DNA of 63,732 bases, taken from the IMG/VR virus record IMGVR_UViG_3300036770_004125, positions 1 to 63,732 of that record. One strand, given 5' to 3'. Both the position numbers and the translations under genes were made by a program. Below are positions 1-63,732 of this stretch, piece after piece (positions within the stretch are counted from its first letter, which is position 1; every line of letters begins with the position of its first letter). The stretch is from a virus. Lineage: Duplodnaviria > Caudoviricetes. The notes under the pieces are model-generated. The model had not been told where the DNA came from. It saw only the letters and a list, made by a program, of their open reading frames with translations, and did no database searches.

Positions 1-34
1 TTATTGAGTTTTAGTTCGTTATTTATATTTATTA

Positions 35-289
35 TTATTGGTAAATTGGGTCATTATTTTCATCGTGACGCTGATAAGTTCCAATACCAATTATATTGTT
101 ATTTTCATCACGACGCTGATAAGTTCCAACACCTATTGGATTATTATTTTCATCATGACGAATATAATCCACATTCCAATCTTCATAAGATACAGCAGAC
201 CAACCCTCATTTTGTCCAAATTGAGTAACTGTAGTAAATCCAGGTTGTGGAGATACTGGTTGATTATTTTCGTCGCGTCTTATATACAT
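35..289 (-). CDS. Small hypothetical protein with tandem RxDENN repeats
   Basis: 84-aa ORF with about four R(R/H)DENN-x-IG repeats, downstream of the portal gene. Confidence 0.7.
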   Translation of the reverse strand: MYIRRDENNQPVSPQPGFTTVTQFGQNEGWSAVSYEDWNVDYIRHDENNNPIGVGTYQRRDENNNIIGIGTYQRHDENNDPIYQ

Positions 290-297
290 CTTTTATT

Positions 298-459
298 TTA
301 TTCTTCTTCTGAAGGTGAGTTGTCAAATAAGGATGCTGCAACAGAAGGTCTTAGAGCATCAATTTTTTCTGCTGACTTTGTAAACAAAATATCTTTAATT
401 TTGTCGCTGATTTGTGATGGTGACTCATCTGCCACAATCATATCCATAAGTTCGTCCAT
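298..459 (-). CDS. Small acidic protein downstream of portal (possible prohead core protein)
   Basis: Read manually: MDELMDMIVADESPSQISDKIKDILFTKSAEKIDALRPSVAASLFDNSPSEEE (53 aa); position after gp20. Confidence 0.65.
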   Translation of the reverse strand: MDELMDMIVADESPSQISDKIKDILFTKSAEKIDALRPSVAASLFDNSPSEEE

Positions 460-485
460 AGTATTTAAAATTAACTATAATTTAT

Positions 486-2153
486 TTAGATTCCTTTTTC
501 TGTAGGAGGTTCAACACCTTTTTCATTTACACCAGGGTCTACTGGAACCTGACCAGACGCTCCATTTATAGTATCCATAGGCATTCCAGTTTCTGGATCT
601 ATTGGAGCATTTGGATCAGGTATCACTCCACTTTCAATTTCTTTCTTAATTAGAATATCTTGCTCAACAATTTCTTCATCAGTTTGACGAAGAATCTTTC
701 TTCTTACATAGTCTTGAGAGTAATATTTACCGATATAAGGTTCTGCAGTTGCAGCCATATTTAATCTTTCAGTCATCAACTCTGCTTCTTTTAATTCGGA
801 GAAATGATTATCGTACAAGAAGTCATACTGTATATGCTCTCTCATCAATTTCCAATCTTCTGGAGTAATAATATTTTTAAGAATTAATTGAGTTCTCAAC
901 ATGTCATTGAACATGTTAGAAAATCTTTTCCTTAATCTTCCTACGAATTTTGTAAATTTTAATTCGTCTCTTAGAATTTCAGATGAACGACCTAAGTTAA
1001 ATCCACCTTCTCCACCAATTCTTGTTGGAGGTACATTTAGTGAGCGATAAAGTTTTTCTTGGAAATACTTAATATCAGTAATTTCTCCAAGATTTTGTCC
1101 TCCAGGAAGAGTTGAAATTTCAGTTCCTCTACCACCTTCACGACGAGGCAACCAGAAATCTTCAAGCATACTCATAAACTTCTTATCGTCACGAAGTTCT
1201 CCAGTGCTTGCATCATAAACTAGTTTATTACGATAGCGCATCATAACATCACGAAGATATTGTTCTGCCTTTACTTTTGGAAGATTGCCTACATCAATAT
1301 AGAAAATTCTTCTTTCTGGTGCTCTGGACAAGCGATAAATTACAAGAGAATCCTCAATCATTCTAAGTTGATTGAGTGACTTGATTGCCTTATGTAAATA
1401 AGAAAGACAAGTTCCTTTATTTCTATCTACTAATCCAGAAGTACAGTATGTAATTGAATCTCTTGCAATTCTCATTCCTCCATTTTGTGTTGGAGAAGTA
1501 GTTCCTGGTTGCTGCCCTCCAAGTGCTCCTACAGGATAGGATGCTTTTGGATTGTATACAAAGTATTCCTCAATTTCTGGGAAATCATAATCCATAGGAT
1601 TGTCAGTTGCTTTAATATAATTTGATCTATCATTTTTTGTTTTTTTCTGTTGACGCACATATCTCATCTTCATTGCGTCAATATAACGAAGTTCTTGAAT
1701 ACCTTCTTGTGGTTTTTTGATATCTATTACCTTATGATAATATAATCTTCCATCAATGTACCAGTTTCTATAAATTTCGTGCGATTTTTTGTCAAAATCT
1801 AATAACTCTAAAATATATTTAAATTCTTCTCTAATTTTTTCTTTTATACCATCACTGGCATTTAAATTTGATAACTCAATTTTTATCGGAGAGTCATTAG
1901 TATCCGATACAATTGCTTCATTTACAATATCTTCAATAGCACTATCAACTTCTGGATGAAGTGCCATCTCCCGATATCTTTTAATCATATCAAATTCGGT
2001 TCTATAGACACCTTCAATGTCTACATAAGAACCGAAAAATCCGCTAGTTAAATAATGATCAACCCCGTCCTCATTATTCTGAGGAACGGGGGATACCACA
2101 TTCGGGGATTGATTTTGATTATCATCAATTGAAAATCCAAATAGTCTTGCCAT
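486..2153 (-). CDS. g20: Portal vertex protein (T4 gp20 family)
   Basis: Motifs IYRLSRAPERRIFYIDVGNLPK and EDFWLPRREGGRGTEI. Confidence 0.98.
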   Translation of the reverse strand: MARLFGFSIDDNQNQSPNVVSPVPQNNEDGVDHYLTSGFFGSYVDIEGVYRTEFDMIKRYREMALHPEVDSAIEDIVNEAIVSDTNDSPIKIELSNLNASDGIKEKIREEFKYILELLDFDKKSHEIYRNWYIDGRLYYHKVIDIKKPQEGIQELRYIDAMKMRYVRQQKKTKNDRSNYIKATDNPMDYDFPEIEEYFVYNPKASYPVGALGGQQPGTTSPTQNGGMRIARDSITYCTSGLVDRNKGTCLSYLHKAIKSLNQLRMIEDSLVIYRLSRAPERRIFYIDVGNLPKVKAEQYLRDVMMRYRNKLVYDASTGELRDDKKFMSMLEDFWLPRREGGRGTEISTLPGGQNLGEITDIKYFQEKLYRSLNVPPTRIGGEGGFNLGRSSEILRDELKFTKFVGRLRKRFSNMFNDMLRTQLILKNIITPEDWKLMREHIQYDFLYDNHFSELKEAELMTERLNMAATAEPYIGKYYSQDYVRRKILRQTDEEIVEQDILIKKEIESGVIPDPNAPIDPETGMPMDTINGASGQVPVDPGVNEKGVEPPTEKGI

Positions 2154-2187
2154 TATTAAAGATTGATTGTACTTTATCTATTTAGCA

Positions 2188-2763
2188 TTAAGTGCCAGCA
2201 TTGCCAGCACCACCGCCACCAGTTCTTTCCCAATATTGAACTTGGAATTCTACAGTAAACTCCTCAATTGTGTCTGAGGTATCATATGAAAGATCAATTT
2301 GAGAAATATTAGTTGGAAAAACATCATAAAATTTGTATACAGCTGAGGGAGTCAAACCACCTCCACTAACGCCTCCAGCTGATGCAAGTCTTTGAAGTTG
2401 TCTTACTTCAGCCTCTGCCATATAATCATTAGGATTATTTGCACCACTAGAATCTGAATATTGTCCAATAAGTTGCATCCATTTTTCCATTGCATTTCTA
2501 ATTTTAAAATCAATATCATTAATTACAGTGATAGTCCAAGTATCAAATGTTCTATCACCAGCAACTTTAAATATGCGCCCTCTAAATGGAACATCTATTG
2601 GTGCAATATTAGATGCAGGAAGAGCAGCTGCTTTACATAACATTGAAAATTCATTACCATCAAATGCTGCGCCACCTTTTGGAGTCATAGTGACCTCAAA
2701 TAAATTAGGTCTAGCACCTCCCCCTTTAAGTGTTGATTTGAACTGTGATAGTGTGTATGGCAT
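2188..2763 (-). CDS. g19: Tail tube protein (gp19)
   Basis: GGARPNLFEV, AGDRTFDTWTITV, IEEFTVEFQVQYW; lies between g18 and g20. Confidence 0.96.
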   Translation of the reverse strand: MPYTLSQFKSTLKGGGARPNLFEVTMTPKGGAAFDGNEFSMLCKAAALPASNIAPIDVPFRGRIFKVAGDRTFDTWTITVINDIDFKIRNAMEKWMQLIGQYSDSSGANNPNDYMAEAEVRQLQRLASAGGVSGGGLTPSAVYKFYDVFPTNISQIDLSYDTSDTIEEFTVEFQVQYWERTGGGGAGNAGT

Positions 2764-2797
2764 TTTAGAATTCCTCCGTTTTAATTAGTTATAAAAA

Positions 2798-5365
2798 TCA
2801 GACTGTTCCAGCAACTTCTTCAAAGGAAACCCCAGTTCTAGTTGCTACGAATGTGAGAGTTACATAGTTAATGGATTTAGTTGGTTTTAGGAAAATATCC
2901 GCTCTAAATTCATTATTGTCAATAACATCTGGAGTGTTGTTAGTTTCATCACATCTTACGAAGAAACCATACAATCCTCTCTTTGCTTCAACATCACGGA
3001 GATATGGTTCAACAATGTTTATGAAGTTCAATCTTGTAATTTCATCGTTCAATTCAAAGAGTTGTGCCTGAGCAGTTCTTTCAAGCGCCTGTTCTACAGT
3101 TAGGAAGAGGCGACGAACATTAATTCTATCAAATGCGGAAGGATATCCAAGTGCAGTTTTATCTCCGAAGAGAAGTATTCCGATTCCAGGTTGATTTATA
3201 ATGGAATTTACTCTTTGAGTATAAAGTTGATCTCTTTGGAATTTATTTGGACTGTATGCTAACTTAATAGCGTTATTTAAAATTCCTCTTTGCTGACCAG
3301 CAGGAGAGAACCAAGGATATGCAAAAATACTGGTACGAACCATCAATCCAGCAACATCAGCATTGCATGGGATATAACGGAATTTATTATTAAAGCGATC
3401 ATAAGTGTACTTATATCCGGTATCAAATACCGCATAAGATGAAGAAGGTAAAGGTGAGAAGAACTCTATGATATTGTCAGTAATTTGATCTGTAGTTAGA
3501 TATTGTCTCAGTCCTGTGTCTTGATTTGCTTCAGAAACTACATCAAGTCTGTGTGGGGAAATAACCGCGACACAATCCTTTCTTTGACCAGCAACTGAGA
3601 TCAAATGAGCAGCTTTGGCTTGAGATTCAAACTTGTTTCCAAGACCAGGGCCCATGATTAAGTAATCAATTGCAATTTCATCTCTATTAGAGAATAGATC
3701 ATATGAATTTAGAAGATCACCTAATTGTGCGGTCATTGTACCTGTTTCTCCAGGTAAAGCATCAATATCACCGTAGTCTCTACCACCACCTAAGACATAT
3801 ACAGCATTTCCGATTGCGCTGAATACCTTATCTTGGGCAATTTCATTCCACAATCCTTCTGCAACAGTATATGGAGTAAATCCTTCGGAGAATCCGGTTT
3901 GGAATACTTCCTCATTATTTTGATTATCAGATGGATTATCTCCAGCATAAATGTAACTTGAATAAAGAGCAAGGAATTCTTTATACCAAATTCTTTGCTG
4001 TGGATTTACTGTAGAAAGTGTATCAGTTGCCTTAGAAAGATTAGTGAATTTTTCTAGAAGGTTTCCTTGAATTCCAGTAACACTTCCAGTGTCATCTACC
4101 ACAACAATATGCATTGCATCATTTTTTCCATTGCGATCTAATACATACTCGTTTGTATTAGGTCTTGGCGCAATAGATCTCCAAAGAATGTCTGCATTTA
4201 CTAGATCTAGATATTGGTTATCGTACCAATCTTTTACGAAAGATCCTCCAACAGGAAGAGTTCTTGAAGTTACAATTCCAGTTTCACTTACTATATTTAC
4301 AGTAGTTGAAGATGTAGAACTAGATGCTCTAATTGATGATGCACGATCTCTTGGTCTATAGGTAATGAAAGTATCTGCATCAGTTCCAATAGCAACTCTA
4401 GATACAATTTTTACATCAATAGCATCATCTTGAACACCAGTAATAATTCCTTTTAGGTATCCAGTAAATGTTGAATTAATTCCAGTTGGTAAAGTGTATG
4501 TTACATTGTTTAGGGATACTGTTACTCCCATACCAACTTCACATTGAGCAGCAGCTGTTGACCCTATGGTTACAATCTGATCTGCTTTATTATCAATAAT
4601 ACAAACCTTAAGATTATTTGACCAAGATCCTGGAGTTTTTGCTGAGAACATATATCCAGCAATATCATCGGCATAATTTAATGAATAATCATCAAAGTTT
4701 TTAATTTTAAGATCTGGTTCTGCAACTACAGAAGTTCCGCCTGTAGTGTAAATATCAGTAATATCAAATTCAAAATCTACTCCAAATGTTGCAGTAGTTC
4801 CTAAACCAACATTACTCGCTAAAATAGTAATGCTCTCATTTTCATTAAATCCATTTCCTCCATTGGTAATGGAAACTGTGACGGTAGAACCTAAACCTGC
4901 CCCATTATCTGCAACTACAACAGTAAAGACTGCACCAGTTCCGTCTGCATCAGTAGTTGTATATCCAGTAGAAATACCTGTATTTTGAACAATATATGTT
5001 CCAGGTGTTCTTAATGTACTAGCAGCACTGACATTAGCAACTTCTATAATTTCACCACTTCTAACTCTTCTTGCATTTGCATTTCTTAATGCATCTCCAT
5101 CCGTTCTTACAACTTTAAGAACACCTCCATAAGAAAGGTATGAAGAAGCACTCATCCAATACTCATATTGCCCATCTAATGAAAGAGGTTTGCCATACAC
5201 GCTAATTAACTCTTTTTCATTGGTGATGTCAACAGCCTCATCTACAGGGCCTGTGGGGAAAGGACCCGCAATCGCCCCGATGTTATCTAAAACATTATCA
5301 GCTCTTCCTACTGTTAGGTCAACCTCACGGATCAGTACGCCGGGAGATAATTGAGGAGTCGCCAT
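2798..5365 (-). CDS. g18: Contractile tail sheath protein (gp18)
   Basis: N-terminal LSPGVLIREVDLT; C-terminal PWFSPAG, FDRINVRRLF, KPTKSINYVTLTFVATRTG. Confidence 0.97.
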   Translation of the reverse strand: MATPQLSPGVLIREVDLTVGRADNVLDNIGAIAGPFPTGPVDEAVDITNEKELISVYGKPLSLDGQYEYWMSASSYLSYGGVLKVVRTDGDALRNANARRVRSGEIIEVANVSAASTLRTPGTYIVQNTGISTGYTTTDADGTGAVFTVVVADNGAGLGSTVTVSITNGGNGFNENESITILASNVGLGTTATFGVDFEFDITDIYTTGGTSVVAEPDLKIKNFDDYSLNYADDIAGYMFSAKTPGSWSNNLKVCIIDNKADQIVTIGSTAAAQCEVGMGVTVSLNNVTYTLPTGINSTFTGYLKGIITGVQDDAIDVKIVSRVAIGTDADTFITYRPRDRASSIRASSSTSSTTVNIVSETGIVTSRTLPVGGSFVKDWYDNQYLDLVNADILWRSIAPRPNTNEYVLDRNGKNDAMHIVVVDDTGSVTGIQGNLLEKFTNLSKATDTLSTVNPQQRIWYKEFLALYSSYIYAGDNPSDNQNNEEVFQTGFSEGFTPYTVAEGLWNEIAQDKVFSAIGNAVYVLGGGRDYGDIDALPGETGTMTAQLGDLLNSYDLFSNRDEIAIDYLIMGPGLGNKFESQAKAAHLISVAGQRKDCVAVISPHRLDVVSEANQDTGLRQYLTTDQITDNIIEFFSPLPSSSYAVFDTGYKYTYDRFNNKFRYIPCNADVAGLMVRTSIFAYPWFSPAGQQRGILNNAIKLAYSPNKFQRDQLYTQRVNSIINQPGIGILLFGDKTALGYPSAFDRINVRRLFLTVEQALERTAQAQLFELNDEITRLNFINIVEPYLRDVEAKRGLYGFFVRCDETNNTPDVIDNNEFRADIFLKPTKSINYVTLTFVATRTGVSFEEVAGTV

Positions 5366-5431
5366 TTTTTTCTCCTAAGTCTCAGTTTATCTAAAAAATA
5401 TTTATTAAAAACTTAATTTACAAAAGATAAA

Positions 5432-7084
5432 CTAACTTAAGTATTCCCACATATAAGATCTATCTCCATATTCATCTGCATACCATCTATCTCCATCACT
5501 GTCTACAAATGTACTTTCATCATTTATTCCATCTACTATAAATCCAAATGGTGACATGTCTTGCTCTACTTGATTTTTTTGTTCTTCGTATATTCTTTTC
5601 CGAATATCTTGATCTGTCAATTCTTTAAAATAATCTTGCAATATTAACCAAGAATACATTACAAGACACATCACTAAATCATCATTTCTTCCCTCTTCTG
5701 CCTCAAAAGAATTTGCTTTTTGTATAAAAGTAGTCAGTTCATTAATGATTTCAAAATCATTAAAAATTAACTTATTATCTTCTATTAAAGTTTTTAAATT
5801 TAAACAACCAACTTTTTTGGTTGTTTTAGACATCTTTACTCCAAGTTGAACTTTTTTACCAGAAAATCCTTGACCTAAAATTTGACCTGCTCTACCTCGC
5901 ATTGAACTCATCAAAAGATTTGGGTATTCTAAATCATAGTGAAGTCCTGCAGCCACTTGGTCCCCAACATCATTAACTTCACAAAGGACATATGCATTAT
6001 TATAAGATTTTGCTACATCTTTAATTATATTTGGGAACAGTATTGGTCTTATTTGATTATTTCTATACTTTGCTACTACTTTGTGAGGAAACTGTGACAC
6101 ATCAATCACTACAAAGGCAGAAAAGTCTTTTTCAACTCCACGAGCAACATCTACAGTAACGACATATGTATGCTCTTCTTGAGGATCTTCATAAACATCT
6201 AATCCTGCATTTGAAGTTTTTGGTTTATCAAATATTAATCTGTTTAATACGGGACCAGAAATTAAGGTATCGGATGAACCAAGGAACAAACATTCAAACT
6301 CTTGCCTCCATTGTGCTTCTGAGGTATTTGCAATTGTAGTCCTTTTAAATTCTTCATCTCTTCCAGGAACATCAGTCCAATGAACTTCAATTGGAACATA
6401 TTCGTTTCTACCTTTTTGTGCATCATCCCAAAGACGATAAAAATGATTCATTCCGTAAGGTGTACTTACGACGATAACCTTTGAAGATTTACCTGAAGTA
6501 ATTACAGGATATACAGAACTAAAAAAGTTATCAGCAACTGTATTTGGAACGAATGCAAATTCGTCCAAGAAAATAATATTATAAGTACCACCTCGGATAG
6601 AAGATGCTGAAGTAGAAGCTGCAGTTATCTTGGACTTATTTTCAAGTTCTAAGGATCCCTTGTTCCACGATAAGACCCCTTGCTGTAACCACTTGGGCAA
6701 ATTCTCATATCCTGTCTGGAGACGGGTTAGAAGGTCTCTGGCAGTGTTTGCTTTGTTTGCAAGAATAGCAATATTTACATTGTCATTGAATATTGCATAA
6801 TGAAGAAGATATGAAACTACTGTAGTACTTTTTCCAGACTGACGGGGAAGTTTACATATACTAAATCTATTCTCATGAAAAGTTTTTACCATATTTTCCT
6901 GAAAAGGATACATGTCAAATTCAGACAATCCATAATCAAGAGTTGTAATTTTTATATATTTTTTTGCAAAATAAACAGGATCTTGAGCACATTTAATCCA
7001 CTCAAGAACCTGTTCTTCTGTAAATTCAATTTTGGTATTTGCTTTTTTTAGAAGTGGATTACCAAGATAATGTTCTTCAGACAT
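5432..7084 (-). CDS. g17: Terminase large subunit (gp17)
   Basis: Walker A PRQSGKST, Walker B IIFLDEFAF, nuclease motif DDLVM. Confidence 0.98.
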   Translation of the reverse strand: MSEEHYLGNPLLKKANTKIEFTEEQVLEWIKCAQDPVYFAKKYIKITTLDYGLSEFDMYPFQENMVKTFHENRFSICKLPRQSGKSTTVVSYLLHYAIFNDNVNIAILANKANTARDLLTRLQTGYENLPKWLQQGVLSWNKGSLELENKSKITAASTSASSIRGGTYNIIFLDEFAFVPNTVADNFFSSVYPVITSGKSSKVIVVSTPYGMNHFYRLWDDAQKGRNEYVPIEVHWTDVPGRDEEFKRTTIANTSEAQWRQEFECLFLGSSDTLISGPVLNRLIFDKPKTSNAGLDVYEDPQEEHTYVVTVDVARGVEKDFSAFVVIDVSQFPHKVVAKYRNNQIRPILFPNIIKDVAKSYNNAYVLCEVNDVGDQVAAGLHYDLEYPNLLMSSMRGRAGQILGQGFSGKKVQLGVKMSKTTKKVGCLNLKTLIEDNKLIFNDFEIINELTTFIQKANSFEAEEGRNDDLVMCLVMYSWLILQDYFKELTDQDIRKRIYEEQKNQVEQDMSPFGFIVDGINDESTFVDSDGDRWYADEYGDRSYMWEYLS

Positions 7085-7098
7085 AATATAACTCTACA

Positions 7099-7353
7099 CT
7101 ACCATTTAACTTTATTCGCCCAATAAGCCGCTGACATTTTTCCTTTTGCTATATTTTTCGCATGTCTTGCCTTAAATCTTTCACGACGATTTGCATATGC
7201 TTCAGATTCACCTTTCTTTTTGGGTGATCCTTTTACACCTCTTTGGCCAAAGCGAATAATTTTCTCTTTTCCACTTTCACATGCTTTAACTACATGAGAT
7301 TTTCCAGTTTGAGAATCACCAACTGCTTGTGCTTTAGGTTTATTGCAAGGCAT
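7099..7353 (-). CDS. Basic hypothetical protein; probable C-terminal extension of the upstream ORF via -1 frameshift
   Basis: 84 aa with IRFGQ...RFKARH...SAAYWANKVKW; in the -1 frame relative to 7365..8930. Confidence 0.75.
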   Translation of the reverse strand: MPCNKPKAQAVGDSQTGKSHVVKACESGKEKIIRFGQRGVKGSPKKKGESEAYANRRERFKARHAKNIAKGKMSAAYWANKVKW

Positions 7354-7364
7354 CTCTGCCTTAT

Positions 7365-8930
7365 TTACTTTTTTTCTTCAGATATTTCAACCTCTTCACC
7401 CATAGGTTTTACATAATTTTTATTAGAACCCATTTTTGCACCACTACCACCTCTATATGCATAAACTAGAGGTTCTCCTTGTTTAAAATCTGCAACTCTG
7501 TAATTAATTACATTTGAACCTGGATAGATTTTTTGAATTTCGTCTGCAATTTCAATTCTTGAGGGAACTTTTGCTTGAGGGAAAAATATTTGAATAGTAT
7601 AATACTTACCTCTCCAAGATAAGGTTACAAAGACATTATTGCCAGTTTGTGCGGGCATTCTGCTTGCTTCATCAATACTTTCTTTTTGATATCCCTTTGC
7701 TTTTTTCACTCCCTTTTTAACTGGAACGCAATTTGGAACTTCTCTTCCATTTTTCATTTTCATTCCAACTTGAGTATATCCTTTCCAGCAAGGATTCTCT
7801 TCTTCTATAGACCCAGATTTAATAATATCAATAAACTCAGCATAATAATTACCATTTGCATCTCTTACTATAGAACTTTCTTTTTGAGTTTCCATTTTTT
7901 TGAGTTTACTGTAATAATTGGGAAGTTCATCCAAATGCTGAAGAGCAGTTATTCTTGCCTTACTTTTATCTGAAGTATGTTCAAATTCAACTTTTGTTCC
8001 GATTTCAACTTGCTTATGGATTTGATCTAAAGAAACCCCGTGCTTTTTAGCAAGTTCTTCTGGTGACTTATATGATTTTGTTGGACCCTTTGGATCCTTT
8101 TCTTCTGACATTGGACACTTATGTTTTCCATGAACAGGACAAGGTTTTCCTTCTCCAGTATGAGCACATGATTCTCCAACTGGTTTACCTATTCCAACCT
8201 CAGTTGGTTTAATTTTTTGTCCAGGAACTTTCATTCCCTCTGGAATTGGTTTACATACCCGATCAGTATTGCACCAATACATTCCTTTTCCACACTTTTC
8301 TTCGCCAAGAATTTTTTCAACTAAAGAAATTTCTTCTCCTAATTTTGGTTTTTGCCATTTAACACCAGTTCCTCCAAGATTTTTAGCAATATTACTTGCC
8401 GCTGCAGTTTCACCTGCCGTTCTTCCCTTTCCTGTTAATCCTTTTTGGGCAACTTTATTTCTCTTTACTTCTTTTTTATATGTATCTGGATTGATAGATG
8501 AACTTACTTCTTCTTCAACCTTTTCATCACTCTGTAAATATTCTGCTGCAGTGTCAATATAATCTGCTGCTTTTGTGATTTTTGATTGAACCCAAGCAGG
8601 AAGTTGTTGATTGCCAGACTTTATGGATTTTCTGAGGTTTTTTACTGCATTTTCAATTGAATCAAGTTCATTTCTTGCCATATAACCTTCATCATCTGTT
8701 TGTTTCCCAGAAGCAACTTCTTTGTGATCCTCGTGAATTTTTTTCATTTTTTCCTTAATCCAATCGTCTGGTGTCTTTTTATATTTATTTTTAAAAGAAT
8801 TATGAAGATCCTTTGCAGTCACATCATAAGATTTCATAATCTTTCTCATTAAACTATCAATAGAATCATAAGAAATATCATCTAATTTTAGTAACTTATT
8901 TTCTAGTTCTTTTACTGCTTTAGATAACAT
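7365..8930 (-). CDS. Modular charged protein between gp16 and gp17 (probable internal head protein)
   Basis: 521 aa with small modules (LPAWVQSKIT; KVEFEHT...ALQHLDE.PNYY; PCWKGY...VPNCV) separated by Glu-rich linkers. Confidence 0.7.
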   Translation of the reverse strand: MLSKAVKELENKLLKLDDISYDSIDSLMRKIMKSYDVTAKDLHNSFKNKYKKTPDDWIKEKMKKIHEDHKEVASGKQTDDEGYMARNELDSIENAVKNLRKSIKSGNQQLPAWVQSKITKAADYIDTAAEYLQSDEKVEEEVSSSINPDTYKKEVKRNKVAQKGLTGKGRTAGETAAASNIAKNLGGTGVKWQKPKLGEEISLVEKILGEEKCGKGMYWCNTDRVCKPIPEGMKVPGQKIKPTEVGIGKPVGESCAHTGEGKPCPVHGKHKCPMSEEKDPKGPTKSYKSPEELAKKHGVSLDQIHKQVEIGTKVEFEHTSDKSKARITALQHLDELPNYYSKLKKMETQKESSIVRDANGNYYAEFIDIIKSGSIEEENPCWKGYTQVGMKMKNGREVPNCVPVKKGVKKAKGYQKESIDEASRMPAQTGNNVFVTLSWRGKYYTIQIFFPQAKVPSRIEIADEIQKIYPGSNVINYRVADFKQGEPLVYAYRGGSGAKMGSNKNYVKPMGEEVEISEEKK

Positions 8931-8935
8931 TGTTT

Positions 8936-9385
8936 TTATGAATCTGTATTATTTAACTTATTTTTTAATAACTTTGAGAGTTCGGCAGTTGATCCTACAA
9001 AAAGTGCATTTGTAACATTAGTAGGACCATTTGAAGATTTAACCTCTTCAATATCTTTAAGTTTCTTCTGAAGTTCCATCAATTTATCTGTGGCATCGGA
9101 AACATTTTTAATCAATTGACCAACAACTTCATATGCTCTAGGAGATTCTGTTTCTTGAGCAAGTTCAAGAACACTGTTAATTGCTTCTTGACCCTTTTCA
9201 ATAATTGAATAAAAATTTGCTCTAGAATAATCATAATCTTTTTTTATATCGTTTGTTATTGAAACATTCTTTTTTTGTTCAACAACATCAATGTCAACAG
9301 AATTATCACTCTGTTGCACGATTTCGCTAGTAACATTAAACACTTCGTCAAGTTTATCAAATTTTTTTGCCATAGTTTTAACCAA
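8936..9385 (-). CDS. g16: Terminase small subunit (gp16)
   Basis: SPRAYEVVGQLIK and NALFVGSTAEL; lies between g15 and g17. Confidence 0.9.
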   Translation of the reverse strand: MVKTMAKKFDKLDEVFNVTSEIVQQSDNSVDIDVVEQKKNVSITNDIKKDYDYSRANFYSIIEKGQEAINSVLELAQETESPRAYEVVGQLIKNVSDATDKLMELQKKLKDIEEVKSSNGPTNVTNALFVGSTAELSKLLKNKLNNTDS

Positions 9386-10382
9386 GACTTAATCCACTAA
9401 ATCCAAAATCGTCCCCAGGTATAATAAGACTATTATCCTCTTCAGTTATTAGTTTAACTTCTGTGCCAGAAACATGATTAGTTATAGAAGTCCCATAAGA
9501 ACCTCTAATTACAGTAAGAGAATTTCCACTCTTTTGAGCAACGAACAGTGTTTCTGTATTCAAAGTAAAATATGAATTTAAAGGTATGTTTGAAGCATCT
9601 TCTACTTCAACTACTACATCACCTCTTTCTAAGTCTCTACTTAAAATTGTAGTAACTTCTCCCGTATAATTTTTAGTTGCAACTGGAGTAGTTGAAAAAG
9701 TAAGATCTCTATTAGTAGATCTACTATCTCCAGATACAAATCCAAGAGAAACTTTTTTGATGATATCCTTGTCTGCTCCAGAAGATACTGGACCAAAAAG
9801 ATATATTTTTGCGATAAACTTGAATGTATAGATTAGTGCTCTTCTTGTTGTAAAATCTCCCTCATAATCATCCTCCATTGATACTGATTCTAAAACAATG
9901 GGAATATCTCTTTTTTCGCCTATAGTGTCTATTAAATTTATTGTTAAAGTATAAGCAGGTTGAAAATATGGTAAAATTTGCTCAACTATTTGCAACATGT
10001 CATCATTCAATTTAGTCATCACACTTAATTCAAAATCCATATTATATGGAACTGGCATATATGTTTTTCTTACATCAGAAGGATCTGATACTGTTCTTGA
10101 AACAAATGTTTGAGTAGTTGTTAGTTTTCTAGCTGGATCATAAGATAATCCATTAAATTCAAACGACATTCTTGGTAATGTAATTTGAACTGCACTATTT
10201 AAATTTGGTTGTTGTTCTACTCTTGCTAGAAATTTTTGAATGGGTCCGTATGCTAAAGGAACATTAATAATAGAAAATACTTCCCCTTCATCGTTCTTTT
10301 GCTGTATTTTAATATTATTGAATAATGTACCAAATCCAATAATAGTTTTTCGTAAAATTTCGTGATAAAAATACTCAAACAT
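9378..10382 (-). CDS. g15: Tail sheath stabilizer / tail terminator (gp15)
   Basis: FGTLFNNI, VPLAYGP, LPRMSFE, QIVEQILPYFQP. Confidence 0.95.
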   Translation of the reverse strand: MFEYFYHEILRKTIIGFGTLFNNIKIQQKNDEGEVFSIINVPLAYGPIQKFLARVEQQPNLNSAVQITLPRMSFEFNGLSYDPARKLTTTQTFVSRTVSDPSDVRKTYMPVPYNMDFELSVMTKLNDDMLQIVEQILPYFQPAYTLTINLIDTIGEKRDIPIVLESVSMEDDYEGDFTTRRALIYTFKFIAKIYLFGPVSSGADKDIIKKVSLGFVSGDSRSTNRDLTFSTTPVATKNYTGEVTTILSRDLERGDVVVEVEDASNIPLNSYFTLNTETLFVAQKSGNSLTVIRGSYGTSITNHVSGTEVKLITEEDNSLIIPGDDFGFSGLSLG

Positions 10383-10414
10383 TTTTCTTACCCATTTGTA
10401 ATCTATTTAACATA

Positions 10415-11845
10415 TTATGGAGTTCCAAAAGGATTTTTCTCATCAAAATCTAAAATTTTATCTGCTTCTTCTTCAATTATATCATTTTGACCAAACCCAT
10501 CATTTACATTATTTAAGTCTGCAGATCTTACGGTATAATTGGCATTTGATGTTTGTCCAACTATTATTTCTCCAGGAACAAAAATTCCAGTTGAATTTGA
10601 AACTTCTAGTATTTTTGTAATGGAATTCCAAGATTTGACTCTTGCTTTAGCATTACTTATACTTCCAGTTACAACCTCATTAAACTGATAAGTTCCAAAT
10701 CCAACAATAACATTTGGAGGTGCAATATTTATTTGCGGAACTGAGGTATATCCTAAACCAGAATTTATGATTCTTATTTCAGTAACAGATCCTGCATCAT
10801 TGATAGATGAAACTGCTTGTGCTTGAATAGAAGAAATACCAACAAAACTGACTGTAGGAGGAATTGTATATCCAGATCCACCTTCAGTTACTGTTATAAT
10901 TCCGACAATTCCATCTCCAATAGTTGCTACTGCTTCAGCACCAGAACCGCCACCACCTAAAAATGAAACTCTTGGGGCAACAGTATAACCAAATCCTGGA
11001 TTTGTTAATTGAACCCCCTGAACTCGGAATAAAGTTTCATCTGGTTCGCATAAGTCTACAATTCCACCTATCATTGTTGCTATTCCAGTAGCTGTTCCTC
11101 CTCCAGAAGGAGCAGATGAAAATGCTACATTTGGCGCAGATCTATATCCAGATCCTCTATTTTTAATAGTTACAAATCTAACACCACCATTGACAATAGT
11201 AGTAATTGCAGATGCAGTAATTCCCATTCCTACTAACTGAATTGATTGAGTTACTGAGAATTGTGGTCTATCTGTCACATCATCTCCAGTTCCATCTCCA
11301 TCAGATCCACCACCATCTGGGTTATCAATAAAGTCAATACCAGTATCAATAATTTCATTCTGATATCTAAAGAGTTCACATCGTAATTCATAAACATAAT
11401 TTTTTCTTAATTGATAGAATGGTTTTTCATGCTCAACATATTTAATTTCAAATAATCTATTTCCATATGGAAAATAAATTAGATCTCCTTCTTTAGGTCT
11501 TTTTGATAATTTTATATCTGGAATATTTTGAATTAATATTGAAATATAAGTATCATACCTTTCCTTAGAAATTATAAGATTTAAATCATCTAATTCTTGA
11601 ATGCCAAATTTTGAAAGAATAGTTCCCTGACCACCATATCCTTCATATGAATCTACATACGCTTCTATAGGGTATGCAAAATTAAAATGTGATTCTATTA
11701 CTTCTTTTATAACTGTTTTTTCAGTTACATATCTTCTTGGAAGATAATAAACATCCACTCCATACATTCTCAAATGTTCATTGATAAGATCTTGTACAAG
11801 ACCTTGTTCAGTTGGTGAACCTTGAAGAAAAAATGGATTTAACAT
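10415..11845 (-). CDS. g14: Neck protein (gp14) with an inserted Gly-rich repeat region
   Basis: YGVDVYYLPR, RPKEGDLIYFP, FEIKYVEHEKPFYQL; GSGY repeats. Confidence 0.93.
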   Translation of the reverse strand: MLNPFFLQGSPTEQGLVQDLINEHLRMYGVDVYYLPRRYVTEKTVIKEVIESHFNFAYPIEAYVDSYEGYGGQGTILSKFGIQELDDLNLIISKERYDTYISILIQNIPDIKLSKRPKEGDLIYFPYGNRLFEIKYVEHEKPFYQLRKNYVYELRCELFRYQNEIIDTGIDFIDNPDGGGSDGDGTGDDVTDRPQFSVTQSIQLVGMGITASAITTIVNGGVRFVTIKNRGSGYRSAPNVAFSSAPSGGGTATGIATMIGGIVDLCEPDETLFRVQGVQLTNPGFGYTVAPRVSFLGGGGSGAEAVATIGDGIVGIITVTEGGSGYTIPPTVSFVGISSIQAQAVSSINDAGSVTEIRIINSGLGYTSVPQINIAPPNVIVGFGTYQFNEVVTGSISNAKARVKSWNSITKILEVSNSTGIFVPGEIIVGQTSNANYTVRSADLNNVNDGFGQNDIIEEEADKILDFDEKNPFGTP

Positions 11846-11849
11846 ATTT

Positions 11850-12692
11850 TTATCCGATCATATCAAGAGGTGGAAGTTCATAAGTAGAGAACATTTTTTC
11901 TGTTATTGAATCTAATTCTCTTTGTCCATCATCATAAAGTTGTCTACCATTTAATTCAACTCCACCTGGAAGTTTTACTCCTTGGAATTTAATTAAGTTT
12001 TGTCCCCATTGTTTTTTAATTAAAGCAGTTGTATATTGCTTTAAAAATGAATCATTCCAAACTCTAGAATAATCATTTGGATCCATCATTCTATAACAAT
12101 CTATGACTAAATATTCTCCCGCTTTCAAAGAACTCCAATCAATATCTAGATAAAGTCTATTTTGTCTTCTATTAAAACGAATTTGTTTTTGAGTTGTTAA
12201 TAACCAATCAATATCCTCAAGATATGTTTTTACCATTGAATATGTTAAAAGTTCAGTAGATCCCCAATAGTAAATGTCATTTAAAAATAACTGATATTTA
12301 ATGCTGAACATTCCACTTGCAATTGAGTTAGATCCTTCAAAGTGGAATATCTTATTGACACCTATAATATGATTTGGGATTTTTAAATAATTACCATTTT
12401 CATAATAATTGAAAGTAGTTTCAACTCCTCCTATATTTTCTGTTGCAGAAGTTGATGTAATTCCTACGCCATCAATTCCTTTTGCTCTACCTCTATCAAT
12501 ATCATCTTGAGTAATTTGATACTTTAAGTATGTCTGATAAACACCATCAAAATGCCTACTTTGAAATAATTGCAATGCATCATCAACTAGGTCATCTATT
12601 TGTTCCTGTGCAACATTAATTTCTAATACAGGAGCACCTAGTTTTCTTAAACAATAATCAATAAATTCTTGTCTTGATGATGGTTTTGCCAT
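11850..12692 (-). CDS. g13: Neck protein (gp13)
   Basis: YCLRKLGAPVLEINV and KQWGQNLIKFQGVKLPGG. Confidence 0.95.
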   Translation of the reverse strand: MAKPSSRQEFIDYCLRKLGAPVLEINVAQEQIDDLVDDALQLFQSRHFDGVYQTYLKYQITQDDIDRGRAKGIDGVGITSTSATENIGGVETTFNYYENGNYLKIPNHIIGVNKIFHFEGSNSIASGMFSIKYQLFLNDIYYWGSTELLTYSMVKTYLEDIDWLLTTQKQIRFNRRQNRLYLDIDWSSLKAGEYLVIDCYRMMDPNDYSRVWNDSFLKQYTTALIKKQWGQNLIKFQGVKLPGGVELNGRQLYDDGQRELDSITEKMFSTYELPPLDMIG

Positions 12693-12856
12693 TAGAGTTT
12701 AGATACAACTTCTTGCTGTTTTAAGTATAATCTTGCAAAAGATTTTGCAAAATTTCTAACCGTATCAATATTATCTATATTATCTATATCTCTTGAGATT
12801 TTTTCATATTCAAACATTTTATTGACATCTTCAAGAATAATATCATTTGGGTTCAT
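12692..12856 (-). CDS. Small helical protein, NblA-like candidate
   Basis: Read manually: MNPNDIILEDVNKMFEYEKISRDIDNIDNIDTVRNFAKSFARLYLKQQEVVSKL (54 aa); its stop overlaps the g13 start. Confidence 0.65.
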   Translation of the reverse strand: MNPNDIILEDVNKMFEYEKISRDIDNIDNIDTVRNFAKSFARLYLKQQEVVSKL

Positions 12857-13073
12857 TTAAAATTCTCCTTAATAAATCTTTAATTTCATTAATATCATTT
12901 TTGACTTCTAAAAGTTCCTTTTCAAAATTAACACTATTTTTCTTTTCTCTTTCTTTTTGTTCTTTTAATCTCATATAGTTATTATATTGAGATCTATTAC
13001 TGTTTATAATAGAATTTGTTTCTGGGTCTCTTAAAAGACCCATATGATCTTTTACTGGTATTAAATCTGACAT
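12843..13073 (-). CDS. Hypothetical protein (coiled-coil C terminus)
   Basis: 76 aa with LLRDPETNSIIN and EVKNDINEIKDLL. Confidence 0.75.
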   Translation of the reverse strand: MSDLIPVKDHMGLLRDPETNSIINSNRSQYNNYMRLKEQKEREKKNSVNFEKELLEVKNDINEIKDLLRRILNEPK

Positions 13074-13075
13074 AA

Positions 13076-16000
13076 TTATGCTAAAGCTATTGCTCTAATA
13101 TCTTTTAATTGAGGTACATATGACTGACTTGTACTAGTCATAATTAGTTTTATTCTATAGTGAGTAAATGAGGGTAAACTATTAGCAGTAAATTCATATT
13201 CTTTGAAGTTATTATTTTCAAAATCTAAAATTGAATTTCTTTCTACAAAGGAATCGGGTCTACCATCACTATTTTCAGGATCTATTGTTTCAAATAAATT
13301 ATTTAAATTATTAAATCCTGGGAACAATTCAAAAATAGGATCTGAATTTTCCTTATTATCTATTGAATAAAGTGCTCTAATATCAGAGAAAATATTAATG
13401 TCAGCAGAAACATAAAGTTTTAAAGATGTTGCTGGGTTCTGCAATCTTATAGTCTTAGATACATATAAGAAAGCATTTTGATCTCTAGTTAAAGAATTTA
13501 CTCTATTATCTCCAGGATATTCATCATCATTTACTATTTTATTGACTCTATTGGTTGTAGTAACAACACTTGCTCTAGTCAAATCTACACATGGAGATAT
13601 TCTAGAATCATTAGTTGATAAAGTTAGTGCTATATTAAAAGATTTATTTCCAGGCAAATCTGATAGAAGATTAGTTTCATTTACTGAAGAGCAAATCAGT
13701 CTTGGAGTTGAAAAGTAGTTATATTCACCTAAAGAAATAGGCGAGAATCCTTGATCAATAAAAGATTCTTCATTTCCAGAAATACTCTTTCCAGAAACTG
13801 TTCTAACCTGTGCTGATACATTAGTTTCATTTGGTGTAAATGTTTCAATTAATGGAGTAAGAACTTCAAATTGCATATTTTGTGTTGAAGAAACTTCAAA
13901 TCCTCCATCAAATTTACTACTTAAAAAGTATAAAGCAGGTGTCAGAGATGAGGATGGAGTTCTATCAGTAATTTCTAAATCTCCATCAATAAAACTTTCT
14001 TGGCTTACCTTTAAAGTATAATAGTCTAATCCTACAGGATTATCTATTGTCGCATCTTCTAATCTATGTGTTTTGTTTATTCTTAAAAGTGAAACACCAT
14101 TTATTTCATATTTTCTAATTTCACTATCTTGGTTATGTGAAGAAACGACAGTATTTTTTATTCCTCTTGTTATATCAATTAAAGATCCATTAGATACACC
14201 GAGATATTTAATAATTTCTCCGTTAAGTATTGCATATCCAGGATTTGATGGAGAAACTGCCAATCCTTCAAAATTTACAAATATGGTAGAATTAGTGACA
14301 GGTAAAGATCCTACAAAATCATTTGATATTGTTTGAGTTATTTTACTTGGTGGAACATCTGGAGTTACACCGGACAATTCAACATAATTTAATGATGAAT
14401 GCATACCATGATTTAAATGTCTAACTCTAAAATGTAATCCATCATTTTCAACTGTTATTGGAGAAACTGGTAAAACATTTCCTCCACTACCAGAATTTAA
14501 GTTAACAGTTAATCCACTGGAATTAATAAATGTAATAGTATTACCTGCACCAATATTAAAATTACCCTGAACATCTTCTAAAATAATTTCATTAAATTGA
14601 TTTATTTCTCCAATAGAGATTCTCAAGTTTCTTCCAAGATTATCAACCCCCAAATTATCTACAGTTAATACATCACCAATTTGGTATCCAAATCCACCAG
14701 AAACTATAGTAGCACCAATTGCAACTCCATCTTCAATTGTAATATTGGCAGTTGCTCCATTACCTGTTCCAGTTATTGCTATCAATGGAACATTTGGATA
14801 TGTAAAATATCCTAGTGAAGGAGTATATCCTATTCCAACATTATCTATAGAAATTCCAGTTTTAGGAGAAGTCCCTCCAGTAGCAATTCCAACCTTTCCT
14901 GCATATATTCCAAATGCGCCACTACTTGCTTGAGTAACCTCACTTCCTATTGGGAAATTAGATTCACTTTCTGTTATTGTTTTTGATAAACCTACTCTAA
15001 TCTTTCTAGAAATAAAATCTAGTGGGTTACTTATAAGAGTTGGAACTTGATTATTTCCTTTAGTTAGTTTTGGATTATAGAAATTGACACTTCCTGGATT
15101 TGTAGTAAACTCGGCACGATATAAAGTAAACTTCAAATCTTCATATTGGCTTGGAGTCCAAGTTGATGCATTTTGAGACTTAAATAGTGAACCCAAGATT
15201 GGTTGAGTAGTTATTCTTTCTCCAGTAAGAGTATCTAATGGGGGTGCAAAAGGTTCTTCCGCCACCTCAGGATCTCTTCCTAAGATTGAAGAAATCCAAA
15301 CAAAATAGGATGTAGAATTAGATAATAATACTATTGCATATTCTTGATTTCCTTCAATGTAAACGGGACTTTCAAATTCAAATGTAGTTGGAACTGATGC
15401 ATCATCAGATACATTAACTTGATCTGGATTTAACGAAACAGTACTAAATGGTAGTATAGTTTGGGTTGGGAACCCAAGATCCATAGTTCTAATCTGACAA
15501 GTTACTGGGATGGAAGCATCTTTTGTTTCAAAATAAACATCAAGTTTAGTTAAATAAACTCCATTTGGTTCATCACAAGCAAATGATTGTGCGAGTGGGT
15601 CAATATAAAGACCAGTAAATTGAGGTTCACCTGTTTTAGTATCATTAACTGTAATTACATCAATTTTAGCATTTCTGATTGAAATAATTTTTTCTTGAAT
15701 TTTTTGTGTTTTTCCTTCAGCAAAATAATCACTTTCTCCAGAAGTTCCTACAGTAACAGGTTGGTTTGTAGGATCGCTAGTTAATACAAATTTTCTTATT
15801 CCAGAATTAAACTTGGGATTTTGAATTATATTTGGATTTGGAATAAAGAATGATCCAATAATATCTCCAAATTTATCAGGTATCAAAGTAGTTGAAGATA
15901 CTACAGCAATTGCTCCACTTGTTCTTCCAACCAAAATATAATCTGGTCTTATTAATCCATAATAAGAAGTATCAGACATTAAGGACAATGATGATGTATC

Positions 16001-19000
16001 AATATTCAACAAAGTAGAAGATGAAGAATAATTTGAAATACTTTGTCCTGGAGAATATGGATTTTCTGTAAATGTTTCTGTGGGAGAATTAAATGGTCCT
16101 TTTTTGTGCGCCGGAGCAGCTACTCTGAAAGATCCTTCAACTGTAGATCCTTCAGATTTTTTAAAGTCAACAGTTTCTCCAATAATAAATGTACCGGAGT
16201 TCATAGTTATATTGATTAATTTGGGGAAGCATTGATTTGTTACATCAACACCATCAAAAAATGCATAAATTGTTGAATATGGTTTAAAGTTACTTGCTCT
16301 AAATTCAACATTTCTGGACCTTATATAAGGTTGTATATCTACAGAAGCAACTGAATCTCCTAGGGATCTGGTCTCAAAAGATTCAGTTACTGACAATCTA
16401 GTACCACTTCTTCCATATAAAGCATCTACAACTTGAACATAAAGACCACCAGTAGGAACTACTCCTGGTTCGGGTTTTACTTTAGAGAATGCTGAAGGAT
16501 TGGATGATTTAGCATCCATGAAATCATTTCTAACAGATTCAGACTCTGCTGTACCTCCACCTCTTCTACCTGTTCCACTTTTTCTAGCATCTACCCATCT
16601 TGGATTTCCATATCCCAATAAAGACCAAGATCCCCAAACTATTGGACCTAATCCAGTTTGCGGATCAAATCCTTGAGTCTTTGATAGTTGATTTAATGTT
16701 GACAAATAGTTTCCTTCTATTTGAACAGTTAATGGATCCAATCTAACAGTATCAATCCAAATGTCTGAAGAAGGATTAAGTTTAATATCTCCTTTCCAGA
16801 AAGTTAAGATATATGGTTGAACATTTTCAGTCCTAGTAGCATAAGGTTGTTTAATAAATTCAATATCTGAATAATTTAGTGTTACAATATCTCCACTTTT
16901 TCTTATATTTGTTCCTATTATATCGCTAGTTGATATATTTTGAATATCTTCATTTGTAGTAGATCCAATTCCTAATCCACCTCTTGTCGCAAGTAAAAGG
17001 TCTATTGAGGTAGTGTAGTGTGATGGTCTTAAAATATTTAAAAATGGATCAACTGAGTTTCTAATGCCAATTTTATCTTCTTGGGTAGATAAAGAACTAA
17101 AATTATCTACAAAGAAACCTGACTTAAATCTATTGATACCTGCGGAATCCAATATTTGTAAATTTGAAGTTTCAGTTTCTAATAAAGATAAAGTTGTATA
17201 ATATTCTAAATTTTTAATTCTAGTTTCTAATTTTGAGATATCAGACATTTGATATCTCTTGTGTTCAAATATTGTTATTGATGCTTTCTTAGTATCATAA
17301 AGATATGGAGGAAGAAAAACAGTAGCAATTTCTAAAGAATCCTCTACTGGTTGTGGTGCCTTGGGATTTTCATCAGGTATACCAGTTTTAACTATAAAAT
17401 TTTTATTTTTATCAACAAAAATTCTATCTATTCTTGGCAAATAAAAATCATAATCTAAAGGTATTGACTCATCGGATGCTAAAATATCAGATGCACTGTT
17501 TCCCTGCTGATTAAATTTTCTACCTTGAAACTCAAATGGAGATCTTGCCCCTTCAGAAACAACATAATCAGAAACTCTAGGTCTTATATCAATTATATCA
17601 GTCACCCTATACCCATTATGGACAGGTATATCATTTTTATAATCAAACAATTGATATGAACTTGCAGTTGTTATATCTCCATCATCTTGCGAATCATAAT
17701 ATGCATATTCAAAGAATATTTTTATCTTTGCTTGAGGTTCTAAAATTCCTTCTTTTCTTACAATTTTACCATAATCATAAAAAGTATCATTTTGACCAGT
17801 ATCATATGTAAAAGATTTTGTAATATTTTTACTAGGAGTTTCTAAAGAACTTATTACAGCAATAGTTCCAGATTCTTTAAACTCAACTATTTCTCCAACC
17901 TGGAAAACCGCATCATTTTGATATATTAAAGTTATTTGATTAAAAGAAATTCTTTCTGCAAAAATAGCAACTGCATTACTACGCTTACCTACAATTTTTT
18001 CTCCAATAACCAAGTCAGATGTTGTTGAAGTTGAATTTATTATTGTGGATAAAACTGCTTTAGGGGCAGAAGGGTCAGAAATTCCTAAAGACTCAAAAAT
18101 TCCATGGACTTTTATTACATCAGGAACATTTAAACATATTTCTCTGTCTTGAACTCTAGTTCCATATGGATAATTCCCATATTCTAAACCATCGTTTCTA
18201 GTTGCTGTTCCAATTCCAGATGTAGTAACTGTAGATTTATCAACGATTAAGGTTTTAACTCTAGTTTTTTTCTTAACTTTAGATTTAATATTTGTCTTTC
18301 TTAAGGTTGCAATTAAGATTGCTCCAGTATCATTTTCTGCAGTCAATCCTTTTATTTGCAATTCTTTACCATCAGTAGAAACTTGAACTCTATCTTCGGA
18401 TAGTGGTTCTATAGATCCACCAGAAGTGAATAAAGCATATCTTTCTTCATCATAAGGCAAAAATGCTTGATTTGATCCAGATGGAATAGTTTCTGTTGCA
18501 TAATTTGTTATGTTAACATTATACTGTTTTCTAATAATTAAACTAGAATTTGTAAGATTTACATTAGATACATTTTTCTTTGATAAAGGCGCATATAATG
18601 TATTGCTTAATCCTGGTAAATAATTACTATTCAATACAGATAAATCTAAAACTGAAATATTTTGATCGGGAAGACCTCCTTCGCAAACACCTACGACAGT
18701 AGATACTCCAACAATTTTTACTAATGTAGACAAATTATTATTGTCTGTTACTTCAGTAACTTTCGCATATTTTTTGACACCTAAAATATCAGAATCAGTA
18801 AAACTAACTATATCATTTACTTTTAAATTATCTAAGTATTCAACGCCAGGTATTACAATTGTGGAAATTCCTGCAGAACTTGCAGTAATTGAACAAATTC
18901 CAATAATATAAGAACTTGACAGTACTGTGTCGGCATTAAAAAATGAAGAAGAATTTGAAGAATATATTGATTTTACATCTGATATGCCATAAGAAGTAAC

Positions 19001-20608
19001 AGCAACAGCAACCCTACTATTTCTTATTCCATCAAAAGTAAATGATTCATTCTTCAAAAATTTACCATTGACATTATAAAGAGTAAGAGAAGTTGTATTT
19101 GTTGCAGTGTCTTTCAAATATCCAGTTGCACCACTTGAATTGCCTATTACATAAGTTGGTACAGTTAATGATATTGGTTGATTTAGTGTAATTTTTGTAT
19201 ATGTTTGAATATCATAAAGAGATAGATCCCATCGGTTTAAATCTAGAAAAGAACTATAAGATCCTTCTTCTAAAGCAAAATCAAATACTCTAGCAACTCC
19301 AATTTCATCTCCAGAAGATGAAGATGCTACTTCTCCAATTCTACTATCTCTTAAACTAACAGTATATGTATTTCCAATGCCAATAGTTGGAGATCCATTA
19401 ACTCTATTAACTGCCACTGTAGGGCCAGTATAATATAAAACAGATTCAACACCAGAATTTTTTATCGTTCTTGTTTTTGGAATATCTAAAAATGTAGGAG
19501 AATTTATTTCAACTTCATATCCTCTTACATATGCTTTTCCTGGTGAAACTTTATATATTGCAAGTTCTTCTGAAGCTGCATTACCTTGATAAGTTCTTTT
19601 ACCCTCAGAAAAAATGCCATTATTTCCTAATCTATCATTCAAAGACTCTTCACAACTTACTTGGAATCTTTTTACATAATAATCACCAGATTCTTCAAAT
19701 GTTCTCTTTGCGAATTTATCATTAATTAAATTATATAAAGTATCATTTGGAGTATCTCTTAATATACCCCCTTGAACTCTAGCAATTTCTATAAAGTTTT
19801 GATTATTATTATCATCTAATGGTTTTTTATCTAAAAATGCAGTTATTTTTAATCTATCTGCTCCAGGAGCCGCATAATTATTAAATCCTCGTGCATTGTC
19901 AGTTAAAGTTTCATCAAAAGAAGATGATATAATTTCCTCTAATACAGTAAATCCAACTCTATAGTCTGGAGTATTAGTGTATTGATCTAGTATTAAAGTT
20001 TGAGTAGGTACAGTTACAAAATGCCCTCTGAGATAATATACCCCAGTTGAAACTGTAAATGATGAACCAAATGAATTAGAATTTAAAATAACTGTAGAAG
20101 CAAAAGCATCTCCAGAAACAAAAGCACTATTTGATGTTACTAAATTTTCCTCAACAATTAAATTTTCTCCATCCTCAAAGAAAAAACTTTGATTATTTTG
20201 AGTACTTGCATTTAGATAACTAACATATATGGTTGCATTTCCTCTTTCCGATTCATTTGAGGTTAAAGTCTTATCTACAATTGCAGTTATTCCAGATCTT
20301 TCTCCTCTTATTTTTACACCGACCAATGCATCAATATATGATGATACATTGACACCTAAAAATTCATTATTGAGTTCTACCGCATTATAAAAACTATTGT
20401 AACTAGTTTGCCCAGGAATGACTTTGGCACCTTCTTTGAAGATGTGATCGCCAAATTTTTCAATTTGATTTTGTAGTATTGACTGTAATGTAGTTAATTC
20501 TCTAGCTTGAACAGGATATCCAGGTTTAAAAAGAACCCTGTAATAATTTTTATTTTGATCAAAATCATCAAAATATGGTGATACATTAAGATTAGTTTCC
20601 TGTGGCAT
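13076..20608 (-). CDS. Large virion structural protein (cyanomyophage baseplate-associated, DUF4815/VrlC-like)
   Basis: 2510 aa starting MPQETNLNVSPYFDDF...VLFKPGYPVQARELTTLQ; contains DPLAQSF. Confidence 0.85.
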   Translation of the reverse strand: MPQETNLNVSPYFDDFDQNKNYYRVLFKPGYPVQARELTTLQSILQNQIEKFGDHIFKEGAKVIPGQTSYNSFYNAVELNNEFLGVNVSSYIDALVGVKIRGERSGITAIVDKTLTSNESERGNATIYVSYLNASTQNNQSFFFEDGENLIVEENLVTSNSAFVSGDAFASTVILNSNSFGSSFTVSTGVYYLRGHFVTVPTQTLILDQYTNTPDYRVGFTVLEEIISSSFDETLTDNARGFNNYAAPGADRLKITAFLDKKPLDDNNNQNFIEIARVQGGILRDTPNDTLYNLINDKFAKRTFEESGDYYVKRFQVSCEESLNDRLGNNGIFSEGKRTYQGNAASEELAIYKVSPGKAYVRGYEVEINSPTFLDIPKTRTIKNSGVESVLYYTGPTVAVNRVNGSPTIGIGNTYTVSLRDSRIGEVASSSSGDEIGVARVFDFALEEGSYSSFLDLNRWDLSLYDIQTYTKITLNQPISLTVPTYVIGNSSGATGYLKDTATNTTSLTLYNVNGKFLKNESFTFDGIRNSRVAVAVTSYGISDVKSIYSSNSSSFFNADTVLSSSYIIGICSITASSAGISTIVIPGVEYLDNLKVNDIVSFTDSDILGVKKYAKVTEVTDNNNLSTLVKIVGVSTVVGVCEGGLPDQNISVLDLSVLNSNYLPGLSNTLYAPLSKKNVSNVNLTNSSLIIRKQYNVNITNYATETIPSGSNQAFLPYDEERYALFTSGGSIEPLSEDRVQVSTDGKELQIKGLTAENDTGAILIATLRKTNIKSKVKKKTRVKTLIVDKSTVTTSGIGTATRNDGLEYGNYPYGTRVQDREICLNVPDVIKVHGIFESLGISDPSAPKAVLSTIINSTSTTSDLVIGEKIVGKRSNAVAIFAERISFNQITLIYQNDAVFQVGEIVEFKESGTIAVISSLETPSKNITKSFTYDTGQNDTFYDYGKIVRKEGILEPQAKIKIFFEYAYYDSQDDGDITTASSYQLFDYKNDIPVHNGYRVTDIIDIRPRVSDYVVSEGARSPFEFQGRKFNQQGNSASDILASDESIPLDYDFYLPRIDRIFVDKNKNFIVKTGIPDENPKAPQPVEDSLEIATVFLPPYLYDTKKASITIFEHKRYQMSDISKLETRIKNLEYYTTLSLLETETSNLQILDSAGINRFKSGFFVDNFSSLSTQEDKIGIRNSVDPFLNILRPSHYTTSIDLLLATRGGLGIGSTTNEDIQNISTSDIIGTNIRKSGDIVTLNYSDIEFIKQPYATRTENVQPYILTFWKGDIKLNPSSDIWIDTVRLDPLTVQIEGNYLSTLNQLSKTQGFDPQTGLGPIVWGSWSLLGYGNPRWVDARKSGTGRRGGGTAESESVRNDFMDAKSSNPSAFSKVKPEPGVVPTGGLYVQVVDALYGRSGTRLSVTESFETRSLGDSVASVDIQPYIRSRNVEFRASNFKPYSTIYAFFDGVDVTNQCFPKLINITMNSGTFIIGETVDFKKSEGSTVEGSFRVAAPAHKKGPFNSPTETFTENPYSPGQSISNYSSSSTLLNIDTSSLSLMSDTSYYGLIRPDYILVGRTSGAIAVVSSTTLIPDKFGDIIGSFFIPNPNIIQNPKFNSGIRKFVLTSDPTNQPVTVGTSGESDYFAEGKTQKIQEKIISIRNAKIDVITVNDTKTGEPQFTGLYIDPLAQSFACDEPNGVYLTKLDVYFETKDASIPVTCQIRTMDLGFPTQTILPFSTVSLNPDQVNVSDDASVPTTFEFESPVYIEGNQEYAIVLLSNSTSYFVWISSILGRDPEVAEEPFAPPLDTLTGERITTQPILGSLFKSQNASTWTPSQYEDLKFTLYRAEFTTNPGSVNFYNPKLTKGNNQVPTLISNPLDFISRKIRVGLSKTITESESNFPIGSEVTQASSGAFGIYAGKVGIATGGTSPKTGISIDNVGIGYTPSLGYFTYPNVPLIAITGTGNGATANITIEDGVAIGATIVSGGFGYQIGDVLTVDNLGVDNLGRNLRISIGEINQFNEIILEDVQGNFNIGAGNTITFINSSGLTVNLNSGSGGNVLPVSPITVENDGLHFRVRHLNHGMHSSLNYVELSGVTPDVPPSKITQTISNDFVGSLPVTNSTIFVNFEGLAVSPSNPGYAILNGEIIKYLGVSNGSLIDITRGIKNTVVSSHNQDSEIRKYEINGVSLLRINKTHRLEDATIDNPVGLDYYTLKVSQESFIDGDLEITDRTPSSSLTPALYFLSSKFDGGFEVSSTQNMQFEVLTPLIETFTPNETNVSAQVRTVSGKSISGNEESFIDQGFSPISLGEYNYFSTPRLICSSVNETNLLSDLPGNKSFNIALTLSTNDSRISPCVDLTRASVVTTTNRVNKIVNDDEYPGDNRVNSLTRDQNAFLYVSKTIRLQNPATSLKLYVSADINIFSDIRALYSIDNKENSDPIFELFPGFNNLNNLFETIDPENSDGRPDSFVERNSILDFENNNFKEYEFTANSLPSFTHYRIKLIMTSTSQSYVPQLKDIRAIALA

Positions 20609-20614
20609 AATTCG

Positions 20615-22201
20615 TTAAAATTGCAAGACAATTTTGATATTTTCTCTTTGATTTTGTGATCTGGTAATGGAAGGTCTATTATCTACATAGATAATATTTC
20701 CAGAATTTTTTTTAACTTCTGGGTTTGACACCCCATTCACAAAAGACTGTCCAAGTTGATATGTCCTATTATTTATTACCGTAGCAATACCTGCATTTGT
20801 ACTAGATCCAAAATTAGTATCAATTTGCAAGTTAATTGTTCCTCCTTGAATAATCAATGAACCTCCTGAATTTGGACTGGAAGTAAACTTATTTACTTGA
20901 AATCCGTATGTTGGAGATTCATCTTTACTCCCATCATAATTAAATCCATACAGGGATCTATCCTGCCAATACTTTAATACTCCAGTATTTGAATCATAAG
21001 AAATTACTTTCCCCACAGCAGTAACACCGACACCAATAGTTTGTGTTATTAGAGAATCTGGAGTAAATCTTGCATTTTTAAAATCATCTGGGTCAGATAT
21101 TCCAACCAATTTCAATGCATTTAATGCGCTTGCTTTTTCTATGCTTAAGTAAGAAACAGAACCATATTGCTCAGGATTTTGAATTATACCTATTCTTGAA
21201 ATTTCATTTCCAACAATAAAATCTGGATTTTCTGTGTCATTTTCAATCTTAGAATAAACCATAGCATAATATGCACCTAGTTCTCTTTCAATGTCATATC
21301 CATGACCACCTTTAGGGGGTATGATTACATCAAATGAGGGTAATACAGTATTTGATTCTATGTTGATTCCACTATTTTCAATATCAACAGTTCCGTAGGT
21401 ATATCCAGATCCTCCATTTGAAACTGTTATTGATTGAACTTTTGAGTCATTATCAATTAATATAATAGCAGTAGCTCCAGTTCCATCTCCTTTGATTGGA
21501 ACATCTGTATAAATTGTATTTCTTGTGCCTATTTTTTGTCCTCTATCTTTTATTAAAATAGTTTTTAATTGCCCACTAGTCATTGCATTATTTTTTATCA
21601 ATGAAGTTTGTGGATCTAATCCCCAATTTTTAGGAACAGGAATAAAATTGGTGCTATCAAATCTAATAATATCGGATGGATTGACAGTGAACAAATATTT
21701 CCAAATATAACCATCGCCACTATCACCAGCAGCCCTTGGTTCTAGGTCTGTAAAAACTGGTTCATCCAAAGAAGGTCTTCCATTTGGATTTTCTGGACTT
21801 ATACCATTATTTAAACATACATAAACACGATATTCACTATTTAAAACATAAAAATTTGATGAATATAGACTAGTTGCTAGTGAAGGAATTGATCTATTCT
21901 TTCTACTTATATCATGTCTATACATGTCATAAGTAACTCCACTTTCCCAAGTGACTTTTCTAACACATTGTTTTACATCTTCTTCCTTTATCTTTTTTAA
22001 GGATATCATTGTATCCCAATAATCATTTTCATCATCAAAAGAATCTTTTGGTGCAGGAGGACTATCATTCCAATCTGAATCATAATCAGATGAATTTGGA
22101 AGTCCTACAAATACATAATATGATTCACTTTCCGAAGAAAATCTATTGACAAAATTTTTTGCCTTTGATATTCTTAATTGATCGGTAATTATAGCTGGCA
22201 T
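20615..22201 (-). CDS. g8: Baseplate wedge subunit (gp8)
   Basis: YRVYVCLNN, DGYIWKYLFT, SGNIIYVDNRPSITR. Confidence 0.92.
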   Translation of the reverse strand: MPAIITDQLRISKAKNFVNRFSSESESYYVFVGLPNSSDYDSDWNDSPPAPKDSFDDENDYWDTMISLKKIKEEDVKQCVRKVTWESGVTYDMYRHDISRKNRSIPSLATSLYSSNFYVLNSEYRVYVCLNNGISPENPNGRPSLDEPVFTDLEPRAAGDSGDGYIWKYLFTVNPSDIIRFDSTNFIPVPKNWGLDPQTSLIKNNAMTSGQLKTILIKDRGQKIGTRNTIYTDVPIKGDGTGATAIILIDNDSKVQSITVSNGGSGYTYGTVDIENSGINIESNTVLPSFDVIIPPKGGHGYDIERELGAYYAMVYSKIENDTENPDFIVGNEISRIGIIQNPEQYGSVSYLSIEKASALNALKLVGISDPDDFKNARFTPDSLITQTIGVGVTAVGKVISYDSNTGVLKYWQDRSLYGFNYDGSKDESPTYGFQVNKFTSSPNSGGSLIIQGGTINLQIDTNFGSSTNAGIATVINNRTYQLGQSFVNGVSNPEVKKNSGNIIYVDNRPSITRSQNQRENIKIVLQF

Positions 22202-22220
22202 TTTTTATTTTTTTATCTAT

Positions 22221-25200
22221 TTATGCAAAATAATTTGAATATTTTAATGGATTGTATCTTCTAACAATTGTAGAAGATGTTATTCCAACTGGATAAGATT
22301 TAAATTCTTTTGGAGATCTTCTTCTTAAGGATATAATCTTACCCCAACTATAATCTCCAAAGTATTCTCCAAATGATTCGTCTATTCCATCTAAATTACT
22401 AACTTTAGTTAAAATAGTATTTACATAAGTAACACCTATTCCAGGTATATTTTTCAATCCTATACTATAATCATACACTTGGTAAACATTATCAATAAAA
22501 TTCGTACTAACTCCAATAGAGGTATCATCATTTTTTAATGAATCTATATTATTACCTATATTTGAATTAGAAATTGTAAAATAGTAATCGGTTTTAATTC
22601 CACTGATTCCTGTAGTTGCTATTCCAACTCTATTTACTAATTGATCTCTAATATAAGAATCTACAGGAATATAAAAGTCAAAATAAATGCCAAAGATTCC
22701 TCCACCCATTGAAGTTGTTCCAATACCAATTATAGATCCAAAATCACCTTCATATGAAATATCATCAATTAGTTCATATGAAATTGAAGGTTCTTCTATG
22801 ATAGCAGTTGGAGGATTAGTTGGAGTATATCCAGATCCTGGATTAACTATAGTTATCGTTGTTATTTCTCCATTGGAGTTTATACTTGTAGATGCAGTAC
22901 ATGTAGATCCACTTCCTATAGGTATAGGTGATGAAATTGTAATGGATGGACTTTCAGTATAACCAGTTCCAGAATCTATAATTTGTATATTACTTACGGA
23001 GTTTGAAACTACTACAGGAGATGCAATTGCAGGTCTAAGTGTTTCTTGAGAAAGCAGTAAAATTTTATCTTGAAAATTTTCTGATAATTCATATTCATTA
23101 GAACTATCAAAAAATGTTTTAATATTTTCTACAAAAAATTCAGTACTTGAAGAACTTACTGGTTGGATTAAATAGGTTTCTGGGAAAATTAAAGGTTCAT
23201 AAATTATCCTATCTTTTGTAACTTCATTTCCATTAATAAATTTGTCATCAGTTTGGCGACACCAGATCATAGGTCTACTTAAATCTTGATCTGTTGATAT
23301 GCCTTCACCTCCATATATGTTTGTTCTGATAGTATCTGAAGTTATCACTTCTTCTACTGTTCTAAAGTCTTGATTCAGTTCATCTAATCTATCATAAATT
23401 CTGACATTATCACCTTCCTTTATGGTCTCTAAAATATCAAAATCTCTAGTGTCAACATCTTTAGTTCCTCTATAGAACAAGATCCTACATTTATCTTCTT
23501 TCTTAGGAGGTTCAGTAAAACTAATAAGACTTCCTCCTCTTATATCATAAGATTTTTTAGGAGTTTGTAGAATATTATTAATTGTAATAATTAAATTTGC
23601 TGAAAGGTCAATATCATAACCAATTCTAGGTCTAATTGAAACTCTATTTCCATTTATTGATATCGGAAATATCTTTCTTTCTCCATCAAAAAAAGTATCA
23701 ATATTATCTATTACTTGCAACTCTCCCAATGACCATCCATTAAATTCATCATTCCTAACATCAGTTACAAATATTTTAAATTCTTCAAATTGTAAATCAG
23801 TGTTAGTGGGAACTCCAACCTGGCCACCAATATCAAAAGTCAATATATCACCAGATTTATATCCAAATCCCAAATTTCTAATATCAAAACTTATTACACT
23901 TGATCCTTGTCCAACAACTACATCTATTGTTGCTTCTGTTCCAACTCCAGGTTGAGAAGAAGAACTATATCTTAATGGTAAATTCCAATATGATAGAGGT
24001 GAATCAAAAATCACTTGTGGAGGACTTGACATTGTATACCCAGACCCAGGATTTGTTATATTAACACTTATAATAGTTCCATTTTGTATTGAACCTATAC
24101 CAATATACTCAATTTGACTGCTTTCAGTTCTTACCCCAACCCTCACAGAAGTTTGAATTCCAGATCTATAACCAGATCCATTATTTCCAATAACAATTGA
24201 TTGTATAGTTCCTGCAACTGAAACTATTGCTGTTCCACCAGCAGATACTAAAGGTTGATACCCAAATCCTTCAGTTGAACCTACTGAGAATATTATCCCA
24301 CCCCTAGGTAATTGTGAGGTATTTACATCATATGATACAGAAGCGGCTGCGCCCACGAAAGTAACTGAACTAATTCCAGCACTTTCTTCAATGAAGAAAT
24401 CATTTTCTAATGGTACTCCTGACAATCTAGATGGAGTTTGTATTATATCATTAATTAAAATAATTGAATTATCTGTAGAAAAATCGGAAATATTTTCTCC
24501 GTTTGAAGTTAAAGTGAAAGATCTCTTATATCCATCAAAGGATTCATTTAAAGAGTCAAATAAGTAATTAGTTTTATATGCTTCCTCATTTCCTAAAGGA
24601 ATTCCAGATCTTAAAAATACTCTTCCACTAAATTTTGATCTTACATCAAGATTAGTATATTCTAAATCTGATCCAGAAATATTTTCATTCAATCTATCAA
24701 GTTCATTTCCATATGGAGCAGATATGAAATATAAAATATTTTCAATAATATTATAATTACCTTGAAATTTTGTAATGGTTGATCCTATGGAGTGAGCAGT
24801 TGCAGGAGTTCCTAATACCGCTCTTTCTACTTTTATCTTACTTTCAGAAATACCACCAGTAGTTGTTACTCCAACCGAATATATTTTCATATATTCGTTA
24901 TCAATTTTAATTAAATCACCTCCCTTAAAATTAGAAATATTATCTAATTCAAAAATAGGACTAAATCTTGTAATTGTTTCATTTAAAGAAGCTGTTATTC
25001 CAGTAGAAACTACTGGAGATTGAATTACATTGTCTAATGTTATTAAACATTTTTTATTCTGATTTTTAGATATAAACTTGTGCTGACCCACTCCTAAAGA
25101 ATTTATAATTAGTGGTTTAGGTGGGTCTGAGAGTGCATTTTCTGCAGTAGATGCAACTCTAATATCAATATTAGATATTTTAATCACATATAGTTTTTTG

Positions 25201-25484
25201 GGAAGAATAGTTGTTGATACTCCAGAAATAATAGTAGAAGCAATTCCTATAGGAACATCTTCATTTTCCTCATCATAAAAATATTCTATTTCTTCTCCAT
25301 TTGAATAAAAATTATCAATAATTCTTATAGTATTTGAAGGTATTCTTACCACAGAAGAGGAGTCAGATTGTATTGGGCGTTCAAATATCAATAAATTATT
25401 ATAAGTTAATAAAAATGAGTTAACTTCTCCAAGTGTAGGATCTCTATATTCACCGGAAGAAGAAGAAAAAGAAAGATTACTCAT
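22221..25484 (-). CDS. Baseplate wedge initiator gp7-like, C-terminal part
   Basis: 1087 aa with GSGY repeats and a C-terminal YSWGKI...R.NPLK; ATGA overlap with the upstream ORF. Confidence 0.75.
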   Translation of the reverse strand: MSNLSFSSSSGEYRDPTLGEVNSFLLTYNNLLIFERPIQSDSSSVVRIPSNTIRIIDNFYSNGEEIEYFYDEENEDVPIGIASTIISGVSTTILPKKLYVIKISNIDIRVASTAENALSDPPKPLIINSLGVGQHKFISKNQNKKCLITLDNVIQSPVVSTGITASLNETITRFSPIFELDNISNFKGGDLIKIDNEYMKIYSVGVTTTGGISESKIKVERAVLGTPATAHSIGSTITKFQGNYNIIENILYFISAPYGNELDRLNENISGSDLEYTNLDVRSKFSGRVFLRSGIPLGNEEAYKTNYLFDSLNESFDGYKRSFTLTSNGENISDFSTDNSIILINDIIQTPSRLSGVPLENDFFIEESAGISSVTFVGAAASVSYDVNTSQLPRGGIIFSVGSTEGFGYQPLVSAGGTAIVSVAGTIQSIVIGNNGSGYRSGIQTSVRVGVRTESSQIEYIGIGSIQNGTIISVNITNPGSGYTMSSPPQVIFDSPLSYWNLPLRYSSSSQPGVGTEATIDVVVGQGSSVISFDIRNLGFGYKSGDILTFDIGGQVGVPTNTDLQFEEFKIFVTDVRNDEFNGWSLGELQVIDNIDTFFDGERKIFPISINGNRVSIRPRIGYDIDLSANLIITINNILQTPKKSYDIRGGSLISFTEPPKKEDKCRILFYRGTKDVDTRDFDILETIKEGDNVRIYDRLDELNQDFRTVEEVITSDTIRTNIYGGEGISTDQDLSRPMIWCRQTDDKFINGNEVTKDRIIYEPLIFPETYLIQPVSSSSTEFFVENIKTFFDSSNEYELSENFQDKILLLSQETLRPAIASPVVVSNSVSNIQIIDSGTGYTESPSITISSPIPIGSGSTCTASTSINSNGEITTITIVNPGSGYTPTNPPTAIIEEPSISYELIDDISYEGDFGSIIGIGTTSMGGGIFGIYFDFYIPVDSYIRDQLVNRVGIATTGISGIKTDYYFTISNSNIGNNIDSLKNDDTSIGVSTNFIDNVYQVYDYSIGLKNIPGIGVTYVNTILTKVSNLDGIDESFGEYFGDYSWGKIISLRRRSPKEFKSYPVGITSSTIVRRYNPLKYSNYFA

Positions 25485-28400
25485 ACAGTTGTGACTCCAT
25501 CTTGACTGTTAATTCCTATAATTGAACTTAATATTTTAATTTCATAACTAATATCTTCATATGGAGTAAAGTAAAGTTCAAAATTTCCATTGGTATTGTT
25601 AATTTCAGAAGTAAATTCACCTATAGAACCATCAAAATTCAATACACCATATTCAACGACTAAAGATTCTTGTATTGAATTATTTAATAGAGTAGTCATT
25701 TCAATAAATTCAAATTTATTATTTGTTTTATCTTCAATTAAAATAATATTATAAGTTGCCGAATATCTAGTAGAATGATTAAAGACTAGTTTTTCTTCTG
25801 GAGTTCCTCCAGTCATTGAAGTTGAAATAAAATTGGAAGTTAAATCATTTCCTAAAATATCCAAACTTCCTTCAGTAGTATTAGTAGAGTCAATAGAAGT
25901 AATAATAGCATTCACGAATAGTGAATTTCCAACTCCAACACTTGGATGTAATTTTAATACTAGTTCATTACTCTCAATAGATGAACTAAATGTAACTATT
26001 CCAGATGTATGACTTGAACTAAAATTTGTATTATTTAAATCGCCATAATCATTAATCAAAACATCTGTATTATTGTGAAGTAAACTTATCTCATCAAATT
26101 GATAATAAGAATCTTCTTTATCTGAAATAGTAATTAGTATTTTATATGATCTTTGAGATGTAGATATTCCAGGAAGAGAAATAGGATCAGTCTCATTTTC
26201 TGCAATGATTGTATTTACATACTGAATTTTAGCAATGTCACCAATTTCTAGTGTGGTATTACCAACACCAACCAAGGTATCGCCAATTCCGAATGAAAAT
26301 GTGTTATATTTGTAAATCTTTCTTTCTGTAATTGAAGGGTAATAAAGCAATTGCCCAAATCTATCAATTTCGGTTTGGAAGTCAAAATAACCCAATGAAT
26401 CTTCACTAGAAATTATAGCATATTGATTTAAAAATCCATTTACATCATCATGCAACAAAGAAACAAGTAAACATTCTGATCTAGTTGGATCTAAAATATC
26501 ATAGACATATACAAAATATTTTTTGTAACGAATATCTGCTAATTCAAAATTATCAATAACTTGGAAATTTCTTGGTTCTGTTGTAGTAAATTTATCAGAG
26601 ATATCATCTATTACTAAAACTCTATTTCCTATAGATTCAATATAATCCTGAAGTATTCTAGAATCAAAATAAATTTCATTAGATTTTATTTTATTATTTG
26701 TTATGAAATAATTTTCAGATACGAGGTCAAAGTCATGGACACAATTAAAATTAATAAATTCTGATGATACACTTTCCGAATAATAATTTCCGAGATCTTG
26801 TGATGTAGATATTCCTGTATTAAAATTCTCATCTTGTACTAAAAGATCACTAAATCTTTTGAAACCAGAAGTATGAGTTATGTTACCAACAACATCATTC
26901 CACTTATTGATGTCAATCGGAGATTCTACGGAATATGAAAAATACTGATAATAATCACTATCATATATTCTTTGATTATTGTTATTTAAAAATCCGGTTT
27001 CTAATTTCCATCCCTGTTTTACAGTTGCATTTGATTTGATATCCAGATAAGTGTCAAATGATATTATATTCTCAATAATTGCCTTTACATTAGATGATTG
27101 TCCAACTAAAATATCACCAACAGTAAAATCTTTATTTGAAATAACTTTTAAGTAGTTATTTTCATTATCCCACCCCTTTACTATACCAGAATTATTAGAT
27201 GAGACTACCGTTTCATCTTTACTAAATTCAATAACTTTTAAGTTTGAATTAAATTCTGGAAGATAATTTTTAGGTATTACAGTTCCTTTAGAAAATCTAG
27301 TATCATAATCTCCGGGGATTTCTTCAGATCCTAAAAGATTTTCTAGACTATATGTGAAATTAGCACCACTTCCTCCAAAATTTGGAGTTAAAGTTTTAAT
27401 TTTAAATAACCTATATCCATAGTTTTCAGAGTTGTATCCTTTATCATTCTCAGATTCTACACTAACATTTTCAATTAATACTTCTTCTCCAATAGAAAAT
27501 GGGAAAGTAGATGGATCATTATATTGACCTTCAAGTATAACTGTAACATCTTTAGAGATATTATCATAAAAAATATCATTGATTAAAAATCCATTATCAT
27601 TATTGATAGGAATTATTGATGGTTCTAATTCACTAATACCCTTTGTATTTTGTATTATGGAAACCTTATTAGAATCAATGTCATATTTCAACTGCACATC
27701 ATCAACAACCTCATTTGTTATTCCATCCAATACAATTAAATCAGGATTAGATATGTAATTTTTTCCTCTGCTTGTAACTTCAATATAGTCAAAAGTATTA
27801 AAAGGTAAAATCTTAAGTATTGATGGGAATATGCACTTTGGTCTGACAGTAGTATCAAGAGAATAATTAAATCCAATATCTTTAATCTTCACATTATTGG
27901 AACTTACATTTCCAATAGTACTAGTAAAGATTTCTAAAATAGCACCACTACCATTTTCACTAATAATTTCTTTTACTTTTGGTACTTTTTTGTATAATTT
28001 TTTAGAATTATTTACGGAAACTTTTGATATTCCTCCAGATGTATTTGGAGAATCAGTTTCATAACTAATAATAGAATTATCACTGTCATAAACTAAAGAT
28101 TCTACCGGATTGGTTGTATTAAACAAGAATGTATTTGTAGTATAATCTATAATTTGCTGTTTACCTTGAATTTCACTATTAATTAATAAAATTTTATTAT
28201 GCTCTATTTGCTCTTTATCAATATAAATTTCCTTTTTATTTGGAGGGGTATTCAGCAAATCAATTGGAATCAATGAATAGTATAGATCATTTGGTAAATT
28301 TTTGGTTTTTAAAGTAATTGTTGAAGTACTTCCTATTCCAATAGATCCCGATTTTATCAGATCAAAAGTTCCAAATTCATTTTTAAAATTCTTATCATAG

Positions 28401-31400
28401 AATAATTTTAGATCAAATGCAGACTTACTTAATTGTCCAGATCCATATGATAAAGAAGAATCTGAAACATCAAATATAATATCTTGATATTTTATAATTT
28501 CTATTCTTGGATTTATAAGGGATAATTTTCCTTGACCAAGTGAAGTCAAATCTATTAAATTTGGCAACTCTTTTCTAGATTCAAATAAATTATCACACAA
28601 ACCTATAGTATTAGTGTCTATTATGACAGCATAATACATTTTATTATTCACTAATCCTCCAATAGGAGAATCTTCAGTATAAATTAATTTTTCTCCAGTC
28701 TTAAATTTATGGTTTGAAATTTGAAGAGTATTATTTTCTAGGTTTATATCTTCAACTATTCTAGGATTTACTACAAATCTTCTATTTTCTTCATTATAAA
28801 TTAATTTTATCGTAGTTGAAATTCCAGATTCTACATTAATGTCTACTATTTCTTCTAAAGTTAGTTCATGTGGTTCTGATGTAGAAACAATACTAATGTT
28901 TTGAGATAAGACACCACTCAAAATATTTGGATAATCAGTTTTAAAACTATGATAAGTATTGGTTCCAATTCCAGAAAAATAAACAATACTATTAGTTGTT
29001 GTTCCTATTCCACTAACTTCTCCATCTTCATTAATTGAAACTGGTTGTGTTGAAATTCCTATTAAGTCATCACTTAATCTTACTGCATATACGACACTAT
29101 TTGATTCTAATTCAAAACTATTTACTGAGTCTATAGAAATTGATATTGGAGATCCTTCATAGGAATTGTAAATAAGTTTATCGTTTGTGTTTATTCTATT
29201 TTTAGGTAAGTATATGGATTTTGTTGGAATATTTAAAACATTCCACTTATTCAAATTAGCAGTAATAACTGTTCCTGGAAAAGATGATGAATCAAAATCA
29301 ATTTTTATTAAAGTACTTCCTATTGAAACAATTTCTTTTCTTGTTGTGTTGTACTCTACATTTGAAGCATTTACTATATCAACATACCCACCAGAAGAAT
29401 ACTTACTTATGTCTGATTGATTTTTAAAGTAAATTGTTGTTTCTACACCTTTCTCTATTGTAATAGGAGTATTAAATGCATTTACTGAGAAAAATAAAGT
29501 TGATGATATCCCTACTCCAGAGGTTAATCCCAATCCAACAGAAATTTTAGGATCAAAATAATACTCATCATTTGCTCTATAATTATGAAAATTAGATGTT
29601 ATTCCAGTATTGAATATAACCTTTCTTGACAAAGAGGTTAATTCATCTCCAGCACTATGAGATGTGCTAATACTTGAGTTTACTGATCTTAAAACTCTTA
29701 ATTGATAATTGACACGATCAACATTTAAAATCTTAACTACTTCAGATCCAATTGAGTATAAATCATTTTCTTTTATTATAAAATCTAGATCTCCATAAAT
29801 TCTAAAACTTGTTACAAACCCAGTAACATTAACATCATTTACATCTTCTGCCAAAGATAGAGTATTTTGTATGACCTGAATTCTGTCTACTTTTTTATAC
29901 TCATACTTTGAAGTTAATGTAACTAAAGAATTATTATACAAATTATGAGGAACTGAGGAAATTCCTATAAATTCTCCTGTAATCTCATATGGATAAAATT
30001 CAAAAATATCAGTGGTAGTTGTGTATGATGTTATTGAAGATATATTTTTTCCTTTGATTTTAGTTACTCTTCCATTAATAAACCCATCGTCAAATATAAT
30101 GGGATCACGAACTTTATAGTCATCTCCAGGATTAACAATATTAATGAAATCAATAGTTCCTGAAGTTGTAAACTCAACTTCAAGATCTTGTTTTTTATCT
30201 TCAAATGGTTTGGGAATATATTCATAACCACTTCTATCATTTAAGAGATTGTAAGGAGTAGTATTTCTTAGTAACTTTTTATCTCCAAAAATAGTCTCAT
30301 CAAGAATTGTTTGTTGATTGAAATTAAATTGTATTTGTTCACTTCTATAAAAATTTCCTATAACATAAGGAAAAACCGGAGTTTTATAGTTTAAAAATGG
30401 ACCCTCGCCAGTTCTTTCTGTGAAAGTGGAAAAATATGCATAAGTCCCATCAGGGAACTCTGGTGTTTTACAGTATCTTCCATTAGATTCATCCAAATCA
30501 CCACTATTTGTAAATTCATAGTCTTCAATAAAAAATCCTAATGGATATATTTCAGCACTTGGTCCAAATAACCTAGTACTCTTTTTAGTATATCCACTCT
30601 TCATCAATTTAATAGGACCAGAATTTCCCGATGCAAATCCATAAGGACCATATATGGGATTTCCATCATATGCCCATCCAATTATTGGAGAGTGTATAAT
30701 TGAGTTTATTTCTTTATTTGAAGTGTCTAGTTGTAAATCAGCAATATAATTTTGGTTAGTATTTTCTGAGGTTTTTAAATATACTGATGATCTTAAAGAT
30801 CTAGATGGATATAAATGAACATATTGAAGGCCATTTAATCCATTAATTATTATTCCATCATCCGAATATATTTTTTCTTTTTTGATATACTTTTCTACTA
30901 AATTAATTCTCCATGATTTAATAATAGATTTAAATTTTGCATTATTCCCAGGAACAAGTACACTTAAAAAAGTACCTTTTTGAGTATATCCAAATCCTCC
31001 AGAAATAACCTTAACCTCTACAATAGATCCATTTGAAACAACGGGAACTAAAACAGCACCAAATCCATCTCCATTAATAATTATGTCAGGAACTCCTTTA
31101 TAATTTAATCCAGGTGATTGAATAATAACCTTTTTTATTGCTCCATTATCAATTATGGGGGTCAATTGTGCCCCACTGCCCTCAAGTAAAGAAATACTTG
31201 GTTGCCTATCAAAATTTATAATATCAGGAGATCCATAACCTACTCCACCATTTTCTACAAATACAGACTGTATTTTTCCTCTAAAAACAGGAACCACTTT
31301 TCCATAATACTCCTGTGCCAATGTGGAGGAAGTTCCAACTTTACCATTAAGAATTACAGTTATTGGAGGATAATTAAAATAATGATTAAAAGATTCTGGA

Positions 31401-34400
31401 TTAATAGTAAAATTAATATATTTTTTATTATTAAAATATAGTTGTGGATTATTATCTGGTCCAGTTTCTGATAATTTTACTTCATTATTTGAAATTTTTG
31501 TAACATAATATGATTGCGAAGAAGTCAATCCAACAATCGGGGAATTTTGCGGATAATATACAATTATTTCACCATCAGAGTATCCATGATTAACTATAGT
31601 TAAAGTGTCAGATGCCGTGCTTATCCCTGAAATTTTAGTTTTTTTATTTTGATAACCTATTCCTGAAGATATTATCTCAACAGAACTTATTTTTTTATTG
31701 GAAGAAGTTGATCTAAAAGAATGAACACCAAAACCTTCTTCATAAAATATGACGGTGTTTATTCCTGAAATGGCATCTTGTAAACTATTATGCAATTTAA
31801 CTTTAAAAGAATCTACTATGGAAACATAGTATTCTGAATTTGTGTTTATTCCAAGAACACTTTTTTGATTATTTGTGGTATAAATTACCCTTTCATAATT
31901 TTTAAACCTATGATGTTCAGAAAAATCAATAATATTATTCGTAATATCAACAGTTTGTGAATTAAACTCCGGAGAATTGATTGAGTCAATTAGTCTAACT
32001 TTCGCCTGAGCACCAAAACCATTACCACCACTTATGGTTATCTTTGGTTCTTCAATATAATCAAATCCAGGATCAATAACATCTATTCGTTTTAATTCTC
32101 CTATTACCGAACAATATGCATTACATCCAGTACCAATCAAATCAGTTACTGATAATTGAGGTGGGTTAATTACATCATAATCATTACCTTGTGATGTAAC
32201 AACTATTTCTTCTATTGGACCATAAAAAATCTTATCTGTAGACTTATAATTTAATAATTCAACACCATTTACAAAAATCCCAGTAGTACCGTTATCAGTT
32301 TCTTTTCTATCCGAAACTAGTTCTGTTTTTGTTATTTTTTTGAATAGATTTTGTGACTTCAACTTAAATGAATTCAAGTTGACATCAGCAAATCTTAAAA
32401 GTTCTAATCTAGATTGGTTTAAATTTCCAGTAATGGTGATATAATTTTCTTTAAAAATATTTTCTTTACTTCTTGATAATTTGATTGTATTAGTATCTTC
32501 AACTTTTACATAATAAACTGATGTTGTTAGTCCAACTCCGTCTATCTTAATATTACTCTCAGGAGAAGGTCTAAAAATTATAGCATCTCCAGTATAATAA
32601 CTATGATTTAAAACATTACTATTTCCAGTCGTAATAGAATCAATTACTATTATTTCATTAGATTCTGGTAAAGTTACATCAACAAATCGGTAAGAAAAAT
32701 CATCTATATTAATCGGAGTATTTAAATAACTTGGTAAAGAAGAGGAACTGACATATAAAGAATTGTCAAAATCAATATATGTATTTTGTACATTTGTATT
32801 ATAAGTTTTATAGGTTTCTATTGTATCTGGATCAGAATTAAATACTGTATTTTGATTAACATTGAGTTTTGATATTCTTTTTCTTATTTTAGATGCTAAA
32901 CTTAAAGAGGGAAATTCCTGTTCATTTTCAGGATTTATTTTTGTTACTTTAGAAATAATTTGCTTTGAATTATTAATTTCAGAAACTATTCCATAATATT
33001 TTGTATTAGTAGAGAAAAATATTTCTAATTCATCTCCTTTAACAAAATTATGATTATCAAATAAAGTTATTTTTAAATCAAGAATATTTGTATTTTGTGT
33101 GGGACTTAAATCCTCAATACTTTTAATATCATAATTTGTTGAAATATTAAAGAACCAGTTATTTTCTCTTACTCCCTTACAGTCTTCTCCAAGAGTTTTA
33201 ATGCTTATCACATCACCTTGCTCATAATAAGCATTCGTATTAAAAGAATCAATTCCCGATATAACACCAGTTATTCTTACTCTAACTTCTTCATTATTTG
33301 AATTAAAACCATATGCATAATTATTAATTTTTACTTCTGTACCTTCAGGTATTTCAATGGAAGGTATACCGCTACATCCTAAAAATTGATTTATAACTTT
33401 TGAAGTGTAAGTGATAATATACCTTGTTTCAAAATCACCTTCTAAATTTAAATCAACAACTAATTCTCCGGAGTCTGGAAATCCTATTGTAGAATCTACA
33501 TCCAAATAAGTTAAATTTGGAAAAACTCTACTAGTTAAAATTGTTTTAGGGTGAATTTTAAAATCACTTTTAATTGATCCAAAAACATCAATATCTTTAT
33601 CATAACCAGAATCTAAACTTATAGTGTAATAAATTTTTCCGTTTCTAGAAATTCTTTTCACATCTGATATGGTTCCTCTAGAATCGGAAAATATTCCACT
33701 AGAATCTTTATCTTGATAAAGAGTACCATTAATTAATTCTAAAGGGTCTCCAGAAACAGACTCTACGACTAGATCTTGTGTTACTCTAAATTGAGCATCG
33801 GATGGTTGTATAAGGTAATCTCTTGGTAAGATTATTTTTGGAATAACTCCATATAATGCTCCAAATAAAATTTTAAAAGAACCTTCAGTTCCCTTTGAAG
33901 TATAAAGATTGTTTGATTGTTTTATAAAAAGTCTTTCATTTAAAGATTCATAGAAATCTTTATTTTCTAATCCAGGAACAATTTGCTTTTTAATTTTAAT
34001 AAAAAACTCTTTTAAAAATAAAATGCTGAGATTGAATACTTTAGTTTTTTCTTCAGAAACAATAGATAAATGTTCGGAAGATTCACTTTCAGTAAAAATT
34101 AATTGATCTTCCCTTATGTTATCTTTAAGTGATGTTATTCCACTAAATCCTCTAATACACCCCAAAAATGAGGAAGAAGTTTTATTTGTATAGGTAATAA
34201 TCTCATCATCAATTAAAAGTAATCCATAAGAATCTGGAAATCCTTCAGTTGAATCTACTAAAATTTCAGTATCAAATAAAGTAAGATCGGCATTTAAATT
34301 AGTAAATTCGGTTAAATTTGTTAAATTATCAATTTTTATATAATTATCAATATTTTGAATTATATCTGAAGCACTACCTTGAGATTCTAAGGACAAATAA

Positions 34401-34501
34401 TATTGAGATAGAAACTCAGATACAAGAGGATATTCTTCTCTTATAAATTCTGGAAGTTGATTTTCAATAATTGAACTAATTTTAATTCTGTTTTCTAGCA
34501 T
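25481..34501 (-). CDS. g7: Baseplate wedge initiator gp7-like, N-terminal part
   Basis: 3006 aa starting ENQLPEFIREEYP; SKGTEGSFKILF, HSPIIGWAYDGNPIYGPYG, DSDYYQYFSY; follows g6. Confidence 0.8.
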   Translation of the reverse strand: MLENRIKISSIIENQLPEFIREEYPLVSEFLSQYYLSLESQGSASDIIQNIDNYIKIDNLTNLTEFTNLNADLTLFDTEILVDSTEGFPDSYGLLLIDDEIITYTNKTSSSFLGCIRGFSGITSLKDNIREDQLIFTESESSEHLSIVSEEKTKVFNLSILFLKEFFIKIKKQIVPGLENKDFYESLNERLFIKQSNNLYTSKGTEGSFKILFGALYGVIPKIILPRDYLIQPSDAQFRVTQDLVVESVSGDPLELINGTLYQDKDSSGIFSDSRGTISDVKRISRNGKIYYTISLDSGYDKDIDVFGSIKSDFKIHPKTILTSRVFPNLTYLDVDSTIGFPDSGELVVDLNLEGDFETRYIITYTSKVINQFLGCSGIPSIEIPEGTEVKINNYAYGFNSNNEEVRVRITGVISGIDSFNTNAYYEQGDVISIKTLGEDCKGVRENNWFFNISTNYDIKSIEDLSPTQNTNILDLKITLFDNHNFVKGDELEIFFSTNTKYYGIVSEINNSKQIISKVTKINPENEQEFPSLSLASKIRKRISKLNVNQNTVFNSDPDTIETYKTYNTNVQNTYIDFDNSLYVSSSSLPSYLNTPINIDDFSYRFVDVTLPESNEIIVIDSITTGNSNVLNHSYYTGDAIIFRPSPESNIKIDGVGLTTSVYYVKVEDTNTIKLSRSKENIFKENYITITGNLNQSRLELLRFADVNLNSFKLKSQNLFKKITKTELVSDRKETDNGTTGIFVNGVELLNYKSTDKIFYGPIEEIVVTSQGNDYDVINPPQLSVTDLIGTGCNAYCSVIGELKRIDVIDPGFDYIEEPKITISGGNGFGAQAKVRLIDSINSPEFNSQTVDITNNIIDFSEHHRFKNYERVIYTTNNQKSVLGINTNSEYYVSIVDSFKVKLHNSLQDAISGINTVIFYEEGFGVHSFRSTSSNKKISSVEIISSGIGYQNKKTKISGISTASDTLTIVNHGYSDGEIIVYYPQNSPIVGLTSSQSYYVTKISNNEVKLSETGPDNNPQLYFNNKKYINFTINPESFNHYFNYPPITVILNGKVGTSSTLAQEYYGKVVPVFRGKIQSVFVENGGVGYGSPDIINFDRQPSISLLEGSGAQLTPIIDNGAIKKVIIQSPGLNYKGVPDIIINGDGFGAVLVPVVSNGSIVEVKVISGGFGYTQKGTFLSVLVPGNNAKFKSIIKSWRINLVEKYIKKEKIYSDDGIIINGLNGLQYVHLYPSRSLRSSVYLKTSENTNQNYIADLQLDTSNKEINSIIHSPIIGWAYDGNPIYGPYGFASGNSGPIKLMKSGYTKKSTRLFGPSAEIYPLGFFIEDYEFTNSGDLDESNGRYCKTPEFPDGTYAYFSTFTERTGEGPFLNYKTPVFPYVIGNFYRSEQIQFNFNQQTILDETIFGDKKLLRNTTPYNLLNDRSGYEYIPKPFEDKKQDLEVEFTTSGTIDFINIVNPGDDYKVRDPIIFDDGFINGRVTKIKGKNISSITSYTTTTDIFEFYPYEITGEFIGISSVPHNLYNNSLVTLTSKYEYKKVDRIQVIQNTLSLAEDVNDVNVTGFVTSFRIYGDLDFIIKENDLYSIGSEVVKILNVDRVNYQLRVLRSVNSSISTSHSAGDELTSLSRKVIFNTGITSNFHNYRANDEYYFDPKISVGLGLTSGVGISSTLFFSVNAFNTPITIEKGVETTIYFKNQSDISKYSSGGYVDIVNASNVEYNTTRKEIVSIGSTLIKIDFDSSSFPGTVITANLNKWNVLNIPTKSIYLPKNRINTNDKLIYNSYEGSPISISIDSVNSFELESNSVVYAVRLSDDLIGISTQPVSINEDGEVSGIGTTTNSIVYFSGIGTNTYHSFKTDYPNILSGVLSQNISIVSTSEPHELTLEEIVDINVESGISTTIKLIYNEENRRFVVNPRIVEDINLENNTLQISNHKFKTGEKLIYTEDSPIGGLVNNKMYYAVIIDTNTIGLCDNLFESRKELPNLIDLTSLGQGKLSLINPRIEIIKYQDIIFDVSDSSLSYGSGQLSKSAFDLKLFYDKNFKNEFGTFDLIKSGSIGIGSTSTITLKTKNLPNDLYYSLIPIDLLNTPPNKKEIYIDKEQIEHNKILLINSEIQGKQQIIDYTTNTFLFNTTNPVESLVYDSDNSIISYETDSPNTSGGISKVSVNNSKKLYKKVPKVKEIISENGSGAILEIFTSTIGNVSSNNVKIKDIGFNYSLDTTVRPKCIFPSILKILPFNTFDYIEVTSRGKNYISNPDLIVLDGITNEVVDDVQLKYDIDSNKVSIIQNTKGISELEPSIIPINNDNGFLINDIFYDNISKDVTVILEGQYNDPSTFPFSIGEEVLIENVSVESENDKGYNSENYGYRLFKIKTLTPNFGGSGANFTYSLENLLGSEEIPGDYDTRFSKGTVIPKNYLPEFNSNLKVIEFSKDETVVSSNNSGIVKGWDNENNYLKVISNKDFTVGDILVGQSSNVKAIIENIISFDTYLDIKSNATVKQGWKLETGFLNNNNQRIYDSDYYQYFSYSVESPIDINKWNDVVGNITHTSGFKRFSDLLVQDENFNTGISTSQDLGNYYSESVSSEFINFNCVHDFDLVSENYFITNNKIKSNEIYFDSRILQDYIESIGNRVLVIDDISDKFTTTEPRNFQVIDNFELADIRYKKYFVYVYDILDPTRSECLLVSLLHDDVNGFLNQYAIISSEDSLGYFDFQTEIDRFGQLLYYPSITERKIYKYNTFSFGIGDTLVGVGNTTLEIGDIAKIQYVNTIIAENETDPISLPGISTSQRSYKILITISDKEDSYYQFDEISLLHNNTDVLINDYGDLNNTNFSSSHTSGIVTFSSSIESNELVLKLHPSVGVGNSLFVNAIITSIDSTNTTEGSLDILGNDLTSNFISTSMTGGTPEEKLVFNHSTRYSATYNIILIEDKTNNKFEFIEMTTLLNNSIQESLVVEYGVLNFDGSIGEFTSEINNTNGNFELYFTPYEDISYEIKILSSIIGINSQDGVTTV

Positions 34502-34502
34502 T

Positions 34503-36404
34503 TTAACTTCTTACAAGATCTCCATTTGTATAACTTGATGTAATGATAAAATCTGATCCGGAAATATTAGAACCAGATGATATATTATCAGAAATCATAT
34601 TAACTATACTATTATTAATATCTATCACGATGTACAATTCGTTTTTTCCAATAATATCATTTGACCTAGGTGTTACTGATATTTGAATTACCGAATCTTC
34701 CCCATTAATTTTTGAGGTTCTTGAGATATTTACTGGATTTAAATTAATATCACCCTTTTCATAATCAATTGTTCCAACATTTCTTCTTACAATTTCGTAT
34801 TCAGTGTCACTTATTAATCTAAAAAATGAAATTGATCCAGTTTTTCCATCAGAATTTGGAAAATCTGTCATGTACAAGGTATTAGAATTACCATTAACAT
34901 TAAATCCAGAAGATTTAATGTTAAATCCTCTTTGATTTGCATATATTGGATTTCCATAGCAAATTAAATAACTAGCAAATTTGTTTATAGAGATTTTTAC
35001 GTCTCTTCTCACTTTAATTTTTGTAATATTTGAAGTTATTGCTTGATTGCTATCATCAATTAGTTTTAAAAATTTACTATATTTAAATCTAGCTGCATAA
35101 TTATTTAAATTTTCTTTTGAATATTTGACAATATTATTCATAATAATAGTTTTTAATTCACTTGGTTCTGAAAATAAATTTTGATTGTAGTATACTGAAC
35201 TATCAATTTCAATATAAAGAAATTTCAAATCAAGTATTTCTGTAACTATTCCTGCTACACTATATTTTCTTAATTCTCTTTTAAGATTATCTTTTATTAA
35301 ATTTGGAACAAATGGCCCAAATTTTGGTTTTATTGATATAAAAACCTTACCAAAATTTGGAGGATCTAATTCTTCTCCACCAAAAGCAGAAACAGTTTCA
35401 GTTTCTGGATAAATTCTTGGAATTAATGCCTCATAGTCATTTGCAGTTACTGCTCTATTTTGAGAAGAATAAATTCTTGGAGCATAATTTCGGATTGAAT
35501 TTACAGATTCAAGTTCACTTCCACTTTGAGATGGAGAAATTGTAGTAACCAAAGAAATTCCACTAAAAACACGATTGTTATTATTAGTAACTATTCTGCC
35601 AGCAAAATTGAATGATGATATTCCATTTCCAGATTCTCCATTAGTAACCACATATGAAGCATCAATATAATTTTGATTATCTAATTTCTTCCCAAAAATA
35701 TCATCACCAAATATTAATTCATATCTTTGATCTTCTATTTCTTGAATAAAGAATACTTTTGATTTGGGAGTTACATCAAATAAATTATTAGATAATGTAA
35801 ATTTTCTTTTTATTGTACTCGTTTGAGTATCACTAACATTAATTCTAATAGTTGATGTATCAATATTTGCATTATTCAAAATAAATTTTTGATTTGGATT
35901 ATTTGCATCTACAGTAAAATTTTGTGTAATATATACACCCTCTACTACCTGAATATTATCAAATAATGCAACATTGCCGACTACTGGAACTGTAATATCA
36001 TCTGTGATTGAAAATGTATAACTTTGATTTCCAAAGGTATTTGAAGTGCAGACAAGACCCTTTTTGAGAGTTAGACTTACAGGATTCTCAGTCAATAAGG
36101 TAGTATCTACAAAGAATGAAATTGATGCTCTTGATGCTGTTCTTGATCTGGGAACATATCCGATGTTTCGTGCGAGAGAAACAACATTTTCACGAAGAGT
36201 AGCACTATCAATAAAAACCTCATTGCTAATCATATTAGCATTATATGAGGTTATATAAGTGTTATATGCTAAAACATCAATTAGAGTGGATAAATTTGAT
36301 CCTTCAAAGTCATAGTCAGTAAAATTTGAATTCGCTCGTAAATACTCACGAATAGTGCTTTTTATCTGATCAAAATCTAAATTAGTAAAGTTAACTAATG
36401 CCAT
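34503..36404 (-). CDS. g6: Baseplate wedge subunit (gp6)
   Basis: LDFDQIK...FTDYDFEGS, DSATLRENVVS, QNRAVTANDY. Confidence 0.96.
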   Translation of the reverse strand: MALVNFTNLDFDQIKSTIREYLRANSNFTDYDFEGSNLSTLIDVLAYNTYITSYNANMISNEVFIDSATLRENVVSLARNIGYVPRSRTASRASISFFVDTTLLTENPVSLTLKKGLVCTSNTFGNQSYTFSITDDITVPVVGNVALFDNIQVVEGVYITQNFTVDANNPNQKFILNNANIDTSTIRINVSDTQTSTIKRKFTLSNNLFDVTPKSKVFFIQEIEDQRYELIFGDDIFGKKLDNQNYIDASYVVTNGESGNGISSFNFAGRIVTNNNNRVFSGISLVTTISPSQSGSELESVNSIRNYAPRIYSSQNRAVTANDYEALIPRIYPETETVSAFGGEELDPPNFGKVFISIKPKFGPFVPNLIKDNLKRELRKYSVAGIVTEILDLKFLYIEIDSSVYYNQNLFSEPSELKTIIMNNIVKYSKENLNNYAARFKYSKFLKLIDDSNQAITSNITKIKVRRDVKISINKFASYLICYGNPIYANQRGFNIKSSGFNVNGNSNTLYMTDFPNSDGKTGSISFFRLISDTEYEIVRRNVGTIDYEKGDINLNPVNISRTSKINGEDSVIQISVTPRSNDIIGKNELYIVIDINNSIVNMISDNISSGSNISGSDFIITSSYTNGDLVRS

Positions 36405-36805
36405 TATCGTGTTGGCTGAAGTGCGAATGATAACTGTTGTGGAAGAACATCAATTCCTACAATTCTATATTGTATTGTTACATTAAATTCATTTTCTTCA
36501 TAATTTGGAGAAACTATCACATCAATTAATTGTACTCTTGGTTCATAATTATTAATCGTGTTAATGATCTCATCCTGAATAATTGATGCTGATAGCCCAT
36601 CAATATTTTCAAATAGGGTTTTACCTACTCGTGATCCCAGATTTTCATTAAAAAATCGTTCTCCTGGTTGGGTAAGTATAAGATTTCTCACCGATCTTGC
36701 AATTGCAGTCTCATTTCTGAGCGCAATTAGATCAAAATTCAGGGGATTTACCTGAAAAGTCATGCTTAAATCTTTAAATCCTTTACTTACCCTTTCTAAA
36801 GGCAT
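36404..36805 (-). CDS. g25: Baseplate wedge subunit (gp25)
   Basis: SVRNLILTQPGERFF and INNYEPRV. Confidence 0.95.
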   Translation of the reverse strand: MPLERVSKGFKDLSMTFQVNPLNFDLIALRNETAIARSVRNLILTQPGERFFNENLGSRVGKTLFENIDGLSASIIQDEIINTINNYEPRVQLIDVIVSPNYEENEFNVTIQYRIVGIDVLPQQLSFALQPTR

Positions 36806-36824
36806 GAATTGTTATAAATCTATC

Positions 36825-37583
36825 TTATTTATTCATTTTATAAAAGGGTTCTGTACCATATTCCCAGTCATCATAGTCGTCATCATTACGAATTTTCTCA
36901 TGAATTTCATTTTGAATGGAAAAATCATGCTTTTTGGGCACCATATCGTCATTTGCGATCTCACGAAGCATCTTTTTAGATTCAACTTTGGATTCCCAAC
37001 CATATTCACTTGACAAATATTGGGTTCCCCAGGCAGATTTCATGAAATCTTGGTCTTTGTCTACTTTTTTGGTCATTTTTAACTCCTGATTTTGTAAATC
37101 AGAACTTTTTACGGGGTTGCTATCCCGTGTTTTAATGACATCATAATCATTTTCCAGTATTTCTTGCAAATAATCATCCTCCCAAAGGTCATAATAGGAG
37201 GTTTTTGCTAATTTTTCTCTAAATTTTCTTAATTTTTGTGTTGGTTGACCTAAAATCAGATTATATTTTCCATTATTAGTCTGAACACCATTTATATAAG
37301 TGTCATATGACTTACAATCCTCAAAAAACTTCCAAGAAGGATACTTTTTATTATAAATGTCCACCCAATTTAAAATTTGCTCATGAGTTAACTCAGATTC
37401 AACAATGTAAATGATCACATCATACTCTGATTCTGGTATAATTTCACTCGCACTACATTGAATAATTTTGTATTTGGATTGAGAGGCAAACGGACAGATC
37501 GCAAATCCATTTAATTCTTTTCTTATTTGAGAGACACGATGAATCCAATGTAAAACATAAGACTCTGTATCAGAAAAGGACAT
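36825..37583 (-). CDS. Hypothetical protein, probably two in-frame cistrons (second ATG at 37076)
   Basis: 252-aa ORF; an internal AGGAG-N7-ATG at 37076 starts MTKKVDKDQ (83 aa). Confidence 0.6.
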   Translation of the reverse strand: MSFSDTESYVLHWIHRVSQIRKELNGFAICPFASQSKYKIIQCSASEIIPESEYDVIIYIVESELTHEQILNWVDIYNKKYPSWKFFEDCKSYDTYINGVQTNNGKYNLILGQPTQKLRKFREKLAKTSYYDLWEDDYLQEILENDYDVIKTRDSNPVKSSDLQNQELKMTKKVDKDQDFMKSAWGTQYLSSEYGWESKVESKKMLREIANDDMVPKKHDFSIQNEIHEKIRNDDDYDDWEYGTEPFYKMNK

Positions 37584-37591
37584 AAAGACAT

Positions 37592-37622
37592 AAAAAAAGT
37601 GCTCATACTATATAAGCACTTT
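37592..37622 (-). terminator. Rho-independent terminator
   Basis: AAAGTGCT...AGCACTTT stem followed by a T7 tract on the minus strand. Confidence 0.55.
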
Positions 37623-37629
37623 GTAAGTT

Positions 37630-37770
37630 TTATTTTCCCTGACCCCTATATTTTTTTCTTGCACCATTCCGAGAGGTAGCGGCATACTTTGTGTGCTTCC
37701 CAAGACCCTGACGGGTAGACTTGGGTTTTGATTCAATTTGCTGTCCGTTTAGATTCGGTCGTTTTGCCAT
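37630..37770 (-). CDS. Small basic hypothetical protein
   Basis: Read manually: MAKRPNLNGQQIESKPKSTRQGLGKHTKYAATSRNGARKKYRGQGK (46 aa), preceded by a GGAG RBS. Confidence 0.7.
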   Translation of the reverse strand: MAKRPNLNGQQIESKPKSTRQGLGKHTKYAATSRNGARKKYRGQGK

Positions 37771-37825
37771 TCAAAGTCTCCTTTCAAACTATAAGTATCA
37801 TACTACAAAGTTATTTGCATGTCAA

Positions 37826-38593
37826 TCAGATCACACGAGTCTTTTCGTGTCCAACTCTGATACGAGGATCACACCAAATCTCAAATCCTGCCTCTTTTGC
37901 ATCAAGACAGAAAGAAACATCCTCTCCACACATATCCTGAACTGCACCAGATTCAAAGACTTGCATCTTTGGCGCAAACCAAGGATATTCAAGATTTTCA
38001 AAGACTCCATTTTTAATTAGAACCCAACCAAATCCAGTATAATCAACTGTAAATGGTTTCTTTCTCTTTGAAAGACTTTCAACGGTCTCATGATTCATGA
38101 CACCACCATTACTACGAAAATCATCTTCTTCCAACCAGTGAGCAACTGATGAGGTGTGACCATCTTCGGTTGCATACCATCCAGCAGAAATTGGTCTTTC
38201 ATCACCTTCTGCAGGTAGTGCTAGATCGCAAAGTTGCCAGAATTTTTCAGTATTGAATACAATATCACTATCAATCCAGAGTTGATAGTCATAATTCAGT
38301 TTTCCATCCCAAGGAATTTGTTTTGGGCCCCTGAGAACATTCGCCCCGAGTACTTTGCATCTTGCAAAGTTTACCATGGATGAGTAATCTTGTGAGATTT
38401 GAATACTCATACCATTTTGAACGAGATCAAAACAGAGTTGTACGAATGCCTTGAGAAATATAAAGGAACATCCTCGTCCAGGAAGACAGAAGACGATTGA
38501 TTTTCCTCTCATTCTTTCTTTGATTGCATCAAAGTCCCATTCTTGTTCTTTGGGTTTTGGTGCAGTTGCTTTTACAGTGAATCCTTTTGCCAT
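37826..38593 (-). CDS. GT-A fold glycosyltransferase-like protein
   Basis: DxD motif (LWIDSD), TGFGWVLI, GEDVSFC, VGHEK. Confidence 0.75.
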   Translation of the reverse strand: MAKGFTVKATAPKPKEQEWDFDAIKERMRGKSIVFCLPGRGCSFIFLKAFVQLCFDLVQNGMSIQISQDYSSMVNFARCKVLGANVLRGPKQIPWDGKLNYDYQLWIDSDIVFNTEKFWQLCDLALPAEGDERPISAGWYATEDGHTSSVAHWLEEDDFRSNGGVMNHETVESLSKRKKPFTVDYTGFGWVLIKNGVFENLEYPWFAPKMQVFESGAVQDMCGEDVSFCLDAKEAGFEIWCDPRIRVGHEKTRVI

Positions 38594-38642
38594 AAAATTA
38601 ATAAAACCTCAGATCAATTTTAACAGTCTATATATCATTCTG

Positions 38643-38828
38643 TCAATGAGAAGAATTTAGAGAAATCTCTTTATCTAAGACAATCTCCTCATATGAAAGG
38701 TCTGCATTGTCCGTTATAAATCCTGCAAGTTGATTCAGAGAACTCCAGAGATTATTGAATTCGTCCTCATTGAGTGAATGGAAAATGCATCTATTGTCAG
38801 AGTATATGTGATATATTTTCTGTTTCAT
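38643..38828 (-). CDS. Hypothetical protein
   Basis: 61-aa ORF, co-oriented and tightly packed. Confidence 0.65.
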   Translation of the reverse strand: MKQKIYHIYSDNRCIFHSLNEDEFNNLWSSLNQLAGFITDNADLSYEEIVLDKEISLNSSH

Positions 38829-38830
38829 GT

Positions 38831-39013
38831 TTACTTCGTGACTGCATTATATATCATGACGATCAGAAATCCGATGGGCAGTCCGATAATTCTCAGAGTT
38901 TGTTTTGGATAACGAATTAACCACCCAGCAAGCACCGCCCTCCAAAAATTCCAATAGGGGGTTTTTCGTGAATTTTTTTGCCGGGCGATTTTTTTATATA
39001 CAGGGTAGTTCAT
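38831..39013 (-). CDS. Small membrane protein
   Basis: PYWNFWRAVLAGWLIRYP followed by a hydrophobic helix. Confidence 0.65.
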   Translation of the reverse strand: MNYPVYKKIARQKNSRKTPYWNFWRAVLAGWLIRYPKQTLRIIGLPIGFLIVMIYNAVTK

Positions 39014-39255
39014 TTTCTTTTTTCGTTTGATATCTTATGTGTCTTATTTACTTTTGTAGGTTAGGGGATCCATTGATTTTTTATGGGGTCGCATGGGTTT
39101 TTACATTAGCATTACTAATCGTTCACATACTGTCATATAAGACGAACGAATGCATCAGTATCGCTAATGGGTCACACACTGTTACATAAGACGAACTAAT
39201 AGGTATAATTTGCGAGGGTGCTAAGCATAAAGAACTCAGCACCCCTAAGTGTAGC

Positions 39256-39420
39256 CTACTGTCTGTCCAGTTTCTCCTCAATAAAGACCATAAGTTCCCC
39301 GAGGTCAATTCTACAATCCTGCCAGCGAATGGCGGAACCGTACTCACTCAGGAACTCCTCAGCAACGTTGCAGCAGTTGGCAAAGTTGAACGCTTGGGAG
39401 TAAGGAATGGTGCCGAACAT
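39256..39420 (-). CDS. Hypothetical protein
   Basis: Read manually: MFGTIPYSQAFNFANCC...EEKLDRQ (54 aa). Confidence 0.6.
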   Translation of the reverse strand: MFGTIPYSQAFNFANCCNVAEEFLSEYGSAIRWQDCRIDLGELMVFIEEKLDRQ

Positions 39421-39443
39421 GAGAATCAAGAGAGTGTGAAAGT

Positions 39444-39473
39444 GAGGCAGTTTAGTGTCATGCCTCAGGACAG
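39444..39473 (-). ncRNA. H-type pseudoknot motif, copy 1 of 4 (others at 44068-44095, 46607-46634, 46860-46887)
   Basis: TGTC-CTGAGGCAT-GACA-CTAAAC-TGCCTC; stems covary between copies. Confidence 0.6.
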
Positions 39474-39485
39474 AATTTGTAGAAA

Positions 39486-39656
39486 CTAGTACCCTGCCAC
39501 GGCGGCGGCAGTTTCTACGATTGCCTCAGTGCTCACGCCCCAGTGAATATAGGGCGAAGGGCGGGAACCGTTACGCTCCTGATCAGCGGTGATGACCCAC
39601 TTGAGAGTGCGGGTGGCAAGGTCGGAGCAGGGAGTGTAGAGGGCGAAGATCGGCAT
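39486..39656 (-). CDS. Cassette ORF, hypothetical
   Basis: MPIFALYTPCSDLATRTLKWV... (56 aa), downstream of TAGAAT at 39681-39686. Confidence 0.6.
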   Translation of the reverse strand: MPIFALYTPCSDLATRTLKWVITADQERNGSRPSPYIHWGVSTEAIVETAAAVAGY

Positions 39657-39680
39657 CGGTCTCTTGCGGTTGACTCTTGA

Positions 39681-39742
39681 ATTCTACAGGATAGGAGGGG
39701 ATTTGGGAACCCCCCCCTTGTGCCAGTTGTCAGACTGCCACC
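39681..39742 (-). promoter_or_regulatory. Representative cassette promoter: palindrome, GC-rich spacer, -10 box
   Basis: Minus strand AACTGGCACA-N32-TAGAAT with no TTGACA at -35; same layout in front of most cassette ORFs. Confidence 0.75.
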
Positions 39743-39972
39743 CAGTAAGTGTTGACCTGAGTAGGGGTCGCCTCACCGATCTCCCGCTGCTCTGCCATGA
39801 TCCACTGATCACGAGGGCGGGCGGAACGCCAACCCATCAACTGATGGTAGCACTCCTCAAGAGTCCGGGGATAGGCGACGGTGGAGACGATCTTGCCATT
39901 CTTCACCATCGCCACAGCGAACGGGTAGCGGGTGGAGCAGAGGATGGTCTTAAGGGGGGTGGGGTTGGTCAC
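39730..39972 (-). CDS. Cassette ORF, hypothetical
   Basis: 80 aa; stop codon lies inside the palindrome at 39719. Confidence 0.6.
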   Translation of the reverse strand: MTNPTPLKTILCSTRYPFAVAMVKNGKIVSTVAYPRTLEECYHQLMGWRSARPRDQWIMAEQREIGEATPTQVNTYWVAV

Positions 39973-40045
39973 GGGTGGTTCCCTTTGGTTGACTCTTGAA
40001 TTCTACAGGATGGGGGTCGCTTCCGCAACCCCCTCAGTGGGCGGT

Positions 40046-40210
40046 TTAGAAAGCGACCTGAGACCAGTAGAGGTCATAAAGAGCGGCGAGGGTCTCACGC
40101 TCCCGCTGCTGGCGGTAGTGTGCCCAGGACTGATGCTCAACGGGGCGCAGGGCGCGGATGCGGCGGGCGCTGCAGCGCATCGCGTTCTCTGCCCAGGTGT
40201 GGTTGATCAT
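40046..40210 (-). CDS. Cassette ORF, hypothetical
   Basis: MINHTWAENAMRC...; start taken downstream of the -10 box. Confidence 0.55.
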   Translation of the reverse strand: MINHTWAENAMRCSARRIRALRPVEHQSWAHYRQQRERETLAALYDLYWSQVAF

Positions 40211-40292
40211 GGTGTCTCTTGCGTGTTGACTTCTGAATTCTACAGGATGGGGAGACCGTTTCCAATCCCCCCGTGTGCAGGTTAACCAACTG

Positions 40293-40406
40293 TCACAGTT
40301 GACCTTTGCGACCCAGTGCAGCGATCTCAGCAGCGGTGGCGATGAGATCACCCCAGACCCACACCAGTTGGCGGGTGGCGATGTCGCAGGCGGCGGAGAA
40401 AATCAT
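40293..40406 (-). CDS. Cassette ORF, short paralog of 39486..39656
   Basis: MIFSAACDIATRQLVWV... (37 aa); stop codon in the palindrome at 40274. Confidence 0.5.
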   Translation of the reverse strand: MIFSAACDIATRQLVWVWGDLIATAAEIAALGRKGQL

Positions 40407-40475
40407 GGTGTCGTTTGCGTGTTGACTGAATCATTGTAGCAGGTCGGGGGAGGGGGTCAACCCTCCCCGTGGGGA

Positions 40476-40706
40476 TCACGCCCAGGACGGGATCGCCATC
40501 CACGCCTCTGCCTGCCCGATCTCCTCCGCTTCCAGCGCCTCGGCAGCAGCAGCGGGGATCGGGGTGCCAGCATTGAACAGACCCACCAAGATGTCCAGCA
40601 TCACGCCATCATCCCAGCAGTAGCGGTGGTCAATCTCAACCTGGATGCCCTCCCAGAAGGCGACGAAGGCGGGGAAGTCAAAGCAGGTCTCGGTGGTGAC
40701 GGTCAC
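40476..40706 (-). CDS. Cassette ORF, hypothetical
   Basis: 76 aa, GTG start after a TACAAT box. Confidence 0.55.
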   Translation of the reverse strand: MTVTTETCFDFPAFVAFWEGIQVEIDHRYCWDDGVMLDILVGLFNAGTPIPAAAAEALEAEEIGQAEAWMAIPSWA

Positions 40707-40776
40707 GGGTCGCGTTGCGTGTTGACTGAATCATTGTAGCAGGTGGGAGGGCACCGTTGCGGGTGCCCTCTGGGGA

Positions 40777-40956
40777 TCATCCCCCCATCGCCTCTTTAAG
40801 GGCATCGTATGCTGCCAGGTAGTGGTCAGCGTCTTTGTAGTTGCCCTTGATTTGTTCCTCACAGGCAAGGGAAAGCACTGCAACCCGGATGGTGTCCCAC
40901 TTGCCCTGGGGAAGGGTGATGGTGGCGGGGGTGGCGGGGTTCCAGGTGGCGGTCAT
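40777..40956 (-). CDS. Cassette ORF, hypothetical
   Basis: Read manually: MTATWNPATPATITLPQGKWDTIR...EAMGG (59 aa). Confidence 0.6.
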   Translation of the reverse strand: MTATWNPATPATITLPQGKWDTIRVAVLSLACEEQIKGNYKDADHYLAAYDALKEAMGG

Positions 40957-41029
40957 GAGGTCTCTTGCGTTGACTTCTGAATTCTACAGGATGCGGTGGG
41001 GGATCTGAGTCCCCCCTTGTGCCAGTCGC

Positions 41030-41326
41030 TCAACCGTCCACCAACTGCCTAGCGCACTCCTTCATAATACAAACTGCGCCAGCGAGAGTAGGATAGTCTC
41101 CGCATTCTCTCAGGAGTTTGGCACTCTCAGCGGGGACAGGAATTGAGATAGCATCCCAAATCTCAAGCGGAATGTCATTAAAATACTTTTCCTTTGACTG
41201 CTCCAATCGGTGAATTCCGATGTTATTGATCAACCGCAGTTTATGCGCGTTAGTGACAAACTGGGCGTAGTATGCACGATGGACTTGATGACCGCCAGTG
41301 GCAAGATACTCTTTGCGGGTGATCAT
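41030..41326 (-). CDS. Cassette ORF, hypothetical
   Basis: MITRKEYL...HRAYYAQFV...FNDIPLEIWD. Confidence 0.7.
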   Translation of the reverse strand: MITRKEYLATGGHQVHRAYYAQFVTNAHKLRLINNIGIHRLEQSKEKYFNDIPLEIWDAISIPVPAESAKLLRECGDYPTLAGAVCIMKECARQLVDG

Positions 41327-41398
41327 GGTGTGGGTTCGTTTGAACTGAGTCAATTGTAGCGGGTCGGTGGGGGGATCTGAGTCCCCCCGTGTGCCAGT

Positions 41399-41566
41399 TT
41401 AGGCAGTGACCTCCATCCACTCTTGATCGTTGCAGAAGATCACGATGGGGGCACCGTGCAGTTCCACCGACCAGTCGAAGGCAACATCGACTGCGTGATC
41501 CTCAGAGGTGAAGAACTCACGATCCTCGGGGGATGCCTTGGGGGCAGCAGACCAGGAAACGAACAT
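41399..41566 (-). CDS. Cassette ORF, hypothetical
   Basis: MFVSWSAAPK...AVDVAFDWSVE. Confidence 0.6.
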   Translation of the reverse strand: MFVSWSAAPKASPEDREFFTSEDHAVDVAFDWSVELHGAPIVIFCNDQEWMEVTA

Positions 41567-41639
41567 GGGAGGAATCCCTGACGACTCGATCATCCTACAG
41601 CATGGTGGGCACCGTTGGGGGTGCCCAGTTCACAAACTG

Positions 41640-41888
41640 TCACATCATCGAAACAACCCGCATGATGGTAGAAACCTGCACCGGAGTTTGCCACCCGATT
41701 ACATCTTCCAACATGTTGTTGTCGGGTCTGATGATAGCAACCTCAAAAGTGTCGTTTTCGATGTTACCGTACAGACCAGAACCTTTCGGACCTGAAACTA
41801 CACTCACTGCCCACTTGTTGGGGAAAGTGTGCAGTGCAACCGTAGCACCTTCGATAACATGATCCCGAAAGTTCAGAGTGGAGAACAT
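41640..41888 (-). CDS. Cassette ORF, hypothetical
   Basis: MFSTLNF...FPNKWAVSVV...GLYG...TFEVAII. Confidence 0.7.
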   Translation of the reverse strand: MFSTLNFRDHVIEGATVALHTFPNKWAVSVVSGPKGSGLYGNIENDTFEVAIIRPDNNMLEDVIGWQTPVQVSTIMRVVSMM

Positions 41889-41959
41889 TGTCCTGTCCGA
41901 TTGACTGAAACAACTATAAGGGGTGGGAGGGGGCAGTGTGCCCCCCAGGTGGACACCTA

Positions 41960-42277
41960 TCAAACTGTCACAAGATCCTGCCAGGCACGGTAGGTTTCAG
42001 TAACCTTGCGGGCGAACTTGATCAGTTGAGGATAACCCTCAGTGCGACACCAAACATAACAAATTTGAAGAAAGTTCCAAACTTTCGTGAGAGTTTGAAT
42101 GGTAGCATCCTTGCCACCTTGCTGATACCATTGAACAAACTTTTCAGTGAGAACATAAACAACGGCAGCGATGGTGAGAATAATGGTCACAAACTGTTTC
42201 AGGAGTTTGTGATAATCAACCTTTGAAAGTTGCTGAATCAGGGCATCAGCGGGCGGGAAGTTGGCGGTGGTTTGCAT
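41960..42277 (-). CDS. Cassette ORF, membrane-anchored hypothetical protein
   Basis: MQTTANFPPADALI... with one hydrophobic segment; stop codon in a palindrome. Confidence 0.65.
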   Translation of the reverse strand: MQTTANFPPADALIQQLSKVDYHKLLKQFVTIILTIAAVVYVLTEKFVQWYQQGGKDATIQTLTKVWNFLQICYVWCRTEGYPQLIKFARKVTETYRAWQDLVTV

Positions 42278-42426
42278 TGTTCTGGGGTGGCGAGGGAAAA
42301 TGTAGAGGCGTCTCAACCACCCCCATAAGTTACCAGCATCGTGGGCGATCCGCAAGGGGGTCTGTGCCAGTTTGGAAAGTGGCACAGTGGTGGTTGCCAG
42401 GGGGTCGTGGGGTGCTATGATATGTT

Positions 42427-42535
42427 CATAAGCAAAGGGGAGCGGGGGCGCCGCGATGATACAAACCAAGTCACTCACCCTGCCTTAAAATAAGTTAGTA
42501 TAAAGTATAAAAAAAGAGGGCGATTGTGCCCTCTT
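42427..42535 (+). ncRNA. Candidate small RNA, copy 1 of 5 (others ~43160-43268, 44741-44848, 45717-45826, 48792-48899)
   Basis: + strand -10 box 29 nt after a palindrome; AAGGG...CCCT closing stem; AT-rich tract; terminator hairpin. Confidence 0.55.
42509..42535 (-). terminator. Rho-independent terminator (similar hairpins near 43241, 44825, 45798, 48872)
   Basis: AAGAGGGC-ACAATC-GCCCTCTT followed by a T tract on the minus strand. Confidence 0.8.
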
Positions 42536-42543
42536 GATTATAT

Positions 42544-43002
42544 TCACCAGAGACCTTCGTTCACCAGGCGATTGTAAAGAGTGTTAGCAAGTTTGCCGCA
42601 GTGATCACATGCCTTAGCGTACTTAATCTCAGACTTGAGAGCATACTTATCGGTGGTTTTGTAACCGCCGAACTTGTAACGATGTACTGCACTTACCAGT
42701 TTGAGCAGTTGGCGCTTTTTCAGATCTTCGCCCGCCATTTTATAGATGGGGATGAAGAAACGATAATCCTTAATTTCACGGCACTTGGCAAGTTTGTCAA
42801 CGATAACCTTAGATTCTTTGCCCCCAAAATAGGGAGTAAGTTCAACCATCAGGAAAGCATTGAAAGGTGCCAGTTGATCTGCCTTTTTCTTTTGATCCTC
42901 TTGAATCTCATTCAGTGCCTCACTGATAGTTTCAACACTCTTGAGAAAACTATCCTGCAGTTGCTGCAGTTGGGCGGTCAGAGTTTCAATGGTCGCAGTC
43001 AT
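42544..43002 (-). CDS. Cassette ORF, hypothetical (coiled-coil N terminus)
   Basis: MTATIETLTAQLQQLQ... (152 aa). Confidence 0.7.
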   Translation of the reverse strand: MTATIETLTAQLQQLQDSFLKSVETISEALNEIQEDQKKKADQLAPFNAFLMVELTPYFGGKESKVIVDKLAKCREIKDYRFFIPIYKMAGEDLKKRQLLKLVSAVHRYKFGGYKTTDKYALKSEIKYAKACDHCGKLANTLYNRLVNEGLW

Positions 43003-43271
43003 GATAGACTCTTGGGTTGGTGGTGGGTCGGGGCGTTTCGTTTCCCCCCGATGCACATAAGATACGGCAGATTCCGGGGCACCACAAGGGGGTGTGTGCC
43101 AGTTCAGAAACTGTCCCCTAAGACGGTCTTAGGGGTGCCCGATGCCTTACAATAAGATCACAAGGGAAGGGAACGCGGGCGGCGTGATGATACAAACCAA
43201 GACACTTACCCTGCGATAAAATAATACAATTATAAAGTATAAAAAAAGGGGGCGATTGTGCCCCCATTTGA

Positions 43272-43409
43272 TCACTCTTCAGGGCCATAAGCACACTCCA
43301 GAGAGTATGCTTCCAGTTCCTGATCATCCTCATAATAGGATGCCCAATCCTCCTCGGTGGGGATATACTCCTCGTCAATCTGCTGGTAGTCGGTGAAGGA
43401 ATAGGTCAT
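43272..43409 (-). CDS. Cassette ORF, highly acidic peptide
   Basis: MTYSFTDYQQIDEEYIPTEEDWASYYEDDQELEAYSLECAYGPEE (45 aa). Confidence 0.6.
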   Translation of the reverse strand: MTYSFTDYQQIDEEYIPTEEDWASYYEDDQELEAYSLECAYGPEE

Positions 43410-43479
43410 GGGGTGTTCCCTTGGTTGACTCTCTTAGATTAGGGGATGGGGGGTGGAAAGTCAACCCCCCTGTGCCAGT

Positions 43480-43719
43480 TCAGAAAGCGACCAGTTGATC
43501 AATCTCCCACTGGGGGACAGTGTATACTGTGCCGCCGCAGTTCTTTTTCAACCACGCATTGATGTGCTTAGTGGTGGTGGTGCTGTAGGACTGCTCAGTC
43601 CGCATCCAACCCCGACCAGGCACCAGTGCCGCAACTGGGGTGCTGTAGGAGAACAGAACGCAGGTTCCGTTTGCCAGTTCAACCTCAGTGCTGGTGGTGG
43701 TGACTTGATTGACTTTCAT
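43480..43719 (-). CDS. Cassette ORF, hypothetical
   Basis: VLFSYSTPVAA...YSTTTTKHINAW. Confidence 0.75.
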   Translation of the reverse strand: MKVNQVTTTSTEVELANGTCVLFSYSTPVAALVPGRGWMRTEQSYSTTTTKHINAWLKKNCGGTVYTVPQWEIDQLVAF

Positions 43720-43798
43720 GGTTCTGGTGGTGAACTGAGATCATTATAAGGGCACCAAGGGAACCACTGCGAGTCCCCTTGTGCCACTTGTCAGGGTG

Positions 43799-44035
43799 TC
43801 ACACTGCGGCGAGTGCTTCCACGGGGATCAGCACTTGCTCGCGGATCCAGCGGTGATAGGTTTGACCGATGGATGCCTCAGGATTGCTCAGGAAACTAAT
43901 CAGTTCCTGCTCATCATCAGTGACAAAATTATACACAGCATCAGGATTGCTCCGGAAAGAAACCTTAACATCCTGACCATCAATCTCAACGGAAGCGATG
44001 GCGGAAGATTGAGACTCGGTGAAAGTGAACAGCAT
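43799..44035 (-). CDS. Hypothetical protein, KTSC-like start
   Basis: SSAIASVEI...VSFRSN...YNF. Confidence 0.6.
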   Translation of the reverse strand: MLFTFTESQSSAIASVEIDGQDVKVSFRSNPDAVYNFVTDDEQELISFLSNPEASIGQTYHRWIREQVLIPVEALAAV

Positions 44036-44341
44036 AATAGAATAAGACCTGTAAGGTTTGTAAGATTGAGCAGTTTAGAGTCTTACTCAGGACTGTTTAA
44101 TCTTACGATTCTGCCCAGAGTTGGTGAATCTTACTCATGACATTGCTATAGTCATCAATGGGATCATGTTCATCATCCTCGCAAAACTCACGATTGTTTG
44201 CGACCAAAGAGTAGATCAGATCCCACTCAGATTCAGTAAAGAACTCTTTGATGGTTTGACTCATGGGGTTCGTTTGAACTGAGGTTATTGTAGGGGGTGG
44301 GGGGATCTTATGGCATCCCCCCTGTGTCAGTTTCTAGAGTG

Positions 44342-44614
44342 TCACACCCCCATCAGAATGGCACGGATGCGGTCACGCTTGCGGGGAGGATTGACCAGAC
44401 TCCAGCGGTTGCGCTGGAGTCGCTGCCCGTGGCGCTTCATAGATGCCCACAGGATGCCCTCTTGCTCCATCTCAACCATAATGGCATGGATGGTGCCCTT
44501 GTGGGAGCGGGGATCCATCCCCAGCATCCACACCAGATCGGAGCAGGTCGTCTCGGGGTTCACCGCCAGCACGGCACGGATGCGGGAACGGATGGAGGAG
44601 TTCAGGGAGCGCAT
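44342..44614 (-). CDS. Small basic protein, possible winged-helix DNA-binding fold
   Basis: IRAVLAVNPETTCSDLV...IHAIMVEMEQEGIL...RNRWSL. Confidence 0.55.
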   Translation of the reverse strand: MRSLNSSIRSRIRAVLAVNPETTCSDLVWMLGMDPRSHKGTIHAIMVEMEQEGILWASMKRHGQRLQRNRWSLVNPPRKRDRIRAILMGV

Positions 44615-44856
44615 TTGGGGTTCGTTTGAACTGAAGTCAGTATAGGGGGCAGGATGGGGGCAGTGCTGGGGTCGGTGTGCCAGTTCATAAGGTGGCACAG
44701 CAGGGTGGCACAGTGCCCCATGATGCCCTATACTAAGATCACAAGGGAAGAGGGAGCGGGGGCGCCGCGATGATACAAAACAAGACACTTACCCTGTCAA
44801 ATTATATTATTAGAATTATAATGAAAAAGAGGGCGATTGTGCCCTCTTGTTTATAC

Positions 44857-45591
44857 TCAGGCGGTCACGAGTTTCTTACTGTAACCGCTGAACTGTTTGT
44901 TAGCACGACGGGCGCGAATCGCCTTGCCCCATTCAGAACCTGCTTTCTGAGTTCCGTGTACTAACAGCGCAAACGGTTTGTCACCAAAACAGTGAGAATC
45001 GTCGTGATCAACTTCCAAACCTGCGGCGTTAGCATCATCATCCGTCATAAACACTTTGCTATAACGGGTGAAGAATCCTTCATCAATTAGATGATCCCAC
45101 TTGCCACCATAGGATGCGGTCAGGTAGAAGTTGGCAGGCAACTTAAAGTTGAGAAAGAGTTGCAAACTCTTGCTGTAGCAATAGAATTTCAGATCAGGAT
45201 TGCGGTGAGCAACTTCAATCCAGGCATCCAAATAAGCACCGGAGAAAAAGTCACCAGACTCGTGAATCCGCACGAGTTTGGTATTTTTAGTGCGATGATG
45301 TTGGATGCTGTCGTTGATCAGATCCGCAGCAGATCCATTCTGGATTGCATCAACAATCATCTTAAGATTGCTGGCACGATTCTCAAAAACCGCATCATAC
45401 TGCACCTCAGATGATGCAGCAAAACAACGAAACTCGGTGTGTTCGCCATCTTGAATGGTGCGCTTTCCGTTAGCATCAACCACGGCAAAACTCTTGCAAA
45501 ACATAGCACCGGGGCAAGTCTTGCCAGCGGGCAGGTTGAAGATCAGAGTTTGCTTGCCGAGTTTGGCGTTACCTTTGGAAAAGTTCAGCAC
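44857..45591 (-). CDS. GP88-like phage protein
   Basis: GNAKL...FNLPAGKTCPGA..C, VRIHESGDFFS, FYCYSKS. Confidence 0.75.
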   Translation of the reverse strand: MLNFSKGNAKLGKQTLIFNLPAGKTCPGAMFCKSFAVVDANGKRTIQDGEHTEFRCFAASSEVQYDAVFENRASNLKMIVDAIQNGSAADLINDSIQHHRTKNTKLVRIHESGDFFSGAYLDAWIEVAHRNPDLKFYCYSKSLQLFLNFKLPANFYLTASYGGKWDHLIDEGFFTRYSKVFMTDDDANAAGLEVDHDDSHCFGDKPFALLVHGTQKAGSEWGKAIRARRANKQFSGYSKKLVTA

Positions 45592-45829
45592 GGGAGGAAT
45601 CCCTGACGACTTCCATAAGTTACAGCAGAATCAGCACCAGTGCCAGGGTGTTGTGTCAGTTTGGAAAGTGGCACAGCGACTGCCCAATGGTGCTGGCGAT
45701 GCCTTAGAATATAGGAAAGAAAGAAAGGGACGGGAATCCCGACGACGACAACTTATAAGTAACCTGCCCTACCATAAAATAATCTAATATAAAGAATAAA
45801 AAAAGGAGAGTATAACTCTCCTCTTTGTG

Positions 45830-46018
45830 TTAGAATTCAATCTCCCAATCAGTGTCCCGATTCAGATTGACCCAGAAGTGGTATTTGTGATTCATGGATG
45901 TAACAAATACCTTGTCACCTTTGTTCTGTTCAATGATAACTTCATCCACAGAATCCATCAGGTTAGCAAACCGATTCTTTGCTTTCTTAGACTTAGGAAT
46001 GACAAATGCGGTTTCCAT
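45830..46018 (-). CDS. Cassette ORF, hypothetical
   Basis: METAFVIPKSKKAKNRFANLM... Confidence 0.65.
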   Translation of the reverse strand: METAFVIPKSKKAKNRFANLMDSVDEVIIEQNKGDKVFVTSMNHKYHFWVNLNRDTDWEIEF

Positions 46019-47287
46019 GAGAACCTCATCAACAGTGGTAGTATGGCAGGGGATCATGAGAATCACAACCCCCATTGTGCCAGTTTGGAAAGTGTCACAT
46101 CAGAAGACCATTTCTTCCAGTGTGGGTTGATCTTGCATTGCATCAGCATAACCACCAGCGATGTCAGCATCAACATCAGAATCAAAATCGCTCGTGATTG
46201 TGTCAAGAATTGACAGAATCTGTTCGCCATTCTGACCAGCGCGAAGCATACCGAGAAGCATTTCTTTAGTCATGATAAGAAAGAATAAGATGGTAAGGTG
46301 TGTAAGATGTGTAAGACTATAAGATTATCAGTTTCCGTCAGATTCTTCAGAAACTTCCACGACTTCAATCAGAGGAATGGGAATCCCATCAGGAGTCCAT
46401 TGAATGAGTTCAGATTCAAACAGAATGTCAAACATGATCAGAAGTCGTTACCAGAGTTGAGAAAGTCAGCGAAAGAAGCATCATCATAAGAATCCTCATC
46501 ATCATCAAAGATGGTAGGATCCTCTACCAATGCCTCATAAGGATCGTAATACAGTTCTTCGGTGTAAGCAGTCATGAGAGTGAGTTGCGAACAAAAGAAT
46601 TATAGCAGGCAGTTTAGAGACTTGCCTAGGTCTGATGTGCCAGTTAATCAGATGGCACTCGTGCCCTTGCTGACCCAGAGTGCCAGTCGCATCGTGCTCG
46701 CTTTCTTCACGGATTGCGAAGGGCGACCAGTAGCGTGGGCGAAGGCTTGCAGATCTTTACGGGTCACATCGGACACCATACCGATCAGAATCTTACGGGC
46801 ACCAGTCAGGAGTTGCTGTTGAGTCATGGAAGTTCGGTGTTGAACAAGAGAATTGTAGCAGGCAGTTTAGAGACTTGCCTAGGTCTGGTGTGCCAGTTGT
46901 CAAAGTGTCCTTATGACCTACTTTCCATAAACTCTGCCCAAGCATTAGCATCTGACTCAAATTGAAACAGAGCAATGCCTCCACCCATTTCTTCATCTAT
47001 AACCTGATACCATTGCATCAGAACTTCATTGTCAAGATGATAAACAGAATCAACAGAAAAACGAGGTTCAGTCATTGAGATAAGGTTCACGGAGGTCTTC
47101 TACGAATGCAAGTGCCTGCATCAATTCAGGGTCTTCATACTGTCTCCATTGTTTCAATGAATCCATTGCCTCTTGAATTGCGAAATGAATGTATTCAAGT
47201 TTTTCGTAGTCAGTCATGAGTTTCCTCAGGAACAAATACAATGTAGTAGGGATCTTATGAGAACACAAGACCCCTTGTACCAGTTTC

Positions 47288-47713
47288 TCAACTGTCCATT
47301 TTCACATGCTGCTCCAGAATACCATAAACATCATCAGAACCAATGAATGTGCCATCTTTCTTATAATAAGAAGTGCTACATTCAACACCAGAACGAGAAT
47401 CAATGGTAGCAGAATTGATCTCCATGATGTTAGAAGTCATCACAGGAAGAAACTGATCAATCAACCAATCCCACACTTCACTGTTGCTATTGAGTTCTTC
47501 AGTGTCACATTCAATCAGAAGTTTGCCACCACTGATGCGAACATAATCAGCAAAGTCTAGATCAAGGTTATCATTAGAATCAAGACCATAAAACTCAAAG
47601 ATAGAGTTTTCCTCTTGCACACAACGAACAGAAAGTCCATCCAGATAGGATTGAAGATCAAAATTGTCAACAACTTCACACTTAGCGGTGGCAACAAATT
47701 GAGTGTAGGACAT
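47288..47713 (-). CDS. Hypothetical acidic protein
   Basis: 141-aa ORF; stop codon inside the palindrome at 47276. Confidence 0.65.
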   Translation of the reverse strand: MSYTQFVATAKCEVVDNFDLQSYLDGLSVRCVQEENSIFEFYGLDSNDNLDLDFADYVRISGGKLLIECDTEELNSNSEVWDWLIDQFLPVMTSNIMEINSATIDSRSGVECSTSYYKKDGTFIGSDDVYGILEQHVKMDS

Positions 47714-48912
47714 AGTGGTGTCTCAGGAAAGAAGTTGGGAAAAGTTGTCAACAACAATTTGGCAGGCAATTCTTTGAACTTCATCCATTTGCCCCTCATC
47801 ATCAAACTGTGTTGCGAGAAGACAAATCAAATCCTCCTGGATTTGTTCACGGACAGAAAGAAGATCCGTTTGAGAAAGTGACATGGTGGTGTCTCAGGAA
47901 CGAATGTAATGTAACAGGAATCTTGGGGTCTTACAAGGTCTGATGTGCCAGTTTCTTAAGTGTCCACAGATACAACAAATTGACTCCTAAGTGATTGAAT
48001 TTAAACACAGCAATCCAATCAGGAATCGTCCTTCTTTTTGTTATTCATCTGTGTCACTTTTGATTTATTATGTCCTGTTTTATTGCGCCGGAGACAGGAA
48101 TACCAACTCCCTCTTTTATAATAATCATAAGAACACATAATGCATGTAAGAATCTTAATTCCTTATCAGATTGACTCTTTATCCCGTAGGAGAGTTCAAG
48201 TGCTGATGATAAGAATTATGAATTCTTATGATTTATTTATAAAATTATATCTTACATAAACTCCATCAGATAGTAATCAACTGTAATCTCCAGTTCTGCT
48301 GCCTTCTGTTCAATATCTTCTCCTGTGAGTTCCATAACCCAATAGGAGAGCATCTGCTGTTCTTCGGAGGTGAATTCCATGGGTTTCAGTGGTTACAACC
48401 TATCTTCAAAGGGGACAAACCTAGTCTAGCAGGAATCTTAGAGTCTTGTCAAGCCCCCCCCCTCAGAGTGCCATGACAAGAGTGGTTTCTCTATCTTCAC
48501 CAGGAAGATCTTGGAGTTTCTGATGAATCTTATCAAACTTATTGGCAAGATTCCAATAATAAGCAGATACATGAGTATCCTGACCATTCTTTTGTGCCTG
48601 TTCTTCTCTTACATACAGAACATGCATAATGTCCAGAATCTCACCAGAAGTCAAAGAAATAGAAGTCATGGGGTCTTTGTATGACTCTGATATCTTAAGG
48701 GTCTTCCTGGCGATCCTAGGCACCTCTCAGACAGTTTCCAAAGTGGCACAGCATCTCCACATGAGACCCTGCCATGCCTTAGAATATGATCACAAGCAAA
48801 GGAGGTCTGGGGTAAGACCTGATGTAAACCATCGCCACCGCCCCTGCAATGAAATAATTGTAAATAAACATAAAAAAAGAGTGCCCATAAGACACTCTTA
48901 TATTTGGAATTC

Positions 48913-49317
48913 TTATACTGCCAATGCTGCCTCAGGAATCTCTACAATCTCTGGGTACTTATCCTCAAACTGGTGCATATGATAGCAGATCCATTCACCA
49001 TCCTTATAAAGATATGCATATTCTTCACCATATTGAAGATACATATCCACACTGGGATCAAGACGAGGAGGACAATCTTCACCCCGTTGAGAGTAGTATT
49101 CAGGGCCATAAGTTCCATCAGCACTATCATCCCAACGTGATTCAGTCCAGCAAGAACTCATATCTCCACCATCAATGAGTTCTTCTACCTTTTCCTGAGT
49201 ATTATAGTGGGTCTTGAGAATACGACCCAACCACTCAGGATAACCATCCCAGTGATGATACACAGAAAGCACAGATTCGTCGGAGAGTTGAATACCAATG
49301 CGAGAACGAGTTGCCAT
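48913..49317 (-). CDS. Phage hypothetical protein
   Basis: MATRSRIG...SVYHHWDGYPEWLG...LIDGGDMSS...EEYAYLY. Confidence 0.8.
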   Translation of the reverse strand: MATRSRIGIQLSDESVLSVYHHWDGYPEWLGRILKTHYNTQEKVEELIDGGDMSSCWTESRWDDSADGTYGPEYYSQRGEDCPPRLDPSVDMYLQYGEEYAYLYKDGEWICYHMHQFEDKYPEIVEIPEAALAV

Positions 49318-49384
49318 GAGAGTTCAGTGGTGAACGAGTTCAGTATAAGGTGGATCTGATGGGTCTGAAGGGTCTTATGGACAC

Positions 49385-49639
49385 TCAGTAAAGTGTCACA
49401 CAAGCACCCAGACGAACCTGAGTATAACCTTTCTGCCAACGGATTGCTTCACCATTGACATGATGAATCCCATAGTAATACCTACGGGCATTCGTCTCAC
49501 TCAGACCCAGATGATCCGCCATTCGCTTAAAGGAATGAGTAGGATACAGTCTCTTATAAGCATTGGTCATCTCAGTCCAAAACTTAGCATCTTTGGTAAA
49601 ATTGATGCTGTTGGTGGGATGAACCTTGACAGTTTTCAT
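49385..49639 (-). CDS. Small HTH-like protein
   Basis: SFKRMADHLGLSETNARRYY fits a helix-turn-helix pattern. Confidence 0.6.
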   Translation of the reverse strand: MKTVKVHPTNSINFTKDAKFWTEMTNAYKRLYPTHSFKRMADHLGLSETNARRYYYGIHHVNGEAIRWQKGYTQVRLGACVTLY

Positions 49640-49754
49640 GAGGTCTCTGATGACGACTCGTTTAATATAAGGGAAATCTGATGCCTGTCCAGGGTCTTAT
49701 GTGCAACTTTTTGAACTGGCACACATAAGACCTTCTGATGCGTAATTTATGTTA

Positions 49755-49916
49755 TTATAGAGAAAAATCCTCTACATAAACCTCAACATTCTCTGCTGGT
49801 TCCAGTTGAAATAACTTATCAAAATCAATCTGACGAGCATCAAAATCAGGAAATACATCAAATTCCAGTGTTACTCTGACTTTCTTTTTTTGTGCCTGAA
49901 GAAATGCGACTGACAT
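49755..49916 (-). CDS. Hypothetical protein
   Basis: MSVAFLQAQKKKVRVTLEFDV... (53 aa), downstream of a canonical promoter. Confidence 0.6.
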   Translation of the reverse strand: MSVAFLQAQKKKVRVTLEFDVFPDFDARQIDFDKLFQLEPAENVEVYVEDFSL

Positions 49917-49948
49917 AAGACCTTGAACTCCTGAGGAACTATGAGTAT

Positions 49949-49977
49949 AGTATAGGGTATTATGAGGCGGTTGTCAA
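49949..49977 (-). promoter_or_regulatory. Sigma70-type promoter
   Basis: TTGACA-N17-TATACT. Confidence 0.8.
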
Positions 49978-50060
49978 GTGGTAATATTTAGGACATAAGA
50001 AAAAAGACCCGAAGGGGTTTCACTGCTCCCCATCAGGTCTTCGTGCCCACCAACATAAGA

Positions 50061-50089
50061 ATCATAAGGCATCGGAGGTATTCTGTCAA
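50061..50089 (-). promoter_or_regulatory. Sigma70-type promoter
   Basis: TTGACA-N17-TATGAT. Confidence 0.75.
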
Positions 50090-50099
50090 CTGGGCGGGG

Positions 50100-50500
50100 T
50101 ATTATGAGATCTTATGTGTGAGTTTGGAAATATTTGGAGTCCTTATGTGTATTTTTGTGTCGGAGTCTTATGATTTTTTGCGGGGGTCTTGACAAAAAAT
50201 GGTCAGCGTGTTAGGATAAAACATCCAAGATCACATAAGAATCTGGTGTTTTTTATAAGAACTCAGTGTTTTTCATAAGAATGTCGGTGAAATCTAATAA
50301 GTTTCATAAGAACTCGGTGTTTACTGATGTTTTTTATAAGAATTCATAAGAACCATCAAATGTGTAAGATTCATCAGAACCATCAGATGTGTAAGATTAT
50401 AAGACTATAAGATTATAAGAATGTAAGATCATAAGAACAATTAGAATCATAAAGACTATATGATCCATAAGACTTTATGACTGTAAAAACATAAGCAACT
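50100..50500. repeat. Non-coding array of short (CA)TAAGA repeats, origin-like
   Basis: Many ATAAGA/GTAAGA copies at 50230-50495; reverse-complement CTTATG copies at 50110-50172. Confidence 0.7.
50189..50217 (+). promoter_or_regulatory. Sigma70-type promoter firing into the TAAGA array
   Basis: TTGACA-N17-TAGGAT with an extended TG. Confidence 0.7.
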
Positions 50501-50582
50501 TTTCCACAACTACTAATTTATCACGATTTGCCCACAAAGTTTCTCATACTCTGCCCTATATAAAAAATCGTAGGGCAATCCA

Positions 50583-51119
50583 ATGAAAATAACATCACGG
50601 AAAGTATCAGAAATTGAAGGTCTAGAGAATTATAAAGACTACTTCGTTACAATTAAAGGAGAAGTCTATTCTTCAAAGTATAATAAGATTCGTAAGTTAA
50701 AACCTTGTTACCTTACTACAAAAGGTTCTTATCAGATTGTTCGTTTATCTGATGGTAAGGGTAAAACAAAGAACTTTTATGTACATAGACTCGTTGCACA
50801 ATTGTTCTTATTAAATGTAAATGAATCTTGGGCAGTAGAACATATCAATGGGGATCTTGAAGATAACTCTGTTGACAATCTAAGATGGGCAGGTAGAAAA
50901 ATATCTAAAGATTCTGATGAGTTGGATAGTGAAAGAATCTATCTTGGTGATGACATCAGTAATTACATTAAACTTGTTCATTCTGCCTCAGTGCAAAAGG
51001 GAATCCCAGTACCAGGAAAACTTGAGTTCTTTCATGGTATGATCAATCAGGCAATGGAAGATTATATTAACAGATTTGGTCTAAAGAAGACAATGTACCA
51101 GATAGAGCATTCTTCATGA
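50583..51119 (+). CDS. NUMOD4/HNH endonuclease-like protein
   Basis: YFVTIKGEVYS...VHRLVAQLFL...VEHINGDLEDNSVDNLRW; the only convincing + strand gene. Confidence 0.8.
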   Translation: MKITSRKVSEIEGLENYKDYFVTIKGEVYSSKYNKIRKLKPCYLTTKGSYQIVRLSDGKGKTKNFYVHRLVAQLFLLNVNESWAVEHINGDLEDNSVDNLRWAGRKISKDSDELDSERIYLGDDISNYIKLVHSASVQKGIPVPGKLEFFHGMINQAMEDYINRFGLKKTMYQIEHSS

Positions 51120-51572
51120 GATTACTTCCTTATAAAGATCAACAAGATCATCAGCAAACCAACAACGTTTATCTGATTGTCTCATAAGAACTCTCATTTG
51201 ATTTTGAATTTCAGTCCATTCAGTGAGAGTTGTTTCCATATTCACATTCTCAACATGAGTAAGAATAAAACCAATAAAAGTATAAGGGCAAGTTAGGGTT
51301 TCTTGCATATCTTGCCTTCTCCAGTATTCACGACACAGAGCATTGATTGCAAGTGAAGACTGGAGTTTTTCAACAATAGAGTAAATTCCGACTCGCTTAA
51401 AACAGTATTGCGGTTCTCCGTGACTATAACCTTTTGAATGATAATTTTGAATATCTTCTTTCCATTCCATTAGATCTCTCTTACTCATTTGAAATGGATT
51501 CCAGGTTTTTTGAACCAGTTCTTGGCAAATCAATTCCCATTCAGAGAATGACAACCAGACATTACGAGACAT
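51114..51572 (-). CDS. Cassette ORF, hypothetical
   Basis: 152 aa, downstream of palindrome 51632 and TATAAT. Confidence 0.7.
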   Translation of the reverse strand: MSRNVWLSFSEWELICQELVQKTWNPFQMSKRDLMEWKEDIQNYHSKGYSHGEPQYCFKRVGIYSIVEKLQSSLAINALCREYWRRQDMQETLTCPYTFIGFILTHVENVNMETTLTEWTEIQNQMRVLMRQSDKRCWFADDLVDLYKEVIS

Positions 51573-51657
51573 AAGAGTTTGTTGCGTATGAGAGTATTAT
51601 AAGGTGCTGGTGAGAGTGGTGGTGATGTGACTGTGCCACTTTTCAAACTGGCACATT

Positions 51658-52302
51658 TTATTTTAGCGAATAGATGTAGATATGTTTACCTGGAGTTTGA
51701 ATATATTGTGCTTCACCAGATTCAAGAGCATCTTTGACTCTTTGAGCAAATGGTTTTAATTTCTTGTTTCCATGAGTATCTACATGATAAGTACGAATAC
51801 ACTTATCATGATAGATCTTACCATTATAATCTATGACTCTACCTTTTGCAGTAAGACCATGATATTCAAAATTTGATGCTTTATAAATCGTTCCTTGATG
51901 ATTATGAAATGTATCTGCATAAGAAATTACCATTTTATAATTGGTATTTCTTTTTAACCATTTTAAAGTTTTACCAATAAAAAAAGATTCGGTATTTCTT
52001 GGAGTATGATCAATACAGCAAAGGCGACGGAGTTCTATAATTTCACTTTCAGAATCTACATATTTCTTCCAGGTGTTCGCCATTCCAAGGGGGCCGTAGA
52101 TCATTGCTCCGATCAGTTCATGATCATGAAATAAACCAAAAACATGAGAAATGCGTAGACCATTGACACTCGATGAATAATGCCATTTTTCCACAAAATC
52201 CCTGACATATTGAATTGTAGTTGGTTTTACTACAAAATCCTTGACATTTGCATTTCTACAATCAATATCTTCATAAAGTAGGGATGATAGTGGATTCAAC
52301 AT
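51658..52302 (-). CDS. Mom-like (GNAT-fold) DNA base-modification protein
   Basis: VEKWHYS, ELRRLCC, RNTESFFIG, VISYAD...HQGTIYKASNF. Confidence 0.75.
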   Translation of the reverse strand: MLNPLSSLLYEDIDCRNANVKDFVVKPTTIQYVRDFVEKWHYSSSVNGLRISHVFGLFHDHELIGAMIYGPLGMANTWKKYVDSESEIIELRRLCCIDHTPRNTESFFIGKTLKWLKRNTNYKMVISYADTFHNHQGTIYKASNFEYHGLTAKGRVIDYNGKIYHDKCIRTYHVDTHGNKKLKPFAQRVKDALESGEAQYIQTPGKHIYIYSLK

Positions 52303-52825
52303 CGTAATATGTTTCTTGAATGACCTTTAATATTGTATCATAAACATCGGAATAATTCATCTCAATTTTTGACCAGAATGCTTCTCCACCAAGATATAAA
52401 ATTCCATTTTTTTCAAACTCATAGGAAGAACTCAGAGCAGTTGCAAAAAATGGTTTTGTTCCGTTTTTTGTAGTTGTATTCAAAAGTTTTTGAATTGAAT
52501 CGTCTTTGTGAGTACCCGTCTGAGTGTTAATATTTAACTTAATTTGTCCTTCTCCAAAATCTGTGTGAAGATCAATACCAGAAATTCTTTTGTTTTTTGA
52601 ATCAGTATTGATGACATTTTTTCCACACTTGGCAGCGATTTCCTGAATGGTATTACCAAGACAAGTTGTGAAAGTTCTCTCAAAGGTACAATATACATTG
52701 AGTTGTGGAAATGCCGCCTTGATGATATTCAGGTTTTGTTTGTCTTCCTTTATATTTTTAAGAATCTTTGCGATTGTTTTCTTCTTGATTGGAAGAAGAA
52801 TTTGATAAATCTCATTTTTAATCAT
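52271..52825 (-). CDS. PD-(D/E)xK nuclease, Eco47II-like restriction endonuclease candidate
   Basis: FERTFTTCLGNTIQEIA...GIDL...GQIKLNINTQTG...GGEAFWSKI. Confidence 0.55.
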   Translation of the reverse strand: MIKNEIYQILLPIKKKTIAKILKNIKEDKQNLNIIKAAFPQLNVYCTFERTFTTCLGNTIQEIAAKCGKNVINTDSKNKRISGIDLHTDFGEGQIKLNINTQTGTHKDDSIQKLLNTTTKNGTKPFFATALSSSYEFEKNGILYLGGEAFWSKIEMNYSDVYDTILKVIQETYYDVESTIIPTL

Positions 52826-52831
52826 AAAACC

Positions 52832-53287
52832 TCAACGACGATAGAGATAAGACCCAGCCCAATCGGCATATTCAAGCAACCATTCACGATCCTTGATCAA
52901 TCGCAGATCATATCGCACACCTTTTGCAGGTGCTTTCCAACTCGCAGACTTATAAACCTCACCAGTCTTCTTATCAACAAAGGCATGGACTGATTTGGCA
53001 CCACGAGCACTCATAATGATCTTGTGATACTTGCGACCAGATTCAATGAAGAACTCATAATCACATTTACCATTCTTGAGTTTTTCAATTTGTTCCTGAT
53101 GATAGGAAACATAACTTGCATCCACAATACCATTATTGTCAATGGCGTGTTGATGCGAACGAATGGAATACTGAATGAAGTTCTGCCGCAGTGCCTCACA
53201 GAGAGCATAGGTATGTCCCAGCACGGCAAGTTCAATGTCCTTTCGTGCTTCTTGATTGGCGGCGTAGTCAGAGAAGGTGGTGGTCAT
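52832..53287 (-). CDS. Phage hypothetical protein
   Basis: GRKYHKII...SVHAFVDKKTGEVYKSASWKAPAKGVRY. Confidence 0.8.
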   Translation of the reverse strand: MTTTFSDYAANQEARKDIELAVLGHTYALCEALRQNFIQYSIRSHQHAIDNNGIVDASYVSYHQEQIEKLKNGKCDYEFFIESGRKYHKIIMSARGAKSVHAFVDKKTGEVYKSASWKAPAKGVRYDLRLIKDREWLLEYADWAGSYLYRR

Positions 53288-53364
53288 GAGAATTGATTGC
53301 GTATGAGAGTATGATAGGGCACTGGGAAGTGCCCTGGAGTGGTCAGTGGACAGTTGTGAAAGTG

Positions 53365-53940
53365 TCAGTCCTCCATGCCAACAAGATACATTTTAGGTGC
53401 AAGATGAGAAGTCAGATTCTCAGTAACTTCAGTGTTCACATCGCCAAGATGCTCTTGAATTGCCTCAGGAATCAGTTGAAGAATCAGTTTTTGGAAACGC
53501 TCATCTTCCCTGATGTAAGTTGCTACATCATCAGCAAGTGCTTCGGCAAGTTTTGCGTAACTGATTGCAGAAAGTCCCATTGATTTTTTCTCCTGTTTTG
53601 GTGTTTCAATAGTGTGCTTAACCCATTTTTCATTCTTCTTCTCTGCTCTCAGAGAAAGATTTGCCCAACGATCAATGCTGCTACCATAATACTTGTTGAT
53701 GATGTTGGTAGTGCATTGATCACCTTCAGAATCACGGAAACCATATCCACGATACTTTTCATTTGCAGCAATTGTATCATAAATGATCTTCTGTGCAATC
53801 ACAGGATCAGTATTGGTCGTGATTACTTCATAAACAAGCGCATTGATCTCATCAATGATATACTCAGGAGTGAAAGAAAAGCACTCCCATTCATCACGAT
53901 CACAGAAGAGTTTGTGATTGGTGTGGTCAAAAGTAATCAT
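53365..53940 (-). CDS. Cassette ORF, hypothetical (possibly two fused units)
   Basis: 191 aa with an internal MGLSAISY segment. Confidence 0.65.
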   Translation of the reverse strand: MITFDHTNHKLFCDRDEWECFSFTPEYIIDEINALVYEVITTNTDPVIAQKIIYDTIAANEKYRGYGFRDSEGDQCTTNIINKYYGSSIDRWANLSLRAEKKNEKWVKHTIETPKQEKKSMGLSAISYAKLAEALADDVATYIREDERFQKLILQLIPEAIQEHLGDVNTEVTENLTSHLAPKMYLVGMED

Positions 53941-54017
53941 GAGGTGTCTGTGTGTATGAAAGTATTATAGGGCATCATGGGGCACTGGGAAGTGCCCTTG
54001 TGCCAGTTGTTCAAGTG

Positions 54018-54494
54018 TCACCAGGATGCATGATACTCAAATTCCCAAGATTCGGGAGCATGACTGAGAATCTTTTTCAGAACGGGAATGGTATTCTCCA
54101 GATCCCGAAAATACCATTCATCATACTCAGTCCCTCCAAAGAAGAAACCTGACTGAGAAGGCAGCAGTTCTTCTGCACGACTCCTATCTTTCAGGATAGT
54201 TTCACACCTCCACAGAAGATCTTTCAGATGATCCCGGTCAACATAAGTATCCTGACATTCATCTTTACCATCAGCACACTTATCCACAAAATACTTGTGA
54301 ATTTGATTTGCTTTTCGCCAATATGCGACTTGCAGTTTCACTTCTGCAAATTGAACATCACCTTCTTCAGTCATGAAAAACTTGTTGCCCTTCATCAGAC
54401 GAGCAACAGATTTCACCTTTTTAACATCGTCTTCCTTTGCCCAAGAAGATGAAGAAACAAATTCCTTGGCATAGAGATACATGTCAAGACCCAT
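54018..54494 (-). CDS. Phage hypothetical protein
   Basis: MGLDMYL...YWRKANQIH...LLPSQSGFFFGG...YHASW. Confidence 0.8.
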   Translation of the reverse strand: MGLDMYLYAKEFVSSSSWAKEDDVKKVKSVARLMKGNKFFMTEEGDVQFAEVKLQVAYWRKANQIHKYFVDKCADGKDECQDTYVDRDHLKDLLWRCETILKDRSRAEELLPSQSGFFFGGTEYDEWYFRDLENTIPVLKKILSHAPESWEFEYHASW

Positions 54495-54527
54495 GATAAT
54501 GCTCCTGTGTGTGTAAGTAAGTTTAAA

Positions 54528-54725
54528 TCAGATACCTTGATAATTGTTGATGATGCGACGAGCAAACTTCATAAAACCATATGAAGTCACATTGCCATCA
54601 TCATAACCATCCAGCATGTCAGTCTGATTGTAGGTGTTCACAATCAGCAGGCAGGCATCGTAGAGTGCTGCCTGATGCTCCTCCTCAGAGTGAAAGGAGA
54701 TTGCGTTGTGGGATGGGAGAACCAT
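54528..54725 (-). CDS. Cassette ORF, hypothetical
   Basis: 65 aa, downstream of palindrome 54788. Confidence 0.6.
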   Translation of the reverse strand: MVLPSHNAISFHSEEEHQAALYDACLLIVNTYNQTDMLDGYDDGNVTSYGFMKFARRIINNYQGI

Positions 54726-55151
54726 TGGTGGTGTCCGTTGATTACCTTGTTATTATAGGGGCATTCATGGGAGTGCTGGATGCTCCTTGTGCCAGTTGTC
54801 AAAGTGGCATATTAGAGTCTGCCAATTCTCTGACACCATCTTCCCAACCATTATGGTAAGCATCGTGCATCAGTTCCAGAATGTAACACTCAACATTTGG
54901 TGAAACATCCCACGATTGACACATTTCTGTGAGTGAATCGTAGAGTTCTTGTTTCATTTAATCCTCTTGCCAAATTTAAGAAATAGTTCTCCAATAGCAA
55001 AATCCAACGGTCGCAAAGTTTCTCCAATTGCATTAAGAACTTCAGACAGAAAAAAACAAAGACCGTAGATGATTTGAAGTGAAAGTGAAACTGGAATCAA
55101 AGGCAAAAATACAAGCATAGAAATGATTTGTTGTTTTTTTGTGAGTTTCAT

Positions 55152-55406
55152 TCAACCTCCACCATAAACATAAGACACAACTTCTTCCTTCTCATAAGGA
55201 ACATTCTCAATCACCTTGATTTTTGCAGCATTAAACTCTTTTTTCTTACCATCGTTATGTGCTTTGTGATAAACAGAATCTCCATCAGATCCAAATTCTT
55301 TCACAAAGATTTGTTCGCAACGGGGAAGAGATTCAGCAGCGATCACACACATTCCATCGGTGTAATCGTAAAGAACTTCGTTGATAATGTACAGATTCAT
55401 TTTCAC
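55152..55406 (-). CDS. Hypothetical protein
   Basis: LYIINEVLYDYTDGMCVIAA...VVSYVYGGG, preceded by a GAGGAG RBS. Confidence 0.7.
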   Translation of the reverse strand: MKMNLYIINEVLYDYTDGMCVIAAESLPRCEQIFVKEFGSDGDSVYHKAHNDGKKKEFNAAKIKVIENVPYEKEEVVSYVYGGG

Positions 55407-55647
55407 TCCTCAGGATAAAGTTTCCAACCATCAGGACGAATGCCCATCTCTTCACAACGCACTTCATATACAATGCGTTTCAGAAGACGCAGAGGCATTT
55501 CACCTTCAATGGTTCTCTGAATGGAACGACGAATCTGAGCGTCTTGAGTGATGTCAGTGACCATTGTGGTGTCCTGTGAATTACTCAGTCATTATAGGGG
55601 CACACAGGAGGGTCTGGTGGTGTCTGGTGGACAGTTTGAGAGGTGGT

Positions 55648-55959
55648 TCAATAAGAGTATGCAGAAGAAACCCAATCGTCGTATGCTGCCTCTCCGAGAG
55701 CATCGCAGATTTCTTCTACAATCTTTTTTGGTTCTGGAAGAGGAGAATCTACTCGGTTCCAATGATACATGATTACATCAAGAGGAATAGTTGAATCCAC
55801 ATCCCAACTGTAAGTATAACTGGGATACAATGGATCATTCATTTCCTTACTTTCGGCATCTTGTCGTGCCTCATCAATCTCATCAAGATACTGATGAAAC
55901 TCAACAGGAAGATTGTCCCATTCTGATTGGGATTGAGGTTCAGTGAGAACTTGACGCAT
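55648..55959 (-). CDS. Cassette ORF, acidic hypothetical protein
   Basis: 103 aa; stop codon at palindrome 55627. Confidence 0.65.
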   Translation of the reverse strand: MRQVLTEPQSQSEWDNLPVEFHQYLDEIDEARQDAESKEMNDPLYPSYTYSWDVDSTIPLDVIMYHWNRVDSPLPEPKKIVEEICDALGEAAYDDWVSSAYSY

Positions 55960-56029
55960 TGAACTGCTCCTGGATTACTTGGTCATTATAGGGTCACGGA
56001 AATGCCTCTGGTGAGGTTTGGTGGACAGT

Positions 56030-57541
56030 TTAATAACCGACCTTTATGTACGCTGGAGGTTCGGACAGATGCTTTTGGTAGAAATCATTTTGTGAAAATT
56101 TTCTTCTATTGATAATAATATAACCTCTTCCTGATGCAGCTGCCATCCATGTCAATAAAATTTGATGTTTAACGATTTCTTTTATCAATTTTTGATTATT
56201 TGAGAAAAAGTAACCAAATTCATATGATGATAATAACCAACCATTTTTTAAATCATTTGCATTATTGATTTTTATATTTTCTTTTGACAATTCTGAGGCA
56301 TAATTTTGATAAAAATCAATTGCTTGTTGTGTTTCACCATTTTTTACCATATGTTTAAATAACTCAATATAATGAGAACCTGGATAAAACATTTTTTCTA
56401 AAGAATAATGATTGAAATTTTTTGACTTAGTAATGTTTTTAAAATATTCATCTAAATCAACATCATTGAGTGCATTTTTAAAATTCTTCAATCTAATTTC
56501 TTTTAGTCCTTTAAAAAATCTTCTTAATGAAATATATTGATTTGAAAGTTCTTCAAAATAAAATGAAGTTAATCCACCTTCTCCACTACTTGATTTAGAT
56601 GGTGATGGAGTAAAGGCACTTTTTTCTTCTGAAATATGAATAGAATTACCTCCAGCACTATAATTTGTCCAAATTGAATAATTTTTAGACATTTTTTGAT
56701 ATTGAACTTTGAAATATATTTTCCATCTGGCATCTTTTTTATTAAAATTAATAGGATATGAGATTTCAATCATATCCTCCAATTTTTTTAGAAACTTTGC
56801 TTTTTGTCCACTTGATGCTAATTGTTGAAGAATCATCATTTCTTCATTAAATTCATCTTGAACATCTTCTTTAAGTGTAATAGATGTTGGTGCATTAATG
56901 AATTTTACTCTTGGATTTTTGGTATTAATCTCTTTAAGTGAGACTGGAATAACATTTTTATTTTCAAACTCTGTGTTCATTAACTTTTTCTGTTCGGATA
57001 AAGTTAATTTTTTAGTTCTGATTCCTTCTTTTAAATTGTCTATTAAATCTGATCTTTCATCATACAAAATGAGGTCTGCAATTATCCATTTATCTGGTCT
57101 CATTCCCATAAGAGTTGAACTTTTCCCACCAGATTGTTTGAATATTTTTTTAATTCCAGATAAACAAGTAGTTTTAATATAAAACCCTTTTTTACTATCA
57201 CTTTCTGAAGTTCTCAATATTTTATAGCGAGATAGAGATACACCAATATTTCTTTCTATTGCTTTTGCTGTAAAATAACTAACGGCAAACCAATTGTTTA
57301 CTGTTTCATTTTTAATTGTTTTATCTGTTGGTTTTGGATATACCTTGGTGTATGTGCTTTTTGATTTATTTTGTATCTCGCATTTCTTTACTACATCATT
57401 AAATTTTTTAACTGCATCCGATCCAGTATCGTAAAATAGATCAATAAATTCTTTTAAAGATGCTCTTGGATACTTTCCAACAAAAGCAATTGCGATTGCA
57501 GATAATGATTCATTTAATTGTGTTGATGCTGCCATATTCAA
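56030..57541 (-). CDS. Putative PD-(D/E)xK-type nuclease-like protein
   Basis: N-terminal TQLNES; PDKWIIADLILY...IPVSLKE; very AT-rich. Confidence 0.55.
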   Translation of the reverse strand: MNMAASTQLNESLSAIAIAFVGKYPRASLKEFIDLFYDTGSDAVKKFNDVVKKCEIQNKSKSTYTKVYPKPTDKTIKNETVNNWFAVSYFTAKAIERNIGVSLSRYKILRTSESDSKKGFYIKTTCLSGIKKIFKQSGGKSSTLMGMRPDKWIIADLILYDERSDLIDNLKEGIRTKKLTLSEQKKLMNTEFENKNVIPVSLKEINTKNPRVKFINAPTSITLKEDVQDEFNEEMMILQQLASSGQKAKFLKKLEDMIEISYPINFNKKDARWKIYFKVQYQKMSKNYSIWTNYSAGGNSIHISEEKSAFTPSPSKSSSGEGGLTSFYFEELSNQYISLRRFFKGLKEIRLKNFKNALNDVDLDEYFKNITKSKNFNHYSLEKMFYPGSHYIELFKHMVKNGETQQAIDFYQNYASELSKENIKINNANDLKNGWLLSSYEFGYFFSNNQKLIKEIVKHQILLTWMAAASGRGYIIINRRKFSQNDFYQKHLSEPPAYIKVGY

Positions 57542-57909
57542 TACCCGTGATTTGGAATTTTCTGAGAATACTGTCTTAAAAGAACAGCGGCCACTGCATT
57601 TGCTTCATTTTCAATCTCACTACCATCATTACCATTCATTTCTTTGCCGTCAGTCTTTTGCTTATAATGCACCAGTTCGTGTGCTAGTGTGCGATAGATG
57701 TCCATTGGGTGCCTTTGAGCAACTTGAACTCTTATCACATCATTATCTAGTTCATAACAACCAAAAGTCTTATTGGATGCAGAAAACTTTGGATCATCAA
57801 TCACAATGATTTTAGGAGTACCTGATAGTTTCAGATACTGCTTTGCGAAGGAAACAAAGTCCTGAATATGTGATTTTTTGGATTCAGTCAGGAATTGTTG
57901 AAGGTTCAT
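57538..57909 (-). CDS. Zincin-like metallopeptidase domain protein
   Basis: RTLAHELVHYKQ...ENEANA (HExxH plus a downstream E). Confidence 0.75.
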   Translation of the reverse strand: MNLQQFLTESKKSHIQDFVSFAKQYLKLSGTPKIIVIDDPKFSASNKTFGCYELDNDVIRVQVAQRHPMDIYRTLAHELVHYKQKTDGKEMNGNDGSEIENEANAVAAVLLRQYSQKIPNHGY

Positions 57910-59153
57910 CTTGGTTGTCTTCTTGTTCTAACACCTCTGCTATCTCTATGTCTTTGTTGTCTTATTGGTTCTCCTTGAGTTTTCCAATCAGCAGGATGTA
58001 AAACACCTCGTAAGTCTCGTTCTAACCTACGACGTTGCTTGGCTGATTTAATATCTACATCACTCGTATACATGTTTGATGTCACAAACTCATCTGCTTT
58101 GTTTGCTTCTTTTAATCCTCTCTTCTTTTTAACTCCTCTTGCCTGAGTGTGATTATCTCTTATATCACCTCTTGAATCTTGCCAATCTCTTTCTTGTGCA
58201 TCCCACTCATCTGACGGATTTCTTTCGTCTCTATGATTTTTTTGATGATACTCTTTATAATCTTTTGGATCAAATTTTTCTATAATATCATTCGCCCATT
58301 CTTCACTAATATTCTCTGCCATTTCTTCAGCATTTTCCATAGTATCAGCATATCCTTCATTATAAAGATAATGTGCAACAATTACCTTTGATAAATCAGT
58401 GGTTCTTCTTCTTGGTGGTTGAGCAGGAGTTTCAACTTTTCTTGCAGATCTTGGTGCTTTTGGTTCTTCAGAACCTCTTCCTCTTGCACCTATTTTTGCC
58501 ACAAGTTTTTTTTCTTCTGGTGAAAGTGGAAACTTATGTGCAAGTTTTTCCATAATATCATTAACCCATTCCTCACTGATACTCTCTGCCATGAGTTCAG
58601 CACCTTCAAAGGTATCAGCAAATCCTTCTACGAAAAGATATTCTACAATTGATTCAAAATCATCTTTTTCTTCTTTTCTCAAATACTTTGGAAGATGTTC
58701 TGCTCTTACCCCTGCCCTTTCTGCTTGTTTTGTTGCAGGATGCTCTGGGCCTACACCAGATTGAAAAACCAATCTTGCCATTTTTGTTCTTTTCTTTCTA
58801 ATATCTGCAATATTTTTTGCTCTTTGACGAACTTCTGGTGATACTACCTTTGCTTCTTTTACTTCTGCTTCTTGATTTTTTTGTTGCAGTTTAGCAATTC
58901 TCTTCTTATTTCTATCTACAGCAAATTGTCTTAACCCACGCACAATTTTCCCTCTTCTTGAAAATTGGGGAGCACCTTGAAGTCTATTTGCAATTGCAAG
59001 AGCAATCTCTTGAGGTATATCTTTTGCCTCAAGAAGTTGCTCAAATTCCTCATCAGTCATTTCCTCAAGAATTTGTTCTGCTTCTTCATAAGAATCAGCG
59101 AATCCTTCAAAATACAAAAATTTGAGAAGTTGGTTATATTCGTAAGAAGACAT
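57906..59153 (-). CDS. Repeat-containing charged protein (probable internal head protein)
   Basis: Three copies of (Y/F)LxxEG(F/Y)AD(T/S)xExA...(S/T)(E/D)E. Confidence 0.7.
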   Translation of the reverse strand: MSSYEYNQLLKFLYFEGFADSYEEAEQILEEMTDEEFEQLLEAKDIPQEIALAIANRLQGAPQFSRRGKIVRGLRQFAVDRNKKRIAKLQQKNQEAEVKEAKVVSPEVRQRAKNIADIRKKRTKMARLVFQSGVGPEHPATKQAERAGVRAEHLPKYLRKEEKDDFESIVEYLFVEGFADTFEGAELMAESISEEWVNDIMEKLAHKFPLSPEEKKLVAKIGARGRGSEEPKAPRSARKVETPAQPPRRRTTDLSKVIVAHYLYNEGYADTMENAEEMAENISEEWANDIIEKFDPKDYKEYHQKNHRDERNPSDEWDAQERDWQDSRGDIRDNHTQARGVKKKRGLKEANKADEFVTSNMYTSDVDIKSAKQRRRLERDLRGVLHPADWKTQGEPIRQQRHRDSRGVRTRRQPR

Positions 59154-59193
59154 TGGAAGATAAAAACACTACTTGTTTTTATTTAGTTTATAT

Positions 59194-59219
59194 AAAAAAA
59201 GAGGGTGGTGAGACCCTCT
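59194..59219 (-). terminator. Rho-independent terminator
   Basis: AGAGGGT-CTCACC-ACCCTCT followed by a T tract. Confidence 0.8.
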
Positions 59220-59240
59220 GTATCAAATTTGGAATGTTTA

Positions 59241-59963
59241 TTATCTACCAGATGCTCTTCTTCTGCGAGCAGCTTGATTGGTGCGACTCAAACTATAATG
59301 ACGTTCTCCTCCCGACGTATCATCATCTCCATGATAACCTGCATCATAACTTCCATCATCTGCCCCTGGTTTAGCATTTAGTCTCTTGATAGACTTTCTA
59401 TTCGCTTCTATTCTTTCACGATCTCTTCTATCATTAGTATTTTCAGTTTCTCCTTTTTTTCTTAACTGAGATCCACGTTGTACTTCATTTTCTGCAGCAT
59501 CTTTCCACTTTGGTTTTTTATATACATCTTTATTTCCTCTAGTTACCTTGCGAATATCATTTCCAGTAATTCTATCTGCAATAGACCTTTGTGATCCTCT
59601 AACTGCTTCATCAAGAATCTCTTCTCTCCACTCTTCACTCATATTTGCCATGATAGCAATGGCATTCTCATTGGTATCTGCATAACCTTCTGCGACCAGA
59701 TACTCAAGAAGATAATCAAAGAGATCATATGATTCATTTTGACCTCTTCCTTCTTGAGAAGATCCTCGATTCCAAGGATTAATTGTGTGCTTTTTACGAT
59801 ACTCAGGATCATTTGCCATCCTTTCTTGATGATCTTTCACACGTTTCATATGAGCATCTTGTTCTTGCTGTTTTCTCCAGTTTGTCATTCTTTGACCCGC
59901 CCCCCTGGATACTTCATCAAGTTCCTGATAAACACTTAAATACGCTTCTTGGAGATTGTCCAT
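59241..59963 (-). CDS. Charged protein of the same repeat family
   Basis: MDNLQEAYLSVY; YLVAEGYADTNENAIAIMANMSEEW. Confidence 0.72.
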   Translation of the reverse strand: MDNLQEAYLSVYQELDEVSRGAGQRMTNWRKQQEQDAHMKRVKDHQERMANDPEYRKKHTINPWNRGSSQEGRGQNESYDLFDYLLEYLVAEGYADTNENAIAIMANMSEEWREEILDEAVRGSQRSIADRITGNDIRKVTRGNKDVYKKPKWKDAAENEVQRGSQLRKKGETENTNDRRDRERIEANRKSIKRLNAKPGADDGSYDAGYHGDDDTSGGERHYSLSRTNQAARRRRASGR

Positions 59964-59989
59964 TACTCTTTAAACTATTATAAGTTTAT

Positions 59990-60199
59990 TTATTTATTGT
60001 ATGATTCTAAAGAGTAGAAATACTCTAATCTTGCCTTTTCTTCTTGTAACTTAAGGTCTTCTGTATAACGAATGAAATGCTCTTGAAGTTCCAGATCTTC
60101 CTCTGAAAAGGGAATATTATTTTCCCTTTTGTATCTAATATTCTGAGCAAATTGAGTGATGTAATTTACAGGTAAATCCAAAAATTCTTCGTAGGACAT
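59990..60199 (-). CDS. Hypothetical protein
   Basis: 69 aa with a GAGG RBS. Confidence 0.6.
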   Translation of the reverse strand: MSYEEFLDLPVNYITQFAQNIRYKRENNIPFSEEDLELQEHFIRYTEDLKLQEEKARLEYFYSLESYNK

Positions 60200-60358
60200 T
60201 TGCGATTCATTAGACCTCTATTCTAATTTATCTCTTTTTGTTTCTCCAATTCTTGCATAATTGCATCAATAAAATCCTGTTCCGTCCAAGTATTCAGGAT
60301 ACTTTCTTGTGGGTCATTCTCATCCCAGTAAATGGTAAATGACCCATCACCTTCTTCT

Positions 60359-60613
60359 TTAACCCCTATCATTTTGAATTACCGAATGACGTTGTGAAGG
60401 ACAATCAAGGAAGAACTTATATTCCGCATAACTCCCACCATTCCACTTTACAACATTACAATTTCCATATTTATCCACCACTTCAAACCTATTCTCAAGT
60501 TCTTTTGGTTCAACAGTAATCGCAGTATTGATAAGAGTTAATGTTGTCGCACTTGTAAAACCAAGAACAAACCCAAGTAGAATAAACCGATAATAAGTGA
60601 GTTTCTGTTCCAT
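60359..60613 (-). CDS. Small membrane-anchored protein
   Basis: N-terminal hydrophobic helix; FEVVDKYGNCNVV. Confidence 0.65.
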   Translation of the reverse strand: MEQKLTYYRFILLGFVLGFTSATTLTLINTAITVEPKELENRFEVVDKYGNCNVVKWNGGSYAEYKFFLDCPSQRHSVIQNDRG

Positions 60614-60770
60614 TAGGTCGTTTGCTCCTTTCTTTGAGTGTTAATGTATTCCCCAAGTTTAGTCAAAATCTCTCTACATTTCGTTTGAACGTATTGGTCT
60701 TGGAGTTGACTTTCCTTGTATCTTAGCACAGATTGAAAGACAATCTCTGCTTCTTGTTTAGTGAAGTTCA

Positions 60771-61232
60771 TTAGTTATCATCCCAAGGTGCTTTGCGGTT
60801 TAATATTTCCCTGAACCTTTCCATTACTTTAGGGTCTGGTGGTTCATTGATTCGTCGCACAAGTTCATCATATGCTTCTCTGGAAACATAGATCGTTTCA
60901 GGCTTTGCTCCAAAGTATGTCAACCACTTGCCATCTTCAACCATTTTAGAATATCCTTCATTTATAGAATTCCAAAAATCTTGATATAGAAATCTATTTT
61001 CATTATGAATGATGAGACGATACCAACACCAAAATGGAGTATATCGAAGAAACTTATTACCTATTATGATCTTATGAATATTCATTCTTTTGGTGGGGTA
61101 AGTAAAATCCATAACCATACAAACATCGTTATGAGAACAATAAGTTCTACAATCACTGGAGGTATATTCATTCGTCAAATCCCTCAAGATACATCTTTCT
61201 CCAACCATAGCACATTTCTTCGTAGAAAGCAA
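60771..61232 (-). CDS. Hypothetical protein (start uncertain, perhaps 61086)
   Basis: LRYTPFWCWYRL...ILNRKAPWD. Confidence 0.5.
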   Translation of the reverse strand: MLSTKKCAMVGERCILRDLTNEYTSSDCRTYCSHNDVCMVMDFTYPTKRMNIHKIIIGNKFLRYTPFWCWYRLIIHNENRFLYQDFWNSINEGYSKMVEDGKWLTYFGAKPETIYVSREAYDELVRRINEPPDPKVMERFREILNRKAPWDDN

Positions 61233-61337
61233 GTCGGTCTATTTCAAGGAAGTATTCATCAGTACTGAAATCCAGACGAAACATAATCGCAAAGTAGATG
61301 CTATAAAATCCGTACATAAAGTTCTTGAGTTTTTTCA

Positions 61338-61601
61338 TTATGTTCCTCTATAGTATGATAAGTCCATAGGGCACCGATAGTTTAGTAAATTTATATTCAA
61401 ACTAAGTAATGAAATATGGAGATAAAACGAAAACAAACTGCCATCAAAGATGCCAAATCCAAATCTAATATTCGGTTCCCAATCGCAATATACACTTGCG
61501 TGAAATGAAATATCAAATAAATTAAACTTCCTAAATTGACCTAAGATAAAATATATGTCTCTTCCATAATCGTATTCTGTATAAAAATCAAAGAGTTTCA
61601 T
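61338..61601 (-). CDS. Hypothetical aromatic-rich protein
   Basis: 87 aa, downstream of palindrome 61675 and TATAAT. Confidence 0.6.
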   Translation of the reverse strand: MKLFDFYTEYDYGRDIYFILGQFRKFNLFDISFHASVYCDWEPNIRFGFGIFDGSLFSFYLHISLLSLNINLLNYRCPMDLSYYRGT

Positions 61602-61695
61602 GGTGTCTCATCACTCTCAGTCTGTTGTGTATGTAGTCATTATACTACAAAAGGCATTTGATTTCAAGTGCCCCTGTTCCAGTTTGTAAAGTGTC

Positions 61696-62634
61696 CTATT
61701 TCTTTTTAATCCTCCCTCTTACCCACCCATCACTAGGATACTCTACTCCTCTTTTCTCAATTTCTCCATTATTCCACCAAAGTTGCCCCTTCATTTTTTC
61801 TTTGTTCTTTTCTCTAATTTTTTGTTTCGTTTCTTCATTATGAGTTCTACCATAGAAAGAATTTTTTTCACCTTTTCTATCTTCACTCATTTTATTTTTG
61901 ACTTCATCAGTATGAGTTTTTCCATAAAATGGATTTTTATCACCAAGTTTTGCCAATCTTATATTTTCTATTGCTTTTTCTGTATGTTTTAATCCAAGAT
62001 TTCTAGTAAAATGACTTATATCTAACTCTAATTCTTTTATCCATTTGTTTATACAATCATAAACAATCTCACTTTTCATTCTTCTTGCAACTTCATTTTT
62101 ACTATGAGAAGTTTTAACTACATCAATAAACATTTCTCTAAAATCTAAATCGTGAATTTTTAGGTAAGTTCCCCTTCTTCTTCCTTTTCTGGTTTTACTC
62201 ATTTTATCTTTGGTTTCTTGAGATGCTTTTCTTCCCAAGTGCTTTTCTCTTATTTTTTGTTTCCTTTCTTCACTACAAGGAACACCATAACTTGGATTAT
62301 TTTCACCACCCATTCTTTCTTTCATATTATCAATATATCTTTTCCTCACTTGCTCGTATAAGTGAGAATTATACTTTTCACTACGATTTCTCATTAAGAA
62401 ACACGCAAGGTTCATTTTCTTTGTTCTTTCATCATCAATTCCATACCGTTTGATGCAAATTTTTTCCAATAATAAATGTGCGATATAGTGTTCTCTTGGA
62501 GTAAAAATAACAATTCTATCATTTTTACCGAAAATACTTTTTGGAAATGTATGATGCTTTTCTATGTAACCTTCAGGAGGAGTTCTATTCTCTGCTTTCC
62601 TTATGAGGTTACAATAAACCTTTAGATAATTCAT
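61696..62634 (-). CDS. Free-standing HNH homing endonuclease with NUMOD3 repeats
   Basis: YIEKHHTFPKS...TPREHYIAHLLL; repeats NPFYGKTHTDEVK and NSFYGRTHNEETK; WWNNG...GWVRGR. Confidence 0.88.
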   Translation of the reverse strand: MNYLKVYCNLIRKAENRTPPEGYIEKHHTFPKSIFGKNDRIVIFTPREHYIAHLLLEKICIKRYGIDDERTKKMNLACFLMRNRSEKYNSHLYEQVRKRYIDNMKERMGGENNPSYGVPCSEERKQKIREKHLGRKASQETKDKMSKTRKGRRRGTYLKIHDLDFREMFIDVVKTSHSKNEVARRMKSEIVYDCINKWIKELELDISHFTRNLGLKHTEKAIENIRLAKLGDKNPFYGKTHTDEVKNKMSEDRKGEKNSFYGRTHNEETKQKIREKNKEKMKGQLWWNNGEIEKRGVEYPSDGWVRGRIKKK

Positions 62635-62659
62635 TTTTATTCTATTGAGAGTGCATAGG

Positions 62660-62667
62660 TATTTATA
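62660..62667 (-). promoter_or_regulatory. T4-type late promoter TATAAATA (related A/CTAAATA sites at 2179, 5399, 22218, 36826)
   Basis: Exact TATAAATA 25 nt upstream of the endonuclease ATG. Confidence 0.75.
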
Positions 62668-62733
62668 ATAGAAAAGGTGCCCGAAAGCACCTAATCTTAC
62701 CTATGAAATTGCACTCTCAATAGGTGTAAGTAT

Positions 62734-62967
62734 TTAGTAATGATGCTCAGGAACAATCGTAGGTTCTTCTACATTTAGACCTTTCACATTTCCAGTATTA
62801 CAACTATAAAGTGTTGAAAGTTTCTTTCCTTTACAGACGATGTTGAAATGGTCTATTTGTCCGTTTGGGTGAGTAAAGGAAAACCAAACAGCATCATCTC
62901 CCATTACTTCATAATGAACGCTCACATTATCCAAGAAGAGTTCATCAACATTTTGTAGTTCGTTCAT
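62734..62967 (-). CDS. Hypothetical protein
   Basis: MNELQNVDELFLDNVSVHYEVM... (77 aa). Confidence 0.65.
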   Translation of the reverse strand: MNELQNVDELFLDNVSVHYEVMGDDAVWFSFTHPNGQIDHFNIVCKGKKLSTLYSCNTGNVKGLNVEEPTIVPEHHY

Positions 62968-63158
62968 TTTACCATAGTCCTAATAGCAATTTCCATACCT
63001 GCCCTAAATGCCTCATCAAGTGCTGATTTCATACAAAAAACAGAAACATCATAAAAATCCAAACCATCCCTTCCACGGGTTTCAAGAGTTTCAACATTAA
63101 ACCATTTCTTTGCGATGGTTTCAAGAAGTTGATTGTATTGTTCAGGAACAGTGGTCAT
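62964..63158 (-). CDS. Small phage hypothetical protein
   Basis: ETLETRGRDGLDFYDVSV...ALDEAFRAG. Confidence 0.7.
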   Translation of the reverse strand: MTTVPEQYNQLLETIAKKWFNVETLETRGRDGLDFYDVSVFCMKSALDEAFRAGMEIAIRTMVK

Positions 63159-63235
63159 TTCAGTGATGTATAAGAGTGTGGGAACCTTTTGTGCCTCTTT
63201 ATCGCACAGGCGTTCCCTGGTTCCCTTGTGAGTAT

Positions 63236-63625
63236 ATTATAAGGCATCAGGAGGCACTCTGGGAACCTCCTGTGCCAGTTCCTCAAGTGTCCTCAATAAT
63301 CAAACAATAACGACACTGGAAAGCAAAAGTTTCTTTTTGCCAAGTTTTCTTCGCACCATTTTCTTCCCAAGAATACACAACTTCATACCAAGGGTCTGTG
63401 CTCCCATAAGAATTGAAACCCTCAACGGTCACATAACCTTTGGAACCATCTGCCCGTGCCCAACGAGAACCAACTTGGATTTCGTGTGGTTTGAAGAAAT
63501 GACGGACAACTGCTTTGCGTCCATCTATGATTTCAGTTTCGTAGTCCATCGGTTTGGTTGCTTATGAGAGTATTATAAGGCATCAGGAGGCACTCTGGGA
63601 ACCTCCTGTGCCAGTTCTTCAAGTG
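63236..63625. repeat. ~50-bp direct repeat flanking one cassette
   Basis: ATTATAAGGCATCAGGAGGCACTCTGGGAACCTCCTGTGCCAGTTC at ~63236-63281 and ~63572-63617. Confidence 0.9.
63283..63549 (-). CDS. Cassette ORF, hypothetical
   Basis: 88 aa, flanked by two near-identical promoter/palindrome units. Confidence 0.7.
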   Translation of the reverse strand: MDYETEIIDGRKAVVRHFFKPHEIQVGSRWARADGSKGYVTVEGFNSYGSTDPWYEVVYSWEENGAKKTWQKETFAFQCRYCLIIEDT

Positions 63626-63732
63626 AACCATCTTCACATCTTCCAGAACAATCTCATCTGGGTTTTTGATAAATCTACTCATTTCAGTTGTGCTCCTCAA
63701 GCCATTCAAACCATTCATCACCATAATTCTCA

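What the first reader, a model, noticed from the sequence alone, without database searches (positions are those of the whole stretch)
7347..7400. Canonical -1 frameshift signal fusing two ORFs between gp16 and gp17
Seen (minus strand): GAA GAA AAA AAG TAA ends the 521-aa ORF, placing the heptamer A_AAA_AAG immediately before the stop. Five nt later is a perfect hairpin, AAGGCA-GAGA-TGCCTT, and an SD-like GAGGT lies ~14 nt upstream. The -1 frame reads ...EEKK-VNKAE-MPCNKPK, open into the 84-aa ORF (7099..7353). Known: A_AAA_AAG with a 3' hairpin and upstream SD is the dnaX/IS3-family frameshift design. Inference: short and extended (~610 aa) isoforms of a putative head protein.
Basis: partly seen in the sequence, partly recalled or inferred. 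Interest (0 to 1): 0.78.

Follow-up and report, generated by a model that had tools for sequence, protein, structure and literature searches.

The report
Conserved -1 frameshift site in phage
An uncultivated T4-like phage most likely makes a short and a long version of a virion-associated protein by letting the ribosome slip back one base on the sequence A-AAA-AAG, a signal kept letter for letter in dozens of related phages.

Summary
On the minus strand the 521-aa ORF (7365-8930) ends GAA GAA AAA AAG TAA. A 6-7 bp hairpin follows (7347-7362), and the 84-aa ORF (7099-7353) lies in the -1 frame.

The heptamer sits in a conserved cassette, GARGRGGTTGAAATA-N8-A_AAA_AAG, found in 36 unique junctions from viral contigs and 36 more from metagenomes. 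Two arrangements occur:
- A stop follows AAG and the -1 frame stays open 76-155 codons (20 junctions).
- The frames are naturally fused and the -1 frame stops within 1-9 codons (48 junctions).

In nine relatives the -1 ORF has no start codon before codon 10-143 (eight at codon 29 or later), so only a frameshift can express it. The heptamer's Lys codons never vary, whereas all 7 other invariant Lys columns do. None of 25 stand-alone homologues has the heptamer. A 3' hairpin, with different sequences, recurs in 15 of 20 split junctions against 9.5% of control windows. Independent assemblies show no indel in the A-run.

Verdict: a genuine programmed -1 frameshift of the dnaX/IS3 type in a new gene family, not experimentally shown. 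"Head protein" is unproven; a syntenic homologue carries the label virion protein.

The parts
8936..9385 (-). gp16-like small terminase subunit (149 aa), upstream neighbour
   Evidence: Pfam PF11053 DNA_Packaging E 1.2e-08. phrog_445 terminase small subunit E 4.1e-50.
7365..8930 (-). ORF521, the zero-frame product (short isoform). A multi-module protein ending ...GEEVEISEEKK-stop.
   Evidence: Pfam DUF5661 at residues 290-348, E 2e-13. Nine different PHROG families match separate segments. Syntenic homologues lie upstream of terL in S-SM2, B3 and S-SCSM1; the S-SCSM1 one is labelled 'virion protein'.
7383..7397 (-). Conserved cassette 5' part, GAAGAGGTTGAAATA (E-E-V-E-I). It contains the SD-like GAGGT at 7390-7394.
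   Evidence: GTT GAA ATA is invariant in the loci found by protein search. It is also present in 19 of 20 loci anchored on ORF84.
7368..7374 (-). Slippery heptamer A_AAA_AAG, the proposed -1 shift site
7365..7367 (-). Zero-frame stop TAA immediately 3' of the heptamer
   Evidence: In the 15 split junctions the codon after AAG is TAA in 8, TAG in 5 and TGA in 1; in the remaining one it is AAA, followed by TAG.
7347..7362 (-). 3' hairpin AAGGCA-GAGA-TGCCTT. It overlaps an AAGG SD-like motif and the ATG of ORF84.
   Evidence: -7.6 kcal/mol. The same stem occurs in 7 unique split junctions, and different hairpins occur in other split junctions.
7099..7368 (-). -1 frame extension (89 codons: VNKAE + ORF84). 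Together with ORF521 it gives the 610-aa long isoform.
   Evidence: The linker V-N-K-A-E matches the N-terminal extension of stand-alone homologues.
7099..7353 (-). ORF84, a small basic domain of the phrog_7595 family
   Evidence: phrog_7595 E 6.5e-29. 48 phage records hold homologues. AlphaFold model pLDDT 88, a beta-hairpin plus two helices. No PDB fold match.
5432..7084 (-). gp17-like large terminase subunit (550 aa), downstream neighbour
   Evidence: Pfam Terminase_6N E 3.4e-24 and Terminase_6C E 4.5e-13.

Best explanation
This is a programmed -1 ribosomal frameshift site. Most ribosomes translating ORF521 terminate at TAA right after ...EEKK, giving a 521-aa short isoform. On A_AAA_AAG a fraction slip back one base, with the P- and A-site tRNA-Lys re-pairing on AAA AAA. 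They then read GTA AAT AAG GCA GAG ATG... and append VNKAE plus the 84-residue basic domain, giving a 610-aa long isoform.

Three features are the likely stimulators, and this is inferred: the adjacent stop codon, the hairpin 4-5 nt downstream, and possibly the conserved upstream GAGGT.

What is shown is the sequence anatomy, its conservation and the coding nature of the -1 frame. What is inferred is the slip itself, its efficiency and the role of each stimulator.

The protein is a multi-module, probably virion-associated protein encoded between terS and terL of an uncultivated T4-like (Kyanoviridae-like) phage. In sister phages the two parts are fused in frame, the same heptamer is kept, and a -1 slip would hit a stop at once (GTC TGA). 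Both arrangements could therefore yield a short and a long form.
For: 1. Anatomy.

2. Conservation. The relaxed 15-mer occurred 144 times in the held loci. 48 instances carry AAAAAAG at the exact offset, and the other 96 lack it there; those listed lie in unrelated contexts. There are 36 unique junctions in viral contigs (15 split, 21 fused). The metagenome scan added 36 new unique junctions: 5 split, 27 fused in related contexts and 4 ambiguous.

3. Unbiased anchor. A pattern inside ORF84, with no demand on the upstream sequence, returned 20 loci. 19 have the cassette and heptamer.

4. Strict dichotomy. Either the 0 frame stops 0-1 codons after AAG and the -1 frame is open 76-155 codons, or the 0 frame is open 65-94 codons and the -1 frame stops after 1-9 codons.

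5. -1 ORFs that cannot start on their own. The first ATG/GTG/TTG lies at codon 57-63 of 88-94 (L089, L093, L095), 29 of 147 (L084, L325), 69 of 153 (L103), 68 of 152 (L298) and 143 of 155 (L319). The -1 frame is closed 2-6 codons upstream of the shift point.

6. Nucleotide-level constraint. 36 of 39 amino-acid-invariant degenerate codon columns of ORF84 vary synonymously, including all 7 invariant Lys columns. The heptamer's AAA AAG never varies. The preceding codon encodes 7 different residues and always ends in A.

7. Stand-alone control. None of 25 stand-alone homologues has the heptamer, and their Lys-Lys codons vary. The window's -1 linker VNKAE matches their N-terminal extension, although no start codon precedes it.

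8. 3' hairpin. A stem of at least 6 bp starting 3-10 nt after the heptamer occurs in 12 of 15 plus 3 of 5 split junctions, with at least 6 different stem sequences. It occurs in 3 of 21 plus 7 of 27 fused junctions and in 9.5% of 3,267 control windows.

9. The split/fused state changed 3-5 times on the trees of the flanking regions, with at least 2 changes forced by well-supported branches.

10. Not an assembly error. Identical 188-nt contigs span the site in two runs. A variant in a run of another study also has no indel in the A-run.
Against: - No protein, ribosome-profiling or reporter evidence exists. No RNA run was available.
- In the window, ORF84 has its own ATG with an AAGG 5 nt upstream, so separate initiation is possible and may coexist with frameshifting.
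- The window's hairpin is weak and not significant on its own (z -1.5). It is absent in the L007-type and L084-type split junctions.
- The SD-like GAGGT is 15-16 nt from the heptamer, beyond the 10-14 nt recalled as optimal in E. coli.
- In-frame A_AAA_AAG is not depleted in the window's other genes (5 observed, 5.37 expected). There is thus no sign that the host's ribosomes are generally shift-prone on it.
- The host and its tRNA-Lys set are unknown. According to the Atkins et al. 2016 review (PMC5009743, passages read), only about half of bacteria have the single tRNA-Lys that makes AAG shifty.
- Part of the cassette's invariance is imposed by my search patterns.
Confidence: 0.8

Rival explanations
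1. ORF521 and ORF84 are two ordinary adjacent genes. ORF84 is translated from its own ATG (7353), by an SD-like AAGG or by termination-reinitiation after the TAA 11 nt upstream. The heptamer is just a Lys-Lys C-terminus in an AT-rich genome.
For: - ATG with AAGG 5 nt upstream and an 11-nt gap.
- ORF84 homologues are stand-alone genes in 46 of 48 phage records at 80% coverage or more.
- The heptamer occurs 5 times in frame in the window and is not depleted.
Against: - Stand-alone homologues start 9 codons before the MPCN Met. The window keeps that extension (VNKAE) in the -1 frame without any start codon.
- L007-type split junctions have no SD.
- Sister junctions with other downstream modules have no start codon for 29-143 codons.
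- The heptamer is invariant at synonymous sites, whereas other Lys codons vary.
- Natural in-frame fusions show that the two parts work as one polypeptide.
Confidence: 0.1
2. The two frames are joined by transcriptional slippage. RNA polymerase adds one A in the A6-A7 run, giving mRNAs in which ORF521 and ORF84 are in frame.
For: - The window has a run of 7 A (GAAAAAAAG). Adding one A gives the same fusion protein.
- 8 of 15 split junctions have A7, against 0 of 21 fused ones in the viral-contig set.
- Slippage is used for dnaX in Thermus (Atkins et al. 2016, passages read).
Against: - Many split junctions have only A6 (GGA, GTA, ACA, GCA or TTA before AAA AAG). This is shorter than the runs of about 9 known to slip efficiently (recalled).
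- The terminal G and the exact codon register are invariant, which slippage does not require.
- A recurrent 3' hairpin at 3-10 nt and an adjacent stop codon are features of ribosomal, not transcriptional, shifting.
- Three marine-type fused junctions do have A7, so the A7/split link is not strict.
Confidence: 0.07
3. The split arrangement is a broken (pseudogenised) fusion gene or a homopolymer sequencing error.
For: Close relatives carry the in-frame fusion.
Against: - Split and fused linkers differ by 8 nt, not by one base in the A-run.
- 20 unique split junctions use TAA, TAG or TGA right after AAG.
- The downstream -1 ORFs stay open for 76-155 codons in a genome of about 35% GC, and they conserve the family's invariant residues.
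- Contigs of two runs are identical over 7276-7463, and a variant in another study has no indel.
Confidence: 0.02

Closest known systems
E. coli dnaX tau/gamma programmed -1 frameshift
   Same: - Identical heptamer A_AAA_AAG.
- A 3' hairpin a few nt downstream.
- A purine-rich SD-like element upstream.
- In the fused relatives a -1 slip meets a stop at once (GTC TGA), as for gamma. The dnaX features are taken from Atkins et al. 2016, passages read, and partly recalled.
   Different: - Unrelated gene family, in a phage.
- In the window the slip extends the protein rather than truncating it.
- A zero-frame stop directly abuts the heptamer.
- The hairpin is much weaker (6-8 bp).
- The SD-like element is 15-16 nt away, not 10 nt (recalled).
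IS3-family (e.g. IS911) orfA-orfB -1 frameshift
   Same: An A_AAA_AAG-type heptamer fuses an upstream ORF to a downstream ORF in the -1 frame, giving a fusion protein alongside the short one (recalled).
   Different: These are transposase genes. Their ORFs overlap by tens of nt and orfB usually lacks its own efficient start. Here the stop is adjacent to the heptamer, and the downstream part is a family that also exists as a stand-alone gene.
Phage structural-gene frameshifts that add a C-terminal extension: T7 gene 10A/10B, Lactobacillus phage A2 major head protein, lambda tail chaperone G/GT
   Same: A -1 slip near the end of a morphogenetic gene makes a minority longer isoform. The lambda G/GT case is widely conserved in phages. 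A2 and G/GT are cited in the PRFect paper, PMC10885494 (passages read); T7 is recalled.
   Different: - Different heptamers and different protein families.
- Different genomic place, here between terS and terL of a T4-like phage.
- No case is known to me in which the same site alternates between extending and truncating arrangements among relatives.
phrog_7595 / weakly DUF5754-like small phage proteins (the ORF84 domain)
   Same: - ORF84 matches phrog_7595 (E 6.5e-29).
- It is 46-70% identical over >=85% of its length to stand-alone proteins of SIO1-like, CRP and cyanosiphoviruses.
   Different: In the window it lacks the family's own N-terminal Met-Ala start. It is reached from the upstream ORF's frame -1. 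The family's function is unknown.

Membership tests
Programmed -1 ribosomal frameshift site (X_XXY_YYZ type, dnaX/IS3-like) | Slippery heptamer in the zero-frame register X_XXY_YYZ | tested here: met
   GA A_AAA_AAG TAA, with AAA and AAG as zero-frame codons 520-521.
Programmed -1 ribosomal frameshift site (X_XXY_YYZ type, dnaX/IS3-like) | The -1 frame is open from the shift point, is coding, and has no other means of expression | tested here: met
   - 89 codons are open in the window, and the linker VNKAE is homologous to the family's N-terminal extension.
- In relatives, -1 ORFs of 88-155 codons have their first start codon at codon 29-143.
- For the window itself an own ATG exists 5 codons in, so this feature is met at family level and only partly for the window.
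Programmed -1 ribosomal frameshift site (X_XXY_YYZ type, dnaX/IS3-like) | Heptamer conserved beyond what the protein sequence requires | tested here: met
   - The heptamer is kept in all 36 unique viral-contig junctions (a set selected with a pattern that includes the heptamer) and in 19 of 20 ORF84-anchored loci.
- 7 of 7 other invariant Lys columns vary synonymously.
- 0 of 25 stand-alone homologues have it.
Programmed -1 ribosomal frameshift site (X_XXY_YYZ type, dnaX/IS3-like) | 3' stimulatory RNA structure 5-9 nt downstream | tested here: met
   - Window: a 6-7 bp hairpin 4-5 nt downstream, -7.6 kcal/mol.
- Present in 15 of 20 split junctions, with at least 6 different stem sequences, against 9.5% of 3,267 control windows.
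- This is prediction only. The window's hairpin alone is not significant.
Programmed -1 ribosomal frameshift site (X_XXY_YYZ type, dnaX/IS3-like) | 5' SD-like stimulator at about 10-14 nt (range recalled) | tested here: inconclusive
   GAGGT (GGGGT in 4 of 36) is conserved, but it lies 15-16 nt upstream. Its conservation is partly imposed by the search patterns.
Programmed -1 ribosomal frameshift site (X_XXY_YYZ type, dnaX/IS3-like) | Transframe protein is actually made | not testable with these tools
   No RNA holder was listed and no proteome is available.
Programmed -1 ribosomal frameshift site (X_XXY_YYZ type, dnaX/IS3-like) | Host decodes AAA and AAG with a single tRNA-Lys(UUU) | not tested
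   The host is unknown. The window encodes no tRNA.
Transcriptional slippage site | Long homopolymeric A/T run (about 9 or more, recalled) | tested here: not met
   The run is 7 A in the window and 6 A in many split relatives.
phrog_7595 (ORF84 domain) | Significant profile match over the family's length | tested here: met
   E 6.5e-29, residues 3-84 against profile positions 17-96 of 96.
Capsid (head) structural protein | Match to a known capsid, decoration or scaffold family, or proteomic detection in heads | tested here: not met
   - Pfam and PHROG give only families of unknown function.
- The only hint is the label 'virion protein' on the syntenic S-SCSM1_29, which matches residues 419-499 at 46.9% identity.
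- The supplementary proteome table was not seen.

The most novel reading that the evidence does not exclude
The roughly 30-nt sequence GARGRGGTTGAAATA-N8-A_AAA_AAG is a portable recoding cassette that marks module junctions in the multi-module virion protein next to the terminase genes. It sits after at least four different upstream modules and before at least four different downstream modules. It has switched several times between two arrangements: 'stop after the heptamer', where the slip extends the protein, and 'in frame', where the slip truncates it at GTC TGA. Every variant would therefore make a fixed ratio of a short and a long isoform. The cassette may also serve as the recombination joint by which C-terminal modules are swapped.
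Probability: 0.3. Interest if true: 0.75.

Novelty: new member of a known kind. Interest (0 to 1): 0.6.

Why it matters
Programmed frameshifts in tailed phages are well documented mainly for tail chaperones and a few capsid genes. This would add a conserved site in T4-like phages of aquatic environments, in a gene family that annotation pipelines currently split into two 'hypothetical proteins' or miss.

It gives a clear annotation rule: join the ORFs at A_AAA_AAG. It also offers a natural series of split and fused variants for studying how stimulators tune shift efficiency. Finally, it hints that these multi-module virion proteins need two isoforms. The mechanism itself is textbook, so the surprise for a recoding specialist is moderate.

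Tried and rejected
- **RNA evidence.** The look-up of sequencing runs listed no RNA holder. Expression and transcript A-run length could not be examined.
- **Avoidance test.** In-frame A_AAA_AAG is not depleted in the window's genes. Power was low, and the result is uninformative about host shiftiness.
- **Function of ORF84.**
  - The AlphaFold model is good (pLDDT 88.2).
  - Foldseek against PDB gave nothing (best E 2.4).
  - BFVD gave only uncharacterised phage proteins (5 hits at E <= 0.001).
  - A profile search against PDB sequences gave only noise (E 0.027, a ribosomal protein).
  - Pfam gave weak DUF5754 matches in 34 of 70 members (best E 0.0014).
  - The protein atlas gave unnamed viral clusters.
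- **Cultured relatives.** No record in the phage collection carries the cassette. ORF84 hits (48 records) include no hit of myovirus genome size among the 40 listed rows (8 more not listed). ORF521 hits never cover 80% of the query.
- **Literature.** Six searches and passages of three papers gave no description of this site. Subscription journals and supplements are not covered.
- **A7 versus A6.** The idea that fused junctions never have an A7 run held in viral contigs but failed in metagenomes (L320, L329, L338).
- In one search two L007-type rows were mis-registered, because a second AAAAAAG lies in their linker. Their true heptamer is shown.
- **Ambiguous hits.** Four metagenome hits (L302, L321, L328, L344) have the pattern in contexts I could not relate to the family. 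They are left out of the split/fused counts.
- **Host tRNA-Lys complement.** Not examined, because the host is unknown.
Full report
**Observation**

On the minus strand the window reads ...ATG GGT GAA GAG GTT GAA ATA TCT GAA GAA AAA AAG TAA AT AAGGCA GAGA TGCCTT GCA ATA AAC C....
- The 521-aa ORF (7365-8930) ends in Lys-Lys-stop. A_AAA_AAG (7368-7374) is therefore in the X_XXY_YYZ register, directly before TAA (7365-7367).
- Five nt further lies a perfect 6-bp hairpin (7347-7362). RNAfold extends it to 7 bp, -7.6 kcal/mol.
- The 84-aa ORF (7099-7353) is in the -1 frame.
- After a -1 slip the ribosome would read V N K A E M P C N K P K... for 89 codons.
- The neighbours are a gp16-like small terminase (8936-9385) and a gp17-like large terminase (5432-7084).
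- The window is an IMG/VR viral fragment of about 30% completeness, 34.7% GC, with no tRNA genes. Its nearest named relatives are T4-like Synechococcus myoviruses.

**Is it more than chance?**

Taken alone, hardly.
- In-frame A_AAA_AAG occurs 5 times in 18,253 codons of the window and is not depleted (5 observed, 5.37 expected under synonymous-codon shuffling).
- The hairpin has a z-score of only -1.5.
- Only this heptamer sits on the last two codons of an ORF and opens a long -1 ORF (89 codons against 10, 10, 12 and 43).

The case rests on comparison with relatives.

**Relatives**

A scan of viral contigs with ORF84 returned 80 loci.
- Most are stand-alone genes of about 75-100 aa. In four close syntenic loci the gene lies just before terL (one, L006, with another ORF between).
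- Two of those four keep A_AAA_AAG plus a stop with ORF84 in the -1 frame (L005, L007).
- The other two are natural in-frame fusions (L006, L008).

A scan with the C-terminal 150 residues of ORF521 and scans with DNA patterns enlarged the set.
- The heptamer belongs to a conserved cassette, GARGRGGTTGAAATA-N8-A_AAA_AAG, which encodes (E/G)-V-E-I-x-(E/D)-x-K-K.
- In all held loci the relaxed 15-mer occurred 144 times. 48 instances carry the heptamer at the exact offset. The other 96 lack it there, and those listed lie in unrelated genes, which gives a natural control.
- There are 36 unique 127-nt junctions in viral contigs: 15 split and 21 fused.
- The metagenome scan added 36 new unique junctions: 5 split, 27 fused in related contexts and 4 that I could not relate.
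- Some of these searches include the heptamer or the 15-mer in the pattern. I therefore also anchored a search inside the first 23 nt of ORF84, with no demand on the upstream sequence. 19 of the 20 loci have the cassette and heptamer, 12 split and 7 fused.

**The dichotomy**

- In every split junction the zero frame stops 0-1 codons after AAG (TAA 8, TAG 5, TGA 1, AAA-TAG 1), and the -1 frame is open for 76-155 codons.
- In every related fused junction the zero frame runs on for 65-94 codons, and the -1 frame closes after 1-9 codons. In 18 of the 21 viral-contig cases it closes as GTC TGA.

**-1 ORFs without a start**

The downstream module is not always ORF84.
- In L089, L093 and L095 the -1 frame encodes a conserved 88-94-aa module (..EDWQKVNRKDKTDGLSQKAVNAYKKENPGSKL...RINKALRRW.C.). 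Its first ATG/GTG/TTG is at codon 57-63.
- In L084 and L325 (147 aa) the first start is at codon 29. In L103 (153 aa) it is at 69, in L298 (152 aa) at 68, and in L319 (155 aa) at 143.
- The -1 frame is closed 2-6 codons upstream of the shift point.
- These conserved ORFs can only be reached from the upstream ORF by a -1 shift at the heptamer.
- The same C-terminal module is joined in frame in many other relatives, where it is followed directly by terL.

**Nucleotide-level constraint**

- In the ORF84-anchored set (17 loci, 14 unique), 36 of 39 amino-acid-invariant degenerate codon columns of ORF84 vary synonymously. These include all 7 invariant Lys columns. The two Lys codons of the heptamer are always AAA AAG.
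- The codon before them encodes E, A, G, V, T, L or S, and always ends in A.
- Twenty-five stand-alone homologues begin M-A-x4-K-x-x-M-x-C-N, that is, 9 codons before the 'MPCN' methionine. Thirteen have a Lys-Lys there with varying codons. None has the in-frame heptamer.
- The window's -1 linker V-N-K-A-E fits that N-terminal extension ([VL]-[ND]-K-[KSA]-x), although no start codon precedes it. These five codons are therefore coding in the -1 frame and are only reachable by a shift. This is the strongest argument for the window itself, where ORF84's own ATG would otherwise be a sufficient explanation.

**Stimulators**

- A stem of at least 6 bp starting 3-10 nt after the heptamer is predicted in 12 of 15 split junctions from viral contigs and 3 of 5 from metagenomes.
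- At least six different stem sequences are used in different downstream modules.
- The same criterion is met in 3 of 21 and 7 of 27 fused junctions, and in 9.5% of 3,267 control windows from the same ORFs.
- The hairpin is thus a recurrent, convergent feature of the arrangement that needs the shift. It is absent in the L007-type and L084-type junctions.
- The stop codon abutting the heptamer is universal in the split class bar one. It is the classical 'shifty stop' context (Weiss et al. 1987, seen only as a reference).
- The upstream GAGGT is conserved but lies 15-16 nt away, so its role is open.

**Evolution**

On trees of the ORF84-domain DNA and of the upstream 276 nt (cassette excluded), the split/fused state changes 5 and 3 times. 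At least 2 changes are forced by well-supported branches. The heptamer stays fixed throughout.

**Artefact excluded**

- Logan contigs of two runs are identical over 7276-7463 with no indel.
- A run from another study (freshwater label) holds the L005-type variant (TGA stop) at depth 72, also without an indel in the A-run.
- Split and fused linkers differ by 8 nt, not by one A.

**What the protein is**

- ORF521 is a mosaic of small modules: DUF5661, weak DUF5660, and nine PHROG families on separate segments.
- Syntenic genes upstream of terL exist in cultured Kyanoviridae: S-SM2 SSM2_109 (T4-like gene cluster 119), B3 gp273 and S-SCSM1_29. None has the cassette.
- S-SCSM1_29 is labelled 'virion protein'. 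The paper reports 45 virion proteins by mass spectrometry (PMC9602691, passages read; the table is in supplements I could not open). 'Virion-associated' is a fair inference, but 'head protein' is not shown.
- ORF84 is a basic domain of a beta-hairpin plus two helices (pLDDT 88.2). It has no solved structural relative. It is widespread both as a small gene and as a terminal domain of larger phage proteins. Its function is unknown.

**Mechanism and rivals**

- Best reading (0.8): a programmed -1 ribosomal frameshift giving 521-aa and 610-aa isoforms.
- Separate initiation at ATG 7353 (0.1) may coexist, but it does not explain the family.
- Transcriptional slippage (0.07) is disfavoured by A6 runs, the invariant G and register, and the hairpins.
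- Pseudogene or sequencing error (0.02) is contradicted.

**Comparison and novelty**

- The design is that of dnaX and IS3 elements: the same heptamer and a 3' hairpin.
- The biological use resembles T7 10A/10B, phage A2 head protein and lambda G/GT.
- I found no description of this site in six literature searches or in the PRFect paper.
- It is a new member of a known kind.
- The most novel reading still open is that the cassette is a portable two-way recoding joint at module boundaries.

Noticed in passing
window 55648-55959 (-): This 103-aa ORF has an in-frame A_AAA_AAG at codon 77. The -1 frame stays open for 43 codons, longer than the 24 codons left in the zero frame.
   Followed up: no
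L084 2941-2990 (+) and L268: In these split junctions the heptamer plus TAG is followed by CACCTCCTT. This looks like the 3' tail of 16S rRNA and is complementary to the cassette's upstream GAGGT. No local 3' hairpin is predicted there.
   Followed up: no
L007 2960-3010 (+), L206, L211: The split junctions of this type have a second AAAAAAG inside the 11-nt linker (TAA ATA AAA AAG AAA TG). They have neither a hairpin nor an SD-like motif before the ORF84 ATG.
   Followed up: partly
L091 and L229 (zero-frame proteins printed): A heptamer-less, in-frame variant of the linker (GEE-R/Q-E/K-EIEPPRE...) precedes an extra module. A second, canonical cassette then leads into the ORF84 domain, so the linker motif can occur twice in one protein.
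   Followed up: partly
window 13076-20608 and 25481-34501 (-): Two giant ORFs of 2,510 and 3,006 aa lie in the structural region. They were not examined. The 3,006-aa ORF also holds one of the five in-frame heptamers.
   Followed up: no
The window's phage is therefore probably a large T4-like virus. Runs holding the window carry subsurface and freshwater metagenome labels.
   Followed up: no
L002 (Synechococcus phage S-EIVl) 1-1749: In this unrelated 79-kb cyanophage the ORF84 homologue follows a 901-aa hypothetical protein with an ATGA overlap. The small domain thus tends to travel with large proteins in other lineages as well.
   Followed up: no

Follow-up and report, generated by a model that had tools for sequence, protein, structure and literature searches.

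The window analyzed here, a viral DNA stretch of 63,732 nt (IMGVR_UViG_3300036770_004125) that represents a fragment of a T4-like cyanophage myovirus, contains four minus-strand copies of an RNA pseudoknot of 27 to 29 bases, and this raises the question of what kind of element it is and what it does between phage genes. All four strings reported in the initial annotation are present on the minus strand, but their 5' ends had been drawn 1 nt too long (corrected limits in Table 1). As described there, the copies are intergenic. Each lies 9 to 25 nt after a stop codon and 24 to 32 nt before a start codon. Copies 3 and 4 belong to a duplicated cassette of about 75 nt; between AACTGGCACA and the end of the 5' leader the two are near-identical, and their flanks have diverged. 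They are one recent duplicate, so the window holds three independent versions of the element. The core of copy 1 recurs unchanged at another locus (L029), and a further one (L004) has CAGGCA/TGCCTG, in which both bases of the sixth stem-2 pair differ from copy 1. Copy 2 is among the commonest variants of the family: among the listed matches whose 3' strand is TGCTCA, CTGAGTAx loops are the commonest.

Table 1. Pseudoknot copies and neighboring features in the window (paired strands and loops written 5' to 3' on the minus strand)
Feature	Position	Strand	Remarks
Copy 1	39444..39472	-	9-nt loop form; limits read from sequence
Copy 1, stem 1	39472-39469 with 39459-39456	-	TGTC with GACA
Copy 1, loop	39468-39460	-	CTGAGGCAT
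Copy 1, linker	39455-39450	-	CTAAAC
Copy 1, stem 2	39466-39461 with 39449-39444	-	GAGGCA with TGCCTC
Copy 2	44068..44094	-	Loop CTGAGTAA
Copy 2, stem 1	44094-44091 with 44082-44079	-	AGTC with GACT
Copy 2, linker	44078-44073	-	CTAAAC
Copy 2, stem 2	44088-44084 with 44072-44068	-	GAGTA with TGCTC; one U.G pair
Copy 3	46860..46886	-	Loop CTAGGCAA
Copy 3, stem 1	46886-46883 with 46874-46871	-	AGAC with GTCT
Copy 3, linker	46870-46865	-	CTAAAC
Copy 3, stem 2	46880-46876 with 46864-46860	-	AGGCA with TGCCT
Copy 4	46607..46633	-	Core same as copy 3; within duplicated cassette
ORF upstream of copy 1	39486..39656	-	56 aa; stop ends 14 nt before stem-1 core
ORF upstream of copy 2	44103..44264	-	53 aa; stop ends 9 nt before core
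ORF upstream of copy 3	46911..47090	-	59 aa; stop ends 25 nt before core
ORF between copies 3 and 4	46648..46827	-	59 aa; start 32 nt past copy 3, stop ends 15 nt before copy 4 core
AACTGGCACA box	46889..46898	-	Directly 5' of copy 3; 36 matches (≤1 mismatch) vs 2.87 expected
AACTGGCACA box, twin	46636-46645	-	Before copy 4
TACAAT, -10-like box	46852..46857	-	2 nt past copy 3 stem 2; putative promoter, read from sequence
TATAAT, -10-like box	46599-46604	-	Copy 4; putative promoter, read from sequence

A covariance model that encodes stem 1 only was run unfiltered over the whole window and returned exactly four matches, with 47.5 bits for copy 3, 47.1 bits for copy 4 and 38.1 bits for copy 2; copy 1, the one window copy left out of the training alignment, still scored 32.6 bits, and the next best match reached 9.0 bits. 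Searching the window for an 11-mer core with up to two mismatches gave matches at chance level (13 versus 13.96 expected), and nested folding of the four copies yielded weak z-scores (-3.1, -1.5, -1.1 and -1.1). Taken alone, the evidence from the window is thin.

Relatives were found by pattern searches of viral contigs and phages and keep the pairings in both stems, confirming the compensatory changes first described from the window. In the covariation scans of viral contigs, the tested part of the element was left free in the pattern. With the 5' arm free, a complementary arm was present in 34 of 35 distinct matches. An alignment of 37 rows had 93.8% of its cells paired (20 to 39% in slid controls) and double changes in 7 of 10 pairs, and none of 500 shuffles reached its covariation score. 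In a set of 95 rows among the matches listed, for which the pattern constrained neither stem 2 nor the middle part of stem 1 and no row was dropped, 87.8% of cells were paired versus 24 to 42% in slid controls and 159 cells showed double changes versus 59 ± 7, again with a score reached by 0/500 shuffles. In these 95 listed rows, the middle pair of stem 1 is AU in 48, UA in 33, CG in 5 and GC in 1, while the outer pair is kept only partly (57/95); columns 12/26 of stem 2 hold CG 44, UG 25, UA 6, GC 4 and AU 3, and three further pairs covary beyond them. The loop-closing pair C6-G15 occurs in 37/37 rows, with the C free in the first pattern, pairing demanded of the rows from a later regular expression, and the pair fixed in later scans.

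With the loop left free, bases 3 to 7 matched the fixed 3' strand in 80 to 81 of 81 contexts among the matches listed; in the same contexts, the first loop base was always C, the second U (78) or C (3), the second-last A (80/81) and the last variable (U 40, A 29, C 10, G 2). The pair A13-U25 is present in 95/95 listed rows, where the pattern fixed it, and in 80/81 listed contexts with the loop free. The linker CTAAAC had been called invariant, which is too strict for the family: once the linker was left free, AAAC was conserved in 127 of 134 contexts among the matches listed and the two preceding bases varied. The base after AAAC is U in all window copies, S-H38 and ME3, and was fixed by the pattern in the linker-free scan.

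U.G pairs are possible on the sense strand only (25 of 95 rows at columns 12/26, among the matches listed), and a 3.5-kb contig of an RNA virus has two tandem copies 3' of its polymerase gene (RdRP_3, E = 1.4e-11). Because of these strand-specific G.U pairs and the RNA-virus copy, the element acts at the RNA level on the sense strand. The H-type pseudoknot is thus real and its fold is well supported by covariation in relatives, in agreement with the compact, cis-acting RNA proposed initially. In this fold, a stem 1 of 3 to 4 bp is closed by the invariant C-G pair, and 5 to 6 bases of an 8-nt loop pair with the sequence that directly follows the NNAAAC linker; the knot is tight, at about 27 nt, because this A-rich linker must span stem 1.

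Each of three scans of viral contigs recovered at least 117 to 118 loci, and its presence was confirmed in cultured phages that infect Synechococcus, Acinetobacter, Roseobacter-group bacteria, Lactobacillus, Staphylococcus and Arthrobacter, as well as in a crAss-like phage. The phages that carry it are unrelated, with hosts from six or more phyla or classes; one RNA virus carries it too, and three complete phage genomes have one strong match each. Flanking genes share no common family (22 upstream and 22 downstream protein singletons). Rfam 15 gave no match at the gathering threshold in the window and none in 14 loci totaling 135 kb; around copies 3 and 4, it gave only two chance snoRNA matches (E = 2.5 and 5.1). 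Our literature search found no published report of the element in phages. The presumed novelty holds with respect to Rfam, but a published family exists: the element is a phage member of the coremin family that differs in form, not a wholly new kind.

Coremin (xrRNA_C), with its "Watson-Crick-type" form xrRNA_WCC, is known from beny-, cucumo- and many other RNA viruses, and this plant-virus RNA was shown experimentally to stall Xrn1 one nucleotide before its hairpin hp1 (Dilweg, Olsthoorn and co-workers: PMC6546385, PMC10520033, PMC10321173). The phage element can be aligned in register with the published coremin sequence CGUC[CGAA]GACGUUAAACUAC. According to the available portions of PMC6546385, pairing rather than sequence counts in the 3 to 4 bp of hp1 (base pairs 2 and 3 were disrupted and restored, base pair 4 is dispensable); the loop-closing pair is C-G, with U-A tolerated and G-C abolishing resistance; the loop follows YGAD (4 nt) or YGNNAD (6 nt); and the spacer is tolerant at U13U14, with A15-A17, C18, U19 and A20 essential. 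The phage element likewise has a paired 3- to 4-bp hairpin that includes a G-C pair, a pair free to covary and a pyrimidine-purine closing pair (C-G), and a loop that begins with a pyrimidine and has A second-last. Its spacer appears to correspond in part, two variable bases being followed by AAAC-U; in StB12 and a crAss-like phage, it even has coremin's UUAAAC. Both have tandem copies in 3' UTRs, and octaloops exist in both. In xrRNA_WCC, loop positions 6-8 pair with spacer positions 20-18, A7-U19 and G6-C20 having been proven by mutation and rescue, and one substitution at spacer 18-20 is tolerated if loop pairing results (2023 paper; PMC6546385, PMC10520033, PMC10321173). The phage element keeps this register, the second-last loop A facing U19 and the preceding loop base position 20, whereas pair 8-18 is not kept and the last loop base is free.

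Several features set the two apart. The second loop base is U in the phage element where the coremin consensus has G (the last base is mostly D), although the available text on coremin (PMC6546385, PMC10520033, PMC10321173) describes a functional GRV octaloop that also violates this consensus. The equivalent of A20 is mostly G and paired, the loop has 8 to 9 nt, and stem 2 comprises 5 to 6 Watson-Crick or wobble pairs versus 0 to 3 in coremin. Both types of coremin resist Xrn1 only if a second hairpin, hp2 (at least 4 bp of any sequence), directly follows the spacer; hp2 is absent from the phage element, in which the 3' strand of stem 2 takes the place where hp2 would begin. Furthermore, the carriers are double-stranded-DNA phages of bacteria, which are not known to have Xrn1, and the element lies 6 to 20 nt behind stop codons in polycistronic units, unlike coremin. 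The family link to coremin is well supported.

Other compact H-type knots, i.e., luteovirus frameshift knots, the preQ1-I riboswitch and the T4/T2 gene 32 leader, measure 27 to 34 nt and resemble the element in their first loop of 1 to 2 bases and an A-rich loop crossing stem 1. The phage element differs in having neither a slippery site or extension frame nor a fixed downstream gene, and preQ1 and other Rfam models gave no match to the window or the copy 3/4 region. Known frameshift pseudoknots do not stall Xrn1, according to the 2023 paper on coremin. Ring-forming xrRNAs are larger (about 45 to 70 nt). As far as the available text of PMC12397905 and PMC7603331 goes, these RNAs of flaviviruses, dianthoviruses, poleroviruses and ST9a (class 3) share with the element a pseudoknot between apical loop and 3' tail, a proposed one-way mechanical block and a location between genes or in 3' UTRs, in some cases as tandem copies; they differ in having additional helices and a defined ring that encloses the 5' end, and have no sequence likeness to it. 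The accessible portion of PMC7603331 reports that the flaviviral fold resists the 5'-3' exonucleases Xrn1, Dxo1 and RNase J1 and that the ring model predicts passage from the 3' side.

The element typically begins 6 to 20 nt past the upstream stop codon. Among the matches listed, a frame of at least 40 codons ends 5 to 20 nt before the core in 93 of 146 distinct elements (64% versus 6.5% of random positions), distances from stop to core break off abruptly below 6 nt (19 cases at 6, 1 at 5), stops are mostly TAA (59/93), and the distance to the downstream start is loose (median, 33 nt; interquartile range, 23 to 110). Beyond the stop, each of the three frames stays open only briefly (medians of 15, 5 and 7 codons), so there is no recoding product. 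The 5' ends of tRNAs follow the element by 5, 5, 8 and 18 nt in four loci and by about 3 nt in phage Amigo, and two type III hammerhead ribozymes lie 3' of it with cleavage sites 5 to 7 nt past it; a cleavage site is thus found directly 3' of the knot in at least seven loci. Elsewhere, three copies follow a tRNA instead of an ORF, at distances of 0, 2 and 19 nt, and the second tandem copy on the RNA-virus contig is 46 nt beyond the stop. The flanks are G-poor and unstructured: over the 26 nt that follow stem 2, the minimum free energy (MFE) has a median of -0.6 kcal/mol versus -2.0 and -2.35 in controls, with values of -5 or lower in 14 of 142 elements versus 22 and 26 in controls, among the matches listed. 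In the 12 nt upstream, -10-like hexamers occur at about twice expectation (19/48). A role as translation enhancer, also suggested at first, is disfavored because copies adjoin tRNA genes and precede hammerhead ribozymes, and because the regular distance is that to the upstream stop, not the downstream start.

In the window, AACTGGCACA is the upstream element of the region's hairpin-plus-promoter-like modules, and copies 3 and 4 occupy the slot held by a GC-rich stem-loop in about 17 sister modules. As noted initially, these two copies fill the spacer between the palindrome and the -10-like box, AACTGGCACA sitting 31 nt upstream of TACAAT or TATAAT with no -35 box 17 nt upstream; copies 1 and 2 have neither box and lie outside the modules. 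In the PeSL (promoter-early stem-loop) cassettes of T4-type phages, a plain-hairpin terminator is joined to a sigma-70-type early promoter (-35, N17, -10), according to the available portions of PMC2839356 and PMC4122927. Copies 3 and 4 are similar in their stem-loop slot within repeated modules between small variable-region ORFs and in the cassette duplication, but PeSLs are plain hairpins and the pseudoknot is an element in its own right with a much wider distribution.

We propose that the element is a transcribed, self-contained coremin-class pseudoknot (xrRNA_C, "Watson-Crick-type") that blocks 5'-threading enzymes such as RNase J or RNase E, a reading to which we give an even chance of being correct. 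The knot would stand as near behind the ORF as a terminating ribosome allows and act as a mechanical roadblock to enzymes threading RNA from the 5' side; decay begun in the upstream cistron would halt there, and the RNA behind it would survive. In the cyanobacterial host, the target would be RNase J, a 5'-3' exonuclease, or else RNase E as it scans from a 5' end. A block of RNase J had been suggested before, and the in-register alignment with coremin, an experimentally demonstrated Xrn1 staller, lends it real support; this is a likeness between family members rather than an experiment in bacteria. RNase J (TIGR00649) scored above the family cut-off in both element-carrying bacterial genomes tested. 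Against the nuclease block count the absence of hp2, for which the longer stem 2 may be a putative stand-in, and the fixed distance to the upstream stop with a loose downstream distance. Cleavage just 3' of the knot leaves no downstream RNA attached that could be protected. The -10-like boxes after copies 3 and 4 also count against it; transcripts initiated there, if the promoters are real, would be without the pseudoknot. A further point against it is the carrier ME3, whose host, Acinetobacter, is not known to have RNase J.

Alternatively, the knot could serve the upstream RNA as a 3'-UTR element. Termination or cleavage shortly past it would leave it close to, or right at, the 3' terminus of the upstream message, where it would shield that message from 3'-5' exonucleases such as PNPase, RNase II or RNase R or mark 3'-end formation. 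The tight tie to the upstream stop and loose one downstream would fit, as would the tRNA and hammerhead cleavages, which leave the knot with the upstream RNA alone, and the stem-loop slot filled by copies 3 and 4, the PeSL stem-loop being described as a terminator in the accessible text (PMC2839356, PMC4122927). We nevertheless consider this unlikely: blocking from the 5' side is all that has been tested for the family, and the ring model, in the available part of PMC7603331, predicts passage from the 3' side. Most loci have no terminator or structure within 26 nt downstream, so there is no sign of a 3' end close by; a simple hairpin would suffice, leaving the invariant C, AAAC and the knot unexplained, and the three copies that follow a tRNA are not behind an ORF.

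The sharp 6-nt limit fits the reach of the ribosomal helicase site, and the ribosome is the sole candidate target common to all hosts. A knot at the mRNA entry site of a ribosome on the stop codon might block sliding or re-initiation (cistron uncoupling) or tune termination, and the available text on coremin (PMC6546385, PMC10520033, PMC10321173) reports stalling of scanning ribosomes and promotion of -1 frameshifting. We judge this improbable, as the limit is equally explained by a knot escaping translational unwinding together with genome compaction, stops are mostly TAA with short extensions and no recoding product, and copies adjoin tRNAs or, in the tandem case, lie well beyond the stop.

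Also improbable in our view is a binding site for a protein or RNA polymerase (a phage regulator, an endoribonuclease site or a put-like antitermination RNA) in which the conserved bases are contacts. The invariant single-stranded bases (loop C and AAAC), the G-poor unstructured flanks and the low copy number in complete genomes agree with it, but the unrelated phages, the RNA virus and the diverse flanking genes do not, and the conserved bases are those needed for protein-free in vitro Xrn1 stalling in the available portions of PMC6546385. A DNA-level signal (phage promoter, operator palindrome or DNA hairpin) is close to refuted: copy 1 resembles a T7/SP6-like promoter core at first sight, -10-like hexamers are enriched upstream and copies 3 and 4 lie inside promoter-like modules, but the window is from a T4-like myovirus with 0/13 scanned ORFs matching RNA polymerase, both stems covary, which a duplex protein site does not need, U.G pairs become C.A on the opposite strand, a copy exists in an RNA virus, and a start 6 to 20 nt past stop codons leaves no room for a promoter.

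If the nuclease-block reading is true, phages may use the enzyme-stopping trick of plant-virus coremin inside bacteria.

The window is a T4-like cyanomyovirus fragment, rated about 30% complete, in which the portal, sheath, large terminase, baseplate-wedge and head-completion genes all lie on the minus strand and whose single weak DNA match is a Synechococcus phage. The four pseudoknot strings reported in the initial annotation are present in it, and a re-reading of their exact limits removed one base from the 5' end of each. A covariance model encoding stem 1 alone (R1), run unfiltered over the whole window, returned exactly these four sites, with the next best at 9.0 bits. Copies 3 and 4 form one duplicated cassette of ~75 nt, so that the window offers three independent versions of the element. 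A search for the 11-mer core with up to two mismatches found 13 occurrences in the window versus 13.96 expected, i.e., chance level, and nested folding, which cannot model a pseudoknot, gave z-scores of -3.1, -1.5, -1.1, and -1.1 for the four copies. On its own, the window is weak evidence for the element. Since one strong copy was found in each of three complete phage genomes, four copies within 7.5 kb are unusual.

Coordinates of elements and other features in the window
Feature	Position	Strand	Remark
Copy 1	39444-39472	minus	R1 32.6 bits; outside training set
Copy 2	44068-44094	minus	R1 38.1 bits
Copy 3	46860-46886	minus	R1 47.5 bits
Copy 4	46607-46633	minus	R1 47.1 bits
AACTGGCACA, examples	46889-46898, 46636-46645, 44676-44685	minus	
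AACTGGCACA, examples	43471-43480, 41390-41399, 39719-39728	minus	
~83-nt repeat	42437-42519, 43168-43250, 44751-44833	plus-strand coordinates	72-73% identity to reference copy
~83-nt repeat, fourth copy	near 45700-45830		by eye
Giant ORF	25481-34501	minus	3006 aa, YHYH domain
Giant ORF	13076-20608	minus	2510 aa, DUF4815

Copies 1 and 2 are located between small ORFs, while copies 3 and 4 sit inside two box-hairpin-TACAAT-like modules, precisely at the slot held by the hairpin in sister modules. The box AACTGGCACA, which matched 36 times (up to one mismatch) on the minus strand of 39700-63620 versus 2.87 expected, heads ~17 such intergenic modules in the 39- to 47-kb region. It is often preceded by GTGxCAC, which contains the stop codon. 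Next come a GC-rich hairpin that lacks a U-run, then, 31 nt after AACTGGCACA, a TACAAT or TAGAAT box, and finally a conserved leader and ATG. The modules resemble a PeSL-like cassette, but AACTGGCACA is too distant for a -35 box; an activator site or a hairpin-dependent promoter is possible. A repeat of ~83 nt or more was also observed, preceded on the minus strand by a hairpin-plus-U-run terminator and an AT-rich stretch and leading into a GC-rich conserved block. It had no Rfam match in a search of the window; a gene for a small RNA and a mobile regulatory cassette are both possible readings. The G+C content of the stretch of small ORFs with the four copies (39400-47300) is, as judged by eye, much higher than that of the structural genes, which points to an island that was acquired or turns over fast. 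Interspersed with the tail and baseplate genes are two giant ORFs.

Stronger evidence came from relatives of the element in viral contigs (loci with L-numbers). A first scan, with stem 2 and the stem-1 3' arm fixed and the 5' arm free, yielded 43 loci, among which 35 sequences were distinct. The free arm was complementary in 34 of them (GAC/GTC, GTC/GAC, or GCC/GGC), the exception being the sequence of L018/L019, which is without stem 1 and was set aside as false or doubtful. When only stem 1 and the linker were required in the 43 loci, stem 2 varied and still paired (GGGTA/TATCC, GGGTA/TGCCC, and GAGTA/TGCTC). Two further paired variants came from BLAST, AGGTA/TGCCT (Synechococcus phage S-H38) and AGACA/TGTCT (Acinetobacter phage ME3). 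A first formal count started from 45 distinct regular-expression matches and kept 37 rows, after removal of four with fewer than 4/5 stem-2 pairs, one with a loop unlike the family (L014:10425), and three with 9-nt loops (window copy 1, L004, and L029) whose gap was misplaced by MAFFT. The latter gain a covarying sixth stem-2 pair (GAGGCA/TGCCTC versus CAGGCA/TGCCTG). Across the 37 rows, 93.8% of cells were paired versus 20 to 39% with slid partners, both sides had changed in 7/10 pairs, and none of 500 shuffles reached the covariation score.

Because these 37 rows were partly selected on the features tested, three further viral-contig scans left the tested part free, each returning at least 117 to 118 loci. 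Scan (a), with stem 2 and the middle of stem 1 free, gave at least 117 loci and at least 97 distinct new elements. Among the 97 matches listed, the middle pair was complementary in 89, all five stem-2 pairs formed in 72, and the middle pair together with at least four of five stem-2 pairs was found in 87. With all 95 distinct 32-mers among the matches listed and none dropped, 87.8% of cells were paired versus 24 to 42% with slid partners, 159 double-change cells were counted versus 59 ± 7, and the covariation score was reached by 0/500 shuffles. The compensatory changes initially proposed for both stems are thus kept across relatives. The CTAAAC linker, described there as invariant, is so only in part: in scan (b), with both stems fixed and the linker free, AAAC ended the linker in 127 of 134 distinct contexts among the matches listed, while its first two bases varied. 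Scan (c), with stem 1, linker, and 3' strand fixed and the loop free, gave 81 contexts among the matches listed, in which loop base 1 was C in 81/81, base 2 was U in 78/81, bases 3 to 7 matched the 3' strand in 80 to 81 (with U or C opposite G at base 6), and base 8 was free. These comparisons show that the predicted H-type pseudoknot is real, a conserved compact knot in the transcript.

The element acts at the level of RNA. U·G pairs were frequent in the scan (a) rows (25/95 at one stem-2 position, among the matches listed) and would be C·A on the opposite strand, which argues for a function in the sense-strand RNA; in addition, the element follows open reading frames and shares their strand. 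One carrier, the 3,468-nt contig L006, encodes an 814-amino-acid protein with an RdRP_3 domain (E = 1.4e-11; ORF 269-2710, minus strand), followed within the last 280 nt by two elements in tandem (244-275 and 191-222), and the TAG stop codon of this ORF lies inside the loop of the first. L006 is an RNA-virus contig among the viral contigs; in its protein, the N-terminal region is acidic and one stretch is hydrophobic. Two copies each were also seen in contigs L121, L148, L107, L237, and L251; in L121 and L148 they are in tandem, 57 to 60 nt apart, as in L006 and in RNA-virus coremin, a viral RNA that stalls the exonuclease Xrn1.

A strict 20-base pattern occurred at only three places in 185,579 prokaryote species genomes, which indicates that the element is virus-borne; in the bacterial class to which the Butyrivibrio contig L051 belongs, R1 matched in at least 4 of 151 genomes. 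Carriers verified among cultured viruses are phages of cyanobacteria (S-H38, R1 45.5 bits), Proteobacteria (Lentibacter phage ICBM1, 38.9; ME3, 37.8; Roseophage SIO1, 35.7), Firmicutes (Lactobacillus phage phig1e, 32.5; Staphylococcus phage StB12, 30.4, linker UUAAAC), and Actinobacteria (Arthrobacter phage Amigo, 19.5, with a 2-nt insertion at coremin's insertion-tolerant spot), plus the crAss-like cr7_1 (25.4, linker UUAAAC). Matches in Stx2a-converting phages (36 records) were rejected as a partial string without the 5' arm. phiSUSP1 (6 bits), P-TIM68 (15 bits, stem 2 shifted), and the Lactobacillus Lpa804 group (30.7 bits, but only 3/5 stem-2 pairs) are doubtful. One 40-nt variant gave no BLAST matches in E. 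coli genomes, an insensitive search that does not imply absence.

No Rfam family fitted the element in searches of the window and the loci. Its pattern does, however, align with coremin (xrRNA_C), described as a short RNA from RNA viruses of plants and fungi that resists Xrn1 (PMC10520033). The motif printed there, CGUC[CGAA]GACGUUAAACUAC and then a second hairpin, hp2 (PMC10520033, PMC6546385), aligns without shift to the phage element, N-G-N-C [C-U-N-N-N-Y-A-N] G-N-C-N-N-N-A-A-A-C-U. According to the available text on coremin mutants (PMC6546385), the closing pair is an obligatory C-G, with G-C killing resistance; complementarity suffices in the inner two pairs and the fourth is dispensable; loop base 1 is a pyrimidine; and changes are tolerated at U13U14 but not at A15-A17, C18, or U19, which are essential. 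Judged by sequence, these rules appear to fit the phage element feature by feature. In the text available, the coremin authors suspected a loop-spacer pseudoknot that was not found in the natural motif, and for Watson-Crick-type variants (xrRNA_WCC) a pair between the second-last loop A and U19 and one between the preceding loop base and position 20 are described as proven (PMC10321173). The phage element has the same register, lengthened to five to six pairs. In agreement with L006, the coremin papers also describe tandem copies in 3' UTRs, 5- to 8-nt loops, and carriers among marine, tombus-like, and noda-like viruses.

The phage element departs from coremin in three respects: its loop base 2 is U instead of G; the equivalent of coremin A20 is mostly a paired G; and hp2, which according to the available text both coremin types need for Xrn1 resistance (PMC6546385, PMC10321173), is missing. 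Folding of the 26 nt after stem 2 revealed no hp2 equivalent, this stretch being less structured than controls, and the flanks are G-poor. The accessible text of the coremin papers reports no solved coremin structure (PMC10520033, PMC6546385, PMC10321173). We provisionally file the element as a natural, hp2-less, long-stem-2 form of the already known coremin class carried by DNA phages. The word "phage" is absent from the main coremin paper (PMC10520033) and a 2025 class-3 xrRNA paper (PMC12397905), in the text available. No report of the element, of coremin, or of exoribonuclease-resistant RNA in phages was found in the main texts of the open-access literature; the motif string returned primer lists only, and xrRNA together with phages and prokaryotic hosts returned only genome-editing reviews. 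Exoribonuclease-resistant RNAs are not known outside RNA viruses of eukaryotes, where they are a defense against Xrn1; the phage element would be a near-minimal member of one such class.

By analogy, we see about an even chance that the knot is a roadblock in bacteria, where it would stop an enzyme threading RNA from the 5' side. The alignment shows that the element has, at least in sequence, the features by which coremin stalls Xrn1 in a protein-free assay. RNase J would be the obvious candidate for the blocked enzyme, and RNase E, which scans from a 5'-monophosphate, is a second. RNase J1 is listed among the 5'-3' exonucleases resisted by the flaviviral xrRNA fold in the accessible text of PMC7603331. 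RNase J is encoded in both tested bacterial genomes carrying the element (2/2). The hosts of the verified cultured carriers are, as far as known, mostly from RNase J-bearing groups and none is enterobacterial, with ME3 (Acinetobacter) a possible exception; this host-range argument carries little weight, as only two variants served as BLAST queries in sampling the carriers. For the window, Rho was set aside as a candidate for the blocked motor, since cyanobacteria are not known to have Rho.

The main counterevidence to the roadblock is the missing hp2 together with loci at which the RNA would be cut just behind the knot. This favors a role at the 3' end of the upstream message, which the knot would shield or define. 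tRNA genes begin 5, 5, 8, and 18 nt past the element in four loci and ~3 nt past it in Amigo; in three others a tRNA ends 0, 2, and 19 nt before it. Putative type III hammerheads in L051 (2285-2336; 30.2 bits, E = 1.2e-4) and L171 (7784-7838; 46.7 bits, E = 1.7e-9), both below the Rfam gathering score of 48.5, begin where stem 2 ends, at or inside its last bases. At such loci RNase P or the ribozyme would leave the knot on the upstream RNA. In L171 the two folds may compete, as 3 nt of the stem-2 3' strand also belong to stem III of the ribozyme. We regard this 3'-end role as unlikely, albeit the most probable of the alternatives. In one phage lineage (L005, L014, L016, L021, L022, L028, L041, and L043-L045) two more conserved hairpins frame the element, AGGGTAATCCCT-like a few nucleotides upstream and GCTAGACACTAGC-like directly after, followed by ~40 conserved nt; here the element is possibly one part of a longer non-coding RNA.

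The position of the element follows stop codons rather than particular genes. A frame of at least 40 codons ends 5 to 20 nt before the stem-1 core in 93/146 distinct elements (64%) versus 6.5% at random positions of the same loci, and below 6 nt the counts drop abruptly (19 cases at 6 nt, 1 at 5); in seven cases the frame ends on a TAG within the loop. Spacing to the following start codon varies widely (median, 33 nt; quartiles, 23 and 110). Upstream genes were identified as SSB, DNA polymerase A, Hsp20, DUF932, and an RdRp, and record annotation names ribonucleotide reductase and SSB; flanking proteins form no common family, with 22 singletons on each side. The knot lies at a distance that a ribosome terminating on the stop codon just fails to reach. 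A ribosome-directed role would draw on the ability of coremin, described in the accessible text, to stall scanning ribosomes and promote frameshifting (PMC10520033, PMC10321173), but recoding itself, as readthrough or frameshift, is excluded by the predominance of TAA (59/93 stops) and short extensions past the stop (medians, 15, 5, and 7 codons), and we consider such a role improbable. A protein or polymerase site is a minor possibility. A T7/SP6- or N4-type phage polymerase promoter was rejected, as 0/13 scanned ORFs matched a polymerase, the window is T4-like, and both stems covary. A fixed -10 box upstream was likewise rejected, with only ~2-fold, unfocused enrichment (19/48 within 0 to 11 nt). 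That the element serves as a DNA signal is highly improbable.

The positional rule of at least 6 nt behind a stop codon is unusually clear, which makes the function directly testable. Even with another role, such as a 3'-end shield or ribosome insulation, the element would be a very widespread, unannotated structured phage RNA. If the roadblock does stop bacterial nucleases, it would constitute a new layer of phage gene expression, segment-wise mRNA stability within polycistronic units, as well as a ready-made 27-nt stabilizer for synthetic biology and a natural experiment in which dozens of stem-2 variants fix the coremin tertiary pairing. Somewhat short of an even chance, we think, is the further claim that double-stranded DNA phages of many host phyla carry a true xrRNA of coremin lineage or solution, directed against RNase J or 5'-end-tethered RNase E. 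In that case, the covariation in phages would supply the long-sought pseudoknot register of coremin, a 5- to 6-bp stem 2 would be able to replace hp2, and xrRNA would be a cross-domain viral device and not an Xrn1-specific countermeasure.

Follow-up and report, generated by a model that had tools for sequence, protein, structure and literature searches.

Promoter-early stem-loops (PeSLs) have been described in the T4-type phages RB49/phi1, T4/PST and KVP40/nt-1, and the available parts of the two source papers document cassette exchange within PeSLs for RB49/phi1 (PMC2839356, PMC4122927). In the cyanophage S-PM2, PeSLs were judged too sparse, according to the accessible portion of the S-PM2 ORFanage paper (PMC4503421). 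MotA-box middle promoters of T4 offer a second point of comparison (summarised in excerpted form from PMC5780444). A third comes from cyanobacteria. The Rfam family Cyano-1 is the Yfr2 family, as given in the accessible text of PMC8400943. In the part of PMC6191309 available to us, the element CGRE1 is restricted to marine picocyanobacteria (Prochlorococcus and marine Synechococcus), PMM1637, a regulator of the GntR/PlmA type, binds CGRE1 and activates, and an activator of this type is present in all cyanobacteria.

The window, by which we mean the whole 63,732-nt stretch of DNA analysed here, is part of a T4-like cyanomyovirus. The best explanation of its 39.7–63.7 kb region is a hyperplastic accessory-gene array in which a putative operator of a host PlmA-type regulator sits on a shuffling promoter cassette. 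We assign this reading, taken as a whole with its activator and recombination-seam steps, a probability of roughly 0.55.

The array and its repeated unit

The array occupies the minus strand from 39656 to 63630 and comprises about 55 small ORFs of that strand. It adjoins a backbone segment (34503–38593, minus strand) that contains gp6-like and gp25-like baseplate genes and the phrog_1574 gene. GC3 of the cassettes ranges from 0.2 to 0.8, with values up to 0.80 at 39.5–41 kb and 44.3–44.6 kb, and lies at 0.13–0.2 in the baseplate genes. About 30 of the ORFs are preceded by a repeated unit of some 90 bp, composed in order of a dyad, a GC-rich hairpin, a −10 box, a short conserved leader and the ATG; a Shine–Dalgarno sequence is not part of it.

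On the minus strand, the 24-bp dyad consists of a distal arm TGTGnCAsTT, N4 and a proximal arm AAsTGkCACA. Searching the window with TGTGCCAGTT-N4-AAGTGKCACA at up to three mismatches retrieved 26 strand-matches at 19 distinct places, all within 40274–63630, and nothing in 100 dinucleotide shuffles. The half-site TGTGCCAGTT (up to one mismatch) matched 36 times, 33 of them above 39.7 kb, against a mean of 2.6 expected. A scored scan yielded 27 units with a TAnnnT box 29–32 nt past the dyad; two of these (62765 and 56859) lie inside genes, have poor −10 boxes and are probably false. With five variants added by eye, the total is about 30, which bears out the number of palindrome copies claimed in an earlier reading made from the sequence only.

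All units lie on the minus strand. Nearest the backbone, scored dyads at 39719–39742, 40274–40297 and 41018–41041 have the −10 box TAGAAT (39681–39686, 40237–40242 and 40981–40986) and ATGs at 39656, 40210 and 40956, respectively, and the dyad at 41390–41413 has TACAAT (41353–41358; ATG 41326). TACAAT recurs with the dyads at 44323–44346 (ATG 44264) and 46889–46912 (ATG 46827), and TACATT is found with those at 47276–47299 (ATG 47217) and 47944–47967 (ATG 47884). The box is TATAAT for the dyads at 43780–43803 (ATG 43719), 46636–46659 (ATG 46575), 53999–54022 (ATG 53940), 54788–54811 (ATG 54725), 61675–61698 (ATG 61601), 63271–63294 (box at 63236–63241) and 63607–63630 (ATG 63549), as well as for a perfect dyad at 51632–51655 (ATG 51572) and a variant at 55627–55650 (ATG 55564). 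A second perfect dyad in the scan, at 46076–46099, is followed by a −10-like CATACT and a likely true ATG at 46018, and a near-perfect one at 49700–49723 by TATATT (ATG 49639). The dyad at 43095–43118 has TATCTT and a 56-nt structured leader (ATG 43002), and that at 44676–44699 has TATACT (ATG 44614) and heads a cassette with a GC3 of 0.80. The proximal arm is variant at 41949–41972 (TATAGT; ATG 41888), 48727–48750 (ATG 48669) and 49377–49400 (ATG 49317). Also scored was the variant dyad AACTGTCCAC at 53346–53369, with TATCAT and the ATG of a DUF7717 gene at 53287.

The same variant, AACTGTCCAC, was found by eye at 56021–56044 (coordinates counted by hand), with TATAAT at 55985–55990 and an ATG at 55959; the stop of a 501-aa ORF lies inside it. 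The other four additions are a perfect dyad at 42363–42386 (−10-like TAACTT, 49-nt GC-rich leader, ATG 42277), dyads at 45652–45675 (−10-like TAACTT, then a long leader) and 43471–43494 (conserved proximal arm, −10-like TAATCT), and a variant at 41621–41644, which is without a recognisable −10 box and contains the stop of the 41888–41640 ORF.

The main features of the sequence-only reading were reproduced by the scan. The −10 box (TAnAAT) is placed 29–32 nt after the dyad, and a −35 box is mostly absent, TTGACA being matched at its position (at least 5/6) in two of the 27 units. The proximal arm is kept and the distal arm drifts, scores of 9–10 out of 10 being reached by the former in 18/27 units and by the latter in 9/27. 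In 17 of the 27, the preceding ORF ends with its stop codon in or at the dyad, and 13 of the stop positions listed earlier were recovered (39730, 40293, 41030, 41399, 41960, 43799, 44342, 47288, 53365, 54018, 55648, 61696 and 63283). Read directly, TGTGAC and CTTGA within the dyad give TGA in two frames.

One feature was absent from that reading. The spacer between the dyad and the −10 box mostly folds as a G-run/C-run hairpin, with a mean MFE of −6.95 kcal/mol versus −3.67 for shuffles (29 spacers, some false units included), and in AT-rich relatives this GC-rich hairpin is a terminator with a T-run. The sequence of the spacer, from the proximal arm to the −10 box, varies freely. The two arms of the dyad change independently, as where GACACTT faces AACTGGCACA, and for this reason we regard the dyad as a probable protein site rather than a hairpin.

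Occurrence of the unit in other viruses

Hundreds of contigs from uncultured viruses contain the unit, as do the phages S-PM2, P-SSM2 and S-SRM01. An IMG/VR search for CACTT-N4-AACTGGCACA returned 155 distinct sites; 107 of them have a −10 box (at least 5/6), placed at 29–30 nt in 88 cases, on many unrelated contigs. Promoter-linked half-sites outnumbered those of the reversed control in S-PM2 (11 v 2), P-SSM2 (16 v 3), S-SRM01 (19 v 1), S-SSM5 (6 v 1), Syn9 (3 v 0) and the window (19 v 1), and were at background in S-SM2 (4 v 2). The phage-type dyad (up to two mismatches) occurs 5–13 times per genome in five of seven sequences, with none in the controls.

S-PM2 sites are located at gene junctions, the next ATG following 58–62 nt on. 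One S-PM2 dyad lies at 11352–11370; a 'potential stem loop' at 11369–11391, reported in the accessible part of PMC4503421, abuts it.

Link to Yfr2 genes and the candidate regulator

At up to one mismatch, 29 of 401 genomes of the cyanobacterial phylum contain the dyad and 3 of 401 its reversed control. In 11 of 28 loci (29 with L308, which was left out), a Cyano-1 RNA gene has its first model position 38–40 nt past the dyad, and in all six of these 11 for which it was counted, the −10 box lies 29–30 nt past the dyad. These dyad-headed Cyano-1 genes are found in larger cyanobacteria, with the dyad upstream of the sRNA start. The available text of PMC6191309 makes no mention of an inward-facing dyad before the Cyano-1 genes of other cyanobacteria.

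Considering psbA/psbD, genome size, GC content and Yfr2 copy number, a photosynthetic small-genome family is the likely host family. Of its genomes, 38 of 40 contain Cyano-1, and GTG[AC]CAGTT (up to one mismatch) ends 48–60 nt upstream of nine of 30 of its Cyano-1 loci, where about 0.3 would be expected. Several of these loci carry a 21-bp palindrome, CAAC-N13-GTTG, with the same half-sites as the phage dyad. We identify it as putative CGRE1 from its match to the verbal description in the accessible part of PMC6191309. The window and six isolate genomes gave no CGRE1-type palindrome, and a regulator with a fixed dimer geometry might fail to read both arrangements.

In the reading that we favour, host RNA polymerase would fire from the −10 box and the dyad, centred near −54, would be the site of a dimeric activator, which would be the host PlmA-type GntR regulator (PMM1637 in Prochlorococcus). 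Because the 24-base palindrome matches the Yfr2 control site, this known host regulator may drive the viral cassettes. About 30 small accessory viral genes may then be switched on by a known host protein and, if the activator is indeed of the PlmA type, come under the signal of light and nitrogen stress by which Yfr2 is induced. The proposal made from the sequence only, of a promoter class of its own with a site for a dimeric activator, is supported, indirectly, from several sides: the fixed −10 spacing, the lack of a −35 box, an architecture recurring in hundreds of viral contigs, an identical dyad at identical spacing before Yfr2/Cyano-1 genes, and the binding of the related CGRE1 by PMM1637 (PMC6191309, available part).

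A less probable alternative is that a DNA-binding protein of unrecognised fold, encoded by the phage or delivered with the virion, reads the dyad as a cyanophage counterpart of MotA and defines a class of early or middle promoters; the resemblance to yfr2 promoters would then reflect convergence or an old borrowing. Such a protein would account for a dyad that is common in phages (5/7 sequences) and shows no more than weak enrichment in the likely host family (14/151 genomes versus 7/151 for the control, up to two mismatches), and for counts that differ strongly between phage lineages sharing hosts (0 in S-SM2, 5 in S-PM2). Also in its favour, 18 of the 47 small core proteins scanned have no Pfam family. 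However, no HTH or GntR family was detected among these 47 small proteins common to the six isolates, nor a GntR domain in any of five complete phage genomes or the window. Half-sites are above control in five of six isolates, S-SM2 being at background, so that a lineage-specific factor is not needed, though one may be at work, and cellular yfr2 genes use the exact dyad and spacing where any phage protein is absent.

Cassette turnover

The backbone gene phrog_1574 is common to 80 viral loci at 86–95% amino acid identity, and only 10 of the approximately 55 array ORFs have homologues in any of these loci. Relatives retain the backbone while cassettes are swapped, lost and reordered; cassette order is permuted in L311, L325, L331 and L336, and in the closest backbone relatives, L309 and L311, dyads are few or absent within 10 kb upstream of the shared gene. 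Where junctions of different contigs are compared, nucleotide similarity is mostly confined to the unit, from −18 to about +60.

In four runs from four studies of other metagenomes, contigs that match single cassettes at 90% identity or more switch neighbours within the unit. In one such joint 39734 is connected to 53365, and one record matches only 41385–41644, from a dyad to the next dyad. None of the sequencing runs that contain this DNA is an RNA run. The units, about 14% of the stretch, contain 20 of the best 24 of 585 loose ends, and at least one end falls within units in 10 of the best 15 of 79 joints; many of these joints and loose ends rest on sides of 20–35 nt, and repeats are common breaking points of assemblies. 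Mapping of breakpoints, as suggested by the sequence-only reading, placed most of this best-supported subset in the units, spread over dyad, hairpin, −10 box and leader (about 90 bp) and not at a single point.

The recombinase search proposed there found neither a tyrosine nor a serine recombinase, whether in the window or in any of five complete dyad-bearing phage genomes: PF00589 and PF00239 matched 0/5 of these genomes and PF00589 was absent from the window, with 14/14 and 12/14 control genomes matched, respectively. Since no such enzyme was found, the array is better viewed as a PeSL-like seam of homologous recombination than as an integron. As about 30 copies of the unit are present and different phages share it, cassettes would be exchanged inside it by the phage's own homologous recombination, without a site-specific recombinase.

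It is improbable that the dyad is without a role in transcription, serving cassette exchange as a target or stretch of homology, or acting as a stop in whichever frame, with the −10 box nearby by chance. The stops in or at most scored dyads, the TGA in two frames and the breakpoints often in or adjoining dyads would fit such a role. The fixed 29–30 nt at 88 of 107 sites on many unrelated contigs would not, nor would the same spacing at cellular sRNA promoters, a proximal arm kept beyond what recombination needs while the spacer to the −10 box varies, or the lack of a recombinase in the window and the five phage genomes.

We consider it very unlikely that the dyad acts as RNA, either as a 3′-end hairpin that with the GC hairpin terminates or stabilises the upstream message, or as a processing site. 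Perfect copies are able to form a 10-bp stem, and the upstream gene has the dyad in its 3′ UTR, right before a terminator-like hairpin, but in most copies the drift of the distal arm is not matched by compensating changes in the proximal one, and pairing is down to 4–7 of 10 in 15 of the 30 listed sites above 39 kb (some false sites included). Moreover, the better-kept arm is the one on the promoter side, and cellular loci have the dyad upstream of the sRNA start and not at a transcript end. Least probable of all is the integron-like capture suggested earlier, which would rely on cutting and joining at the palindrome by a site-specific recombinase: one-gene cassettes between imperfect palindromes that hold stops, permuted among relatives, recall such a system, but recombinase families are missing as described, every cassette has its own promoter and the breakpoints are scattered.

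Comparison with known systems

The array shares with integron attC sites the one-gene cassettes between imperfect palindromes that may hold a stop codon, and differs in the missing integrase, the promoters carried by cassettes and a crossover point that is not fixed. In T4, a phage protein together with AsiA reads the MotA box, a monomer site of 9 bp at −30. Both systems combine a −10 box with an activator site in place of a −35 box and so define a phage promoter class; in the array, the site is a 24-bp dyad further upstream that is probably read by a host protein. To our knowledge, cyanomyoviruses have neither MotA nor AsiA.

CGRE1, as far as it is described in the available part of PMC6191309, is likewise palindromic and precedes a promoter with a −10 box only; on our identification, its 9–10 bp half-sites, AACTGkCAC and GTGmCAGTT, are those of the phage dyad. 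Its GTT ends point outward (CAAC-N13/14-GTTG, 21–22 bp, starting at −55 to −57 and spanning about −57 to −37), whereas those of the phage dyad point inward across N4 (24 bp, about −65 to −42). CGRE1 precedes sRNA genes and the phage dyad protein-coding cassettes; PMM1637 binding was shown for the CGRE1 arrangement, and the phage arrangement is a putative site.

Compared with PeSLs, as portrayed in the accessible parts of PMC2839356 and PMC4122927, the array unit has no −35 box, its stem-loop occupying the −35 place instead of lying upstream of it, and carries an extra 24-bp dyad at about −42 to −65. It also lacks a Shine–Dalgarno sequence, its hosts are cyanobacteria and its cassettes span the wide GC3 range given above. 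In other respects the earlier comparison with RB49-type PeSLs is apt: in both, an intergenic G-run/C-run stem-loop with a promoter and translation start is repeated before small ORFans in hyperplastic regions, relatives differ at the units through insertion, loss, replacement and displacement of cassettes, and crossovers fall at various points of the unit with no dedicated recombinase known.

Composition of the window

The window is an entire IMG/VR contig of 63.7 kb, with an estimated completeness of 30%. Positions 1–38.6 kb encode T4-type portal, sheath, terminase and baseplate genes, and their DNA is approximately 74–78% identical to that of Synechococcus and Prochlorococcus myoviruses. From 39.7 kb to the contig end, small genes follow on the minus strand, for the most part ORFans. 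Products of the array genes include DUF6900, DUF7717, an IrrE-like protease, a Mom-like protein and a NUMOD3 homing endonuclease; an HNH endonuclease gene in the array region lies on the opposite strand. No Rfam family was retrieved from the window at the gathering threshold.

GC content rises from 27–33% to as much as 61% in the array. GC3 is 0.13–0.2 in the baseplate and other core genes and reaches 0.80 in single cassettes, with sharp contrasts between adjacent ones. Single cassettes within 39500–41000 and at 44342–44614 have GC3 values of 0.72–0.80, and the difference between adjacent ones is as much as 0.3. In relatives that include the same flank, GC is also raised upstream of the shared backbone gene (up to 59% in viral locus L325 and 55% in L357). 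Because these independent contigs show the same jump (55–59% GC) at the same place, beside the same baseplate genes, an assembly chimera was ruled out as its source.

Anatomy of the repeated unit

The sequence-only reading had described about 30 copies of a 24-bp palindrome (dyad), each, where measured, upstream of a -10 hexamer. The repeat was borne out (26 strand-matches versus 0 in shuffles), its half-site gave 36 matches versus 2.6 expected, and the copy number agrees with 27 units from a scored scan, two of them probably false, plus five variants found by eye. The finer description also held. In the scored units the spacer between dyad and -10 box is 29–32 nt, and the arm on the promoter side is better conserved than the distal one. 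A -10 box is present and a -35 box mostly absent, a hexamer at 5/6 or better occurring in just 2 of 27 units; in 17 of the 27 the stop codon of the preceding gene falls in or at the dyad. Every cassette comes with a separate -10 box and leader. A search for RNA data sets containing 39400–49399 returned none.

The spacer folds with a mean MFE of −6.95 kcal/mol, versus −3.67 for shuffles. Its hairpin, a G-run/C-run stem, is situated between dyad and -10 box, within the promoter span; the T-run that follows it in AT-rich relatives is absent from the GC-rich units of the window.

Three dyad units (42277–42386, which includes the perfect copy at 42363–42386, 43002–43118 and 45591–45675) are atypical in their -10 box (TAACTT or TATCTT) and in their GC-rich, hairpin-forming leader of 50–56 nt, the usual length being 22–26 nt. 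Units of this kind also occur in viral loci L103 and L146, where a short T-run hairpin downstream could represent a tiny RNA. T4-late-type boxes (TATAAATA-like) follow terminator hairpins at 62635–62690, 59154–59200 and 59964–60000, upstream of the homing-endonuclease gene (61696–62634) and of ORFs of 415 and 240 aa; late-type and dyad promoters are therefore mixed in the 56–63 kb part. Within the GC-rich block, two AT-rich islets (42500–42545 and 44810–44860) each contain the T-run hairpin GAGGGC-ACAAT-GCCCTC and, after it, a stretch rich in TATAAT. Another type of promoter, a G-run and then TTGACA, serves the gene at 48380 (promoter at 48381–48430), and one cassette joint ends at 48401.

Occurrence in other phages

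An exact-match scan of viral contigs (15 fixed bases) retrieved at least 146 stretches. Among the matches listed, 155 sites were distinct; 107 had a -10 box, which in 88 stood 29–30 nt from the dyad. An ATG usually follows approximately 20–25 nt further on, and AT-rich contigs often have a T-run hairpin directly before the -10 box. In the isolates S-PM2, P-SSM2, S-SRM01 and S-SSM5, promoter-linked copies outnumbered reversed controls, as in Syn9 (3 versus 0); S-SM2 was at background (4 versus 2 for the reversed control). The S-PM2 copies are located at junctions of ‘ORFanage’ genes, one of them before p029, and in Syn9 and S-SSM5 one copy lies upstream of a conserved gene adjoining cytidyltransferase genes. 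A scan over all genome contigs with CACTT-N4-AACTGGCACA gave a chance-like result, with the full palindrome in 2 of 120 matches and many matches apparently coding.

Within 11352–11391 of S-PM2 (NC_006820), a dyad copy is directly followed by the ‘potential stem loop after S-PM2p038’ of PMC4503421; the passages of that paper on the stem loop do not mention the dyad itself. Viral loci L111, L122 and L144 have a full TTGACA 6–7 nt after the dyad, in tandem units every 60–70 bp with no genes between them.

The dyad precedes Yfr2 genes in cyanobacteria

We searched 401 genomes of the phylum to which a genome titled ‘uncultured cyanobacterium’ belongs, allowing at most one mismatch. The dyad was detected in 29 of them, versus 3 of 401 for the reversed control, nearly always in genomes of 3–8 Mb and mostly in intergenic positions. 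The sequence that recurs downstream of many cellular copies is the Rfam Cyano-1 RNA, described in PMC8400943 as the Yfr2 sRNA family. The Cyano-1 gene starts 38–40 nt after the dyad in 11 of the 28 cellular loci scanned, and in the six loci counted a -10 box lies 29–30 nt after the dyad, the spacing of the phage unit. Phage dyads head protein-coding genes, and the identical dyad, its GTT ends facing inward across four bases, heads cellular Cyano-1/Yfr2 genes. No regulator gene recurs beside the cellular dyads.

Loci L293–L296, from four cyanobacterial genomes, share an intergenic region with no adjoining Cyano-1 RNA, in which the dyad TGTACCAGTT-N4-AAGTGGCACA is conserved; a WD40-repeat gene neighbours it in L293, L294 and L296, and a YiaAB-family gene is nearby in L295 and L296. 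This dyad may mark an additional member of the regulon. A HEARO RNA is likewise present in L296. The region of L286 and L287 (genomes G315 and G355) has paired dyads 473–477 bp apart, and the interval contains no ORF of at least 60 aa. In L303 and L305, tandem Cyano-1/Yfr2 genes 162 bp apart adjoin an Mn-catalase/DUF3891 gene pair, and only the second RNA gene has a dyad.

CGRE1 and PlmA/PMM1637 as candidate reader

Lambrecht et al. (PMC6191309), in the passages dealing with yfr2 promoters, describe CGRE1, a palindrome of 21–22 bp in Prochlorococcus and marine Synechococcus, with its start at -55 to -57 and GTTG or GTTA on its flanks. The same passages report that the GntR/PlmA-family protein PMM1637 binds CGRE1 and raises expression, and that Yfr2 is upregulated under high light and nitrogen starvation; the assays of the paper include EMSA, an R50A control and a GFP reporter. 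In our dataset, Cyano-1 was found in 38 of 40 genomes of a photosynthetic small-genome family (psbA/psbD present, 1.0–3.9 Mb, 28–70% GC). In this family, GTG[AC]CAGTT ends 48–60 nt upstream of Cyano-1 in 9 of 30 loci, versus approximately 0.3 expected, and several loci contain CAAC-TGTCAC-T-GTGACA-GTTG, which fits CGRE1 as described in those passages of PMC6191309.

The phage palindrome is built of AACTGTCAC and GTGACAGTT half-sites, to which those of CGRE1 are identical except at one position, where the choice is G/T and A/C. Their arrangement differs: CGRE1 (CAAC-N13/14-GTTG, 21–22 bp) is outward-facing, whereas in the phage dyad the same half-sites face inward across four bases. Since the half-sites are shared with the CGRE1-like palindrome of the photosynthetic small-genome family, the phage dyad can be described as CGRE1 half-sites turned inward. 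As judged from sequence, the arrangement at cellular yfr2 genes outside that family is the very one seen in the phages. No CGRE1-type palindrome was detected in the window or the six isolates, which have 0–13 inward-facing dyads each. The proposal that the palindrome marks a promoter with a dimeric activator is supported by inference, and PlmA/PMM1637 can be named as its candidate reader.

What chiefly weakens the PlmA reading is that the likely host family shows no more than a slight excess of the inward dyad (14 of 151 genomes versus 7 of 151 for the control). Alternatively, the reader might be encoded by the phages. No GntR domain was found in the five complete phage genomes searched or in the window, and Pfam searches of 47 of the 50 small core proteins (≤330 aa; 73 of 78 core ORFs were scannable) detected no DNA-binding regulator. 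The phyletic pattern for such a reader is not clean, promoter-linked copies exceeding the control in five of the six isolates, S-SM2 excepted. The G390 family (genomes of 1–2.5 Mb) was considered as a source of hosts and rejected: Photo_RC was found in none of nine genomes of small or medium size, and the sample of this family includes five of the nine (G390, G413, G421, G006 and G009). The family therefore looks non-photosynthetic, and three null results from it are uninformative on hosts.

Cassette turnover

The backbone gene at 37826–38593 is common to 80 viral loci (86–95% amino acid identity), and among the approximately 55 array ORFs only 10 are represented by a homologue in at least one of these loci. 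Six loci share three or more array ORFs, and four of them (L311, L325, L331 and L336) have these ORFs in a permuted order. Junctions from different contigs resemble each other in DNA mostly within the unit, and contigs 90–99% identical to single cassettes, from four runs in four studies, nevertheless join these cassettes to other neighbours. The joint 39734–53365 runs from dyad to dyad, and an 1840-base record matches the window within 41385–41644 only. Units make up approximately 14% of the stretch; 20 of the best-supported 24 loose ends fall in them, as does at least one end in 10 of the best-supported 15 joints, the full tables being far longer and assemblies tending to break at repeats. 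Similarity ends are spread over dyad, hairpin, -10 box and leader, at a resolution limited by identity within the unit. The breakpoint data are consistent with exchange inside the unit, short of proof.

Integron-like capture, also raised by the sequence-only reading, was rejected. An integron encodes IntI with its array; here, in searches whose control genomes gave matches, PF00589 (tyrosine recombinase) was absent from the window and from all five complete dyad-bearing genomes, and PF00239 (serine recombinase) from the same five genomes, and the integron reading fails on this account. Integron cassettes are promoterless and read from a common Pc, whereas each cassette of the window has a -10 box and leader of its own. 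As to crossover, which in integrons takes place at one fixed palindrome position, the similarity ends of the array are scattered at the limited resolution noted above.

Implications

To our knowledge, T4-like cyanophages have been reported without the MotA/AsiA system, and in the searchable papers we found nothing on how they drive or time their many small early-type genes. That question gains a candidate reader, PlmA/PMM1637, and a defined 24-bp site. A joint reading, to which we give a probability of roughly 15%, is that cyanomyovirus cassettes are wired into the PlmA (GntR) circuit of the host, each unit serving as a host-signal-dependent promoter, a regulator sponge and a gene-trading seam. 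The switch would be the one by which high light and nitrogen starvation induce the Yfr2 sRNAs. Some 30 strong predicted operators per genome, multiplied by replication, might titrate PlmA and blunt the Yfr2/Yfr1 stress response of the host, and the traders at the seam would be phages whose hosts differ greatly in GC content. If the PlmA reading by itself holds, the most variable part of cyanophage genomes would be expressed according to the light and nitrogen status of the host.

The passages of PMC6191309 on yfr2 leave its regulation outside marine picocyanobacteria open, and the inward-facing CGRE1 half-sites that precede Yfr2 genes there extend the Yfr2 story. In the full-text literature the arm sequences returned unrelated primer lists only, and none of the papers searched linked CGRE1, PMM1637 or PlmA with a cyanophage; as far as our searches reach, no publication connects the dyad with the Yfr2/PlmA element.

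Comparison with PeSLs

The likeness to the promoter-early stem-loops (PeSLs) of T4-type phages such as RB49, proposed from the sequence alone, holds in the form of a variant. In both, a repeated unit of stem-loop, promoter and start codon precedes small genes of hyperplastic regions (approximately 30 units here), with a G-run/C-run stem like those of RB49 PeSLs as presented in the relevant parts of PMC2839356. Indels, replacements and displacements between relatives occur at the units, within the sampling limits of the best-supported joints. PeSL-type cassette exchange would extend to cyanophages and to genes with GC3 of 0.2–0.8, and exchange between cassettes over this range points to gene flow among phages of compositionally different hosts.

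PeSLs contain a sigma-70-like promoter with -35 and -10 boxes approximately 17 bp apart, whereas the phage unit has no -35 box. The stem-loop of a PeSL, which acts as a terminator, immediately precedes the promoter; the hairpin of the phage unit lies inside the promoter span, and the phage unit has an added dyad. A further trait of PeSL cassettes is the formation of mini-circles when flanking units recombine. With these three differences, namely the missing -35 box, the place of the hairpin and the dyad, the array fits the PeSL reading as set out in the relevant parts of PMC2839356 and PMC4122927.
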